NCBI GenBank assembly: GCA_951406725.2
Contig: OX597833.1
Location: 43,896,001 to 43,960,000, forward strand
Length of the DNA: 64,000 bases
DNA from: Octopus vulgaris
Lineage: Eukaryota
Direction: 5' to 3'
In this document: piece after piece, positions 1 through 64,000 of the stretch
Position numbering within the stretch: position 1 is the stretch's first letter
How the letters are laid out: each line of letters opens with the position of its first letter
Notes under the pieces: model-generated
Databases searched by the model: none
What the model was told of the DNA's origin: nothing
What the model saw: only the letters and a program-made list of their open reading frames with translations
Made by a program: the position numbers and the translations under genes

Positions 1-151
1 CGACATGTTAGACAATCTGATGCCAGACCAAATACGAAATCTGATTTTATCATCAATGAGTATAATTACCACGCTGTTCGCTATTTCATATTTCATTCCT
101 TTGTTTATTGGTTTTCTCTTGCCATTGGGATGTCTATATTTTCTTCTCTTG
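1..151 (+). CDS. ABCC1: ABCC/MRP1-like transporter, TMD2 exon (5' part lies outside the window)
   Basis: Frame from nt 2 reads DMLDNLMPDQIRNLILSSMSIITTLFAISYFIPLFIGFLLPLGCLYFLLL, matching the MRP1 TM14-15 region; GTGAGT donor at 152. The symbol is the best family match, not proven orthology. Confidence 0.88.
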
Positions 152-573
152 GTGAGTATGAAGTAAACTACTTTATATTTTGTATCAGCTTAACCATTAC
201 TAAACCCCACTGTCAATTATATATTGAAATTTTCCTTTTGGTATCACATTGCACCTAGCTGTTTATATTAAGTTCTTGTATATGCAATAGCATTCCACTA
301 AATCATCCATACATTTTTATGGTAAATATATATATATGCTGACAGGCAGAATTAGCCAAACATATGCCATTCGAGCAGTCCTCACTGATGATGTCTATGG
401 ACTAGATGAACCTAGACGTTGAGTATGAAGATTCTCAAGTCGGCATGGGGTGGTTGCCTCCCCTGCACTCTTCCTACAGCATTAAAAGTATTTTAACTCT
501 TATTTCTAGCAACTTAGTGACAACTGCATTTTTCCTTTATGGTATCATATTGTACCTAGCTGTTTATATTAAT

Positions 574-632
<59 letters not shown>

Positions 633-698
633 AATATTAGGGAGTATAACTCCAAACTTACAGGAAAAAATTCAATTTAGTATTAAATCAAATTTCAC

Positions 699-995
699 AA
701 TATAAATTAGAGATAAAACCACTATTATGCAACTCAGTGATAGACATAAACCAAAACATAAATAACAAATAATATATATTTTTATAAAATATATAACTTA
801 TAACTAGATCTCAAAAAGTATAAAAATGAATGATCAATATATAATAATTAATAATTAATATTATATATTGATCATTCATTTTTATACTTTTTGAAATCTA
901 GTTATACGTTTTATAAAAATATATGTTATTTGTTATTTATGTTTTGGTTTATGTCTATCATTGTTTGAGTTGCATAATAGTGGTTTTATCTCTAA

Positions 996-1003
<8 letters not shown>
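699..1003. repeat. Long inverted repeat (arms ~150 bp), PLE-terminus-like
   Basis: 699-~848 is the reverse complement of ~856-1003; the arm start resembles the element beginning at ~1035. Confidence 0.85.
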
Positions 1004-1029
<26 letters not shown>

Positions 1030-1040
<11 letters not shown>

Positions 1041-3640
1041 TATTAGAGACAAAACCACTATTTTGCAAAACAAACAAGGAAAGACTTAATCAATACATAA
1101 AATTTTAATAAATAGTCAAAAAAACCGCCACTACAATTGTTTCTTGTCTTGATCGACAATCTTCAGGTGGACTTCCAATCTAAAATATCAATATTTTAAA
1201 ATATAAAAATAATAATTTTAAAATAATTAAAGTATGAATGAAAAAATATAAATATATAATCCATATATAACCTATATATAATCCATATATAATCAATATA
1301 TAAACAATATATAAACTAAAATAAACCTATCAACAATTAAATATAAAATATAAAATATAAAATATAAAACAAAAGAAAATAATAATAATATAATAATAAA
1401 CTATATATACACCCATACACATATACCTAATTATATATAACCATATCTAACTACATACACTAAATCACACACCTATATATATATCCCTATACATACACAT
1501 AAAAACGTCTAGGCAACTATAAATAAATAAAATAGCTAAATACTTCAACACAAAACTTATTCATACTCCCACACACACACACATACAACCCACATTCACG
1601 CTCTAGAAAACGGACATCACTTAAAATTATGAACGGAGAAATGGAATAAATGGAATTAAAAATTATATTCACTTGGTAAAACGAACACTACTTAAAAATT
1701 ATGAATGAAACAATGCAATAAAACAACAGACATCGCAAATAGACACAAATTACTACGAATTCCTTAACAAACCTACCATGATAAACCAAAACTCATAAAA
1801 ACATATAATGATAAAATCTCCCTTTACTAAACTCTATAACATACCTATATAGCAATCCCCCTAACCTAAACATTCACATACAAATACACACACATAAACC
1901 ACACACCCACGACATATACAAATACCCACACCACTTACACATACCTATACATACATATAAACCTCAACATATACTCCAAAAACCCACTCAACCCCACACA
2001 GACAAATAAACACAAAAATTATGAATGGATTCTTTTATAAAACTACCATGATAAGCTAAAACTCACAAAACATAAATGATAAAACCTCCCTTTACTAAAC
2101 ACTATAACATACTTATATAGCAATCCCTTTAACCTATACATTCACACACAAATACACACACGTAAACCACACACCCATAACAAATACAAACACCCACCCC
2201 ACTCACACACACCCACAAGTACATATAAGCCTCAACATATACACCAAACAAAATTACTTTACCAAGGAACTTAACATATGTATAAAAAATATATAACCGC
2301 TCTGGAAACGAACATCTTTAAAATAATGAATGGAGAAATGGAATAAATGGAATTAAAAATAATATTCACGTGGCAAAACGAACACCACTCAAAAATTATG
2401 AATGAAACAATGTAATAAAACAACCAACATCGAAAATAGACAAATTACCACGAATTCCCTAAAAAAAACCATGATAAACCAAAACTCTTAAAAACATATA
2501 ACGATAAAATCTCCCTTTGCTAAACTCTATAACAAACCTATATAACAATCCCCCTAACCTAAACATTCACACACAAAAAAACACACACGTAAACCACAGA
2601 CCCACAACTTATACACATACCTATACTAACTTATAAACCTCAATATACACAAAAAACCCACTCCCTCCCCACACAGACAAATTAACACATACATCCCAAA
2701 ACCTAAATAACAAACCCATATACACATTCACACAGAAGCACACACACACGCAAAACACACACACACAACAGATACATATACTCCCTCAATATACGCATAT
2801 ACATACTCACTAAACTCGATATATACAACAATATTTACACACCCACACTCATACAGATAAATAAATTATACAACTAAAAAGTCACACACAATCTCATATA
2901 CATAAACACTCCAATAAAAAACAACATTAAATACATCGTAATTAACCAGAATATCAAAAATAACAATATGACATAAGGAGAAATAAAATACATACTTACA
3001 AGTCAGTTTCAAATTATGAAGTGAAATTAAATTCTTAGCCGTTAAAAAAATCAAACCAAAATTACGTTACCATAGAAATATAACTTATGTAAAAAAAGAA
3101 TACGCGCCATGGAAAGTAAACGTCATTTAAAATTATGAATGGAGAAATAGAATAAATGGAACTAAAAACTATATACACGTGGCAAACCATCACTACTTAA
3201 AAAAATTTATTATGAATGGATTCTTTAATAAAACTACCATAATAATAAATTATTATATACATTTATGAGCTTTAGCTCATCTTAGCAGCTCTAACAAACA
3301 ACTAGCAGTAACCCAAATCTATTCTCGATGCCTGCCTTACTACTACACTATTCCATTCCCAATTCCAAGCAACGCTAGCCCACCACCCGGTTACAATTCC
3401 CAACTCCACCCATTCATTCACAATTTCAACGACGTTCACCTCAACAGCGCTACATATAAGCCTCAACATATACACCGGAGATTCACTTTCACATCCGTGC
3501 GGATGGGTGAGAGTATACATTAAGTGTAGTGATGGGGCTCCCATTACTATACACATTTGTACCTGTGTGGTAGTCTCCATGTGTATATTCACGCACGGGT
3601 ATAAATGCAGGGGGTACACGCGCACGGCATGTATATATAT
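1030..3640 (-). mobile_element. Non-coding PLE-derived segment with hammerhead and internal tandem repeats
   Basis: Hammerhead at 1128-1170; repeated block aaattatgaa(c/t)ggagaaat... at ~1625, ~2322 and ~3131; plus strand strongly G-poor. Confidence 0.55.
1128..1170 (-). ncRNA. Minimal type-I hammerhead ribozyme, intact (PLE-associated)
   Basis: Minus strand reads CCAC-CUGAAGA-UUGUC(gaucaa)GACAA-GAAAC-aauu-GUA-GUGG: perfect stems I and II, full core, palindromic stem III (ACAAUUGU). Confidence 0.85.
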
Positions 3641-3887
3641 ATATACATATATATATTATATATACATATATATATTAGAGACACACACACACACACATAT
3701 GAATAGACAGGTCACTTTAATCATTCATAGCATTATTGAAAGATATTAGAACTATTGTTGTTACTCTTTGTTGTTACTACCTATTACTCTTTTGAACCAT
3801 CCATCAACCCTCTAAATATTCTAAATACCCACACTCAGTGGATGTATCCTGTTTGTATCTTATAATTTCTTATCTGTCTTTTCACAG

Positions 3888-4087
3888 CATTTCTACATAC
3901 CAACTGCTCGGCAGTTGCAGAGGTTTGAATCTGTAAGCCGTTCACCAATATACAACCATTTCAGTGAAACCCTGTCTGGGTCAGTGTCAATAAAGGCATA
4001 CAAAGCAACGTCACGTTTCATGAGTGAAGCTGAAAAGAGAATCACCAAGAACTTCAAGTCCTACTACAATATGAAAATGGCAAACAG
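3888..4087 (+). CDS. ABCC1: ABCC/MRP1-like exon (ICL4: HFYIPTARQLQRFESVSRSPIYNHFSETLSG...MANR)
   Basis: ttcacag acceptor and gtatgt donor; contains the conserved MRP motif RQLxRxESVSRSPIYxHFSETL. Confidence 0.95.
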
Positions 4088-4492
4088 GTATGTATAAAAT
4101 AGTGTTTATCTTTTTGGGATATCCTGTTCTCCACAGCAAAAGTGTTATTGCCAAATGCCCCATGTGATGAGGATTGACCTGTAAGAGTCATGTACCGGTG
4201 CCACATAAAAAGTATGTATGTCAGTGCCACATAAAAGCACTTGTATTGGTGTGATGTCACTGGTGCCAAGCTGTATTGGCCTTTGCCTTTCCCTTGGATA
4301 ACATCAGTAACAGGGAGAGGGGAAGCTGGTATGCATGAGTGACTGCTGGTCTTCCATAAACAATCTTGCCTGGACTTCTGCCTCAGAGGGTAACTTTCAT
4401 GACCAAAGGGGGTCTTTACCTTTTTATACACACACACACACACACACTGACTGACAAGATAATCAGTTTCTGTTATTTTTCTTCTTTTTCAG

Positions 4493-4619
4493 ATGGATGG
4501 CTATGCGTGTTCAGTTGATGGGGTCATTTCTGGTATTCTTCTCCGGTTTAGCTGGAGTTATTTCAAAAGGATCTCTCAACGGAGGACTGTTGGGCATGAG
4601 CATAAATTTCTCAATAGAG
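4493..4619 (+). CDS. ABCC1: ABCC/MRP1-like exon (TM16: RWMAMRVQLMGSFLVFFSGLAGVISKGSLNGGLLGMSINFSIE)
   Basis: tttttcag acceptor with phase 2 continuing the previous exon; gtacat donor; aligns to MRP RWLAVRLE...GLVGLSVSYSLQ. Confidence 0.93.
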
Positions 4620-5199
4620 GTACATATTGATTTTTGATTACATCAGAGATTGGTGGTGGTGGTGGGGGGGTACATTATGGTGTTTGTTTTGGTACACCTT
4701 ATTTTTGTTTTTGAACACCATTTTATATGTACACTCTGATTTTGTGTGTATCTTGATTTTAGAGATGGGCAAATTCAAGAACTATCCCTTATGGTACACA
4801 TTCTAGCTATGCCACTATATATATTTTTTCCTATCTTGTCTGTAATAGATTTGTGACTATTCGGTGGTACAGAAATATTTTTTGACTCCTATCATTAGCG
4901 ATATAAGTACTCATGTAGTACCTTTGTGTATATATGTACATATCTAATATTGTATGTATATATTTTATTAATTTGCCTGTATGGCTGATAATTCGCTTAC
5001 CACTTGTGATGGTATTTTAATAATACCATCCCTATATATTTATATATATATATATATATAGGTGAGAGAGTTGGTGTGTGAATGCATATGTCTGTAGTTT
5101 TTTCATTCTTATTTATTTTATATATATATATATAGATATATATATCTACACACACACACAGACTTACACACACATTAATATTTGTTTCTATTTCAATAG

Positions 5200-5301
5200 A
5201 TAACTGATTTTCTGAACTGGATGTTGTACAATTTGACTGAGTTTCAAACAAGTCTCGTATCCATTGAGAGAATTGATGATTTCAGTGATATTGAGCCTGA
5301 G
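5200..5301 (+). CDS. ABCC1: ABCC/MRP1-like exon (TM17: ITDFLNWMLYNLTEFQTSLVSIERIDDFSDIEPE)
   Basis: tttcaatag acceptor and gtaagt donor; 102 nt, phase 0-0; LNW...VSIERI motif. Confidence 0.93.
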
Positions 5302-5409
5302 GTAAGTTGAGTTTGGCTAATATTTATTTTGTAAAAAAAAGGAAGCTCAATTAAGAATATGTGAGTGTGTGCATATATATATATATTTATATATATATAT
5401 ACATATACA

Positions 5410-6105
5410 CACATACATATAAGAGGAATGACCACTAAGTGGACATCCATTTTGCTAGAAGTAGACCAGCTATGGTCTTACCACTAAGTAAGGATTGTTC
5501 TCAAGAAAATTTAGTAAACGCCAGAACGTAAGTGAGCAAGACAAATGAAAAGATACAAAATATAAAGATTAATCATAAACTCGCTTTCGTTGTTACCACT
5601 TATGTAATTACTTACATAATTGTCTGCAACTCATCAGTGTGATCGTAATAGCAAAATATAATTTGAAAAACTATAAACGAGACGTCCGTATGAGATTGAA
5701 CAAGTATACAGTTCTACAAATTACGTTTGGGGTTATATTTCAAAAGTGTTCGTTAGAGAACATAGTTGTTTAAATTTAAAATGGTAAGGGGGAAAAATTG
5801 AATATTAATTTGATTAATCTCAATTTAAAACCAGTGGCCTAGCAAATAGAAAAATCTGAAGATTCAGAAAAATTATATTCCATACATATAAGAGGGATGA
5901 CCACTAAGTGGACATCTATTTTGCTAGAAGTAGACCACCTATGGTCTTACTACTAAGAAAGGATTGTTCTCAAGAAAATTTAGCAAACACCAGAACGTAA
6001 GTGAGCAAGACAAATGAAAAGATACAAAATATACAGATTAATCACAAACCAGGTTTCGTTGTTACCACTTACGTAATTACTTATGTAATTGTCTGCAACT
6101 TGGAA
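5410..6105 (-). mobile_element. Tandem pair of PLE-like terminal repeats
   Basis: 5410-5630 is repeated at 5880-6100; contains a hammerhead motif. Confidence 0.65.
5572..5643 (-). ncRNA. Hammerhead motif, partly degenerate, in a tandem PLE terminal repeat
   Basis: AUCACA-CUGAUGA-GUUG...CAAC-GAAA-gcga-GUU-UAUGAU. The second tandem copy (~6041-6100) keeps GAAAC-cug-GUU-UGUGAU but lacks CUGAUGA. Confidence 0.6.
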
Positions 6106-6808
6106 GTTGTGGACAATTGACCGTTTCTCATCTTGTAAAAATTCTCATCTATAAAAATTGACCCTTTCTCATCTTGTATGAGAAATACTGAATATCTTCA
6201 TGCACTATCTGCCTGATAAGAAACTCAGACAATCAATCATGACCTTGACACTCATCCAACTCTCTTTGAATCCTCTACACTGTCCTCAGATTGACACCCA
6301 AACACTCTGAAATGTTCGTATTGGCGCTTTCGATGTGAATGCCAAACAGTACAGCCTGTCGTTTCCAAAATACTGGCTGAGTGAATTGTGTCAAAGTGCT
6401 GATTTTTTCACAGACAGTGCCCAACTAACCCTACTGTACTGTGTGGTCAACAAAATCTAAAACAAGCAGTGCACATGCGTGAAATCAAAAATATGAAATG
6501 GTGACAGTTTACCCATCGCACCCTGCATATATATTGTCGGGAAAGTTCTGTGCATTTTTAAGCTAAATCTTTTAATGCTTCATGGAACACACCTGAAATG
6601 TGACAAAGTAATTACTTATGTAATTGTCTGCAACTTGTAAGTTACAGACAATTGACTCTTTCTCATCTTGTAAAAATTCTCATCTATAAAAATTGACCCT
6701 TTCTATCTTGTATGGGTGTTGCTTGAAGTGGTTGTGCATTTCTTCTTTGTTCCTGGCTAAAAACATCGTATTTTTTGTACACATTTCATGACGTCCTGTG
6801 CTCACATA

Positions 6809-6809
<1 letters not shown>

Positions 6810-6853
<44 letters not shown>

Positions 6854-6926
6854 GTAAGTATGTACATGTATGTATATATATATATATATATATATATACG
6901 TATAGATGTAAGTATGTACATATATG

Positions 6927-6960
<34 letters not shown>

Positions 6961-6988
6961 CGTATAGATGTAAGTATGTACATATATG

Positions 6989-7032
<44 letters not shown>

Positions 7033-7059
7033 GTATAGATGTAAGTATGTACATATATG

Positions 7060-7094
<35 letters not shown>

Positions 7095-7262
7095 GTATAG
7101 ATGTAAGTATGTACATATATGTATGTATATATATATATATATATACGTATAGATGTAAGTATGTACATATATGTATGTATATATGTATATACATTATTTA
7201 TATATATACGTATAGATGTAAGTATGTACATATATGTATATATATATGCATATGTATATACA

Positions 7263-7290
<28 letters not shown>
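6810..7290. repeat. Compound minisatellite: (TA)n-CGTATAGATGTAAGTATGTACATATATGTAT units
   Basis: About 6-7 near-identical cores separated by variable (TA)n. Confidence 0.9.
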
Positions 7291-7303
<13 letters not shown>

Positions 7304-7740
7304 TACACACACAATAGGTATATATTGGAACTCATCAGAACCATGCATCCCATTTGAATATGATGATTATGGTTTATATATTTATTAATATTTAGCAGAA
7401 ACAACAGAGTGACTTATGGGCAGAGAGTTTCATGTGTTAGCACTTATCAAAGGTTGATAAAAGTCTCGGCCCTTGCACCACTCTGTAGCTTCTGCGAAAT
7501 ATTAATAACAATATACATACAGTCATGTTTTGAGTTCTATTTTTTCCTGTTTGCATCCCCATACCAATAAATATACACACACATACACAGACACACATGC
7601 ACACACATACATGCATACACACACAGATACATACATAAATACATATGCACACACACATCTAAATAATTTTGTGAAATTTTCTGAAACAGTATAGTTTTAG
7701 TATTCTTCATTTATTTAATGCTTTATATACTTGGATGCAG

Positions 7741-7887
7741 GCTGCTTGGATATTGGATGACCACAGACCCGATCAGAACTGGCCACAAGCTGGAGAGGTG
7801 GTCTTGAAAGACTACTCTACAAGATATCGACCAGGACTGGAACTGGTTCTGAAAGGAGTTTCATGCCATATTCATTCTGGAGAAAAG
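7741..7887 (+). CDS. ABCC1: ABCC/MRP1-like exon (start of NBD2: AAWILDDHRPDQNWPQAGEVVLKDYSTRYRPGLELVLKGVSCHIHSGEK)
   Basis: atgcag acceptor and gtaaat donor; WPxxGxV..YSTRYRPGLxLVLK motif. Confidence 0.96.
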
Positions 7888-8189
7888 GTAAATATTTCTT
7901 CCATTAAATAAGCTCTAAAACTGCATCCCAAAAGATTAGACTTTTTTTCTTTAACCCTTTTGGTATCAACCCACCTGAAACTACCTCTGGCTCTGTAGTA
8001 CAAATGTTTTGTTTTCAAAAGTTCTGAATTAAAATCTTCTACCAAAACTTAGTCAAAATTTATGTTCTTAGCACTACCTTAATGATAACTAAGTTATTTT
8101 ACCAAATTCTTTGTTATATTCAAAATTAATTGAAAGAAACATAGAATAGCTCAACATAAATATGGAAACACAGAGAATCTCAACAGAAA

Positions 8190-8910
8190 TCATCATCATC
8201 GTTTAAAATCCGTTTTCCATGCTGGCATGGGTTGGATAGTTTGACTGGGGAATGGCAAGCCAGGTGGCCACACCAGGCTCCAATCTGATCTGGCAATGTT
8301 TCTACAGTTGGATGCCTTTCCTAGCACCAACCACTCCAAGAGTGTGGTGGGTGCTGTTTAAATGCCATTGGCACAGGAACCAGTCAAGCAGCACTGGCAT
8401 TAGCCATATTCAGATGGAGGTTTTTACGTGCCAGTGGCATAGGAGCCAGTCGGGGCAAGTAGGCTGGCATCGATTGCCTCTGGATGGTGCCTTCTACATG
8501 CCACTGGCACGGGAGTCAGTCAGGTGGCACTGGCATTGGCCATGTTTGGATGGTGCTTTTTACATGCCACTGGCACAAGGGGGCTGGCATTCACCACGTT
8601 CAAATGGTGCTTTTTACGTGCCACCGACATGGGCAGCCAGTCAGGCAGCACTGGCAATGACCCACGCATGATTGATGCTTATTGCGTGCCACCAGTATAG
8701 GAGCCAGTCAGGCATCACTGACATCAGTCACTACAATTTCCATTTGATTGTGGTTTGATTTGATTTATTTGACTCAATAGGTCTCCTCAAGCATAGCATG
8801 TCACCTGACAATCCAAAGGTATTGTTTTAAGTGGGTTGGTTATGCGACAATGGTGTAGGCTACAGCTGTGATCTCACTTTACTTGCTGGGTCTTCTCAGT
8901 CACAGTACAT
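8190..8910 (-). mobile_element. SINE/RTE-tail-like repeat with internal tandem GGTGCTTTTTACGTGCCAC units and a (GAT)n tail
   Basis: Same family as 13430-13667 (+), ~25840-26000 and ~4140-4280. Confidence 0.6.
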
Positions 8911-9057
8911 CTCTTATTCAGACAGCCTTTTATTCAGTTTTCATCTACTCAGTTTCATTTACAATACTTGAGTCAACCTATCTATGTGTATACATGCAAA
9001 CATAAATTTACAACCTTATATTCATATATGTCTGTCTGTATATATGTGTGTGCATGA

Positions 9058-9414
<357 letters not shown>

Positions 9415-10049
9415 TAACAAAATTGTAATTTTCGTTGTCTTTAGTCAGTAAGTGTTATTTTCTATTTTCTTCTGTCTTGAAATCAAAGTAAGTAACCGTT
9501 ATTCCCTTCAAACGTTACTTTTGTGACCTAGAAATAAAATGTTTTGAAACTGACCTATTTTCCATTACATTTCAGACAGATTCAGCACTGAGTTGCTGAA
9601 GTAGAAATATCGCTATAGCAAATATTCTACTCACTACCACATATTTGCTTGTCAGTTGCTTGAGCATGTCTCTTAGTGGCTGACAATATGTGCATCCCTG
9701 ATCATGAGCAGGAGTAGTTGGGGAGCATCATAGCCATGTGTTGAGAGGGATTTTTTTGGGGTTTGAATAAATGTAAGAAAATCAAAGTTTGAAGGAAATA
9801 TTCACCATTTTTCATACTTTCTAGGGGTAAGCAAATAGGAAATGACAGTTACTACTCAAGGGCAAAAATCATGTTACTCAGTGTTACGAGTATTATTCAC
9901 ATAATGTTAGCATACCATTTCCCAGGGACCAACTTGTAAAATTTGCTTCTGTGAAAATGCATAGTACTCCATTTGCTCCACTATTATTGCTCTATAGAGA
10001 GCTGAATCATCTCCTAAATACACATCATATTGTGATGTAGTTTATATAA

Positions 10050-10290
10050 GTTAAGTTAATTTTTTGGCTCAAAAAGCAAAAAGCAACGCCATGTAGGGGG
10101 ACATGGAGTTATGTACAGGGAGGGTGTTCATGCAAAGAGTTCAGGCCATTTCTGGTCAAGAGAGACTTTGAACCGAGCGGTCGTCGGCATCTTCACTATC
10201 TTGTCCGGCAGCTTATTCCACGGATCCGCAACCCGGACGGAGAAAGCCCCTCTCCTTCGATTGAGATGAAATCGTCACAGATAGAGCTTG
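10050..10290 (-). mobile_element. CR1/Jockey-group LINE 3' fragment
   Basis: Minus strand reads RFHLNRRRGAFSVRVADPWNKLPDKIVKMPTTARFKVSLDQKW, a typical ORF2 C-terminal F-S-x-R-V-x-x-x-WNxLP motif. Confidence 0.7.
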
Positions 10291-10589
10291 TACATATTGT
10301 TCATGTAGTTCTGCATAGATACACTCCCATAGGTAAATTAATCTAGCTGTAAGCATACACCTGAGCTAGTTATTACCCATATATTTGACACCAAATGATG
10401 AATGTCTCATCAAAGTTAACAGCCTTTATGTACTGTTGAATGATTAATATGTATCTTTCACACTGCAACTGAGTTTGTTCAGTTAGTTCCAACATAGATT
10501 CTAAGATCAAATCACTTGCCTGGCAAGTACACCTCTAAAATATATGTGTGTTTGTATGTGTATATTATATAATAAAAAAAATAAATGCG

Positions 10590-10835
10590 CCCTTTTAAAG
10601 CCTAGCCAGGCTCATGAGCCCGGTTTCTCGATTTCAATGGCATATGTGTTCCCCAGCTGGATGGGACGCCAGTCCATCACAGCGTTACTCATTTTTGCCA
10701 GCTGAGTGGACTGGAGCAACGTGAAATGAAGTGTTTTGCTCAAGAACACAATGCATCGCCTGGTCCAGGAATCGAAACCACAATCTTACAATCATGATGC
10801 TGACACCCTTACCACTAAGCCACGTGCCTCCACTA
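10590..10835 (-). mobile_element. tRNA-derived SINE
   Basis: A box TGGCTTAGTGG and B-box-like GTTTCGATTCC, then a GATGGACTGGCGTCCCATCC body; related copy at ~25255-25530 (+). Confidence 0.7.
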
Positions 10836-11088
10836 TTATATAATATATATAGGTTTGGTAGCATAAACAGAAAAATAGAATTCAAAATACGTATGTATAT
10901 ATTTTTGTTTAATTAGAAGTTACAAAGTGACTTAATGGCTAAGTGTGTAGGTGTATGCGTTTCTCTCTGTGTATGTGTGTATTTAAACACTAGATAAATG
11001 GTAGAAACTTTGGAATACAAGACAAAAATCTCTTGTAATATTTGGTGTTATTCAAGTCATTAACATTAAAACTTGATTTTTATTTCAG

Positions 11089-11255
11089 GAACCTTTTCTT
11101 TTTTCTGATTCCCTTCGAAGCAATCTAGATCCTTTCAATAAATACACTGATGGAGAACTATGGAAAGCACTTGAACATGCACATTTGGTCGATTATGTGA
11201 AGTCTCAACCTTCAGGTTTACAGTATGAGTGTGGAGAAGGAGGACAAAATCTAAG
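11089..11255 (+). CDS. ABCC1: ABCC/MRP1-like exon ([16 protein letters not shown]...GEGGQNLS)
   Basis: tttcag acceptor and gtgaat donor; [15 protein letters not shown] and EGGQNLS motifs. Confidence 0.96.
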
Positions 11256-12135
11256 GTGAATTTTCTAATGCTTGCTAATTTTTTAATCTTCCTCACTCGT
11301 AACTGTCATTTTAGAAAGAGAGAATAAAACACCTAAGAAAATATCCAGTATATTTTACTAGCACAAAGACACACAAACACACGTGTATATACGATGGATT
11401 TCTTCCAGTTTCCATCTACCAAATCTACTCACAAAGCCTTGGTTAGCCCAAGGCTAAAATAGAAGACACTTGCCCAAGGTGCCATTCAGTGGGACTGGAC
11501 TCAGAACCATGTGATTCAGAAGCAAGCTTCTTATTTCTTTATTGCCTACAAGGGGCTAAACATAGAGGGGACAAACAAGGACAGACAATGGGATTAAGTC
11601 GATTACATTGACCCCAGTGCGTAACTGGTACTTATTTAATTGACCCTGAAAGGATGAAAGGCAAAGTCGACCGCGGCGGAATTTGAACTCAGAACGTAAC
11701 AGTAGACGAAATACGGCTATGCATTTTTGCCTGGCGTGCTAACGATTTTGCCAGCTCGCCACCGTCTTACCACATAGATACACCTACACACACACACACA
11801 TGCATGCACGCATAGTGTGTTTGGGCTAAATTTGACAATACAGAAAAAGAAAGGACTGTTTTTAAAAAATCAAAAAATATCAACAGTTTAATCAAAGTAG
11901 CTGCTCTCAGCTTCCACCACTGCCTCAAGATGGCTGTGGAACCTGGTGCATGTGTTCCTTACTGTCTCTCTAGGAAGATCTTTGAACACAAAGCCGGCAA
12001 CTTCCAGGGGGCCAGTAAGTCATTTACATCAACCCCCAGTGTTTAACTGGTACTTACTTTATCTACTTATTTTAATCATTCTGCCAGCTCACTGCCTTAA
12101 TAATAAAGCATACTAGACATCATCATCATAGCTAA

Positions 12136-12354
<219 letters not shown>

Positions 12355-12616
12355 TAAGAGAGCCATCCCTGCTATTGTTCATGCCATGTTTTGATAGTTA
12401 TCAGAGTTGTTGCTGCTGTTGTTCACCTGTTTAGCTGCTTGAGTTATGTGACTATATTGTGGTCATTATTATTACTGTAACACTGCTGTTGTTGTTTAGG
12501 CCCAGGTCAACACTGATTGAGTAAGCTTTTGATCAAAGATGTTACAGTCATGCCTGTGATATGCTAAAAGGTGTCACAGTCACCTTTTTTGCATATCAAA
12601 AAAAGACACACACACA

Positions 12617-12655
<39 letters not shown>

Positions 12656-14479
12656 GACGGGCTTCTCTCAGTTTCTTATTTCTTTATTGCCCACAAGGGG
12701 CTAAACATAGAGGGGACTGACAAAGGGATTAAGTCGATTACAATGACCCCAGTGTGTAACTGGTACTAAATCTATCGACCTCGAAAAGGATGAAAGGCAA
12801 AGTCAACCTTGACGGAATTTGAACTCAGAACGTGACAGATGACAAAATACCACTAAGCATTTCGCCCGGTGTGCTGTTTCTGCCAGCTCACCGCCTTCTC
12901 TCAGTTTCTCTCTACCAAATCCACTCACAAGGCTTTGATCAGCCCTAGGTTATAGAAGACACTTGCCCAAGGTACCAAGCAGTGAAACTGGATCCCAAAC
13001 GTTGTGGTTGGGGAGCAAGCTTCTCACCACACATCCATGCCTGCGTCTGTACATATATGACTCCACTGTCTTATGTCTCCTGTTTTTAATAGGTTGGGTG
13101 GGATTTAAGGAAGATCTGGTTGCTTATTGTTGTCAGTCATATGACTATATAAAGGTTTCTTCATTGTTGTTGTTCTTACTGTTGTTGCTTTACTCACCTG
13201 AACATGCAGCCTTGTATTTGTGCTTGAAGAATCGTTTTTGAAATTCTATCCTGCAACATTCTATAGTACTCTATAGTACTCTAGCTGTGACCTCTCAATG
13301 CAGAGAAGTATAGATTCTCTAATGTTTGAGCTATGCACACTGTAGAGTAATATTACTCCAGAAATCTTCTGGAAGAACACCATTTTGGCCAATTGCATTG
13401 GTGATTGTACTCCTTCAGTAATTGCACAATATTTCGGTGGCACGTAAAAAGCACCATCCGATCGTGACCGTTTGCCAGCCTTGTCTGGCACGTAAAAAGC
13501 ACCCACTACACTCACGGAGTGGTTGACGTTAGGAAGGGCATCCAGCTGTAGAAACATTGCCAGATCAGACTGAGCCTGGTGCAGCCTTCTGGCTTCCCAG
13601 ACCCCAGTTGAATGGTCCAACCCATGCTAGCATGGAAAGCGGACGCTAAACGATGATGATGATGATAGGTGAGGATAGGCACAAAAAATTGAATTGAAAA
13701 CTAGTTTGGCATTTTTTTCACTGGCCTTTTGTTTCATACCGATTTAAGGCTGTAGTTGGTGTATTACTGTGCCAGAACCTGCAATTCTAGAATTCAATTC
13801 AGCATTCTGCTTGCCATCATCCATGAATACTGCCCCAGGATACAAATCTGTATGAAAAATGTAGTCAGGGAGATGATTTCAGAGATGATAGTTCTTAGTA
13901 GGACATGCTTGGTACAGAGTCTGTGACTCTATACTGAAGAATTTGAAGGTGATATAAGTGAGAGGTAAACCTGTTAATTAGATTATGGGTATCTGTAGAT
14001 AAGAAATTTCATTGAAACTTTGTGACTCTGGGTTCAGTACCCAGGGTAAGAATTTTCTATTGTAGTCTCTAATCCATCTATGTTTTGGGAGTTAAACTGG
14101 CCAGAAAGTACACAGGCTCATCAGATGGGTTGTATCTGCTGTAGGTTAATAAGCTTCATCAGACATCTAGTTTAATGTCATCCACCCGGCCAGTAACTAT
14201 CTCTAGCAATATCCACTCTGTTGTAAACATTTGTATTGTGCTTCTAATCTGAAGATAAATAATTTGTTAACTTAAAGGGCTGTTTTCTAAGTACAGTAAT
14301 TCATTGCGTGTGGTTTCTTCCTCCTTTTTTCCCCAACCAAATTCAGAAGACCTACAACATGTCTATGAGTGCTACCCTTTTCATTATGCCACCCACCCCC
14401 ACCAAACATACACACAGTGAATGAACTGAAGAGCGTTAACTTTCCATTTTATTTAGTTATATATTTTTTTCTTTTACAG

Positions 14480-14591
14480 AATAATGGTTTTAGACCATGG
14501 AAGAATTGCAGAATTTGATAAACCAGAGGACCTTTTAAAAGACAATAAATCTATATTTTATCAAATGGCTAAGAATGCAGGATGCATTTGA
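14480..14591 (+). CDS. ABCC1: ABCC/MRP1-like terminal coding exon (RIMVLDHGRIAEFDKPEDLLKDNKSIFYQMAKNAGCI*)
   Basis: ttttacag acceptor; matches the MRP C-terminus FYxMAKxAG; TGA at 14589-14591. Confidence 0.95.
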
Positions 14592-14854
14592 AAAATAGGG
14601 GAATAATTAAATAAATTAATACACACTAACACATATCGAAGAACAAAAAGATAAAATTAATATTTCAATTAATTTATAGCCAGCTAAATTAATAAACAAA
14701 AAATGAATCATCAGCCATGAAGAGAAAAAAAAATTGTAATCAATTCTACAAAAAGAACAAAAAACTCTTTGTCTTCCTCAAAATGATTCAGAGTTCAAAT
14801 GCATTCCTTGAACATGCATATATGTATACATACATGCATACATTTATGTATGCA

Positions 14855-14903
<49 letters not shown>

Positions 14904-14954
14904 GCACACACCCATATATATATGCATATATATATATAAATACATACATACATG

Positions 14955-14986
<32 letters not shown>

Positions 14987-15090
14987 AATACATACATGCA
15001 TATATAAATATATTTATATATAAATATGTACATGCATACTCTTATATACACATACATACATATACATATATAGAAGTATATTTCTACATG

Positions 15091-15140
<50 letters not shown>

Positions 15141-15460
15141 CATACACACACACACACACATATATACACGTATATATATATATATTCATACATATAAGTA
15201 TATATATTCATACATATAAGTATATATATTCATACATATAAGTACATATATTCATACATATATATATATATACATACACATATATATATATATGATGATT
15301 ATTATATAATATATATACACACACATATATGCACATACATACATATATATATACACACACACACATATATGCATAAGCAGAAAAATTTATATTTTTCCAG
15401 TTTGAAAAAGTTGAATCTTTTGTTCAACTTTTAATTCACTGTTAACTTTTTATAAAAAGA

Positions 15461-15466
15461 AATAAA
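15461..15466 (+). terminator. Candidate polyadenylation signal of the ABCC gene
   Basis: AATAAA followed about 25-60 nt later by a GT/T-rich tract; an alternative AATAAA lies near 14691. Confidence 0.45.
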
Positions 15467-16206
15467 TATTTATAAATTAAACTGAGTTCTTTGTCAGGTG
15501 GTGTTTAATTTGGTTTTGATGTATTCTTATATATGTTAAAATGCTATGCATTATGACAGAATGAGGTGATTGGTTACAGCTATTTTGATGCTGGTGACTC
15601 CATGTTTTTACTAATCTTATTTTTGGCACAGACCAGTGGCAGCTCATGTATAGGAAATGCAGAAGTGCAGCACCCCCTATTTCTACATGATATTATAAAA
15701 AACATACAATATAATGAGTCTATTTTTTTCTTTAATTTTCTTTTTATACTTGTACATTATATAATCCTTAAGCTTAATGTCAGTAGCCATCCCCTAGTTT
15801 ATGAAAATAATACAAAAACTGCATTTCACAGTTCCAGCGATGCAGTGTTTGGCTGTTGTGTGCATGCTCACATGTCTGTGATAGGAAGCTTCATGCTAGG
15901 GAGAGAGAGCACTGTCATTCATGTAGTGCCTGTGAAATGTAGTGTTTCTTTTTGTCTCTGCATGTGTTGTGCTTGAAAACATGTTTATATTCTTCAATGT
16001 GATAAAGTGTAGAATTAGATTATTATCCTGTTTCTAGCTTCAGTGTTGCTGCCAGGATTTGAAAATAGGGCACCCCCTGCCATTTTGTGATTTAGTGGGG
16101 ATTTTCAAAACACAAGGGAAAATTTGTAGCAGTTTTCAGTGAACAAATTAAACACACTATGTGGCAGTGGCTAAAACAGGAACTGAACTGCTCAAGTATA
16201 TGTATA

Positions 16207-16573
16207 AATTATGACCCAAGTATCGATCTATTGCAATTCAGTCTATTTTAGATTTAGGGTTAGTTAGGGTTAGGGGTGGGGGAAGGGTATCTTTTTTTCT
16301 TCACAAATGTAAATAAACCCAATCTGTTTCTTAAAGGAGGGACATATTCATACGGCACAGAATGCTTTCACCTCAATAGACGGTCATTGATTGGTTAATA
16401 TTGCCGAAATGCAAGAAATTAAAGATAAAATATCTTACAAACCATAGAATTTTCTCAAGATGGCCAAGAGAAAATGATGTTTTATAAACACCTTCTACCA
16501 GTATACGAAGTTTAAAAGTGTTTAGTTACGTGGAAATTATTTTAAAACACTGCCGTTCAAACTGAAAAGATCC
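16207..16573 (+). mobile_element. TTAGGG-containing MITE, 5'-truncated copy
   Basis: Aligns to 17011-17443; right TIR present. Confidence 0.8.
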
Positions 16574-16723
16574 GGTCGCGGTCTCAAAGCGACGAAAATA
16601 TTTTGACAAATTAAATTTAAATCAAAATGTTTATTGGTAAAGAAGCAGAGACATCAATAAATGCAATTTGGGAAAATAAAAATAAAATTGCAGAAACTGA
16701 TAATTTTAATAAACCTGTAAAAG

Positions 16724-16783
<60 letters not shown>

Positions 16784-17010
16784 ATACACACACTCGTACC
16801 AACATACATAAAATACTCTCCACCATTGTGATTTCCCGGATTTTCGGAAGGATACTGGCGTTTATTTTATACCCTTAATTCAACTAGCCTCTTTGATTGC
16901 TGTACACCAGGCGGAAAGCTTACAGAGGGTTCTGTTTTGATTCTTTAAATCCCTGTTGTTTGTTTATATATAATTCAGTTAGGTAGAACCAAACAAGCTA
17001 AAGGTATCAG

Positions 17011-17443
17011 GGATCTTTTCGGTTTGAACGGCAGTTTTTTCTAGCGGTGTCATATGAAATTGTCACCCATAATTATGACCCTAGTATCGATCTCTTGCAT
17101 TTCAATCTGTTTTGGGGTTAGGGTTAGTTAGGGTTAGGGGTGGGGGGAAGGGTATCTTTTTTTTCTTCACAAATGTAAATAAACCCAATCTGTTTCTTAA
17201 ATGAAGGACATATTCATACGGCACAGAATGTTTTTTTTTACCTCAATAGACGTCAGTGATTGGTTGAAATTGCAGAAATTGAAGAAAAAAAAAAACCCAA
17301 ATATCTTACAAACTATAGAATTTTCTCAATAAAGCCAAGAGAAAAAGATATTTTATAAACACATTCTACCAGTAGACGAAGTTTAAAATTCTTTAGTTAC
17401 CTAGAAGTTATGTTGAAAACTGCCGTTCAAACCGAAAAGATCC
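17011..17443 (+). mobile_element. TTAGGG-containing MITE, full copy, ~25-bp TIRs, 8-bp TSD
   Basis: TIR GGATCTTTTCGGTTTGAACGGCAGT at both ends; flanks GGTATCAG / GGTATCAA. Confidence 0.9.
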
Positions 17444-18013
17444 GGTATCAATTTCTAATAATATGTTGACATCTAGCTATTTGACAACAATAAGCAATTT
17501 AGCGGAGAGAACATTTATCTTCCGTTTGACTCGATACAAATCTTATAATAATTCTTACTGCCATGTTAATAGTAAGAAACAAGGGAGATCACTCTCACGC
17601 TACCTGGTTAAAGTAATAATTGAGAAGTATGAATCGCGCCTCTCTAGTTTTTTTCTCTGAGATCTTCCTTCATATCGTGTGAAATTGTTTTCTGTGATAC
17701 ATTTCATAACTATTTCGCAGGAATAGAATTTTATTTTTTAAATTACGTGCCTATTCTGGTTCAGGCTTTCTACTTTAATTTTAATTGCGTGGTTTCGGCG
17801 TTTTGCTATACACTACTAATTTAATAGCTGAGACATATATCAAAAGGTTTATGGTTTCGTAGGTTAATTTCACAACTCAAAACTAATGTTTCCCAACCTA
17901 TTTTCCCACTAGGGCCCACTATAACTTTCCAGAAAAATATATGCCCCATCAGCCGTTGGAAGCAAAGCAAATTTATTTTTACAATTTTATCAATTGTTTA
18001 ATACAAAAGAATC

Positions 18014-18440
18014 GGATCTTTTCGGTTTGAACAGCAGTTTTTAATATAATTTCTAGGTAAGTAAAAATTTTTAAACTTCGTATACTGGTAGAATGTGTTT
18101 ATAAAACATCTTTTTCTCTTGGCTTTATTGAGAAAATTCTATAGTTTGTAAGATATTTGTAAGATTTTTTCTTCAATTTCTGCAATTTCAACCAATCAAT
18201 GACGTCTATTGAGTTAAAAAGCATTCTGTGCCGTATGAATATGTCCCTCGTTTAAGAAACAGATTGGGTTTATTTACATTTGTGAAGAAAAAAAGATACC
18301 CTTCCCCCACCCCTAACCCTAACTAACCCTAAATCTAAAATAGATTGAATTGCAATAGATCGATTATAGGGTCATAATTATGGGTGACAATTTCATATGA
18401 CACCGCTAGAAAAAAACTGCCGTTCAAACTGAAAAGATCC
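18014..18440 (-). mobile_element. TTAGGG-containing MITE, full copy, nested in a hAT-like MITE (~17884-18597)
   Basis: Perfect TSD AAAGAATC on both sides; host element ends TAATGTTTCCCAAC...GTTGGGAATCACTG. Confidence 0.9.
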
Positions 18441-18868
18441 AAAGAATCTACCGGTAATTTGTTTTTTATTAAGTACTGAGTACGGAAAATAAATGACATT
18501 ATTGACTAAGAAAAGAAACCTTTTGCCTGGCGGCTACGGCATTACACTTTTCCCAGGCCCCACCGGTGGTGTGTATCCCCCACGTTGGGAATCACTGCCC
18601 TAGACTGAGTGGTCTTCGGATATTTGCTTGCTATTTCGTTTATTGCCACTATTTCGAATTGTCAAATTAATGTCTTTTTTTTTATATATTTTAGTTTCAA
18701 ATTTTAACATATACGAATTTTATTTCATATATGACGCGTATGTATATGATACATGCATAGTACAAAAGAAACGATAAAGGAAAAAAAGCCGATAAAGGAA
18801 GAAAGAAATGAAAGAAAGAAACATCAATGTAGCACAAAAATGCTTCAATTGGTCGCACACCACAAGAT

Positions 18869-19725
18869 TCAACGGAATCTTCTGAAGCAAGCCAGCACGT
18901 TCGCGATATTACCACGTGCTATGGCATTGGAGAAGCCAAACATCCACTTGGTCATCACCTGACACCTCGGTGAGGCGAGCAGCCAACGACGACAACAACT
19001 TCGTCGTTTGTGGCCCAGCCCCTCCAAACGTCTCAAGCGCCACAGGTTCACTGCCAGGTCCCCATACTTCAGGGTTTTGTTCCGTTCGGCTACGGAAGCA
19101 GTGACCTTCCCATTTACCGCAGCATCCATGATGTGGGAGGGAACAAAAAAGTCACAGACCGTGGCGTCCCAGATGAGGCACCTATCTCTTACCCAGAGGG
19201 TGAGACCATCTTGTCTCTTCCAATCACTCTAGAATCGAGGGCCCGCTTTAAGTTTATGACGAGCGAAGCGACCACAGTTTAGGCAGCAAGACAAACCGTG
19301 AAGACTTAGGGATCGAGGAGCCTACCACAGCGATATCTCAGTCCCTTACAAACGTCAACTGCCACTCTGAGTGCGATGGCGATGCGAGCTCAATAAGACT
19401 GAGTAGACCTCCAATGTTGGCTGCAAGCAAGGCCTCATTCCAGTTCACCAAGAATTTTACACTATCAGAAAGTAGGCCACACCTTGAAAATTGATCAGAT
19501 TGATCGGGAAGAGAGTTGAAAGAGGTACCTGAACGCATATTGTCCCATACTTTCTGCTTCCGTCTATCTTCAACTGTTACAGGAACGGACAAATCCAGCT
19601 CTCTCAACCGTTGCAGAGCTTCATCCATCTCCCTGTTGGAATTAGTCCATAATAGAGGGAAGATGTTTCCTACTGAAGGGGAGCAAGTATGGGTGGAAGA
19701 AAGAAAACCGACGGTATCAGGGCGT
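18869..19725 (-). mobile_element. Degenerate 3' part of a CRE-clade non-LTR retrotransposon (restriction-like endonuclease)
   Basis: Across frameshifts: QKVWDN...RIAIALRV...RCGRLLD..LHGLSC..GRFARH...KRQDGLTL..CLIWDATVCD...AERNKTLKYGDL..PVALETFGGAG...AIARGNIANVL (CCHC knuckle plus PD..D/K endonuclease pattern). Confidence 0.8.
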
Positions 19726-20500
19726 GTATAAGTCTTGAAAAAATTACAAAAATCGATTCCAGGTGAGAATGCGATCGATAAAGCCGTGGGAATGTGCATT
19801 TGTACGCGCAAGTACATCAGCTGTTGCGATCGATCCTACGCGTACACGAGAAAAATGCACGTGCAGTTTGCGCAAAAAAAGCCGACTGGCTTGAAATAAT
19901 GCCACAAAATGCAGTATATTTAAGAGACCAAAAAAGTAAGATGCAAAAGAGATATTTTCTTCAAACTTGGCATGAAGGTAGGAAAGACTATTTGGTTTCT
20001 CAAGAAGTTTTTTTTTGCCTTAACTTCGTTTAACAAAGCCAAAAATTTTATTGAAATAAAGGCATGCTTAATTATTTTTTAATGTAAAGAAAACACTGAT
20101 TGCTTTTTATTCAGCAGATATGATTCAGCACCGTCTATTGGACGGGGCGGCGGCGTTTTGCTCGTGTGTATATATATATATATATGTACTCGACTGCTGG
20201 CATTTAGCAATTGTTTGTCTCATTGGTTCTACCATTAGTAAAACTGTCGGCGTCTTTAACGGCATAGGTATGCTAGGATTTATTGCATTATTTTTTGTTT
20301 CTTTTCCTACTTTTGCTTGTTTCAGTCATTAGACTGCGACCATGCTGGGGCACCGCCTTGAAGAAGTTTAGTCGAACGAATAGACCCCAGTACTTTTAAA
20401 AATTCTATCAATCTATTTTACCGAACTGCTTCGTTACTGGGACGTAAAGATACCATCACCGGTTGTTAAGGGGTGGTGGGAGACAAACACAAATATGAAG

Positions 20501-20532
<32 letters not shown>

Positions 20533-21342
20533 ACGCACGCGCGCGCGCGCGCATGTGCGAGCTTCTTTCTGTTTCCGTCTACCAAATCTACTCACAAAGA
20601 TTTGGTCAGCTCCAGATTATTGGAGAAGACATTTGCCAAAGTGGGACTGAACCTAGAACCATATGTTTGAGAAACAAGCTTCTTACTACATCTATGTACA
20701 ATCATGCCTCTATGCACATGTGCATCTATGCACATGTGCATCTATGCACAATCATACCTGCCATTTTATTATATCAGATTAGGCTATGTCATATTTTTGT
20801 TTTGATCGAATCGGGATCAGATGTTCCCCCACCATTTTGTTTTGACAGTCAAACCTAAACGCAAACATACATACATACATACATACATGCATTTGCATAC
20901 ATACATATATACATACATACATATGCATACATACATACATATGCATACGTACATACACATATACTCACATGTATACTTATACGCCTATACACACACACAT
21001 ATTTATATGTGTATAAGTACATATACATACATACGCACACACATATATACATACATATATAAATACCTATACATATAAGTGAAGCATGCCACGTCATCAA
21101 TCAAATTATTTCGTTTTACGACGAATGACACACAAGTGAAAAAGGGTCTCAAAACACAATGATTAAAGACAACCAAAACGGCAATTTTTTTTTTTACGTT
21201 TAAAGCTTCACGTATCGTAGTGAACTATAAAATAACAATCTACACATCGTTTTAGACAATTTTGAAAGGGTTCACCCTTTTTTTTTTTAATAATTACGAA
21301 AATGATGTTTTCATAGAAGTAGTTTTTAATGACAACATAACA

Positions 21343-21807
21343 ATGACTGCTAAAGGTAAAAAACTTTCTTTGAAACAAAAGGAAAAAACTAATGAACCAA
21401 TCGAGAAACAGGTGATTCATGAAAATGCATATATTTTTCCTAATGGAGATAGATATGAAGGCCAATACGCGTATGGCCCAGATGGAAATGTACAGAGATG
21501 TGGCTTTGGAAAACATATTTCAGCTGATGGTACAGTTTATGAGGGCATGTGGAAAGATGATGCAATGAATGGTACCGGACTACTTACACATTCTTCAGGA
21601 GATGTCTATGAAGGAGAGTTTGTCAATAATCAATTCCATGGAGAAGGGACATATACATGGGCAAATGAGTCCTATGTTAAAGGAAATTTTGTGAGAAATA
21701 AAATGGAAGGCAAAGGAGAATTTTGTGATACGATGAAGCAAATATGGGATGGAGATTTTCACAAACAAACAGCTACAGGTTTACAGTTCAGACTAAACAC
21801 GAATTAG
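21343..21807 (+). CDS. MORN2: MORN repeat-containing protein 2-like, single coding exon, 154 aa
   Basis: ATG at 21343; MORN repeats (FPNGDRYEGQY, YEGMWKDDAMNGTG, YEGEFVNNQFHGEGTYTW); C-terminus WDGDFHKQTATGLQFRLN resembles MORN2 WSGNFHFTAAPDLKLKL; AATAAA at 21821 and 22041. Confidence 0.9.
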   Translation: MTAKGKKLSLKQKEKTNEPIEKQVIHENAYIFPNGDRYEGQYAYGPDGNVQRCGFGKHISADGTVYEGMWKDDAMNGTGLLTHSSGDVYEGEFVNNQFHGEGTYTWANESYVKGNFVRNKMEGKGEFCDTMKQIWDGDFHKQTATGLQFRLNTN

Positions 21808-22272
21808 GAAAGTCCAAGCAAATAAATGCTAGAAACGTAAACATTAAGAAACAATTATTTAATAATTCTATGCTTACATTTTAATTGTTAGTTAAGCTAT
21901 GAAATTTATTGAGCATTTGAAATTTGTTGAACATGTTTTAGCATTTATGAAACGTTTTCTAGTGCATTTTCTGATTTTCACTTCTCTTTTATTTTTACCA
22001 TTGAAAAGCAGAAAGAAAGATTTTGAAGCTGGTATGTTTAAATAAATTTTTTAAAATATGAAAACAGCTTAAAATTCGCTTTAAAACTCAGTTGCCTGTT
22101 CAACCCCAACACCAATTTTCTGATATATGTGTGTGTGAGTGTGCGTGTGCGTGCGCGCGCGTTTGTTTGTTTGCGTGTATGTGTGTTTGTATGTATTTAT
22201 GTATCATGGAGATAGCTGGATAGATAGTTATATAAGTGAAATGTGCAAAACCCAGTTAACCAAATAGAACTT

Positions 22273-22335
<63 letters not shown>

Positions 22336-22744
22336 TATAGGATCTAAAGATCGAGGTGCTGGAAGAACGTTAGCTACAAGCAATCCGTAGTAAATATTTA
22401 AAAAAAAACAACTTTTAAGGACAATAGTGGTTTATTGAGACGGAAGGTTGAGGATTGTTTTCGTATCAAAGTACGATAAACTGAAAAAAGTTCTTTTTAT
22501 ATTTCCCGGTAGGCGACCAGGGTTACCAGGTATGCAAATAGGAATACAAGAGTTAAGGAATGGAGTACATAAGATCCGGGCTACATGTGTTGCATGCGAG
22601 CAGAACCTCGGAAGAGGTAAATATCCAAGCGAGTTTTATTGTAGGCTACTCTTCAGCCCAAGGATATCTTTGCCCGCAGAGTAGCCTGCGCTTTACGCCT
22701 CGCTTGGATATTTATCAGTTTCGAGGTTACGCTCGTTATCTAAC

Positions 22745-23152
22745 ATATAATAATAATAATAATGAAATTATTGTATACAGTGCTCAGGTGCACCACAACT
22801 TGTCAGAAAGTGCATATAAAGTACATGCAGTAATGTAGAAATGTCTGGAAAGTGAACAGTGTATGAGTCAGATACATGCTTGTGTGTGTATGGAGGGGAG
22901 AAAATCAAGGGTAGTGTTGGCGAATCTCAGGAAGCATGGAAGTTTTGAAGGATGCAGTGCTCCGACAACTAACAACCGATGCCGGCAGTTTGTTCCATGC
23001 TCCAGCAACTCTCAGCGTGAAAAAATGTTTCCTGAAGTCATGGGAGCTGTGCTGTTTTCTTAATTTGTAAATATGTCCACGGGTGTTAGATGGGTGGAGT
23101 TTGAAGAGGTGCTCAGAGTTATTGTTTGTGCGATGGTTGATAATTTTATGGG
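22745..23152 (-). mobile_element. CR1/Jockey-group LINE 3' fragment with (ATT)n tail
   Basis: NTRGHIYKLRKQHSSHDFRKHFFTLRVAGAWNKLPASVV. Confidence 0.75.
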
Positions 23153-23367
23153 TAGCCCGGATCTTAAATAATACTCTATTACATAACTCATATATATATA
23201 CATAATGATATATGATATGTACCGATATAGTAATAATAATAATAGTAATAATAACAATAATAGTAATAATAATAGTAATAATAATAATGATAATAATAAT
23301 AATAGTAATAATAATAATAATAATAATAGTAATAATAATAATGATAATAATAATAATAGTAATAATA

Positions 23368-23925
23368 AATGCCCTGATGCAGTACCAGGCAGTGGCTCTC
23401 ATGGCTTCTGATCTTAACTGATTGGAAGTGTTATCATGTACATTGTTTTGTCTTGGTATAAAAGATGGGCTACAGCAAATATTCTGCTCAATACCACAGA
23501 TTTGCTTGTCAGTTGTTTGACCGTAACCAGTTGAACATGTCCCTTAGTGGCTGATGATATGTGCATCTCTGATCACAAGCAGAAGTAGTGGGGGAGCATC
23601 ATAGCCATGTGTTGAGAGGGATTCTTTGGGGTTTGAATAATTCACCTCTGGAAACATGGGTGGTTCTTTCAACATCCTTAAACAACCCTTACTCAGGGAC
23701 CTTTTGAGCAGGATGGGTTACTCGACCTGAAGAAAATTCTAACTGGGCCCCACCTGCAAGGTCATGCGCTGTTTATCTTGATATGAGATCACCATGTCGC
23801 GCACATATGGTTGTGATGCATGTGCCTAGTGTACCCTTATCAGACGGGTAGTCATGATGGGTATATTGGGCTTCGTATATTTTACCCCAGTGTCACTTTG
23901 ATGGCATGAACTGCTCTCTCACTCA

Positions 23926-23956
<31 letters not shown>

Positions 23957-24505
23957 TAGTAATAATATCCAGACAGTGGCTTTCATGGCTTCTGATCTTA
24001 ACTGATTGGAAGTGTTATCATGTACATTGTTTCGTCTTGGTATAAAAGATGGGCTACAGCAAATATTCTGCTCAATACCACAGATTTGCTTGTCAGTTGT
24101 TTGACCTTAACCAGTTGACCATGTCCCTTAGTGGCTGACGATATGTGCATCTCTGATCGCCAGCAGAGGTAGTGGGGGAGCATCATAGCCGTTTGTTGAA
24201 AGGAATTCTTAGAGGTTGGGATAATTCACCTTTGGAGACATGGGTGTTTCGTTCAGCATCCTTAAACAAGCCTTATTCAGGGGACCTTTTAGCTGAATGG
24301 GCTACTCAACCAGAAGAAAATTCTAACTGGGCCCCACCTGCAAGGTCATATGCTGCTTATCTTGATATGAGATCACCATGTTGTCCACATATGGTTGTGA
24401 TGCATGTGCCTAGTGTACCCTTATCAGACGGGTAGTCATGATGGGTATACTGGGCTTCGTATATTTTAACCAGTGTCATTTTGATGGCATGCACTGCTCT
24501 CTCAA
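23368..24505. mobile_element. Two tandem ~550-bp non-coding elements embedded in (AAT)n
   Basis: 23368-23924 and 23968-24505 align along their length, each bounded by (AAT)n; a fragment also lies at ~9610-9770. Confidence 0.8.
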
Positions 24506-24510
24506 CCAAC

Positions 24511-24543
<33 letters not shown>

Positions 24544-26457
24544 CTTTGGAAGGAGTTATAAATATTAACTCTTTAGCCTACCATCTTGTAGTTTCTCTCT
24601 TAGTTAATCATATCTTTCAGCCTACTCTTAAAGCAAAACCATTATATCTACACTTGGATAATGAAAATAAAACTTTTACTGTTTCTAATGGAAATCTATT
24701 TATAACCTTTTCTGAACTATATCATTAATTTTAAATATAGCTTCTACCCTTTTCAGATCAAGATTTGTATACATATCGTAGGAAAAATCATACAAATGCA
24801 CGAGTCGAACTACTACTATAATATTTTGCAGCTTTCTTAATAATTCGCACACTAGACTCATTACTCCAAAACGAGCTGCTGCTCGAATCGTATAATTCCT
24901 TTGCAATAACTCATAAAGGACGACCTTTTTTGTTTGTCTCATTGGTTCTACCATTAGTAAAACGACAGTTTTACTAATGGTAATATGGACAGTTGTTTAT
25001 TGGTATACTTTCTGGCACTCACAATAAATCTATTCTTATATGGGACGTTATAAAAGTTTTTAATCTGTCCCACCTCCACCTCGCAAAAAATTACTTTGGA
25101 ATAACTTTGTCCTTCTCTTCTACGCTGATGAAATGACTCACATCAGGCATTAACTTCCTTATCAAATCATTCATACTGCCAGATAATACCATTGATTGGT
25201 GTTCTTTTACAAATAATTACAAAATTCGCTTCAGCCTATTCCGTTGGTACTATAATGTGGCTTAGTGGTTAGGGCATTCGGCTCGTGATTGTAAGGTCTG
25301 AGTTCAATTCCCGGCGACGCGTTGTGTCCTTGAGCAAGTCACGTTGAGTAGTACCTGTATTTCAAAGGGCCGGCCTTGTCACACTCTGTGTCACGCTAAA
25401 TCTCCCTGAGAACAACGTTAGGAGTACGTGTGTCTGTGGATTGCTCAGTCACTTGCACGTTAATTTCACAAGCAAGCTGTTCCGTTGATCGTATCAGCTG
25501 GGACCCTCATCGTCGTAACCGACGGAGTCCTCCTATAATGTATTTACCTTGCAATACCTTAATATATTACTTAAGTTCCCGCTTACTAAAATCTGATCCT
25601 TCTCCTATCATCTATTTCATCCTTCTAACTCTTTCCAATGATAATCCAGTTATTCGTTTCCTCCAGTTTCCAAAATTTTCCATTATAACTTGGTTTTTAA
25701 GATTTACCCTAAATATAAACTCGACAACCTATTTGAAGATAACCTCCTCTAATTCTTATCTTACCCGGTTCCCTGCATTTGGTATCTTGCTCATTCATTC
25801 ATGCATTCATTCATTCATTCATTCATTCATTCATCATTCACTTTCCATGGTGACACGGGTTGGATGGTTTGACGGGAGCTGGCCAGTTGAAGACCTGCCC
25901 AGGCTCTATTTTGTCTGTTTTGGTATGGTTTCTGCAGCTGGGTGCCCTTTCTGATGCCAACCGCTTTACAGAGTGTACTGAGTGCTTTTTATGTGGGACA
26001 ATTATCCTTTTTAAATACTCATTTGTAATATTTAAATCCCACGTATAAACATATCCCACCCCAAAGTAGCAGAACTGGGACTTTACACAATAAAAATTTC
26101 TCAGGCAAGTGCTTCCGAAGCCTTTCAAGTTCCACAGACATTTGCTATAATTAAATAACCTTTCACCTATAGTGCGACCAAGTTTATAACTAATGCATGC
26201 ATTTGTACTCTTAGCGTATATACATACATTCACACACTCATAAATACATATATGTATACACACATATATACGTATATATACATACAGTATGCATACATAA
26301 ATACGTATTTGTATATATATATATATATATATATATATACAAGCATCCCAAAAATATATATACGCAGAGAAGCTATACAATAGCGTCGTATTTATTACGA
26401 TTGATATTTTCCAGTAAATATTGGTGCCTTGTTATACCATTTATCTACTTTTATACG

Positions 26458-26496
<39 letters not shown>

Positions 26497-26693
26497 GTAT
26501 ATATATGTATATATATGTATATATATGTATATATATGTATATATACGTACATATATGTATATATACATACATATATGTATACATACGTACATACATACAT
26601 ATATATATATATATATACTTACATATATGTATACATACGTACATACATATATACATATATGTACATACATATATATGCATACATATACATATA

Positions 26694-26736
<43 letters not shown>

Positions 26737-26744
26737 CTATATAT

Positions 26745-27144
26745 ATATGTACGGTGCTTGGTCACTTCAAACGAACTTTCGCAAGCATGATGGGGGAGAA
26801 TGTTAGTAGTTATTTAGTTGGCGGACATTGGCTGATGAGAAATCACACGCCTAGGTGGCGCTAAATTTCGGAACCGGTACCAGGCTGACCAGCATTTACT
26901 TGTTCTGACCCATTTGAGGTAAGTCATTATTATTGTTCACTGATATTTTTCCTATCTTGTCTGATTTGTGACTATTCGGTGGTACAGAAGTATTTTTTGA
27001 CTTCTATCATTAGCGGTATAGGTACTCATGTAGTACCCTTGTGTATATATGTACATATCTAATGTTGTATGTATATATTTTATTAATTTGCCTGTACGGC
27101 TGATAATTCGCTTACCACTTGTGATGGTATTTTAATAATACCAT

Positions 27145-27150
<6 letters not shown>
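26745..27150 (+). mobile_element. PLE-like terminal repeat fragment
   Basis: Contains a hammerhead motif; 26943-27150 is near-identical to 4820-5030. Confidence 0.6.
26829..26882 (+). ncRNA. Hammerhead motif with one core substitution (GAAA to GGAA)
   Basis: UGG-CUGAUGA-GAAAU...AUUUC-GGAAC-cg-GUA-CCA; palindromic ACCGGU in stem III. Confidence 0.6.
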
Positions 27151-27211
<61 letters not shown>

Positions 27212-27408
27212 CATATATACACACACACACATATATATATACATACATATATACACACACACACATATATATATACATACATATATACATACACACACAC
27301 ACACATATATATATATACATACATATATACACACACACACATATATATATATACATACATATATACATACACACACACATATATATATATATACATACAC
27401 ACACACAG

Positions 27409-27443
<35 letters not shown>

Positions 27444-27520
27444 CATACATATATACATACATATACATACATATATACATACACACACACATATATATAT
27501 ATATACATACATATATACAT

Positions 27521-27567
<47 letters not shown>

Positions 27568-27638
27568 TATATACATACACACATACATATATACATACAC
27601 ACACACACATATATATATATACACATACATATATACAT

Positions 27639-27669
<31 letters not shown>

Positions 27670-27694
27670 CACATACATATATACATACACACAC

Positions 27695-27773
<79 letters not shown>

Positions 27774-27944
27774 ATCATTTTTTTAGAAAAACATAAATTC
27801 GTGGAAGAAGCACACTCAACTGCCCTAACAACAAATTTTTCGGCAAATTTAGGGTATGTAAATCGTAATTTGAATTTAACGTACAATAGCGTCTTATAAA
27901 GTGAGATTTATACATCCTAAATTTGCAGAAGAATTTGTTATTGC

Positions 27945-28017
27945 AGCAGTTTAGCTTAAAGGTAGAGCACTGTGACGCGTAATCACAGGAGTGTGTGTTC
28001 GAGTTTCATGGCTGTCT
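27945..28017 (+). pseudogene. tRNA-like sequence (Thr-CGT-like), probably a pseudogene or SINE head
   Basis: 73 nt; D-arm TAGCTTAAAGGTAGAGCA, anticodon arm CTGTGA-cgCGTaa-TCACAG, T-loop GTTCGAGT; acceptor and T stems carry mismatches. Confidence 0.55.
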
Positions 28018-28915
28018 CCCGACACATTTTCTGCAAAATATGGATTGTTTATCCTGTTCATGCTATTTTATTAGTATTATCCTGGGCACGAGAATAAAGA
28101 ATTACTTCTTTAATATGTGTTGGAACACCTACATTGCTAGAAATAAGAGCTGACGAGCTCTGTTGCTGCTGTGAACGCACAAACACCATCAGTCATATTT
28201 AATGACAACTATTGTCTTCCTTTTTGGTGAAACTCTGCTAACTAGCTGCCTAATTTAATTAATATATAATATAACTAATTCTAAGTGAATTACACTATTT
28301 TATAACCAAAAGTTAATAATTAAAAGACTCCATACGTATTAAATATTCGTTATCCTTACTTACTTTAATGTTAAACTTATACCAGTAATTTAATAGATAA
28401 TACTAAAATATCCGTATTAAATCAGAAACTAATAAAAGAATATCTATAATTATCAATTAATAATAAAAAAAACCTTGTTACGATTAACGCTAAATATATA
28501 ATTGCTTAAAAGATTAAATAAAATATAAAGTTTTTTTAGTTGCTTTTTTCAGAAAGGTGTATTCCTGCAGCTCATTAGAAAAGCTCATATAAACAGATAA
28601 TCTCGTCATGATCATATCTTGCGTTCACCCAGATGTCCATACCACACTGACGGATCGAACTTGCATTGCGCTGCTACCATCTTGAAGATTCTGATATGAA
28701 TCTCTACAATAATTTTCTGCTGAAGGTCACCTCTCGGTCAGAAATATCAGACACGTATCGGCTTGAAAAATAAATAATAATTGGATATACTGTCTTTGCT
28801 CTTTCCATTGACATAGTGGCCAAGTTAACCGAGTTAGAATGTAGAGACCTTAATCAAATCCCGCGCCCAGCAGCCAAAGATGAGTATTTATGGACGACCT
28901 TAACATAAAAACAAC

Positions 28916-29271
28916 GGATCTTTTCGGTTTGAACGGCAGTTTTTTCTAGCGGTGTCATATGAAATTGTCACCCATAATTATGACCCTAGAATCGATCTAT
29001 TGCATTTCAATCTCTTTTAGGGTTAGGGGTGGGGGAAAGGTATCTTTTTTTCTTTACAAATGTAAATAAACCCAATCTGTTTCTTAAACGAGGGACATAT
29101 TCATATAGCACAGAATGCTTTTTAACTCAATAGACGTCACTAACTGGTTGAAATTGCAGAAATTGAAGAAAAAAAACCAACAAATATCTTACAAACTATA
29201 GAATTTTCGCAATAAAGCCAAGAGAAAAAGATGTTTTATAAACACATTCTACCAGTAAACGAAGTTTAAAA
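28916..29271 (+). mobile_element. TTAGGG-containing MITE, 3'-truncated copy
   Basis: Left TIR and body align to 17011-17390. Confidence 0.8.
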
Positions 29272-29432
29272 TTTGTACTCATAAATATTGCCTGCGCGCT
29301 CACGCACACACACATGCATACACACATTTATATAATATGTTTTCAATAACAAAAGTCAATAAGCAGAAACTGAATAAAGCACTGAATATAAGTTGCTGAG
29401 TTAAATATTTATTTCTCGGAATCTGTGATTTG

Positions 29433-29474
29433 ACTGTAACTTGGAAATTTCGCAGAAGGTGCTTATCAGACAGT
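29433..29474 (-). ncRNA. Degenerate hammerhead motif (duplication copy 1)
   Basis: ACUGU-CUGAUAA-GCA(ccuuc)UGC-GAAAU-uuccaa-GUU-ACAGU: stems I and II perfect, G8 changed to A. Confidence 0.5.
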
Positions 29475-30208
29475 AACCTGCAAAAAGGAAAGCGTTGTCA
29501 AATTAGAAAGAAACAATGTATGTATGTATGTATGTATGTATGTATGTATGTATGTATGTATGTATGTATGTATGTATGTATGTATGTATGTATGTATGTA
29601 TGTATGTATGTATTTGACTTCAGCCAGCACTTGACAACCGGTGTTGCTTGTATACGGTCTCATAACATAGCGGTTCAGCAAAAGCAACCTATTTCTTTAT
29701 TACCCACAAGGGGCTAAACATAGAGGGGACAAACAAAGACAGACATAGGTATTAAGTCGATTACATCGACCCCAGTGCGTAACTGGTACTTAATTTATCG
29801 ACCCCGAAAGGATGAAAGGCAAAGTCGACCTCGGCGGAATTTGAACTCACAACGTAACGGCAGACGAAATACCGCTAAGCATTTCGCCCGACGTGCTAAC
29901 GTTTCTGCCAGCTCTCCGCCTTTCTGCCAGCTCTCCGTTCAGCAAAAGCAACCGACAGAATAAGTACCAGACTTAAAGATGAGTAGTGAGGTGTATTTGT
30001 TTGATATTTCAAGGTTATGGCCAAGCATGGTCACAGACTGAAACCAGTGAAGGATCTACAAAATGATGGGATGTCCACTGCTCGAATGCTTTTCCCGATG
30101 AATGCTAATCTGGACGTTATAGAACGATGATGACAACAAGACATCATTGAGATTTCAAAAACAGTAAGCAATGCAATAAGCACAAACTAAATCAATAATA
30201 TTTTACAT

Positions 30209-30595
30209 AGGCGCAGGAGTGGCTTTGTGGTAAGTAGCTTGCTTACCAACCACATGGTTCCGGGTTCAGTCCCACTGCGTGGCATCTTGGGCAAGTGTCT
30301 TCTGCTGTAGCCTCGGTCCGACCAATGCCTTGTGAGTGGATTTGGTAGACGGAAACTGAAAGAGGCCTGTCGTATATATGTATATATGTATGTGTGTGTC
30401 TGTGTTTGTCCCCCTAGTATTGCTTGACAACCGATGCTGGTGTGTTTATGTCCCTGTTACTTAGCGGTTCGGCAAAAAGAGATCGATAGAATAAGTACTG
30501 GGCTTACAAAGAATAAGTCCCGGGGTCGATTTGCTCGACTAAAGGCGGTGCTCCGGCATGGCCGCAGTCAAATGACTGAAACAAGTAAAAGAGTA
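30209..30595 (+). mobile_element. tRNA-derived SINE (octopus OR-type); representative copy
   Basis: Head GGCGCAGGAGTGGCT..GGTTCAGTCCC, central microsatellite, tail AAATGACTGAAACAAGTAAAAGAG. Other copies at ~33838-34235, 36400-36812, 42133-42577 (+) and 39885-40310, 50095-50855, 20295-20690 (-). Confidence 0.85.
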
Positions 30596-31717
30596 TAGAG
30601 ATAAAAAAAAAATCACAGGGAAGAAAATGAAAAACAAACTAACCTGGTTGATTCTTTTATTTTTGTTTTGAGCTCCTTAACGTAGATTGCTAATAGAAAG
30701 CAGGAATGTTGCAAATGTTAAAATCTTAGTAATATTTGCATCATACAGTTTTTCTGTAATAGAAAGAAACAAAATATTTCATTATAATTTTGTTACAAAG
30801 CCAGAAATTTTAGGGAAGGGGGAAATCTATTACGTCCACTCCAGTGCTCAACTCGTACTTATTTTATCGACCCCCGAAAGGATGAAAAGCCGAGTCAACT
30901 TCAGCGGGGTTTGATTTCGGAAAGTAAAGCCGAACAAAATGCTGTTATGCATTTTTTTTTCCTGCGTGCTCACGTTTCTGCCAGAACTCCGCTTCAGAAA
31001 AAAATTATCAAGGATATTGGGAATTTACATAAACATGTGTAAAAAATGAAAAAAAAACCCAAAAAAACTATAACAACAGGAAAATTATGGCAACCGAGTA
31101 ACCCTACAGATCTTGAGTCACCTTGCTCACCATGGTAAATGCTTCGGCAGGATGCCCGAGACGCCAGCCTAAGACGCCGTCAGCCCGGCGGCAGGCCGCC
31201 GCCTTCACGCCATCTTGCTTTCCCCGTTCGTCCACGCGCCGCGGGGCCGTTAGCGGCAGGCTTGCGCCGGTCGCTCGTTCCTCCGCCGCGCTACCGTGCC
31301 CGAAATAGAAAGAACGAACCTAAGCTCGCGGTATGGCCATTTTAGCTATATTCATCCACCGTCCAATAAATGTGCCGGGAAGAAGTACCTCTCTCTCCAG
31401 AGTTCAACTTTCCGATCGTTCATATCGCATGTCAACATTGATTTGCGTCACGATTTTTTTATTTTACTTACAGAACGGCGATACGTTCGTGTCTATTTCT
31501 GGATATTAACACTTTTAAGACTTTAACCGACAAAGATTTACACAGGAGTGCGCCTAAGGACATATGGACTAACATCTACACGATCGAAAAGTTGAACTGT
31601 GATCTTTTATGCTTCTTTTTACTTCACTTTCTTCTTTTTCTTCATCTCCTTATTGCTTTTCTCCTCTTCTCTATGTCACCATTTCATTAATCTATACCCT
31701 TCTCATTTTTCCTATTT

Positions 31718-31773
31718 GTCTCCGATGACAGAATATCCCATTCTCTTGGCTAACCCAGAAACAGCTGTAAGAC
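31718..31773 (+). ncRNA. Degenerate hammerhead motif (CCGAUGA core, poor stem II)
   Basis: GUCU-CCGAUGA-...-GAAAC-agcu-GUA-AGAC; same stem III palindrome as the 48638 copy. Confidence 0.55.
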
Positions 31774-32020
31774 TTAGAATTTTTCCATTAATAATAACGT
31801 ATATGACTTGAGATGTTTGTCTTGCCTTAACATTTGTTGTCCTCTTTAACAATTATATATCCACTATATCGGAAATCTACAATGGTTCCATAACTCACGT
31901 CTCGGCTATAATATTCGAACCCTGGTAATCTGTTACAGGTCTAACCCAGCGTAACTAGTCGGTTAGATCACCTGTAAATTAAATCCCCATATTTTGTATA
32001 TATATATATATATATATATA

Positions 32021-32220
32021 TGTTACAATTACTCAATAGTCAAGATAAAACTCTGAGTTTCAGATGCCGAAGTGGAAATCTACAACACCATCTCTTCGGT
32101 TATCTGGCCATCTGAAAAACCTTTTTCAGATGGCCAGATAACCGAAGAGATGGTGTTGTGGATCTCCACTTCGGCATCTGAAACTCAGAGTTTTATCTTG
32201 ACTATTGAGTAATTGTAACA
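32021..32220. repeat. Near-perfect 200-bp palindrome
   Basis: Arms of ~99 bp with 2 mismatches and a 2-nt centre (CC at 32120-32121). Confidence 0.95.
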
Positions 32221-32306
32221 TATTATTTTATAGATAAATTTCCTCTATTTACATAATATTGAGGTCTCTTTCTTTCTTTTGTTATCTTACCGTTTTTACC
32301 AATATA

Positions 32307-32351
<45 letters not shown>

Positions 32352-33027
32352 GGGGTTGTGTGGGGAAGAGAGAGAGAGAGGGTGCATGTGTGTGTATACA
32401 TGTATGTATGAATGTGTCTTCGTGTTTGTTCCCCTACACACACGTAACTTATCAGTTCAGCAATAAAGAACGATAGAATAAGTTCCAGTCACGATTTGTT
32501 CAACGGAAACCATTTAAGGCCATGGTCCAGCATGCTCTCAGTCCAATAGTTGCAAGAAGCAAAAGTTAAAGTATATAAGATACCTGCATTAGCTGTTTGT
32601 GGGAGATAGTCTTTCAGCCAGTCTAGAAAGAAAAAAATTAAAAACAAAACTATAATATATAAACATTATAATTAAGGATTTATCTTAGTTTCCAGTGGAG
32701 TTTTTAAAATCCAAATTAGAAAGCGAAATCAAAGCAAAATAGGTATATATATATATATATATATATATGACTCGAGCAACAACCGAAAAGTATGACCAAA
32801 ATTCGATCTTGAACATAAATTCAATCAATAATTTTGTGTTGTTGTTTTATATAAATCTTTAATAATTGCATTGTAAAGATTTTCTTTGTAGAAGGTATTT
32901 TAAAAATTTATTTGTGAATTTATTCGCCGCGCTATATTTTCATACTGCTAGCTCCTCAACTCTGAAATATGAACTGGTACTTATTCTATGTCAACCAGAC
33001 AAACTGAAGTACTGTCGTGAAGTAGTG

Positions 33028-33457
33028 GGTTTTTTTCGGTTTGAACGGCAGTTTTTAACATAATTTCTAGGTAACTAAAAAATTTAAACTTCGTATACTG
33101 GTAGAATGTGTTTATAAAACATCTTTTTCTCTTGGCTTTATTGAGAAAATTCTATAGTTTGTAAGATATTTGTTGTTGTTTTTCTTCAATTTCTGCAATT
33201 TCAACCGATCAAATACGTCTGAGGTAAAAAAGCATTCTGTGCCGTATGAATATGTCCCTCGTTTAAGAAACACATTGGGTTTATTTACATTTGTGAAGAA
33301 AAAAAGATACCCTTCCCCCCACCCCTAACCCTAACCCTAATTAACCCTAACCATAAAATAGATTGAAATGTAATAGATCGATACTAGGGTCATAATTATG
33401 AGTGACAATTTTATATGACACCGCTAGAAAAAACTGCCGTTCAAACCGAAAAGATCC
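33028..33457 (-). mobile_element. TTAGGG-containing MITE copy
   Basis: Both TIRs recognisable; CCCTAA repeats at ~33323-33350. Confidence 0.85.
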
Positions 33458-35023
33458 CAGACATGTTTTAAATATTAACCAGAGTTACACAAAATTTTTA
33501 ATATGTTGTATTTGGAGGAATATTTAATTGGATGGTTTTCCACTTACTTTATTTAGTAGAACGTCATCGTCCAATGTAACTTCCTTTTACCAAGACAAGA
33601 GAACGGGATTTTTCAGAAAGGTTTACCTGCTTTTTATCACTTAGAAACTTGTTCGTGATGTAGTGGTTACAGCATGAGTTCGAATTACACCGAAGTCATC
33701 TTTTCACTTTTCTCTTGCTGTTTAATTTCAGGTCTATCTGCTCAAACAGACCTGTGGTCAACCTCATCGTGACATTGACGAGCATAACAAATAGTACGCT
33801 TGACCACGACAACAGCAATATCATTAAATATTAATCAGGCGCAGGAGTGGCTGTGTGGTAACTAGCTTGTTTACCAACCACATGGTTCCGGGTTCAGTCC
33901 CACTGCGTGGCACCTTGGGCAAGTGTCTTCTACTGTAGCCTCGGGCCGACTAAAGCCTTGTGAGTGGATTTGGTAGACGGAAACTGAAAGAAGCCCGTCG
34001 TATATATGTATATATGTATATGTATGTGCGTGTTTGTGCGTCTGTGTTTGTCCCCCTAGCATTGCTGGTGTGTTTACGTCCCCGTTACTTAGCGGTTCGG
34101 CAAAAAGAGACCAATAGAATAAGTACTGGGCTTACAAAAGAATAAGTCCCGGGGTCGAGTTGCTCGATTAAAGGCGGTGCTCTAGCATGGCCGCAGTCAA
34201 ATGACTGAAACAAGTAAAAGAGAGAGAAAGAGAGAAATAACTACGTACATAGCAAAATGATACATATCATACTAAGCAAACTCAATCGTTCGAAAGCATT
34301 GTTTCAAAGATTCATTGTTCTCAAAAAAAAAAATAATAATAAATAAAGCTTAGTGACATTTTGTTCCAAGGGATGGTAGCTGTCTTTGTTTTATCTTAGA
34401 AAGATTTGGAGACAGTACAGGCTGTCACACGAATTGTTATATTGTGAGAGAGAGGGTGTACAACACCATTTTTGTGTTATCTTTAGAAAAAAAGTATGTG
34501 GCAATGCACAGAACCAGAATCACCATCAAGGACATTGTTGACGGCATCGAAACCTAGCTCATAGTTACCTTCGTTAAACAATATAAGTACGTTGATCTTT
34601 GCCGACTTAAATTTCGGTGATATACGGTCAGAAGTAATTTCTCAGAAATTCGCATTATCACAAAATAAAATCAGATTTGCGTCTTGCAGAAAATGATGAT
34701 AAAAAGACATTGAAGTTCACCATTTTGGGCAGAGAGATCAGTTAATAAACACATGGTAGATAGAGAAACTTGAGAGATTTCTGTAAACAAAACCAACAGC
34801 TACAAATCATGGATGATGCTGGTCCTATGGTTGTACAAAACACAAGTGCACCTCCAATGAAGAGAAGACGCTCTACTCTGAGATACCAATCTCTTATGAA
34901 AGAGCCCATCCCACGTGAAGAATACATACTGGGTGAGAAAGACCCATCTTATGTGAGAGACGAAATATACTATACATATTTATGTATATGTGTGTGTTTG
35001 TGCGTGTGCATTGGTGCGAGTTG

Positions 35024-35054
<31 letters not shown>

Positions 35055-35279
35055 TGTACGTATGTATAAAGAGAAAGTCCTCTTCTCTGCGCTTGTCCGA
35101 GACTTTTCCGTTACAATTCCCACCATAAGGTAGATTTTATTCAGCCCATAAAAAATGGAATGTATTTGGTTAATGCATGGCACTTACAAGAAGCAGCTAC
35201 TTATGTCAATTAAATGTATTCAGAATCGTAAAAAGCAAATATATAGACTTGGTTAATCATAATAATATAGCTGACAAGG

Positions 35280-37030
35280 ACAAATATACTCGTGAAGAAA
35301 ACCGTGGTTGGATGCACAAATTCATTGGAAGGTATAACTTAACCAGAAATATTGTTCCAAGAGAAGCGGCATCTGTAGACAAGGAGGCTGCACCGTGTTA
35401 ACCTGAAGAATTTCGTGGTGGCTGGGGGTAGTTATCTACCTCATCAACTTTTTAACGCAGACAGAACAGCCCACTATTGAAAAAATGCTGCGTAGCTAAA
35501 GAGAACAAAGTTTTTCAATCCGGTTTTAAAACAGCAGAGACTGAGTGCTTATACAGTTCTGTGTTGACAACACCAGAAGCTTTATTACTAGACCGCTATT
35601 AATACACCGTTCCACTCGACCTCGTCCTTCCAGTCAAGAACGTGAGCACTTTAGTTTACGTGGCCACTGGCGTTCAAAAGAATATGGGTGGCTGACTAAA
35701 TTGATCTTTGAAAAGTGGTCAATGACCCACTCCTGTGTTGATGTGAAACATTATTGTCCGGCAAAGTACACTTCTTTTAAAATAATGTGTGAGACAACTT
35801 TTCTGACCACGCTACACGCTTAAATGAACTCCAAAACTAAATCAAAAGTAATTTGTTCAGCGCCAAGCACCACATTTTGCTATACAGCAAGGAGTAAAGG
35901 CCACGTTTAAGCTACTTCATCTTCCCCTTATCTTTNNNNNNNNNNNNNNNNNNNNNNNNNNNNNNNNNNNNNNNNNNNNNNNNNNNNNNNNNNNNNNNNN
36001 NNNNNNNNNNNNNNNNNNNNNNNNNNNNNNNNNNNCTTTGAGGTCATGATAGAGAAGGCACTGGTAACTGATAAAGAACTCACTGTGCAGCATTATTGGA
36101 CACAGTCAAACAGTCTTCATAGTGTTCACTTCATCGGCAACACCTGGTCCGATGTAAATTGAGCTTGCCTTTTGAATGACTGACGCAGATTCAGACTTCT
36201 TTAAGTTTCAAAAGGATCACATGACTAGAGTCCTGAATAGGCCAAGAACATTAGCTGGTGATTTTTTGCAGGAGCTAGGGCAAAAAGGGGTGCATGTTGT
36301 ATGCTTCTGAACGTGAAAATTTCAGACAAAAGTTTTGGTATTCGTCGACATGGAGCAGAATGATATGGCTATAGAAAACGAAATGAAGATTATGAACGTG
36401 GCGCAGGAGTGGCTGTGTGGTAAGTAGCTTGCTTACCAACCACACGGTTCCGGGTTCAGTCCCACTGCGTGGCATCATGGGCAAGTGTCTTCTACTATAG
36501 CCTCGGGCCGATCAAAGCCTTGTGAGTGGATTTGGTAGACGGAAACTGAAAGAAGCCCGTCGTATATATATATATGTATATATATGTGTGTGTGTGTGTT
36601 TATGTATCTGTATTTGTCCCCCCCCCCCAACATCGCTTGACAACCGATGCTGGTGTGTTTAGGTCCCCGTAACTTAGCGCTTCGGCAAAAGAGACCGATA
36701 GGATAAGTACTAGGCTTACAAAGAATAAGTCCTGGTGTCGATTTGCTCGACTAAAAGGCGGTGCTCCAGCATGGCCGCAGTCAAATGACTGAAACAAGTA
36801 AAAGAGAGAGAAGAAGAACGTGCAGAACTTCACGTAGCATAAACCATGTCAAACCTAAAGAATAAGAAAAGGTAAATAATAACCCTCTATTAGCAGTTGA
36901 CTGAACACCTGCATGAAGGAGACACACTTTTTGAGAGATCGAAGTCTGTGATTGTCATTTCAGCTCTTGGTGTTACACCCTGCTACGAAATTTATGAGGA
37001 ACAACAAACATCAGATAGGCAGTCAATGAT
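35280..37030 (+). mobile_element. Tigger/pogo-like transposase remnant, interrupted by a gap and a SINE
   Basis: Fragments RGWMHKFIGRYNL..REAASVDKEAA, QLFNAD, RPLLIHRSTRPR, HWRSKEYGWLTKLIFEKW. Confidence 0.65.
35936..36035. other. Assembly gap (100 N)
   Basis: Run of exactly 100 N, i.e. a placeholder of unknown true size. Confidence 0.99.
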
Positions 37031-37239
37031 TAACTACTTTTCTCAGTAGTTTTTCTAATTCTCCAGCACCACTGCCAGCTCCTTCATCTAGATCGCAGCA
37101 AGTAAAACCAGTAACCGGCCATTCTAACCCTCATGTTAGTGACTATGACTTTCCAGGCATTCCCTCTCTACAGCAATCTCTATGAACTAGAGATAATAAC
37201 GACGCTATAATAAATAGTTCCAAATGGGTTACACACACA

Positions 37240-37283
<44 letters not shown>

Positions 37284-37405
37284 TACATACATACATACAT
37301 ATGAAAAAATCGCAAAGCCTGAAACCGGTACTAAAATGTTCATGCTAAAATTATTTTAGCATTTTCTACCTTGTCTTATATTCCTTATACATATCAACCT
37401 TCTAC

Positions 37406-37554
<149 letters not shown>

Positions 37555-37785
37555 CAGACAGATACATATTAGGGGGAGAAGGTAAGGTATTACAGGTCAG
37601 TAATAAAGTCTAGTTTTTTTGTAGTAAGAGCTTCATGAACAGATTCCTAGGTGGAGTTATTTATCTGAGTGAAGTCTATAGGTAACGCTTAACCGAATAA
37701 AGAGTATAGAGTCAACAGATGCGATGCAGAGCTCCTCAATATGGAAAACACTTTGCGCTCAAATAATTTGAACTAATACTCCGAA

Positions 37786-37833
<48 letters not shown>

Positions 37834-38015
37834 ATGTTTCCTATACTGAGCATCTCTGGATCGCATCTACTGACTGTATACCCTTTTACTCGACTGAGCG
37901 CTACCTATAGATCATATTCCTGGATAAAATATTCTTGGGCACATCTACAAAGAATATCTCAATTCCACGAGGGGATTTCTACATGGAGCTCTTACTACAT
38001 GAAAACTAACGACCT

Positions 38016-38100
<85 letters not shown>

Positions 38101-38361
38101 TATATATATATATATATTAGACACACGTACATATATATGACGAACTAACTGTTACTTTCTTAGATGCAGCACGGACTTTGTCAGTGAACAGGTCGCGGAT
38201 TTTAGCGACGAAAATATTTTGACAAATTAAACTTAAATGTTGAAGTGAATCGAACGGCTTTTGTGTGTTTCTTAAATGGCTTATAAACACCTTCCACGCT
38301 GCAATTGTTTTCGTTTCAGCACACGATCTCAGATCAAATTACTTGCTATGCGAGTACATCT

Positions 38362-38414
<53 letters not shown>

Positions 38415-39384
38415 TACATATGTGTGTATGTGTGTAAAATACAAATGTAACCTATTAATGTGTGTCATGTAACTACAAAATTTTGTGTTCAAATTAACAT
38501 CACTATGATGTAGCTCTGAATTCCATTATTTTCTGAACGAATTTTCACTTTAAGCAAACAATGTAAATATAGATATATTTGAAATGGTCAGAAAATATTG
38601 TATTTTAAGAACATAATTTTCATTTTTATACGCTTATGCATTTGTCCACAAGTGACGGGGAATCATGGGTTACTGAATAGTAATGAAGCCACTGCTGGCA
38701 TAATGTTGAAATAAGAGTTTGTGAAGATACAAATAGTGAGTGAGTGCGTGAATTTAATCTATATACATGTGTGTGTGTGTTTGTGAATGTATGTGTATCT
38801 GTGTGCGTGTGTGTATGTCTTGATTATTTTGATTCTTAAAGAGCTTGCAGTTCTACTTACAGATTTTATTTGTAAGGTGCGAGCTGGTTGGTTTCTTTCT
38901 TTTTTTTTTTTTAAACTCTAGCTTATCCGGACTGTTACTTAGGCATTTACTCACAAAACCAAGTGCCTCAATTATTATTGGGAGAAATGAGAATTTATAA
39001 TCTTTGTACATAAGCTGGGGTTTGGAAGCAGTTATCCACAGTTATCCGCTTTCTCTCTCAGTTTCAGAAAGATATTCACATGAGCGGGTCAGCAGACCTC
39101 TACGACGATACATACGTTGTTTCTTGTTGTCCCCAATAACAATATCTGTCCTGTTATGTTTACACTCGACAGAAATTTTGATGGAAATTATCCACCAGTA
39201 TTCCTTGTGTTGATGTTTGTCTATATAATCATTAAGAGGGCAATTCACTATATTAATTCCAGAACAGTCCTTTTCTTTTTTCGAATGGCCATTGTATATT
39301 ACTTTTGCGACAAAGTTGAGTCGCATGAGGGTGGGGTATTGCTTTGATGATATTTTTGGCAGCTGTCTATCAGAGCTAGTTACA

Positions 39385-39479
39385 TCATATATTCTTTCGA
39401 CTTGTTTTCTGGGGAATATGGTTTGCGTATATTAGAATACGATGTATGAACGCCCATATACATACAAAATATACAGAAC
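39385..39479 (-). CDS. Candidate terminal exon of protein A (GSVYFVCIWAFIHRILIYANHIPQKTSRKNI*)
   Basis: cttcag acceptor; read in phase 1 it gives a hydrophobic then basic tail and a stop. A diverged duplicate acceptor at 40514 would give GFTYVCGHS*. The true 3' end is uncertain. Confidence 0.4.
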
Positions 39480-39544
39480 CTGAAGCTTACGAAGAAAAAG
39501 ATACAAAAACAAAACAAAACGGGCATTTACTCGGATTTATTTAT

Positions 39545-39770
39545 AAGGCGGCGAGCTGGCAGAAACGTTAGCACGCCGGGCGAAATGCGTAGCCGTATTT
39601 CGTCTGTCGTTACGTTCTGAGTTCAAATTCCGCCGTGGTCGACTTTGCCTTTCATCCTTTCGGGGTCGATAAATTAAGTACCAGTTACGCACTGGGGTCG
39701 ATGTAATCGACTAAATCCCTTTGTCTGTCCTTGTTTGTTTCCTCTGTGTTTAGCCCCTTGTGGGTAGTAA

Positions 39771-39775
<5 letters not shown>
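39545..39775 (+). mobile_element. Second tRNA-derived SINE family (CORE/OR-like); representative copy
   Basis: AAGGCGGCGAGCTGGCAGAA..GAGTTCAAATTCC..CCCCTTGTGGGTA. Other copies at ~58433-58670, 43135-43330, 51930-52115 (+) and 11530-11765, 12675-12897, 29687-29922, 44400-44810, 63535-63880 (-). Confidence 0.85.
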
Positions 39776-39825
<50 letters not shown>

Positions 39826-40986
39826 GAATTGTCTACGTTCACACAATGACACACTCATGAACATGTTTTAAAATTATGGATACTCTTTTACTCTTACTTG
39901 TTTCAGTCATTTGACTGCGGCCATGCTGGAGCACCGCCTTTAGTCGAGCAAATCGACCCCAGGACTTATTCTTTGTAAGCCTAGCACTTATTCTATCGGT
40001 CTCTTTTGCCGAACCGCTAAGTTACGGGGACGTAAACACACCACCATCGGTTGTCAAGCGATGTTGGGGGGAGGGAGACAAATACAGATACATAAACACA
40101 CACACACACACACACATATATATGCACATATATATATATATATTTACGACGATCTTCTTTCCGTTTCCGTCTACCAAATTCACTCACAAGGCTTTGGTCG
40201 GCCCGAGGCTACAGTAGAAGACACCTGCCCAAGGTGCCACGCAGTGGGACTGAACCCGGAACCCTGTGGTTGGTAAGCAAGCTACTTACCACACAGCCAC
40301 TCCTGCGCCTATAAGTTTTTTCGAATGGCCATTGTATATTGCTTTTGCAATAACGTCGAGTCGCATGGGGGTGGTAGACAGTTTTTGCCACTTGTTAGTT
40401 AGAGCTAATTACACTATACACTACGTCAACATGCATACCGGAAAATATGGTTTGCAAAACATGCTTGTGTATATTAGAATACAATTTATGAATGCCCACA
40501 TACATATGTAAAACCTGAAGCTTACTAGCAAAAGAATATAAAAACCAAACCAAAGCGTGGACGCCCACACAGTGACACATGCCTGAACACACTTATTAAC
40601 ACGTATTGAAAATATGGATACATACAGATGCATTGAGATATAGCAGTAATTAACATTACGTATGAGGAACCTCTTCAGGGCATTTCGATCTGTGATAAAT
40701 AGCAGCGAAAGCTTCATCATTTCTTATACGTCGTCTTAAAAAAATGGGCATATTTGATGTTATAGTCCTAAATGTACTTTGATTAAAAAAAAAAAACATA
40801 TCTGAGATTGTCACTGTTGGAATGTATTTGGTTATATGTCTGCTCAATCTGAATCGGCTTTATCATCAAAGACTTGAAACTAAAGAGCAACAACAACAAT
40901 AAGAAGAGGTAAAAGTGCTAATCAAGGCAACACACACGCGCGTGCACACACCCACACACACACACACACACACACAAATTGCTTAC

Positions 40987-41289
40987 CTGGTGGGATGAGT
41001 TTTTCAGAGAGTGTTTCGCCGTCCAGAAAGCATGTAAGAGTTGTTGAGCCAGCATTCCTGAAATTTAACGTATAATTAAAAATTGACACAGCTACATTGA
41101 TACAATGGTCATATTGATCAACGCTCACGGAACGTGGAAATGCATTTACCCTAATGCGGGTTCTTTCAAACCATACAAAGTAAGTGGAATTTCTTGGTAC
41201 ACCGATAAATGCTGTACATCTGAAGATCAATGTCTTGTTCACTTCAATTGGTGGGTTAAGAAGTTTCAGTTTACTTATGAAAGATCCCA
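40987..41289 (-). CDS. Ig-like domain 2 exon (C-type-like) of protein A
   Basis: ttttcag acceptor and gtaagc donor; 303 nt, phase 1-1; pattern FRCTAFIGVP...FVW...C...LTC; gap-free paralog at 61762-62063. Confidence 0.85.
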
Positions 41290-41949
41290 CTGAAAAGAAA
41301 ACGAATCAAAATATGTAAATTTTTGTACAACGAACTTTACAATAATAGATTAGATGGTTTCATTAATAGAAACTATAATCTTCATTATTTCATATAATTT
41401 GCCACAAGGGCATCACACAGATGGAAGCTTTGCGGGCTGGATATGGACATTAATGGTATGAATGATGGTGATGCAAAAATGATGATGATGGGAGAAGACG
41501 AAAAGCGCCCGCCGACTTTCGCCTCTCTAAAACAATGTTCTTTTTTCCCTTTTCCCTCCAAAACACAATGAGGCAATAAACCTCTTACTTAAACAACATA
41601 ATGTTCAGAATTCTTTTTTCTGTTTTAAAACACACACACAAAAAAAAGTTACATGTTTCACATTTTCTAGACTCGTTCAGGTTATCCGGCCGACCAGTAT
41701 CCTTGCTTCATTGAAGCATGCACCCGGTTCCAGGCCGAACCACACAGGTATATATTACTATATAACTATAATCTTCATATTAAACTAAAACGTTTAACAA
41801 CGCTCCAACTATTCTTAATGCTGGACTTGGTGAACTGGTGCTTCGAAATTTTCGACTGTCAAACTTTTTAGTAAAGGCAGCGCGAAGGCTATGTGGAGCC
41901 AAGTCAATAGCAACAACTACACAACAAATTAATGATACACCATAGGCTG

Positions 41950-42298
41950 CAACCGTTTGACTTCTGTCTTTAAGGAAGTCCTGCAGCCACTCTCCCAGAT
42001 TACCAGCAATCCCAAGGTCTCGCAGCTTATGACATATCATGCCATGATTTACCTTACCAAATGCTTCTGGGATGTCAAAAAATATCACATTGACATTGGA
42101 ATGGTCAAGCAGCAGTTTCAAAACCCAGTCATAGGCGCAGGAGTGGCTGTGTGGTAAGTAGCTTGCTAACCAGCCACATGGTTCCGGGTTCAGTCCCACT
42201 GCGTGGCATCTTGGGCAAGTGTCTTCTGCTATAGCCCCGGGCCGACCAAAGCCTTGTGAGTGGATTTGGTAGACGGAAACTGAAAGAAGCCTGTCGTA

Positions 42299-42388
<90 letters not shown>

Positions 42389-43030
42389 TGTCCCCCTAGC
42401 ATTGCTTGACAACCGATGCTGGTGTGTTTACGTCCCCGTAACTTAGCGGTTCGGCAAAAGAGACCGATAGAATAAGTACTGGGCTTACAAAAGAATAAGT
42501 CCCGGGGTCGATTTGCTCGACTAAAGGCGGTGCTCCAGCATGGCCGCAGTCAAATGACTGAAACAAGTAAAAGAGTATAGTGCTGTAAAAGCTGAGTGAG
42601 GCAGCTTGTTCCTGGATGAAAGCTATGCTGTGTATTGTTTAGTAAGTAATCTTATTCTAGGAACATTATCAGTTTCTTTCTCATGATTTGCTCCATGACT
42701 TTACTGATATGTGAAGTTGGAGAGATTATCCTGTAGTTTTGGGCCTCTGCCCTGCCCTCACCTTTGCGGATAGGGCATATAATGCTTTCTTTTAGCATTT
42801 GAGGAAGTTTACCACTTGCAAGGAAACTCTGGAAAAGCATTTGACGTGGTTTCGCTTAGGGTTGCATACATGACTTGAGGAGAATAGCTAAGAAGCCATC
42901 AAGACACGTTGCTGAATTTGAGCTCATTTCATCGATTACCACTATTGCATCTGTCTCCTCAATATTGATGTAATCAATAGCCGGCGCCTTCTTTTGTAGG
43001 GCTGCAATATTAAATAATTCAGCTGGATTT
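41950..43030 (-). mobile_element. LINE reverse transcriptase remnant (CR1/Jockey group) split by a SINE
   Basis: LFQSFLASGKLPQMLKESIICPIRKG...NYRIISPTSHISKVME and VIFFDIPEAFGKVNHGMICHKL...WLQDFLKDRSQ. Confidence 0.8.
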
Positions 43031-43580
43031 TTTTAGCTGCACGATACTGGAGTGATTGAATTTAATTATTTATGTAAAGAATAATTTATATCATTAGCGT
43101 ATTGAATTTTGATTAATATTTTTTCTCTTATTTAAGGCGACGAGGTGGCAGAATCTATAACACGTCGGTCAAAATGCTTAACGGCGTTCTGAGTTCAAAT
43201 TCCACCATCAAGGACTCTGATTTTCATCCTTTTGGGTTCGATGAAATAAATACCAGTTGAGCACTGGGATCGAAGTAATCGACTTACTCCCTCCTCCGAA
43301 CATACTGGCCTTGTGCCAGAATTTGAAACCAATATTTGTTGCCTTACTGCATCAACTGTCTCAGTCTACAGAAAATTATCCAACCAGATACTCTACACAG
43401 TACGTAAAGTAGGTTCATTACAATAGAAAATACAAAAGCAAAAATAAATATTGCGCATATGAAAAGCTATAAACCTGTGTTCGATAGTGCAATGAAAACA
43501 TTCCATAGAAATGAAATGAATGATAATGGAGATGAATAAGTGAAAAAAAAAAAGAAGTAAAAAATACTAGTAAAACTGAC

Positions 43581-43904
43581 CTTCAAAAGTCTTAGATGGT
43601 GATGATTCTTCATTTGTTTTACATGAATAGTGTGTCGCATCTTCGCAACTAGCAACAAATTTCCAGCAGGTAATCTCACCTTTAGGACCAAATTTAGCTG
43701 GAGTACAATCGAAACCCTTTCGCTTGACTACTGGCTTAAACCTTTTTTCCGACCGGTCGAAATCACTTTGGAAAATAATGTTATCGTTTTGCATGAGAAA
43801 AAACTGAACGAAAAGATTTTTTACATAATACTGACAGGTTATACTTATTCCAGTGGAAGGTCCAACCTCAATAGTTTCAGGTTTCATTTTTATAATCTTA
43901 ATCC
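43581..43904 (-). CDS. Ig-like domain 1 exon (V-type-like) of protein A
   Basis: Polypyrimidine-acag acceptor and gtcagt donor; 324 nt, phase 1-1, open frame; strand-B Cys (SITC) and strand-F motif CEDATHYSC (D-x-x-x-Y-x-C). Confidence 0.8.
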
Positions 43905-44934
43905 CTGTATAAAGAAAAGAAAAACATAAATCCGAGATAGATTTTATAAAAAAACCCCATAAATTTAGGAGGAGTAGAAGGAGGAGAAAATAAGAAAAGC
44001 AGGAAAAAAAGAAGTGCAAAGATGAGAGGAGAAAGAGAATGTAGAGTAAAACAAAAGAGAAAAACAATGTGAAGAAAAAGAAAAAGAAGAGTAGGAAAAA
44101 CAGAACCAAAAAATGACGAGTGCTCATTTGAGTATGAATTACATTTATCCACAGATAAATTTTAGTATTTAGTTTTTAATATTTATTATTATACAAGCAT
44201 ACATATGTCATAATAAATTCGACAGTTTTATTGATAGCAAAAGGTGCATCAACATAGCGTGAAAAACCGATGATGAGAGAAATCGGTCTAGTAAATATAT
44301 GTACATACACAGAAATGAAGCATTTGAAGAACTAGATACGGTTGTAACGTCTCAGTTGAAAATATCGCCCACATAATGTATGTGTATGTATATATCTCAT
44401 TACTACCCACAAGGGGCTAAACACAGAGGGAACAAACAAGGACAGACAAACGGATTAAGTCGATTACATCGACCCCAGTGCGTAACTGGTACTTAATTTA
44501 TCGACCCCGAAAGGATGAAAGGCAAAGTCAACCTCGGCGGAATTTGAACTCAGAACGCAGCGGCGGACGAAATACCTATTTCTTTATTACCCACAAGTGG
44601 CTAAACACAGAGGGAACAAACAAGGACAGACAAACGGATTAAGTCGATTACATCGACCCCAGTGCGTAACTGGTACTTAATTTATCGACCCCGAAAGGAT
44701 GAAAGGCAAAGTCGACCTCGGCGGAATTTGAACTCAGAACGCAGCGGCGGACGAAATACCGCAAAGCATTTCGCCCGGCGTGCTAACGATTCTGCCAGCT
44801 CGCCGCCTTAATGTATGTGTATGTATATATAGACACACACAGACGCGCGCGTACACACACACACACACACATACATACACATATGTATGTACATATACAT
44901 ACATATATATTCGTGCACATGTATATATATTTTT

Positions 44935-45335
44935 GGTGAGAGAAATGTGTGGGGTGAAGCTGTTTGATAAAAGGAGAACTGGGGATTTGATGGGGATGCT
45001 GGAATTGGAGGAACGGTGGAACAACTGGTAAGGGCGAATGGAGTGGTATGGGCATACGTTGAGAAGGAATGGGGAGCTTGTTCTGAGGAGGGTGCTTGAG
45101 TTTTGAGTCAAGCGAGCCACGAAAGTGAGGTAGACCGAGGAAGATGTGGACGGGACAGGTGGAGGAGGAGATTGGAAAGGTTAGCTTGAGAAGAGAGGAC
45201 GCCCCAAACCGGGCAAGATGGCAAAATGGTGTGAAGACGGTTGCTATGGCACTGAGATAGATCCGGCCATCCCCGTTAACGGGGACAAAACCCGGATTTA
45301 AAACGCTGGATGATGATGATGATGATGATGATGGC
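44935..45335 (+). mobile_element. RTE LINE 3' end with (GAT)n tail
   Basis: MCGVKLFDKRRT..WYGHTLRR..GRPRKMW..NRARW. Confidence 0.8.
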
Positions 45336-45462
45336 GATGTATATATATATATATATATATTATGAGTTTGATCTGAGAACATAGACTTTTTGTGGAGAAT
45401 GGCGATTTGACGTCTATATCTAGCATGTTGACTGTCCACTTTTTCGTGTTCAGTCCTTAATT

Positions 45463-45502
<40 letters not shown>

Positions 45503-45719
45503 TAGGTGAATGAATTATCCTAGCATGGAAAATTCGTTTAACCGATACCTGGGTAGCAAATTCACGTCAGAAAACACGGTTGAAGCGACCTGTCAAGGAT
45601 AGAAACTCCGGGTTCTTGTGTGGAAATTTGTGTGTTTTTTATATGAATAAATGAAAGAATTTTGTTAAAATCTTCGTTCGACTCCATTCTTTCATTTATT
45701 CATATATATAATTTAAAAT

Positions 45720-47520
45720 AGGATAAAATCTTTATAAGAATTTATCAAGTAGTTAGCGTAAAAACCTCGTCACGGACAAGTGAATTTTGGAAGAGAGGCC
45801 TTACAAGTCTACCAGAGATATGGAAGGGCATTGTAGACAATGAAGGAGAGTATATTTTAGATTAAAGAAGAAATTCATCGTAATTTTTAAAAACAAAAAT
45901 TTATAATTATTCCCTTTAAATGTATTTATTTATATTAAGGGTATTACTACACGTAAATGCCTCACGTTATTAGGGACTCTTAAAGTCAAACCTATCATAA
46001 TAAATGCACAGTGTATCGAACGCGAGGGAAACCTAAAACCCAAATCTATTATAGTTGGTCTAGCATGTCCTACTCACCGTCTATGCAATTTTATTAACAT
46101 CATTTAAAACCATTATGTGCCCACACACCTAGTTTCATCAAAGAATGACATCGTCTTCCCAAAACAACGAAATCGTATTCACTTTTACTTAGTTTTGATG
46201 TAATACACCATTACACCAATATTCTACATGATTTAGGAATAAAGGCGATTAAACTCTGGGTAGAAAACCACTGAGAAGCGATTCCCAGTAGACTCACCGT
46301 GCCATTTATACTAGATGCAGTCAAACATATCCTTGGAAATAACACATTCTTTTTCAGTGGAAAGATTTACAAGTTTGAGGCAAAACGATGAGAACGAGAT
46401 TTGCTCCTATTTATGCGATGTCTGTAAAGGTATACTTAGAAAAAAACTCTATGAAAGGGTAGATGAAAACAACAGCACTGTATTTAGAAGATATACTGTA
46501 GATGCATAGAAGAGATACCTTGACGATTGCTTCATAATTTGGACAAAATCTTTAGATACTCTGCAAGAGTCTAATATCCTCCTGAAAAATCTGCACTCAA
46601 CTCTCCAATTTTCAAAGAAGAGTAGTACCAAATAATCATTTTTAGACATAATGGTAATTAAAAATAATACCACCTTCACCACTGATATATACTATAAACA
46701 CATACGCATCAATACCTCAACTTTAAATCGTGTCATCCAACACATAAAAAAAAACTCAATATCCCATACTGCCTAACCAGAAAAAAATTTGTAAATACCA
46801 GAGACAAACGCCTAACAGAACACAAAGAATTTCTCCTCAAACAAAAATATCAATCCCTACTTGCAGTAGATCGTATACAGCGTACTATAGAAACGCTCAT
46901 ACAAATGAGGGCAACCACAAAAAGAGGAAAACAAGAACAGGTCATACCATTTATAGTGACACACAATCCGGGTCACCAAAATATCTTTAACATCGCCAAG
47001 GTAACCTTGCCGATCATTGCTCAAAGTAATGAATTAATGGATATAAACACACATGGGCTATGATTCTTAGTTAAGGACAGGCGAAGTACTTGAAACAATT
47101 ATTTACAAAGGCAAAGTTTGACCTAAGTAACAATGACGAATCATTCATTGTATTTAAATGTAATGATAATCAATGTGGTACATCTCAGATCATAGATACC
47201 GGACAATATATAAACTCAAAAACGGAAGAATATTTACAAATGCAAATATGAACTGCAAAAGCAGGAATTTAATTTACTGCATCAAATTCCCTACATTGAC
47301 CAAACTGGGAATGCATTATCGGAATGCTCACGAGTACACCGACAGCAAATTAGGGAACCTGATGTCCGTCAGATACCTTTAAGTAATCATCTGGCAACAT
47401 GTGGCCAGAAAAAGTTTATAATACTCTCATTCTTCAAACTACAGAGCTCATGTGGAATTGAGAGGAAAGACAGAGAAAAGAATTTTATTGATAAATTCAA
47501 ACCCGTTTAAATGGACAGTT
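45720..47520 (+). mobile_element. Penelope-like element remnant (RT + GIY-YIG)
   Basis: LLSFDV..YTNI, RYLDDCFIIW, SFLDIMV..TDIYYK, SCHP, CKSRNLIYCI..HRQQI..RKDREKNFIDKFKP, with many stops and frameshifts. Confidence 0.85.
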
Positions 47521-47589
47521 ATAATAACGGTAATAAATATAATGATAATGGTGAGAATAATAGCTATTATTACTGCTACATCGCCAGTA

Positions 47590-48460
47590 ACGTCCTGCAA
47601 GCCTTGGTGGAACAAAATCTCATTGTAACTGCCGAGGAACTATCAGAGAAGCTTGGATTTGGTCATTAACCATTCATCGACACCTGCGTGCCATTGGAAA
47701 AGTATGCAAATTGGGTCAATAGGTTCCTCACAAACTTTCCGAGTTTAATCATGCACAGAGAGTGAATGTGTGCTCTACTTTACTGACACGTCTTACGAAT
47801 GTACTTTTTTTGGACTGAATAGTGACTGGTGACGAGAAATGGGTTCTCCATAAAAATATGAAGCGCTGAAGACAGTGGGTAGGGAAAGGAGAAACACTGG
47901 TACCACAGGCTAAAGAAGGACTTCACTCACAAGGTGTTCTTATCCGTTTGGTGGGATATGAAAGGTTTAGTGCACGTTGAATTTTTAAACCTAAACCAAA
48001 CGATAACAACGGAGATCTAATGCAAACAGCTTGGGCGGCTTAAGTCAGCGATAAACGAAAAACGACCATCTTTGGTTACAAAACAAAAGGTGTTCTTTTA
48101 TGAGTATAATGGTCGGTCACATACACCAGGAATGACATTCCAATGGCTTGAGCAGTTTGAATGGAAAACGATGCCCTACTCATCATATTCGCCGGACATT
48201 GCCCCATTTGATTATCATTGATTCCGCATTGGACAGAAAAATCATGTTGTGTATACGACGTCAGAACAATCTTGGAGGAGTATTTTTCGTCACGGACAAG
48301 TGAATTTTGGAAGAGAGGCCTTACAAATCTACCAGAGATATGGAAGGGCATTGTAGACAATGAAGGAGAGTATATTTTAGATTAAAAAATAAATTTATCT
48401 TAATTTTTAAAAACAAAAGAAGTATAAAAAAAACCGCATTATTTATGGGATGACCCAATA
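47590..48460 (+). mobile_element. mariner transposase remnant with right TIR
   Basis: EELSEKLGFGH..VPHKLS..IVTGDEKWVL..FWKRGLTNLPEIWKGIVDNEGEYILD*; ends GGGATGACCCAATA. Confidence 0.85.
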
Positions 48461-48637
48461 CATACATATGTATGTTCAAGACATAAAACAAAGTATCTGC
48501 ACTTATACATACATACATTCATACATTCTACAACTTCAATATCCCTACATATCTCACATCTATTTTCTTTCCTCCACTTCACTCTCTATTTTGTATCCTA
48601 TCTAAATTAAGTATTACTTAACCATCCTCTCACACCA

Positions 48638-48687
48638 TCTCTGATGAAGGGATATAATTGATAAATATCCTGGAAACAGCTGTAAGA
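48638..48687 (+). ncRNA. Minimal type-I hammerhead ribozyme (PLE terminal repeat)
   Basis: UCU-CUGAUGA-agGGAUAU...AUAUCCug-GAAAC-agcu-GUA-AGA; full core, palindromic ACAGCUGU. Confidence 0.75.
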
Positions 48688-48900
48688 CCTTCTATCTATA
48701 AATGTTCTGATATCTACACAGTCTTGGTTCTTTATCTCATTACGCAAAAACTTCTTATATACACACGCTGACATATAACCAACGTTGAACCCCTTATTCG
48801 CAAAATTACCGAACCTAGAACTTAACTATGGGGTGTCTATAGCACTTATTCAGCTTTACCTGACACCTTTGGGTCTCAATGACACCATTACCTCTTATAA

Positions 48901-48939
<39 letters not shown>

Positions 48940-49183
48940 CAATAATAACTATAATAATATATAATAATAATAATAATATATATTCTCCGATTTAAAGCGA
49001 CATTGATATATATATATATATATGGGTATACGCATGTGTGTGAGTGTGTGTGTGTGTGTGTGCGCATGTCTGCATATGTGTGTGCGTATAGTGCGTCTTG
49101 CGACGATCAAAGTATGATATCTAAGACAAGAAGATCTAATACTATAACTGAAAAATGTATTATTTTACTTAATATTAACTTAC

Positions 49184-49232
49184 AGGCCGAAGTGTAAGAA
49201 GCCATCATCAGCATCATCATAGTTAACAACAT
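49184..49232 (-). CDS. Signal-peptide exon of two-Ig-domain protein A (MLLTMMMLMMASYTSA + 1 nt)
   Basis: ATG at 49232; hydrophobic Met/Leu run ending in T-S-A; GTAAGT donor in phase 1, which joins the 43904 exon in frame (T+GG = Trp). Confidence 0.7.
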
Positions 49233-49622
49233 CGTTGATCTTGAGCAACAAGTATAAAGCAAAAGGGAAAATGATCGTCGGCTCCCAGAACCTAGAAATA
49301 TTACGAAAAGATGTGTCTGGTACCAAAATTGAAGTCGAAATGGCCAAACACAACAAAAAAAAAAAAAAATAGAGAGAAAAGCGCAATATATGTAAGTGGG
49401 AATGGGAGGGGGAGTGAAACTTGAAGTGTGAGTGAAGCTGAGATAGTTCCATCCTTCTTTTTACTTCTCTTTCTCTCTCCTCCCTCTCTCCTCCGTCTCT
49501 CTCTCTCTCTCTCTTTTGCTCCGAGAAGACAAGTAGAATATAGAGAAAACAGTTTCACAGAAAGTAAAATTCACACACACACGCACACACACATATCAAT
49601 ACACGCACACACACATATCAAC

Positions 49623-49660
<38 letters not shown>

Positions 49661-49990
49661 CAAAACGCACACACACATATCAACACACGCACACACATAT
49701 CAACACACGCACACACACATCAACACACACACACACACATCAACACACACATACACACACACGCGCGCACACGCTGCACACACACACACACACACACACA
49801 TGCATACATACATACAAATAAAGGGGGAAAATGGAAGATAGAAAAATTCAGAGTGAGGGAAGTATTGTGATTTAGAAAGAGACGCCGACTAAGAACGCGG
49901 GAGAAGAAAGTGAGGGAAAGTTGAAAGGAAGTGAAAATGAGAACGAGAGATAAGGAAGAAGTTTTACAAGGAAATGTTAGAATGACAGAT

Positions 49991-50027
<37 letters not shown>

Positions 50028-50301
50028 AAGAGAAAGAGAAAGAAAAAAGTGAGAGAGAGAGAGAAACGGTCAAATATTTTCTTTTGTTACATTTTATTCT
50101 TTTACTTGTTTCAGTCATTTGACTGCGGCCATGCTGGAGCACCGACTTATTATTTTGTAAGCCCAGTACTTATTCTTCTATCGGTCTCTTTTGCCGAACC
50201 GCCAAGTGACGGGGACGTAAACACACCAGCATCGGTTGTCAAGCAAAGCTAGGGGGACAAACACAGACACACAAACACACACACACACATATATATATAC
50301 A

Positions 50302-50684
50302 CTAGCAGTATCGCCCGGCGTTGCTCGGGTTTGTAAGGGAAATAACTATAAAGCATTTTTAGAGAGTTATAGCCAAAAAGTAGAAAAAAATGGAAAAAAA
50401 ATTATGGTAAATTTTTTTTGAGAGTTAAAAAGGTGGAGTTGCGTCCCCTAGACAGTTTGTGGTTCGTGTTTCTGATTCTCGACTCCATGTCGAATTTATC
50501 GATTTTTTTCAGAACTGGGGAAACTTTTCAAAATTTTCGCTGCGTTAGTTTTGAATTATGACATTGGGCTATGTGTGTGTCAAGTTTCATCAGAATCGGT
50601 TGAAAGCCGTGGTCAGGGTGAGGGTACAAGCAAACAGACACACAGAAACACGCACAGACAAACTGCCGTTTATATAGAGAGAGA
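50302..50684 (-). mobile_element. Non-autonomous Helitron-type element nested in a SINE
   Basis: Minus strand A|TC start, subterminal hairpin CCCGAGCAACGCCGGG, CTAG|T end, no TSD. Confidence 0.65.
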
Positions 50685-51147
50685 TATATACGACAGGTTT
50701 CTTTCAGTTTCCGTCTACCAAATCCACTCACAAGGCATTGGTCGGCCCGGGGCTATAGCAGAAGACACTTGCCCAAGATGCCACGCAGTGGGACTGAACC
50801 CGGAACCATGTGGTTGGTTAGCAAGCTACTTACCACACAGCCACTCCTGTGCCTATATTTGTTTATATTTTTCGTAATTGATTTTTCACTATGACACTAC
50901 ACTGGACACTGGTTGTAGAGGCTGATCTAGCTGCCTTAACAACTTCCTAAGCTTTCTTCCGACTCGATTGTTTAATGTGAAAGTGAATCGTTGGGAGTGC
51001 TGGACTCATCAGGGTTATATGATGTCCAAGTTCCTTCTTTATTGTAGGGTCACCCAGGCAGTTGAGAAAAAAATCGAACGTTAGTGAGCAAGTATAAGTT
51101 ATAAAAATTGATAAAGTGGACAGCAAACATTATTCAAGTAAGCTAAA

Positions 51148-51538
51148 TCAATATATATAAAGCTGAAGTTGTCTGTGTATCGCAAGTTTGGTAGCCTTAA
51201 ACTAATACTATCTCCTCCGAGACCCTGCGGCGCAAGTTGACCAAAATTGAGAGTATGATAGAAAAAGTCTTGCTCTTCATTCCGTAGAAGATAAAATTCC
51301 AGTCGGATCATGTTAACACCAAAAATTATTTACATCAAAAAGGTGCTATTTTTTTAATGAAAATCCCTATTTTTTACGATTTTTTGACAACTGTGTCGCC
51401 ATTTTTCGGTGTATTTCAACCAGAAAATTGTTCACTTAAAGAGAATAACAAGCTACATAATGCAAAAGTTTTACTTTTCAAAAATTCCAATTCTAAAGGG
51501 TCGAAACAAAGCCGAGTAATGCCGGGCGATACTGCTAG
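51148..51538 (+). mobile_element. Non-autonomous Helitron-type element
   Basis: A|TC start; 3' end GCCGAGTAATGCCGGGCGATACTGCTAG|T, related to the 50302 copy. Confidence 0.6.
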
Positions 51539-51649
51539 TCTATGATAAAAAGTCAGCGTACGATAAATATCTGTTGGGGGGGGGGGCTTCAATTGAACGG
51601 CGCGCACGGAGAGGTAAAAATTTGTTTTTGAAATAGTTTATATAGTAAG

Positions 51650-51706
51650 TCTGGCTGACGAGCCTTGACTGGTGGTTCAACACAGGTGAAATCAATTGAT
51701 CACAGA
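51650..51706 (+). ncRNA. Minimal type-I hammerhead motif with AUC cleavage triplet
   Basis: UCUGg-CUGACGA-GCCU...AGGU-GAAAU-caauug-AUC-aCAGA; palindromic AUCAAUUGAU; one mismatch in stem I next to the core. Confidence 0.65.
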
Positions 51707-52116
51707 ATTTCTATGAATTTATTTGTATTTTACTATATGTATTATTACAAATAAGAAGACTGTTTCGGAGAAATAGGCTTACTATATTCTCCGTACGTGT
51801 TTACATTTAGTGAGAGACGAGTGGTTTTGGAAGATTTTAACTCCTCTTTCAAGCAAACAGGTATTTATCGTACCCTTACTTTTTATTATACCACAGATGG
51901 TAAGGGTTTACATAGGAAGTACTACTGATTACGCCGGGCGAAATGCTTAGCAGTATTTCGTTTGTCTTTATGTTCTGAGTTCAAATTCCGCCGAGGTCGA
52001 CTTTGCCTTTCATCCTTTCGGATTCGATAAATTAAGTACCAGTTGCGTACTGGAGCCGATCTAATCGACTGGCTCCCTACCCGAGAATTTTTGGCCTTGT
52101 GCCTAGAGTAGAAAAG

Positions 52117-52150
<34 letters not shown>

Positions 52151-52245
52151 TCAGGGTGTGGTGTAAGTAAGTATCATTCAAATTGAACGATTTTTTATTG
52201 GGAAATTTATAAAAAAACGATGTTTTAAATACTTTTGCTACCCAG

Positions 52246-52293
<48 letters not shown>

Positions 52294-52294
52294 C

Positions 52295-53054
52295 AGGGTG
52301 CGGTGTATAAACTGTCGCCTTAATTACGCAAAAATGAAAATAACACTGATATCTCATTTTAACAGATATATTTACCAAAATTGCCTAAAAATATCTTGAA
52401 ATAATAAAGAGCAAGTATGTTCAATAAAATCGCCATTGGCTTCAACCACAGCCTCCAGACGACTTCAGAATCTCCTGCAACTCTTCTGGACCGTCTCCTT
52501 GTTCAAGTTGGTGAATGCTGCCATAATCTTTGCCTTCAGTTCATCTCTGGTGTTACAATGAGTTTTATGGTCTCTCGCTCAACTACACTCCACACATAAT
52601 AATGAAGAGTGTTGCAGTGTGGGGAGTTAGGTGACCAGATGTTAGGGGTTATGAGGTCGCAGAAATTGTTTGACAGCCATGACTCGCTTCACCTCCATCT
52701 GTGGCATGATGCAGAGTCATGTTGTCAGATACAGGCTCGTCCAGCAGCCACCCTCTTCACCCAGGGCAACACTACCTCCTCCACGCACTTGATGTAGACC
52801 TCCGTGTTGAGTGTGAGTGGGAAGATGAATGGAAGCATAACGTCACCATCACTAGTAACCACTCCAAATACCATGATGTTGACTGGATGTTTGATTTTTA
52901 TCCCTCTCGGTACATATCTTCTCGATACTTGTCCTCAGATCCATGTCCTCGGATTGACACGAAATGTTCGTACTGTTGTCAAACCGCGCAACATGTCATT
53001 TTCAAATTTCTGGCAGAGTGAATCGAGTCATGGGGCTGTTTTTCTCAAATACGG
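52295..53054 (-). mobile_element. maT/DD37D-like Tc1-mariner remnant
   Basis: QHDSASCHR...WLSNNFCDLITPNIWSPNSPHCNTLHYYVWSVVERET. Confidence 0.7.
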
Positions 53055-53282
53055 TATATATATATATATATATATATATATTCGTCATTCGAAGGCTAAA
53101 ACAATGCGAACGCATTGTGACCAGCGATGTATAACTACATCTGATGGACTGGTCGGTCACGTGATGGTGATGGTGATATACACACACATATATATATATA
53201 TATATATAGGTTAGTACAGTTAGCGGTTGGAATGACCGTCGAAGAGATAAGAATATCCGTTTTAATACTGGTATAAATTATA

Positions 53283-54195
53283 CAGTGTGTTCAAAAAGTC
53301 TCTCCGCAGTAAGTATTTTATTGCGAAATAAACATCTATAAGTTAGTATAGAACTACAAATCATTATACTAGACTTTACAAGACTTTAAAAAACTTTATA
53401 AGAGGTGTTGAAAGTGTTGTCCTTCATTTTCAGTACATAAGTTGACTCTTCTACACATGTTTTGAAATAAACCTTGGAGAGTCTGACACGTTTGGAGATT
53501 ATGATTGAGGCTTTTAGCTCATTAATGGTTTTCGGGCGATTCTTGTACACTGATCCTTTACTCGCTCCCCAGTAAAAATGTCTGGCGGTGTTAAATCAGG
53601 TGATCTTGGTGGCCAAAGTCCCTTCGAAATAATCCGTTCACCGAAAAACTCTTGAAGTAGCGCCATGATGATGCGCGAGGTATGTGTTGTAGCTCCGTCT
53701 TGCTGAAAGTGTGCATTATTAATTTCGCTTTCAGTGAGTTGGCCCACAAATGGATAGACAACATTTGAGCAATATTTCTCGGTGTTGATGGTGTCTTAAA
53801 AAAGAAAATGTCGGTCCCACAATACGGTTTCTCGAAATTGCTATCCATATTCGACTTTTTCGGGATGCCAAAGTTGCTCATGCATCGCGTGTGGATTCTC
53901 AGTGCTTCATAACGTTGTGTTTTGCGAATTTATGTGTCCCGACAGATGAAACCAAGCCTCATAGGTGTAAAAACACCCATCCAGCACTTCTATGCCTTTT
54001 TCGGCAACAACATTTTGGAACCAAGGACAATAATGAAGCCTTTTAGCATGATCCGTAGTTTTCAATTCTTGAATGGCCAGCATTTTGTATGGAAAGAAAT
54101 TTAATTTATTTTTTACTGTTGTGTGAGCACTTTGTAGGCTGATTTCCGTTTCATGTGACAATATTGATATCCTTTTTTTTTTTACAACATTCATG
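53283..54195 (-). mobile_element. rosa-like Tc1-mariner remnant
   Basis: YEAWFHLSGHINSQN and FQQDGATTHT...IISKGLWPPRSPDLTPPDIF (D-x38-D); terminus TA|CAGTGTG. Confidence 0.75.
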
Positions 54196-55379
54196 TGCTA
54201 TGTCTCTACGTAGATATTTATTTTCAAAAGGGGACTCATTTTCCCTTCCAAAGTTGCATCTTTTTATAACTATTATTACTTTCAGCATAACAACTATAAT
54301 TATACCCGCTATTTGACTGTTACAAATTTTACTATTTTTATGATATTTCTATCATTATTATAATAATTAACACTGACAGAGTCTAAGTCCCTCGTTGTTC
54401 TTAGTACTTATTGTTCCTGCGCATCTTCCACGCATGAAAGCGATCTTATCTGTTAGCCTAACAGCGATTCCACTATATCTCTTATGCGTCTGTAGCAATA
54501 TTGCTTTCTTCATTGCTATCTTCACTGTTTGAGAAAAATATTAAGAATGATCTCGTTTGAGATTACAAACATCTTTGGCTAGTCTAACGTTGTTGTGTCC
54601 ACTATTTTGATTGGTTAGCATCTAAGCGCGGTCTGTCTCTCTACTTATTTCGCGCCAGTGTGTAAACTGACCAATCACGGCTTTCGGATAGGACTTTTCA
54701 TTTGAGCCATCTTAACTCTTTAAATAGGCTGATCATATCACGATTCATGTCTTTCGGCTTAAGACCTTTTAAGGTCTTGGTCGGAGACCACACAGAGCTT
54801 ACTCAACCATGTTCCAGTTCGAAAGGCAGACGACAGCCAAGCCAACCATAATATGAAGACGCTATTGTAAACCAGCGACAGACATAACGTCATCACCATC
54901 ATCGTCTCCATCTACGAAGATTTCCACTTGTACACAAGATAAATACAGATTCAACTCATGCTGTTAGTGTGAAAATCTCACCACGGAAAAACAGTTGCAG
55001 TATATATATCTGAAAGAATATCTATATCAAGAGAAAAATATGCACAACAAGTGACTCAACTAATCTCTGCTCTGAGACTCAAATCTTGTATAGAACTCAT
55101 TATCGTGTACTACATGAACTGGTAAAATAACTCTAAAGTAACTTTATATAAACTAAAAATGTTGAGACTTCTCTTATGTTCTGTTGTATTTCTTTCGCAC
55201 GCACGAACACACAGATACAAATATTATAAGCATGCATTCATGACACAACAATACGCATCACTGTACACTGTGAAATAAATCTATCTTCTCTTTATAAAAG
55301 TAGAACGGTTTTTGGCGTCCCTTTATTCATTTACTTTGGCACTGTATATTAAACATGTATTATGGCTTATATAACATTA

Positions 55380-55780
55380 TGTTATGATATGCTGGGATGC
55401 GGCCGGACGCTGTTGAACAAGAGGAGAAATATGTCACCGAAACTCCTCACGCACGGTCGTATACTAACACGTCCATAGCTTATACGTGGCGTAGCAAATG
55501 GAATTACGTCCCACTCCTTTCCTACGTATTGAACAAGGCCATTTACCTGGCGGAAAGATAGTCTTATCTGCTTTCTTGCAAACAACAAATTTAATCTTTG
55601 CTAGGTTAAATTTAAGGCCCTTTGTTTCCAGGTTTCGCTTCTAAACCATGAACCTCTCCAATTTTGCTTCAGATTCTGCAATAAGAGAAAGATTATCAGC
55701 ATATGACATTTCCCATGGGCACCCAATTTTGAATTCCTCTGTTATGGCCTGGAGAACTATGGTGAATAAGAGTGGACTAA
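55380..55780 (-). mobile_element. RTE LINE RT fragment
   Basis: SPLLFTIVLQAITEEFKIGCPWEMSYADNLSLIAES...KGLKFN...KWPCS. Confidence 0.75.
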
Positions 55781-55789
55781 GAATTGATT

Positions 55790-56575
55790 ATTCTGTATTA
55801 TTTCTTACTTACGTAAAAGTTTTCCCATTTTACTATTATTCTTTTAAACTACTATGTGCAGTGTTCTGCCTATCGTAATTTATGCCACTACCTAAGGTTG
55901 TCTTTGTACTGCTGCTCCATCAGGCTCCGTTAATTAAATTATTTCTTTCCCTATTTCTTACTATCCTTGCATTTTCATCCTTTCCCTTCTATCGCTATTA
56001 CTTAGAGTCAAAATATCGATTCTGCTAATGAGCCCCTCATAGTATCAGATCTGACATTTATAACCCTATTTCTACAATCGCTCTTATTGTTATTTATATC
56101 GTCATTAATTCCCCCTCTAGACTTACCATTTTCATCTTCCAATTGTGGACCTTACAATTATAATAATTATTTTATAGAGTTCACGGGTTCGTGCAAGCAG
56201 GGTTGCAAACTACCTCATTACTTTGGATGTAACTAATTTTCCTGTATATCCCACTCTAGCTAGTGCTGCCTTTTACAACCCTATTCGACATAAAGATTTC
56301 CTTGACTGCAGACGATTTTGAAATTCTATGCGAAACGTTATTAATAATAGAGTTTATAATTGCAAGGGGATGATTTGAGGATGTTCTAATGTTCCTAAAA
56401 TTCTCGCTTGATTTATGGTAAGGTATATATAATCTTACATTGAAGCTCGATATATCTAGAAAATTAACTAATCTGTTATCTGCTTCTATAGTGATGGATA
56501 AGCCAAAATTTCCGAAGAATTTAAATAACATTTTCCTATACATTTCTAGTTCCGCTACGCTATACCTGCCAGCAT
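55790..56575 (-). mobile_element. Penelope-like RT C-terminal remnant
   Basis: FGLSITIEA..VNFLDI..YIPYHK..SNHPLAIINSI..RISKSS. Confidence 0.7.
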
Positions 56576-56811
56576 AAGAGACTATGTACCTACATATAGG
56601 TGAAAATTTATTTTATGATATCTATATTGATGCATGTGTTTGAGCGTGTATGTACACAAATATATTGTACGCACACACACACACACACACGAACACACAC
56701 AAACATTCATATGATATGTTTTCAATAACAGAAGTCAACGAGCAGTAACTGGAGAAAGCACACAAGAGAAGGTGTTGAATCTAATATTTATTTCCGGGAA
56801 AATGTGAGTTG

Positions 56812-56853
56812 ACCGTAACTAGGAAGTTTCGCAGAAGAGGTTCATCAGGCAGT
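56812..56853 (-). ncRNA. Degenerate hammerhead motif (duplication copy 2)
   Basis: ACUGC-CUGAUGA-accucuucugc-GAAAC-uuccua-GUU-ACGGU: core intact, stems I and II damaged; paralogous to 29433-29474. Confidence 0.5.
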
Positions 56854-56953
56854 AACCTGTAAAAAAGAATGCGTTGTCAATTTAGAAAGAAACTATGTAT
56901 GTATGTATGTATGTATGTATGTATGTATGTATGTATGTATGTATGTATGTATG

Positions 56954-57001
<48 letters not shown>

Positions 57002-57017
57002 CATCCATCTATCCATC

Positions 57018-57048
<31 letters not shown>

Positions 57049-58302
57049 CTAAGTAGGTAGGTGTGTATGTATGACTATATGTATTTGTTTTGTTTATGTA
57101 TGTATGTATGTATGTATGTATGTATGTATGTATGTATATATGTATGTATTTGTCCCTAGCCAGCGCTTGACAAACGGCTTTGCTTGTATAAGGTCCCATA
57201 AGATAGTGGTTCAGCAAAAGCGACCGGAAGAATAAGTACCAGATTTAAAGTTAAATAGTGATGCGTATTTTTCGGTATTTCAAGGTTATGGACAAGCATG
57301 GTCGCAGTCCAATGACTGAAACAAGTAAACGGTCTATGTCCGAAATGGTGAGATGTTCAGTGTTCGAATGCCTTGCTTGATGAATGCTGATCCAAACATG
57401 AATGAATGATAACAACAATGGGATTTGTTAAGAAAAGCAATGCAGTAAGCACAAACTAAATCAATAATATTTTAATATAAGAATAACAAAATCACAGAAA
57501 AGAAAATGAATTATATAATACGAACCTGGTTGATTCGGTTTTTCTTTTCCGAGATACTTCATGCAGATTGCTAATAAAAAGCAGGGCTGTTGCAAATATT
57601 AAAATCTTAGTAATAATATTTGCATTATACAATTTATCTGTAACAGAGAGAAAAAATATATTCCATTATAATTTTGGTACAAGGCCAGAAATTTTGGAGA
57701 AGGAGGAAATCGACTACATCAACTCCAGTACTCAATTGGTACTTATTTTATCGACCCCGAAAGGATGAAAAGCCAAGTTAACTTCGGTGGCGTTTGAACT
57801 CAGAAAGTAAAGCAGGATATAATGCTGTTAAGAATTTTTTCCTGCGTGCTCACGATTCTGCCAGATCTCCTCCTCAGAAAAAAAAATAATCAGGGATATT
57901 GAGAATTTACATAAACATGTATAAAAAAAGAAAAATAACTATAACAGCAGGAAAATAATTATGGCAACAGATTTCCTTACTTAGGGGGAAATGCTCACCA
58001 GTAGTACCATGGTAAATGCTTTTCTCTCTTCTATGTTTCTCAAACTACAGGCGCATGCTCATTTTAGGGCAATTCACTCGCGCCATTCATTCACCGCCTA
58101 ATAAATGTACTGGGAGTAAACAGCTCCCTCTCCACGCTTACTTTCCTTCCTAAGTGAAATTTGAAAAGTCATGAGGGTTTGGTTAAAAAACAACAACAAA
58201 GAAACAAGTGTCTGCCTTCAGGCATATCAGTCGCGTGGACAAAGTTCCGACACACGATCTCAGATCAGGTCACTTGCTACGCAAGTACATCTCCGTAATG
58301 TA

Positions 58303-58338
<36 letters not shown>

Positions 58339-59111
58339 TGTATGTATGTATGTATGTATGTATGTATGTATGTATGTATATGTGTATTATATACACAAAT
58401 TAAGGAGAGGCGGTAAGGTATTATAGGCCAGTAAGGCGGAGAGCTGGCAGAAACGTTAGCACGTCGGGCGCAATGCTTAGCGGTATTTCGTCTGCCGTTA
58501 CGTTGTGAGTTCAAATTCCGCCGAGGTCGACTTTACCTTTCATCCTTTCGGGGTCGATAAATTAAGTACCAGTTACGCACTGGGGTCGATGTAATCGACT
58601 TAATACCTATGTCTGTCCTTGTTGTCCCCTCTATGTTTAGCCCCTTGTGGGTAATAAAGAAATAGGTATTATAGGTCAGTAACAAAGTCTTTAGTTTTCT
58701 GTAATAATCTGTGTTCCTCCATGAGTGTGGTCTACGGGTAGTGTTTAGCCGAGCAAAGGGTATAGAGTCAAAAGATGAGATGCAGAGATGTAGCGCTCAA
58801 ATAATTTGAACTTACACTCCGAAATTTTTTGTTTGCGTGTGTGTATGTGTGCTAATGTTTTCTATATTGAACATATCTGGATCTCATCTGCTGAATCATT
58901 ACCCTTTGCTCAGCTGAGCGCTACCAATAGATCACACTTCTGGATATATAATTCTTGGGCACATCTACAAGGAATATCTCAATTCCACCCTGGGATCTCT
59001 ACATGAAGGTCTTACTACAGGAAACCAACGACTATATTACGGACCTTCGCCATGATAGATCGCTAGCCACTAAACCTTTTTTAATTTCTCTCCCTGTTTA
59101 TTTCTGTGTTC

Positions 59112-59147
59112 CTTTCTGACGAACAGCATAGGCACGAAACGTAAAAG
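59112..59147 (+). ncRNA. Ultra-minimal hammerhead motif
   Basis: CUUU-CUGACGA-acaGC(auag)GCac-GAAAC-GUA-AAAG; stem III reduced to the ACGU palindrome; stem II weak. Confidence 0.6.
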
Positions 59148-59170
59148 ACTTTCTCACTTCCTGAGCGTTA

Positions 59171-59228
<58 letters not shown>

Positions 59229-59377
59229 AAGAAAATAAGGTGGCTTATTTTCTTTACTATATACTGAACCTTACAAAGGTCCTGACAATTAATTTGTCGT
59301 ATTTACATACCGAAATTTACCGGTAAATAATTGTTGGTTACATGGAAAACCACAGGAAAATTATTTACCATTTTTAT

Positions 59378-59420
<43 letters not shown>

Positions 59421-59536
59421 AAATATATATATATATCGTAGCTCTTCGCTCTGACATTTGAAACACCGAATACTATAACATATAAAAATAATTCTCTATT
59501 TCTTTAATATCAAGGTCTCATTCTTTTGTTGTTATT

Positions 59537-59598
<62 letters not shown>

Positions 59599-60239
59599 CA
59601 TTCACACACTGTCGTGTGTTACTAAGTCAATTTCTACTCACACGGGGCCAATTTAACGCTTTCGCATTAATTTAGTTTTAGCTCAATCTTAATTTGCACT
59701 TACATTTTGACATAAATTAATCGAAGTCTTGTTCAATAGAAAAATTTATGATAAAAGATGTTGGACTAAAAACGTTAGTATAGTTATTTAAAAGAAAAAC
59801 TATACTTGGATTATAACTATTTAAAAGAACTCAATGTGTAGAATCATTTGGTGAAAACTTTGTTAAAAGATAGAGAAAACTTATGCAACTTTAAGTGATA
59901 AAAAGTGATAATTTGTTGTTAGGTTTTTATTTGTTTACACCTACGTTCGGAGAGTGACTGCTGTGACAACTGACTACTACTGTTATAAAATGCTTGGGAT
60001 TTGAATGGGTTAACGGACCTACATAACTGGGCATTTTTCAGACGGTTTTTCTTACGAAGATGGGCCCTTGCGACTAAAATATAATGGACTTTTGAACTTA
60101 CCGCTTGTTGGAAGCTCTCTATTTTCTCTCATTTCACATTCTTCGATATCACAATGTTCAAGCAAACCACAACGCTCTTATTGCCCTAAAAAATATTTTG
60201 TCATTCCCTTAGCATTATTATTATCTATTTTTTCTTTAT

Positions 60240-60670
60240 ATATCAAGGTCATCCCATGAATTCTGTCCAATTTTACCTTTTTAAAATTGAATGAAATTTA
60301 CTAGCATTTTAGAATGTCTAATGGAATTTAAAATTATTTTTATGCATTTGTGTACATTTAAACTAATTAAATATTATTTTACAGAATAATAGAATTAAAA
60401 TTTCTTTGATGAAAACCCTTTCTAACATGGAAGTATCCAAAGAGCATTTAAGGCACATAATGCTTTATGAGTACAAAAAAGGAAACTCTGCAGCCGAAGC
60501 GACTCGAAACATACACTCAGTTTATGGGAAAGAATGCTTGAATGAAAAGAACTTGCAGAAGATGGTTTGCAAAATTCAGAAGTGGAGATTTCAGCCTTGA
60601 AGATGAAGATCGAACAGGACGTCCAATTGAGTTTGATGATAAGCCCCTTGAAGCATTACTTGGAGAAAAT
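60240..60670 (+). mobile_element. mariner 5' remnant (HTH region) truncated by a PLE-type sequence
   Basis: MEVSKEHLRHIMLYEYKKGNSAAEATRNI..(frameshift)RTCRRWFAKFRSGDFSLEDEDRTGRP. Confidence 0.85.
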
Positions 60671-61216
60671 CTTTATAAGAATTTATCAAGTAGCGTGAAA
60701 AACCTCATAAGAGAAAAAACATAATTTTTTCTCTTAAATATATTCATTTATATTATATAGAGGGCATTACTATACATAAATGCTACACGCTATGAGGGAC
60801 TCTTAAAGTCAAAACTACTAAAATAAATAAACACATAGTATCGAATGCGAAGGAATGCAACTGTCGAAGTGAGCCTTTTAAAAACAGAATTCAGTTGCAA
60901 ATCACATGATTTCACAATTCGTGCAGAAATGCACATTTTAATCATCAGTGCAAGCATAATTCAAGATTTATAACGAATGAACAAAAATCAACATACCAGA
61001 TGCACATCCAATGTATCCAGCGTAGCATATACAAATGTTCAATCTTTATACATCTATGTAAAAGACGGGCTTTTTCGAATTGCAACATGTTTATTATGAA
61101 TAGCAATTCAGTACTGAACATACCCCGGTTAAATTTACAATTTAAAAATAGTTTTGGTAGTTTTGACTTTAAGAGTCCCTCCTAGCGTGTGACATTTATG
61201 TATAGTAATGCCCTCC

Positions 61217-61293
<77 letters not shown>

Positions 61294-61666
61294 GTAAATA
61301 ATATATATATATAAAGCCCTCGCCCCCTCCCCAACAGTGTCATGTATATGAACGCACTCATGAACGCGAATTAAGTATATGGATACATACAAATGTAGAG
61401 GTGATTAACATATAGGTATGAGGAACTTCTTTAGGGAATTTCGACCTGCGAAAAATAGCAGAGAAATCGCCATCATTTCTCATACGCTGTCTTAAAAGAA
61501 AAAAATGGGCAGATTTGATATTACAGTCCTCAGTGTACTATGATTTAAAAAACATCGGAATGTATTTGGTCATAGGTCTACTCAATCTCAATCAAATCCA
61601 TCATCAAAGACTTGAGACAAAATAGCAGCGACAAAATTAACAAGAAGCGGTAAAAGCGTTAATCAA

Positions 61667-61736
<70 letters not shown>

Positions 61737-61761
61737 ACACACACACACACACAAAACTTAC

Positions 61762-62063
61762 CTGCTAAATGAGTTTTTCAGTGATTGTTTTACCGCCCAG
61801 AAAACATGAAATGCTTGTTGTGCCATTATACGTCTTTTCTAAAGTATAATTATACACTGATACTGCTGCAGTGAAACACTTGCCATAATGTGTGATATGT
61901 TGAAACTTTTCAAAAACATCTACTCCAAATTTTGTTCTTACAAACCATATAAAATAAGCTTCACGAAGTGGTGCACCGACATATGCAGTACATCTCAAGA
62001 ACATTGTCTTGCCCTTTTCAGCAGGTGGGTTAAGAACTTGCAGCTTGTTTATGTAAGATCTCG
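61762..62063 (-). CDS. Ig-like domain 2 exon of tandem paralog B (1-nt deletion gives TAG just before the donor; upstream exons presumably beyond the window)
   Basis: Same acceptor and donor context as 40987-41289; 45/98 aa identical with no gaps; 302 vs 303 nt. Confidence 0.75.
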
Positions 62064-62382
62064 CTGAAAAGAAAGAATCAAAATATGTAAAAGAATCGAT
62101 ATATGTAAAGTTTAGAACAATGGACCACACAATAACAGACTACGAGGTTTCACTGAATAAGCTACAAGGTTCAGACTAAACAAAAATGTTTATCAGCGCT
62201 CTAAATATTCTTAATGCCGAGCCTTGTGAACTCGTGTTTCGAAGTGTTCAACCGTCGAACTTTTTAGTGAAAGCAGTGCAAAGGCTATTCGGAGCCGAAT
62301 CAATAGCAATAAATACACAACACATGAAGGACACATTCATACGCATGTATATTTACACACACACGTATGTACGTACGTAGTA

Positions 62383-62880
62383 TGATCGATAAGTATCCGG
62401 ACTGTTGCTAGAGTAACGAACTTAAAGTATGCAGAGTAAAGCTGCTTGACACAGATTGACCTTGAACTCTGCCGTGCATCTGCACTAAGTTTCAATGTTC
62501 TAGCTCACTTCCGGTGTTTACATCAGTGCTTGGCAGTAACGTGTGTAGCGTGTGTTCGTCGTCTTGACAATGACAGAGACAGTTGAGCAGAGAATCTGCA
62601 TCAAATTTTGCCAAGAGCTTGACGATACCTGCTCACAGGCCTACGCAAGTTTTCAAAATGTTTTCATCGCTCTCCACACAATCGTGGAGATCTTGTGCAA
62701 CTGAAACCCGAGTGTCTTTTTGGTCAACTGAAAGCAGTTTTGGCGCAAACTTGGCAGACACATGTTTCATGCCCAAATCTTCAGTGATAATGGAATGAAC
62801 CGAACCGTAACTAATCTGCACATACTCTGATAACTCATAGATGGTGATTCGACGATTTCCTCTCACAGCTGCATGCACAG
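62383..62880. mobile_element. mariner remnant with an internal inversion
   Basis: Plus strand MTETVEQRICIKFC (from ~62570) abuts minus-strand NRRITIYELSE..ITEDLGMKHVSAKFAPKLL. Confidence 0.7.
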
Positions 62881-62899
62881 TGGTGTACTAATGCCTGGA

Positions 62900-63525
62900 A
62901 CTAGGTTTCTAATTACAGGTTTCTTATCATTCTCGGCCAATAGAGAGGTCTTCCCCTCTACAATGATGCTTTGGCCAGGAGCGGGTTTACTGAGAAGCTC
63001 ACGTATGTTGATGACCCCCAAACACTCTCAGTATTAGGAGAAGGAGAACTATATGGTATAATCCCCTTTCAACCTAGACGACTCCACCAACGTAGCTAGG
63101 GGCTTTCTGTCATTAATTAAAAAGTACTTCCCCAGAGGCCATAAGTATTACAAACTATTCAACCCCCATAATGTCATGGTGAGCTACTCTTACTTAGACA
63201 ACATCGCATCTAAAATCGCACGCATCAACAGACGTAAACATACACCCACACTACCCCAATCCCCAACCTGCAACTTCCGAAACACCACAATATACCCTCT
63301 AGAAGGCTCTTGTTTTTCAAGGGCCGTAGTATACAGAGCCACCCTTACACCATCCGATGGCATTACTATATGGGTATGACAGCTAATGATTTCAAAGGTA
63401 GATACTCCCAGCATATGCACTTGTTCAGATCCAGGGATAGAGAGAACTCTACTTACCTGTCTCGTTTTCTCTGGGGACTCCGTGATCTCCGAGATGAATA
63501 CCAACTACTAGCTCGGTCTCCGTGA
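62900..63525 (+). mobile_element. Penelope-like element remnant (GIY-YIG endonuclease region)
   Basis: WYNPPFN..TNVARGFL..VSYS..CN....PLEGSC..VVYRAT..YMGMTANDFKGRYSQH..STYLS. Confidence 0.85.
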
Positions 63526-64000
63526 AAATCTGTATTAAGTCGATTATATCGATCCCAGTGCGTAACTGGTACTTATTTAAGTGATCCCGAAAGGATTAAA
63601 GGTAAAGTTGACCTCGGTGGAATTTGAACTCAGAACGTAAAGACAGACGAAATACTGGTAAGCATTTCGCCCGGCGTGCTAACGTTTCTGCCATCTCGCC
63701 GTCTTTAAATACCTATTTCTTTACTACCCACAAGGGAATAAACGCATAGAGAACAAACAAGGACAGACAAACGGATTAAGTCGATTATATCGGCCCCAGT
63801 GCGTAACTGGTACTTATTTAATCGACCCCGGAAGGATGAAAGGCAAAGTCGACCTCGGCGGAATTTGAACTCAGAACGTAGGGGTCGACTTGCTCGACTA
63901 AAGGCGGTGCTCCAGCATGGCCGCAGTCAAATGACTGAAACAAGTAGAAGAGTAAAAGAGTACATCATTGATCTAAAAACAATGGTGGAAAAAAAAAAGG

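Follow-up and report, generated by a model that had tools for sequence, protein, structure and literature searches.

The evidence from a 64,000-nucleotide window of the Octopus vulgaris genome (the whole stretch of DNA analysed) and from related gene models is best explained by an octopus-specific family of recognition proteins, likely GPI-anchored and built from a V-type and a constant-type Ig domain, that has been under episodic diversifying selection. Argued by analogy, pathogens or parasites are the most likely targets; the explanation as a whole is held tentatively, at a little under an even chance. In two neighbouring genes the domain-2 exon shows roughly double the change seen in the flanking DNA, likely because selection keeps altering what the proteins bind; the genes are therefore candidates for a recognition system of octopuses that has yet to be described.

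Gene A, on the minus strand, is predicted to encode 263 aa comprising a signal peptide, a V-type and a constant-type Ig domain, a stalk, and a hydrophobic, GPI-like tail (Table 1). Its signal-peptide exon shares 14 of 16 aa with the start of O. bimaculoides LOC106880709. Both Ig exons are open and bounded by AG and GT; the first lacks the canonical C-strand Trp, and the second contains three Cys and has kept its Trp. The O. vulgaris model CAI9737731 joins the stalk exon to the end of domain 2, the tail recurs in eight database models of paralogues, and the last exon matches the C-terminus of LOC106880708 in 19 of 26 aa. The tail exon is missing from the gene model of gene A's likely counterpart in O. 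bimaculoides, and the alternative 3' end in an O. sinensis gene model may be an artefact of that model. In gene A, as in eight of nine database models picked because they have a tail, 1–4 residues separate the hydrophobic stretch from the C-terminus; the GPI call for the family is this sequence pattern, by which gene A is likely anchored at the cell surface.

Of the paralogous gene B, the 3' half lies inside the window. Its domain-2 exon is one base short (302 vs 303 nt in gene A) and ends in a stop, and may therefore be dead, skipped, or misassembled, or else belong to a secreted form. CAI9737731 contains the first 39 aa of this domain exactly, and in that model they immediately follow a domain-1 unit located outside the window. 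The tail exon is predicted from its sequence to encode a transmembrane helix with a short cytoplasmic tail, and 46 of 47 aa are identical to O. bimaculoides LOC106880714 if read-through into the intron is counted. The cytoplasmic residues gave no match to an ITIM, local alignment found no stalk-like exon in gene B, and the 64-kb window contains neither a third copy of the Ig exons nor a second signal-peptide region.

Table 1. Features of genes A and B in the window.
Feature	Positions	Strand	Description	Remark
Gene A, coding exon 1	49184..49232	-	ATG and signal peptide; 16 codons + 1 nt	ends at GT
Gene A, domain 1 exon	43581..43904	-	predicted V-type Ig; 324 nt, phase 1-1	five Cys
Gene A, domain 2 exon	40987..41289	-	predicted constant-type Ig; 303 nt, phase 1-1	
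Alternative 3' end	38489..38549	-	from an O. sinensis gene model; stop after 19 codons	19/19 aa match to P0001
Assembly gap	35936..36035	.	100 N, in gene A intron between domain 2 and stalk exons	
Gene A, stalk exon	32584..32622	-	39 nt, phase 1-1	
Gene A, tail exon	30644..30753	-	spacer and hydrophobic stretch; stop 33 nt before junction	GPI-signal-like
Gene A, last exon	29250..29477	-	3' UTR; coding if tail exon is skipped	
Gene B, domain 2 exon	61762..62063	-	302 nt; 98 open codons, then in-frame TAG just before donor	
Gene B, tail exon	57526..57637	-	hydrophobic stretch, then basic run; early stop absent	
Gene B, last exon	56612..56856	-	would add ~24 cytoplasmic residues	

An earlier note on this DNA had proposed the signal-peptide exon, the two Ig exons of gene A, and the paralogous exon of gene B, all four of which are present where it placed them; in the case of the last, its reading missed the 302-nt length and the in-frame TAG. 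It also overlooked that domain 1 is devoid of a C-strand Trp, that the synonymous divergence of the exon is about twice that of the introns, and that both genes run on downstream of domain 2 into further exons (stalk, tail, and last exon in A; tail and last exon in B).

Sequence profiles do not place these domains. The three exons matched no Pfam family at E 10; among 27 members of the alignment, nothing exceeded the Pfam cut-off (V-set matched one of 27, at E 0.059), and no toxin family did so either. A profile search of PDB sequences returned no Ig protein at E 10 and a single chance match. AlphaFold2 predicts an Ig fold for both domains, as the earlier note had expected. Domain 1, modelled for the O. 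bimaculoides orthologue (pLDDT 86, and ~90 over the domain), is a two-sheet sandwich with the C' and C'' strands of a V-set domain; it matches V domains of antibodies, T-cell receptors, and CEACAMs (Z 10.5–11.2, rmsd 2.1–2.5, 91–98 residues aligned) but also nectin, Dpr, and RIG-5, with Dpr1, DIP, and RIG-5 tying with the antibodies. The domain-1 exon of gene A itself yields V-set look-alikes at 0.91. The B–F Cys pair is present in 27/29 and 28/31 rows, the alignment shows a D-x-x-x-Y-x-C motif, and the C strand has Phe or Leu instead of Trp; on these models, domain 1 is an atypical V domain. Domain 2 of gene A is modelled as a seven-stranded sandwich (pLDDT 93.6), with Cys and Trp kept in 25–26 of 26 rows, and is predicted to be a constant-type Ig domain fitting C1 or C2. 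It resembles MHC II C1, SYG-2, Necl-4, and VCAM D2 (Z 9.5–10.0, rmsd 2.2–2.9), but these matches tie with Ig-like domains from enzymes of bacteria (best Z 11.3). A spare Cys in each domain is predicted to form an inter-domain disulphide. Homodimer prediction for the orthologue ectodomain scored 0.00 and gave no answer, which is evidence neither way.

The claim that the domain-2 exons diverge faster than their introns holds over the whole exon: genes A and B differ at 95/294 nt (32%), compared with 306/1735 nt (18%) in seven non-coding blocks that are collinear between them (p 3e-8 by Fisher's test; 2e-4 against the three adjacent blocks only), and codon positions 1 and 2 alone differ at 65/196 (p 8e-7). 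An eighth block was dropped because a SINE in one copy broke the alignment. Since the blocks were chosen by BLAST, they are biased towards similarity; a contiguous sliding alignment reproduces the dip, with 35–37 of 60 positions identical in the exon centre, 45–47 at the exon ends, and 47–51 in the downstream intron. Earlier counts for the two exons, 27/60 nt and an ungapped 45/98 aa, were reproduced exactly; the accompanying intron samples could not be placed exactly, and 80-nt windows of the downstream intron, with 61–70 identities, bracket the 67/80 that had been given. Flank similarity is even (K 0.15–0.31 across the seven blocks), and a SINE at the same place in both genes is 82% identical between A and B, compared with 69–76% to other copies. 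Independent insertion of a transposable element, named in the earlier note as a possible source of the intron similarity, was ruled out by the A–B flank comparison.

Positive selection, as originally suggested, is borne out in part: the Ig exons exceed neutral yardsticks, but dN/dS of the A–B pair is close to 1. The pairwise estimates for the domain-2 exons (0.90–1.11) do not differ from 1 (p 0.7–0.8), because dS is also high (0.39–0.49, roughly double that of the flanks). Omega is 2.2 when the non-coding estimate of 0.21 is imposed as the neutral distance; a free neutral distance of 0.40 fits better (lnL -663.7 vs -666.0), and part of the exon excess may therefore reflect an older or converted exon. 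A two-sequence site mixture (M1a vs M2a, in a custom implementation, not codeml) gave p 0.015. The gene B exon used in these comparisons may be non-functional.

An independent test, a comparison of gene A between species, supports selection. LOC106880708 is likely its O. bimaculoides orthologue, grouping with it at 96/93 in the domain-1 tree and, together with one unnamed row, at 99/96 in the domain-2 tree; orthology within the family rests on such protein trees, which left out domain matches spanning fewer than 60 profile positions, and false orthology is possible in a tandem array. The two proteins share 128/199 aa; with no fewer than 88 non-synonymous changes across 443 sites, dN is 0.23 or more. 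Mean autosomal dS for O. bimaculoides against O. sinensis is given as 0.123 in part of PMC10925132. The excess is significant in a binomial test at this neutral value (p 1e-7) and at the local UTR value of 0.154 (p 4e-4), but not at a local neutral divergence of 0.20 (p 0.11). In gene B, the contrast between O. vulgaris and O. bimaculoides lies within the gene, with 74/107 identities in domain 1 and 46/47 in the tail, and the domains of two further orthologue pairs are 64–81% identical. In domain 1, variation peaks in the C' and C'' strands and the loops, and in domain 2 it peaks in CD/D, whereas the Cys and core motifs are nearly invariant (Cys and Trp kept in 23/30 to 31/31 rows; one O. vulgaris paralogue lacks a canonical Cys). 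O. vulgaris and O. sinensis have nearly the same gene A (71/71 aa of domain 1 identical to LOC118766814, and 99%), so selection was not continuous. At ~0.2, the flanks of A and B are further apart than the species are (0.123), which fits the presence of a counterpart of each gene in O. bimaculoides.

The proposal of a tandem Ig-domain family is supported by paralogues in the gene models. Judged from the protein databases and the gene models of three species, O. bimaculoides has at least nine paralogues, including one-domain, multi-domain, and mucin-stalk forms, and in some models the tail exon is left out, which would yield a secreted protein. All labelled family matches are from Octopus, and by sequence the family is so far restricted to this genus; one of 17 matches (P0014) was dropped as an unrelated repeat protein. 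Standard annotation leaves the family "uncharacterized" and mis-modelled (fused, truncated, or merged), and in RefSeq a single locus of O. bimaculoides is given three unrelated paralogous proteins as its isoforms. Searches by accession or topic found no description of the family in the literature, and the O. sinensis locus identifiers are absent from three supplements of PMC9712504. Family accessions and three short motifs had no match in part of the skin-mucus peptide table of PMC10138644, which is no evidence of absence. Among the sequencing runs, none with RNA was listed; small shares are attributable to SINEs as easily as to exons.

Vertebrate CD2, CD48, and CD58 combine V and C2 Ig domains, are GPI-anchored or transmembrane, and occur in tandem clusters. 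By analogy, not membership, the octopus family would work most like these and CEACAM-type receptors, with which it shares its predicted domain order, one exon per domain, likely GPI-anchored and transmembrane variants, tandem duplication, and fast change on the C-C'-C'' side of the V domain; CEACAM is also among the fold matches. It differs in that profiles reveal no sequence homology, the proteins have extra Cys pairs and are recorded only from Octopus, and the two domains have diversified to a similar extent. The Alr proteins of Hydractinia, as described in part of PMC9546547, likewise form a divergent IgSF cluster that is invisible to Pfam, with atypical V domains found by structure prediction, pseudogenes, and alternative splicing. 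However, an Alr protein crosses the membrane once, carries an FN3-like spacer, and in many cases has an ITAM/ITIM tail, whereas the octopus proteins mostly end GPI-like, without such a spacer and with no hint of hyperpolymorphism: gene A and eight models have a short stalk and a hydrophobic C-terminus, and among the models compared only gene B has a predicted cytoplasmic tail, which is short and gave no ITIM match. The wirins (Drosophila Dpr/DIP, C. elegans ZIG-8/RIG-5, and IgLONs; PMC10084454, in part) resemble the family in its two predicted Ig domains, likely GPI anchor, and expanded paralogues, but their solved members show no sequence match, and the octopus orthologues change faster than neutral. 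FREPs and VIgLs (PMC11999971 and PMC13428168, in part) are also molluscan and diversified, with tandem Ig domains. The link to them drawn in the earlier note fails because the lectin or fibrinogen domain is absent: no fibrinogen, C-type lectin, or galectin domain was found in gene A or the 27 alignment members, and a membrane anchor is predicted in place of a plasma lectin. FREP membership was rejected for lack of the C-terminal domain.

In the favoured explanation, the duplication would predate the split of O. vulgaris and O. bimaculoides, after which diversification would have affected domain 1 in its C-C'-C'' region and domain 2 in its C–D hairpin, their exposed strands driven apart by episodic positive selection. 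Each paralogue may have an outside ligand of its own or evade an adhesin of microbes, and the proteins would act as tethered or shed receptors or decoys without a signalling tail of their own; the symmetric exons would permit one-domain and secreted forms.

The main rival to a role against pathogens or parasites is gamete recognition, in which the same proteins and selection would serve reproductive conflict at the surface of sperm, egg, or oviduct, or in seminal fluid. Gamete proteins with GPI anchors or Ig domains occur in other animals, and the sequence evidence is equal for both explanations; fast divergence between distant species and near-identity of sister species fit selective sweeps. 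Part of PMC13669787 places gamete-recognition genes of two-spot octopuses in the high dN/dS tail. At least nine paralogues in varied forms would, however, exceed the repertoire of most gamete ligand systems, and this alternative is possible but unlikely.

Less probable still is a code for cell identity or self-recognition, either as neuronal adhesion of the Dpr/DIP kind or as Alr-like marking of skin and suckers, in which paralogue- or allele-specific binding would do the work. Codes for wiring are expected to be conserved between species, which is at odds with the 64–81% identity of orthologous domains; the 96–100% identity between O. vulgaris and O. sinensis copies (one allele each) gives no hint of Alr-type hyperpolymorphism. 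The layout itself agrees with such a code, both in the two Ig domains and likely GPI anchor of Dpr/ZIG-8 (PMC10084454, in part) and in the tandem, divergent, atypical V domains with one exon each of Alr (PMC9546547, in part). Nectin, Dpr, and RIG-5 are among the fold matches, but these are tied with antibodies.

It is similarly doubtful that the genes are weakly constrained, partly decaying duplicates, in which gene conversion made the exon appear older and BLAST-picked flanks inflated the intron similarity. The A–B omega of about 1 with elevated dS, the premature stop in gene B, and the paralogue without a canonical Cys agree with such decay, and omega above 1 is common among short lineage-specific octopus genes, from noise or relaxation (PMC13669787, in part). 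But relaxation cannot lift dN over the neutral rate, and between orthologues dN is at least 0.23 vs 0.123. The excess is localised on exposed strands, with Cys and Trp retained; the evenness of the flanks and the shared SINE also argue against it. A secreted venom or salivary effector, as the toxin reading of the earlier note implied, is very improbable: accelerated change is reported for coding regions of snake venom genes, and models that skip the tail exon would be secreted, but the GPI-like tail is conserved in most full models, and neither a toxin family nor a solved relative was recovered by sequence.

Two reviews, in the parts that deal with diversified recognition receptors of molluscs, name FREPs and the Ig receptors of bivalves but no such receptor from a cephalopod. 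It is conceivable, albeit improbable, that the cluster is a germline-encoded variable receptor repertoire of octopuses, a V+C Ig family particular to their lineage and missed by Pfam, whose variety would arise by selection on exposed strands, by skipping or multiplication of domains, and possibly by splicing of paralogue cassettes to shared exons. If so, it would represent a dedicated immune or self/non-self locus of a kind undescribed for cephalopods in the literature searched. With at least nine genes for predicted surface Ig proteins, in which exposed strands outpace neutral DNA, the family is a candidate for the means by which octopuses meet pathogens, mates, or their own tissue.

The two genes belong to a real and apparently undescribed immunoglobulin superfamily (IgSF) family of octopuses, and the evidence for positive selection on this family is good but not final. 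The exons named in the earlier note are all present at the coordinates it gives and join in frame. The exons of the window are identical to the O. vulgaris model CAI9737731 wherever the two overlap, even at a residue where O. sinensis differs. The joined product of gene A has 263 aa with 8 Cys and 4 sequons; the link between its second-domain (D2) exon and the stalk exon rests on collinearity with its paralogue, gene B, and on the database model, because the intron preceding the stalk exon contains a 100-N gap.

Positions of features in the window
Feature	Position	Strand	Remark
Gene A, signal peptide exon	49184-49232	-	
Gene A, D1 exon	43581-43904	-	
Gene A, D2 exon	40987-41289	-	
Gene A, stalk exon	32584-32622	-	39 nt
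Gene A, tail exon	30644-30753	-	
Gene A, last exon	begins 29477	-	
Gene B, D2 exon	61762-62063	-	
Gene B, tail exon	57526-57637	-	
Gene B, last exon	56612-56856	-	
Segment 5' of gene A start	49233-49554	-	
Local duplication in gene A intron	39276-39519, 40316-40554		~70% identical
Tandem duplications of SINE and other non-coding segments	44393-44810, 23325-24541, 1599-2689		84-97% identical
MORN-repeat single ORF	21256-21807	+	Pfam E 2e-18
ABC transporter exons	3825-4097, 9058-9417	+	ABC_membrane and ABC_tran matches

The tail of gene A combines small residues with a brief polar spacer and a hydrophobic stretch that reaches the stop, and this pattern, which is that of GPI signals, makes it a likely GPI-signal-like tail. 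The hydrophobic stretch ends 1-4 residues from the C-terminus in gene A and in eight of nine database models chosen for having a tail. Gene B departs from this: its tail continues into a basic run and is predicted to form a transmembrane helix followed by a short cytoplasmic segment, in which no ITIM match was found. The tail of gene B is identical to that of O. bimaculoides LOC106880714 in 46 of 47 positions, and the LOC106880714 model has the first domain (D1) spliced directly to the tail. The D2 exon of gene B is 1 base shorter than that of gene A and carries a TAG at its end, and a search for a stalk exon in gene B found none; this D2 exon may be skipped, dead, the source of a secreted form, or an assembly error. 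In PMC10700109, the published assembly of O. vulgaris is described as nanopore-based and polished. Among paralogues, the segment 5' of the gene A start is strongly conserved, and its reading frame is similar to the sequence that extends LOC106880714 at the N-terminus; conservation of the promoter or 5' UTR thus also exceeds that of the Ig exons.

An Ig fold, whose absence the earlier note had regarded as decisive against its reading, is predicted by AlphaFold2 for the O. bimaculoides counterpart of gene A in the form of two beta-sandwiches (mean pLDDT 86.2). D1 of this model superposes on V domains with Z 10.5-11.2 and rmsd 2.1-2.5, and all matches listed by Foldseek are IgSF chains. Gene A's own D2 has a predicted fold at pLDDT 93.6 and aligns to Ig domains of the constant type (Z 9.5-10.0), with the Ig-like domains of bacterial enzymes ranking equally. 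D1 lacks the C-strand Trp and has one extra Cys pair and one spare Cys; D2 also has one spare Cys. The extra Cys are kept in every aligned row (30/30, 31/31, and 26/26), and we infer an inter-domain disulphide between D1 and D2. Pfam did not detect the family.

The D2 exons of the two genes have diverged more than their flanks. The identities counted in the earlier note were both reproduced, at 45/98 aa in a gapless comparison and at 27/60 nt for the D2 stretch it had chosen. Across the complete exon, the two copies differ at 95/294 nt (37, 28, and 30 of 98 each at codon positions 1, 2, and 3) versus 306/1735 in seven collinear non-coding blocks (copy A 29.3-41.9 kb, copy B 56.6-62.3 kb; K2P per block 0.15-0.31), with a Fisher p of 3e-8 for all seven blocks and 2e-4 for the three nearest; an eighth block was excluded because a SINE in one copy only broke its alignment. 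The blocks were initially located by BLAST, which biases them toward similar DNA; a contiguous alignment has the same shape, with identities of 47-51/60 in the downstream intron, 45-47/60 at the exon ends, and 35-37/60 at the exon centre. A SINE shared at the same place in one flank block is more similar between the two copies (82%) than to other copies (69-76%), so flank similarity is by descent. The start coordinate of the earlier note, 39385, falls within the first unit of the local duplication.

Positive selection, as proposed in the earlier note, is supported in part. The pair dN/dS of 0.90-1.11 (dN 0.43-0.44, dS 0.39-0.49) is not different from 1 and runs against a simple positive-selection reading. 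The pair dS is roughly double the distance of the flanks, 7/22 fourfold sites differ (p 0.09 versus flanks), and leaving the neutral distance free (0.40) improves the fit over 0.21 by 2.3 log units. Because of the high dS and the better fit of the free distance, the divergence of the pair may owe something to conversion by another paralogue, to changes of several bases at once, or to a decaying gene B D2 exon; drift with conversion as the whole explanation is unlikely. Fitted to the pair (two sequences only) with our own implementation, a site mixture favours a class with omega above 1 (p 0.015), and omega is 2.2 when measured against the flank distance.

The species comparison, which makes no use of the gene B D2 exon, is more telling. 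In the trees, gene A groups with LOC106880708, gene B with LOC106880714, CAI9737735 with LOC106880715 X4, and CAI9737736 with LOC106880707. Between gene A and LOC106880708, no fewer than 88 non-synonymous changes are required on 443 sites, a dN of 0.23 or more. The binomial p is 1e-7 at a neutral distance of 0.123, which is the mean autosomal dS published for O. bimaculoides and O. sinensis (PMC10925132), 4e-4 at 0.154, the local UTR value, 0.018 at 0.18, and 0.11 at 0.20. The domains of the other vulgaris-bimaculoides orthologue pairs are 64-81% identical. O. vulgaris and O. sinensis, whose separation is placed at 2.5 My in PMC10700109, have family copies that are 96-100% identical, so the bursts of change are episodic. 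Variation is concentrated in BC, C', C'C'', and C'' of D1 and in CD/D of D2, whose strand D holds 29/48 pair differences.

Three word-based searches, one full HMMER scan, and record look-ups in protein databases yielded nine distinct D1 sequences in O. bimaculoides (LOC106880707, 708, 709, 713, 714, three under 715, and LOC128250265), four loci in O. sinensis (LOC118766814-817), and seven models in O. vulgaris (CAI9737731-36 and 38) carrying 16 D1 matches. Near-consecutive identifiers, among other record features, suggest that the members form one cluster within each species. In these protein searches of limited sensitivity, all labelled matches are from Octopus (P0014, P0015, and P0017 lie outside the labelled set); unnamed molluscan look-alike clusters scoring 0.93-0.94 in Atlas are leads only. 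Among the gene predictions (not reads) are one-domain forms, forms that skip the tail, and a protein of 1202 aa with five repeats and Thr/Pro stalks. In CAI9737738 (protein match P0013), Thr/Pro-rich stalks separate five near-identical V-domain repeats, basic runs resembling protease cleavage sites recur, and D2 is apparently complete in the last repeat only. Three distinct paralogues (~41-49% identical; P0019, P0026, and P0034) are filed as isoforms X2, X1, and X4 of the single RefSeq locus LOC106880715, so that their models share exons, by either real cassette splicing or mis-mapping of similar UTRs. In the window, the MORN ORF is the nearest recognisable gene on its side of the Ig cluster, and the ABC transporter exons are likely of ABCC/MRP type. 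SINE, mariner-like, and LINE fragments are numerous throughout.

The family would work like clusters of the CD2/CD48 or CEACAM type. It resembles Alr, as outlined in PMC9546547, in its atypical V-domain cluster and Dpr/ZIG-8, as outlined in PMC10084454, in layout; identity with FREPs was rejected against the accounts in PMC11999971 and PMC13428168. It is placed in none of these groups. Literature searches found no paper naming these loci or the family, a point on which subscription papers and supplements could bear, and 'immunoglobulin' does not occur in the main text of PMC9068888, PMC13669787, and PMC13230822.

The signal peptide would lead to export, and the likely GPI anchor would hold a rigid V+C rod at the cell surface, where exposed strands would bind an outside ligand that would differ among paralogues; skipping of symmetric exons would yield short or shed forms. 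Because most members have no signalling tail, the proteins may act as receptors with a partner or as decoys. Reproductive conflict, the second choice, is rather doubtful as the cause of such change, a self or wiring code, the third, is improbable, and a venom function is very remote. Change faster than neutral points to a changing partner, which makes conflict with pathogens or parasites our tentative first choice.
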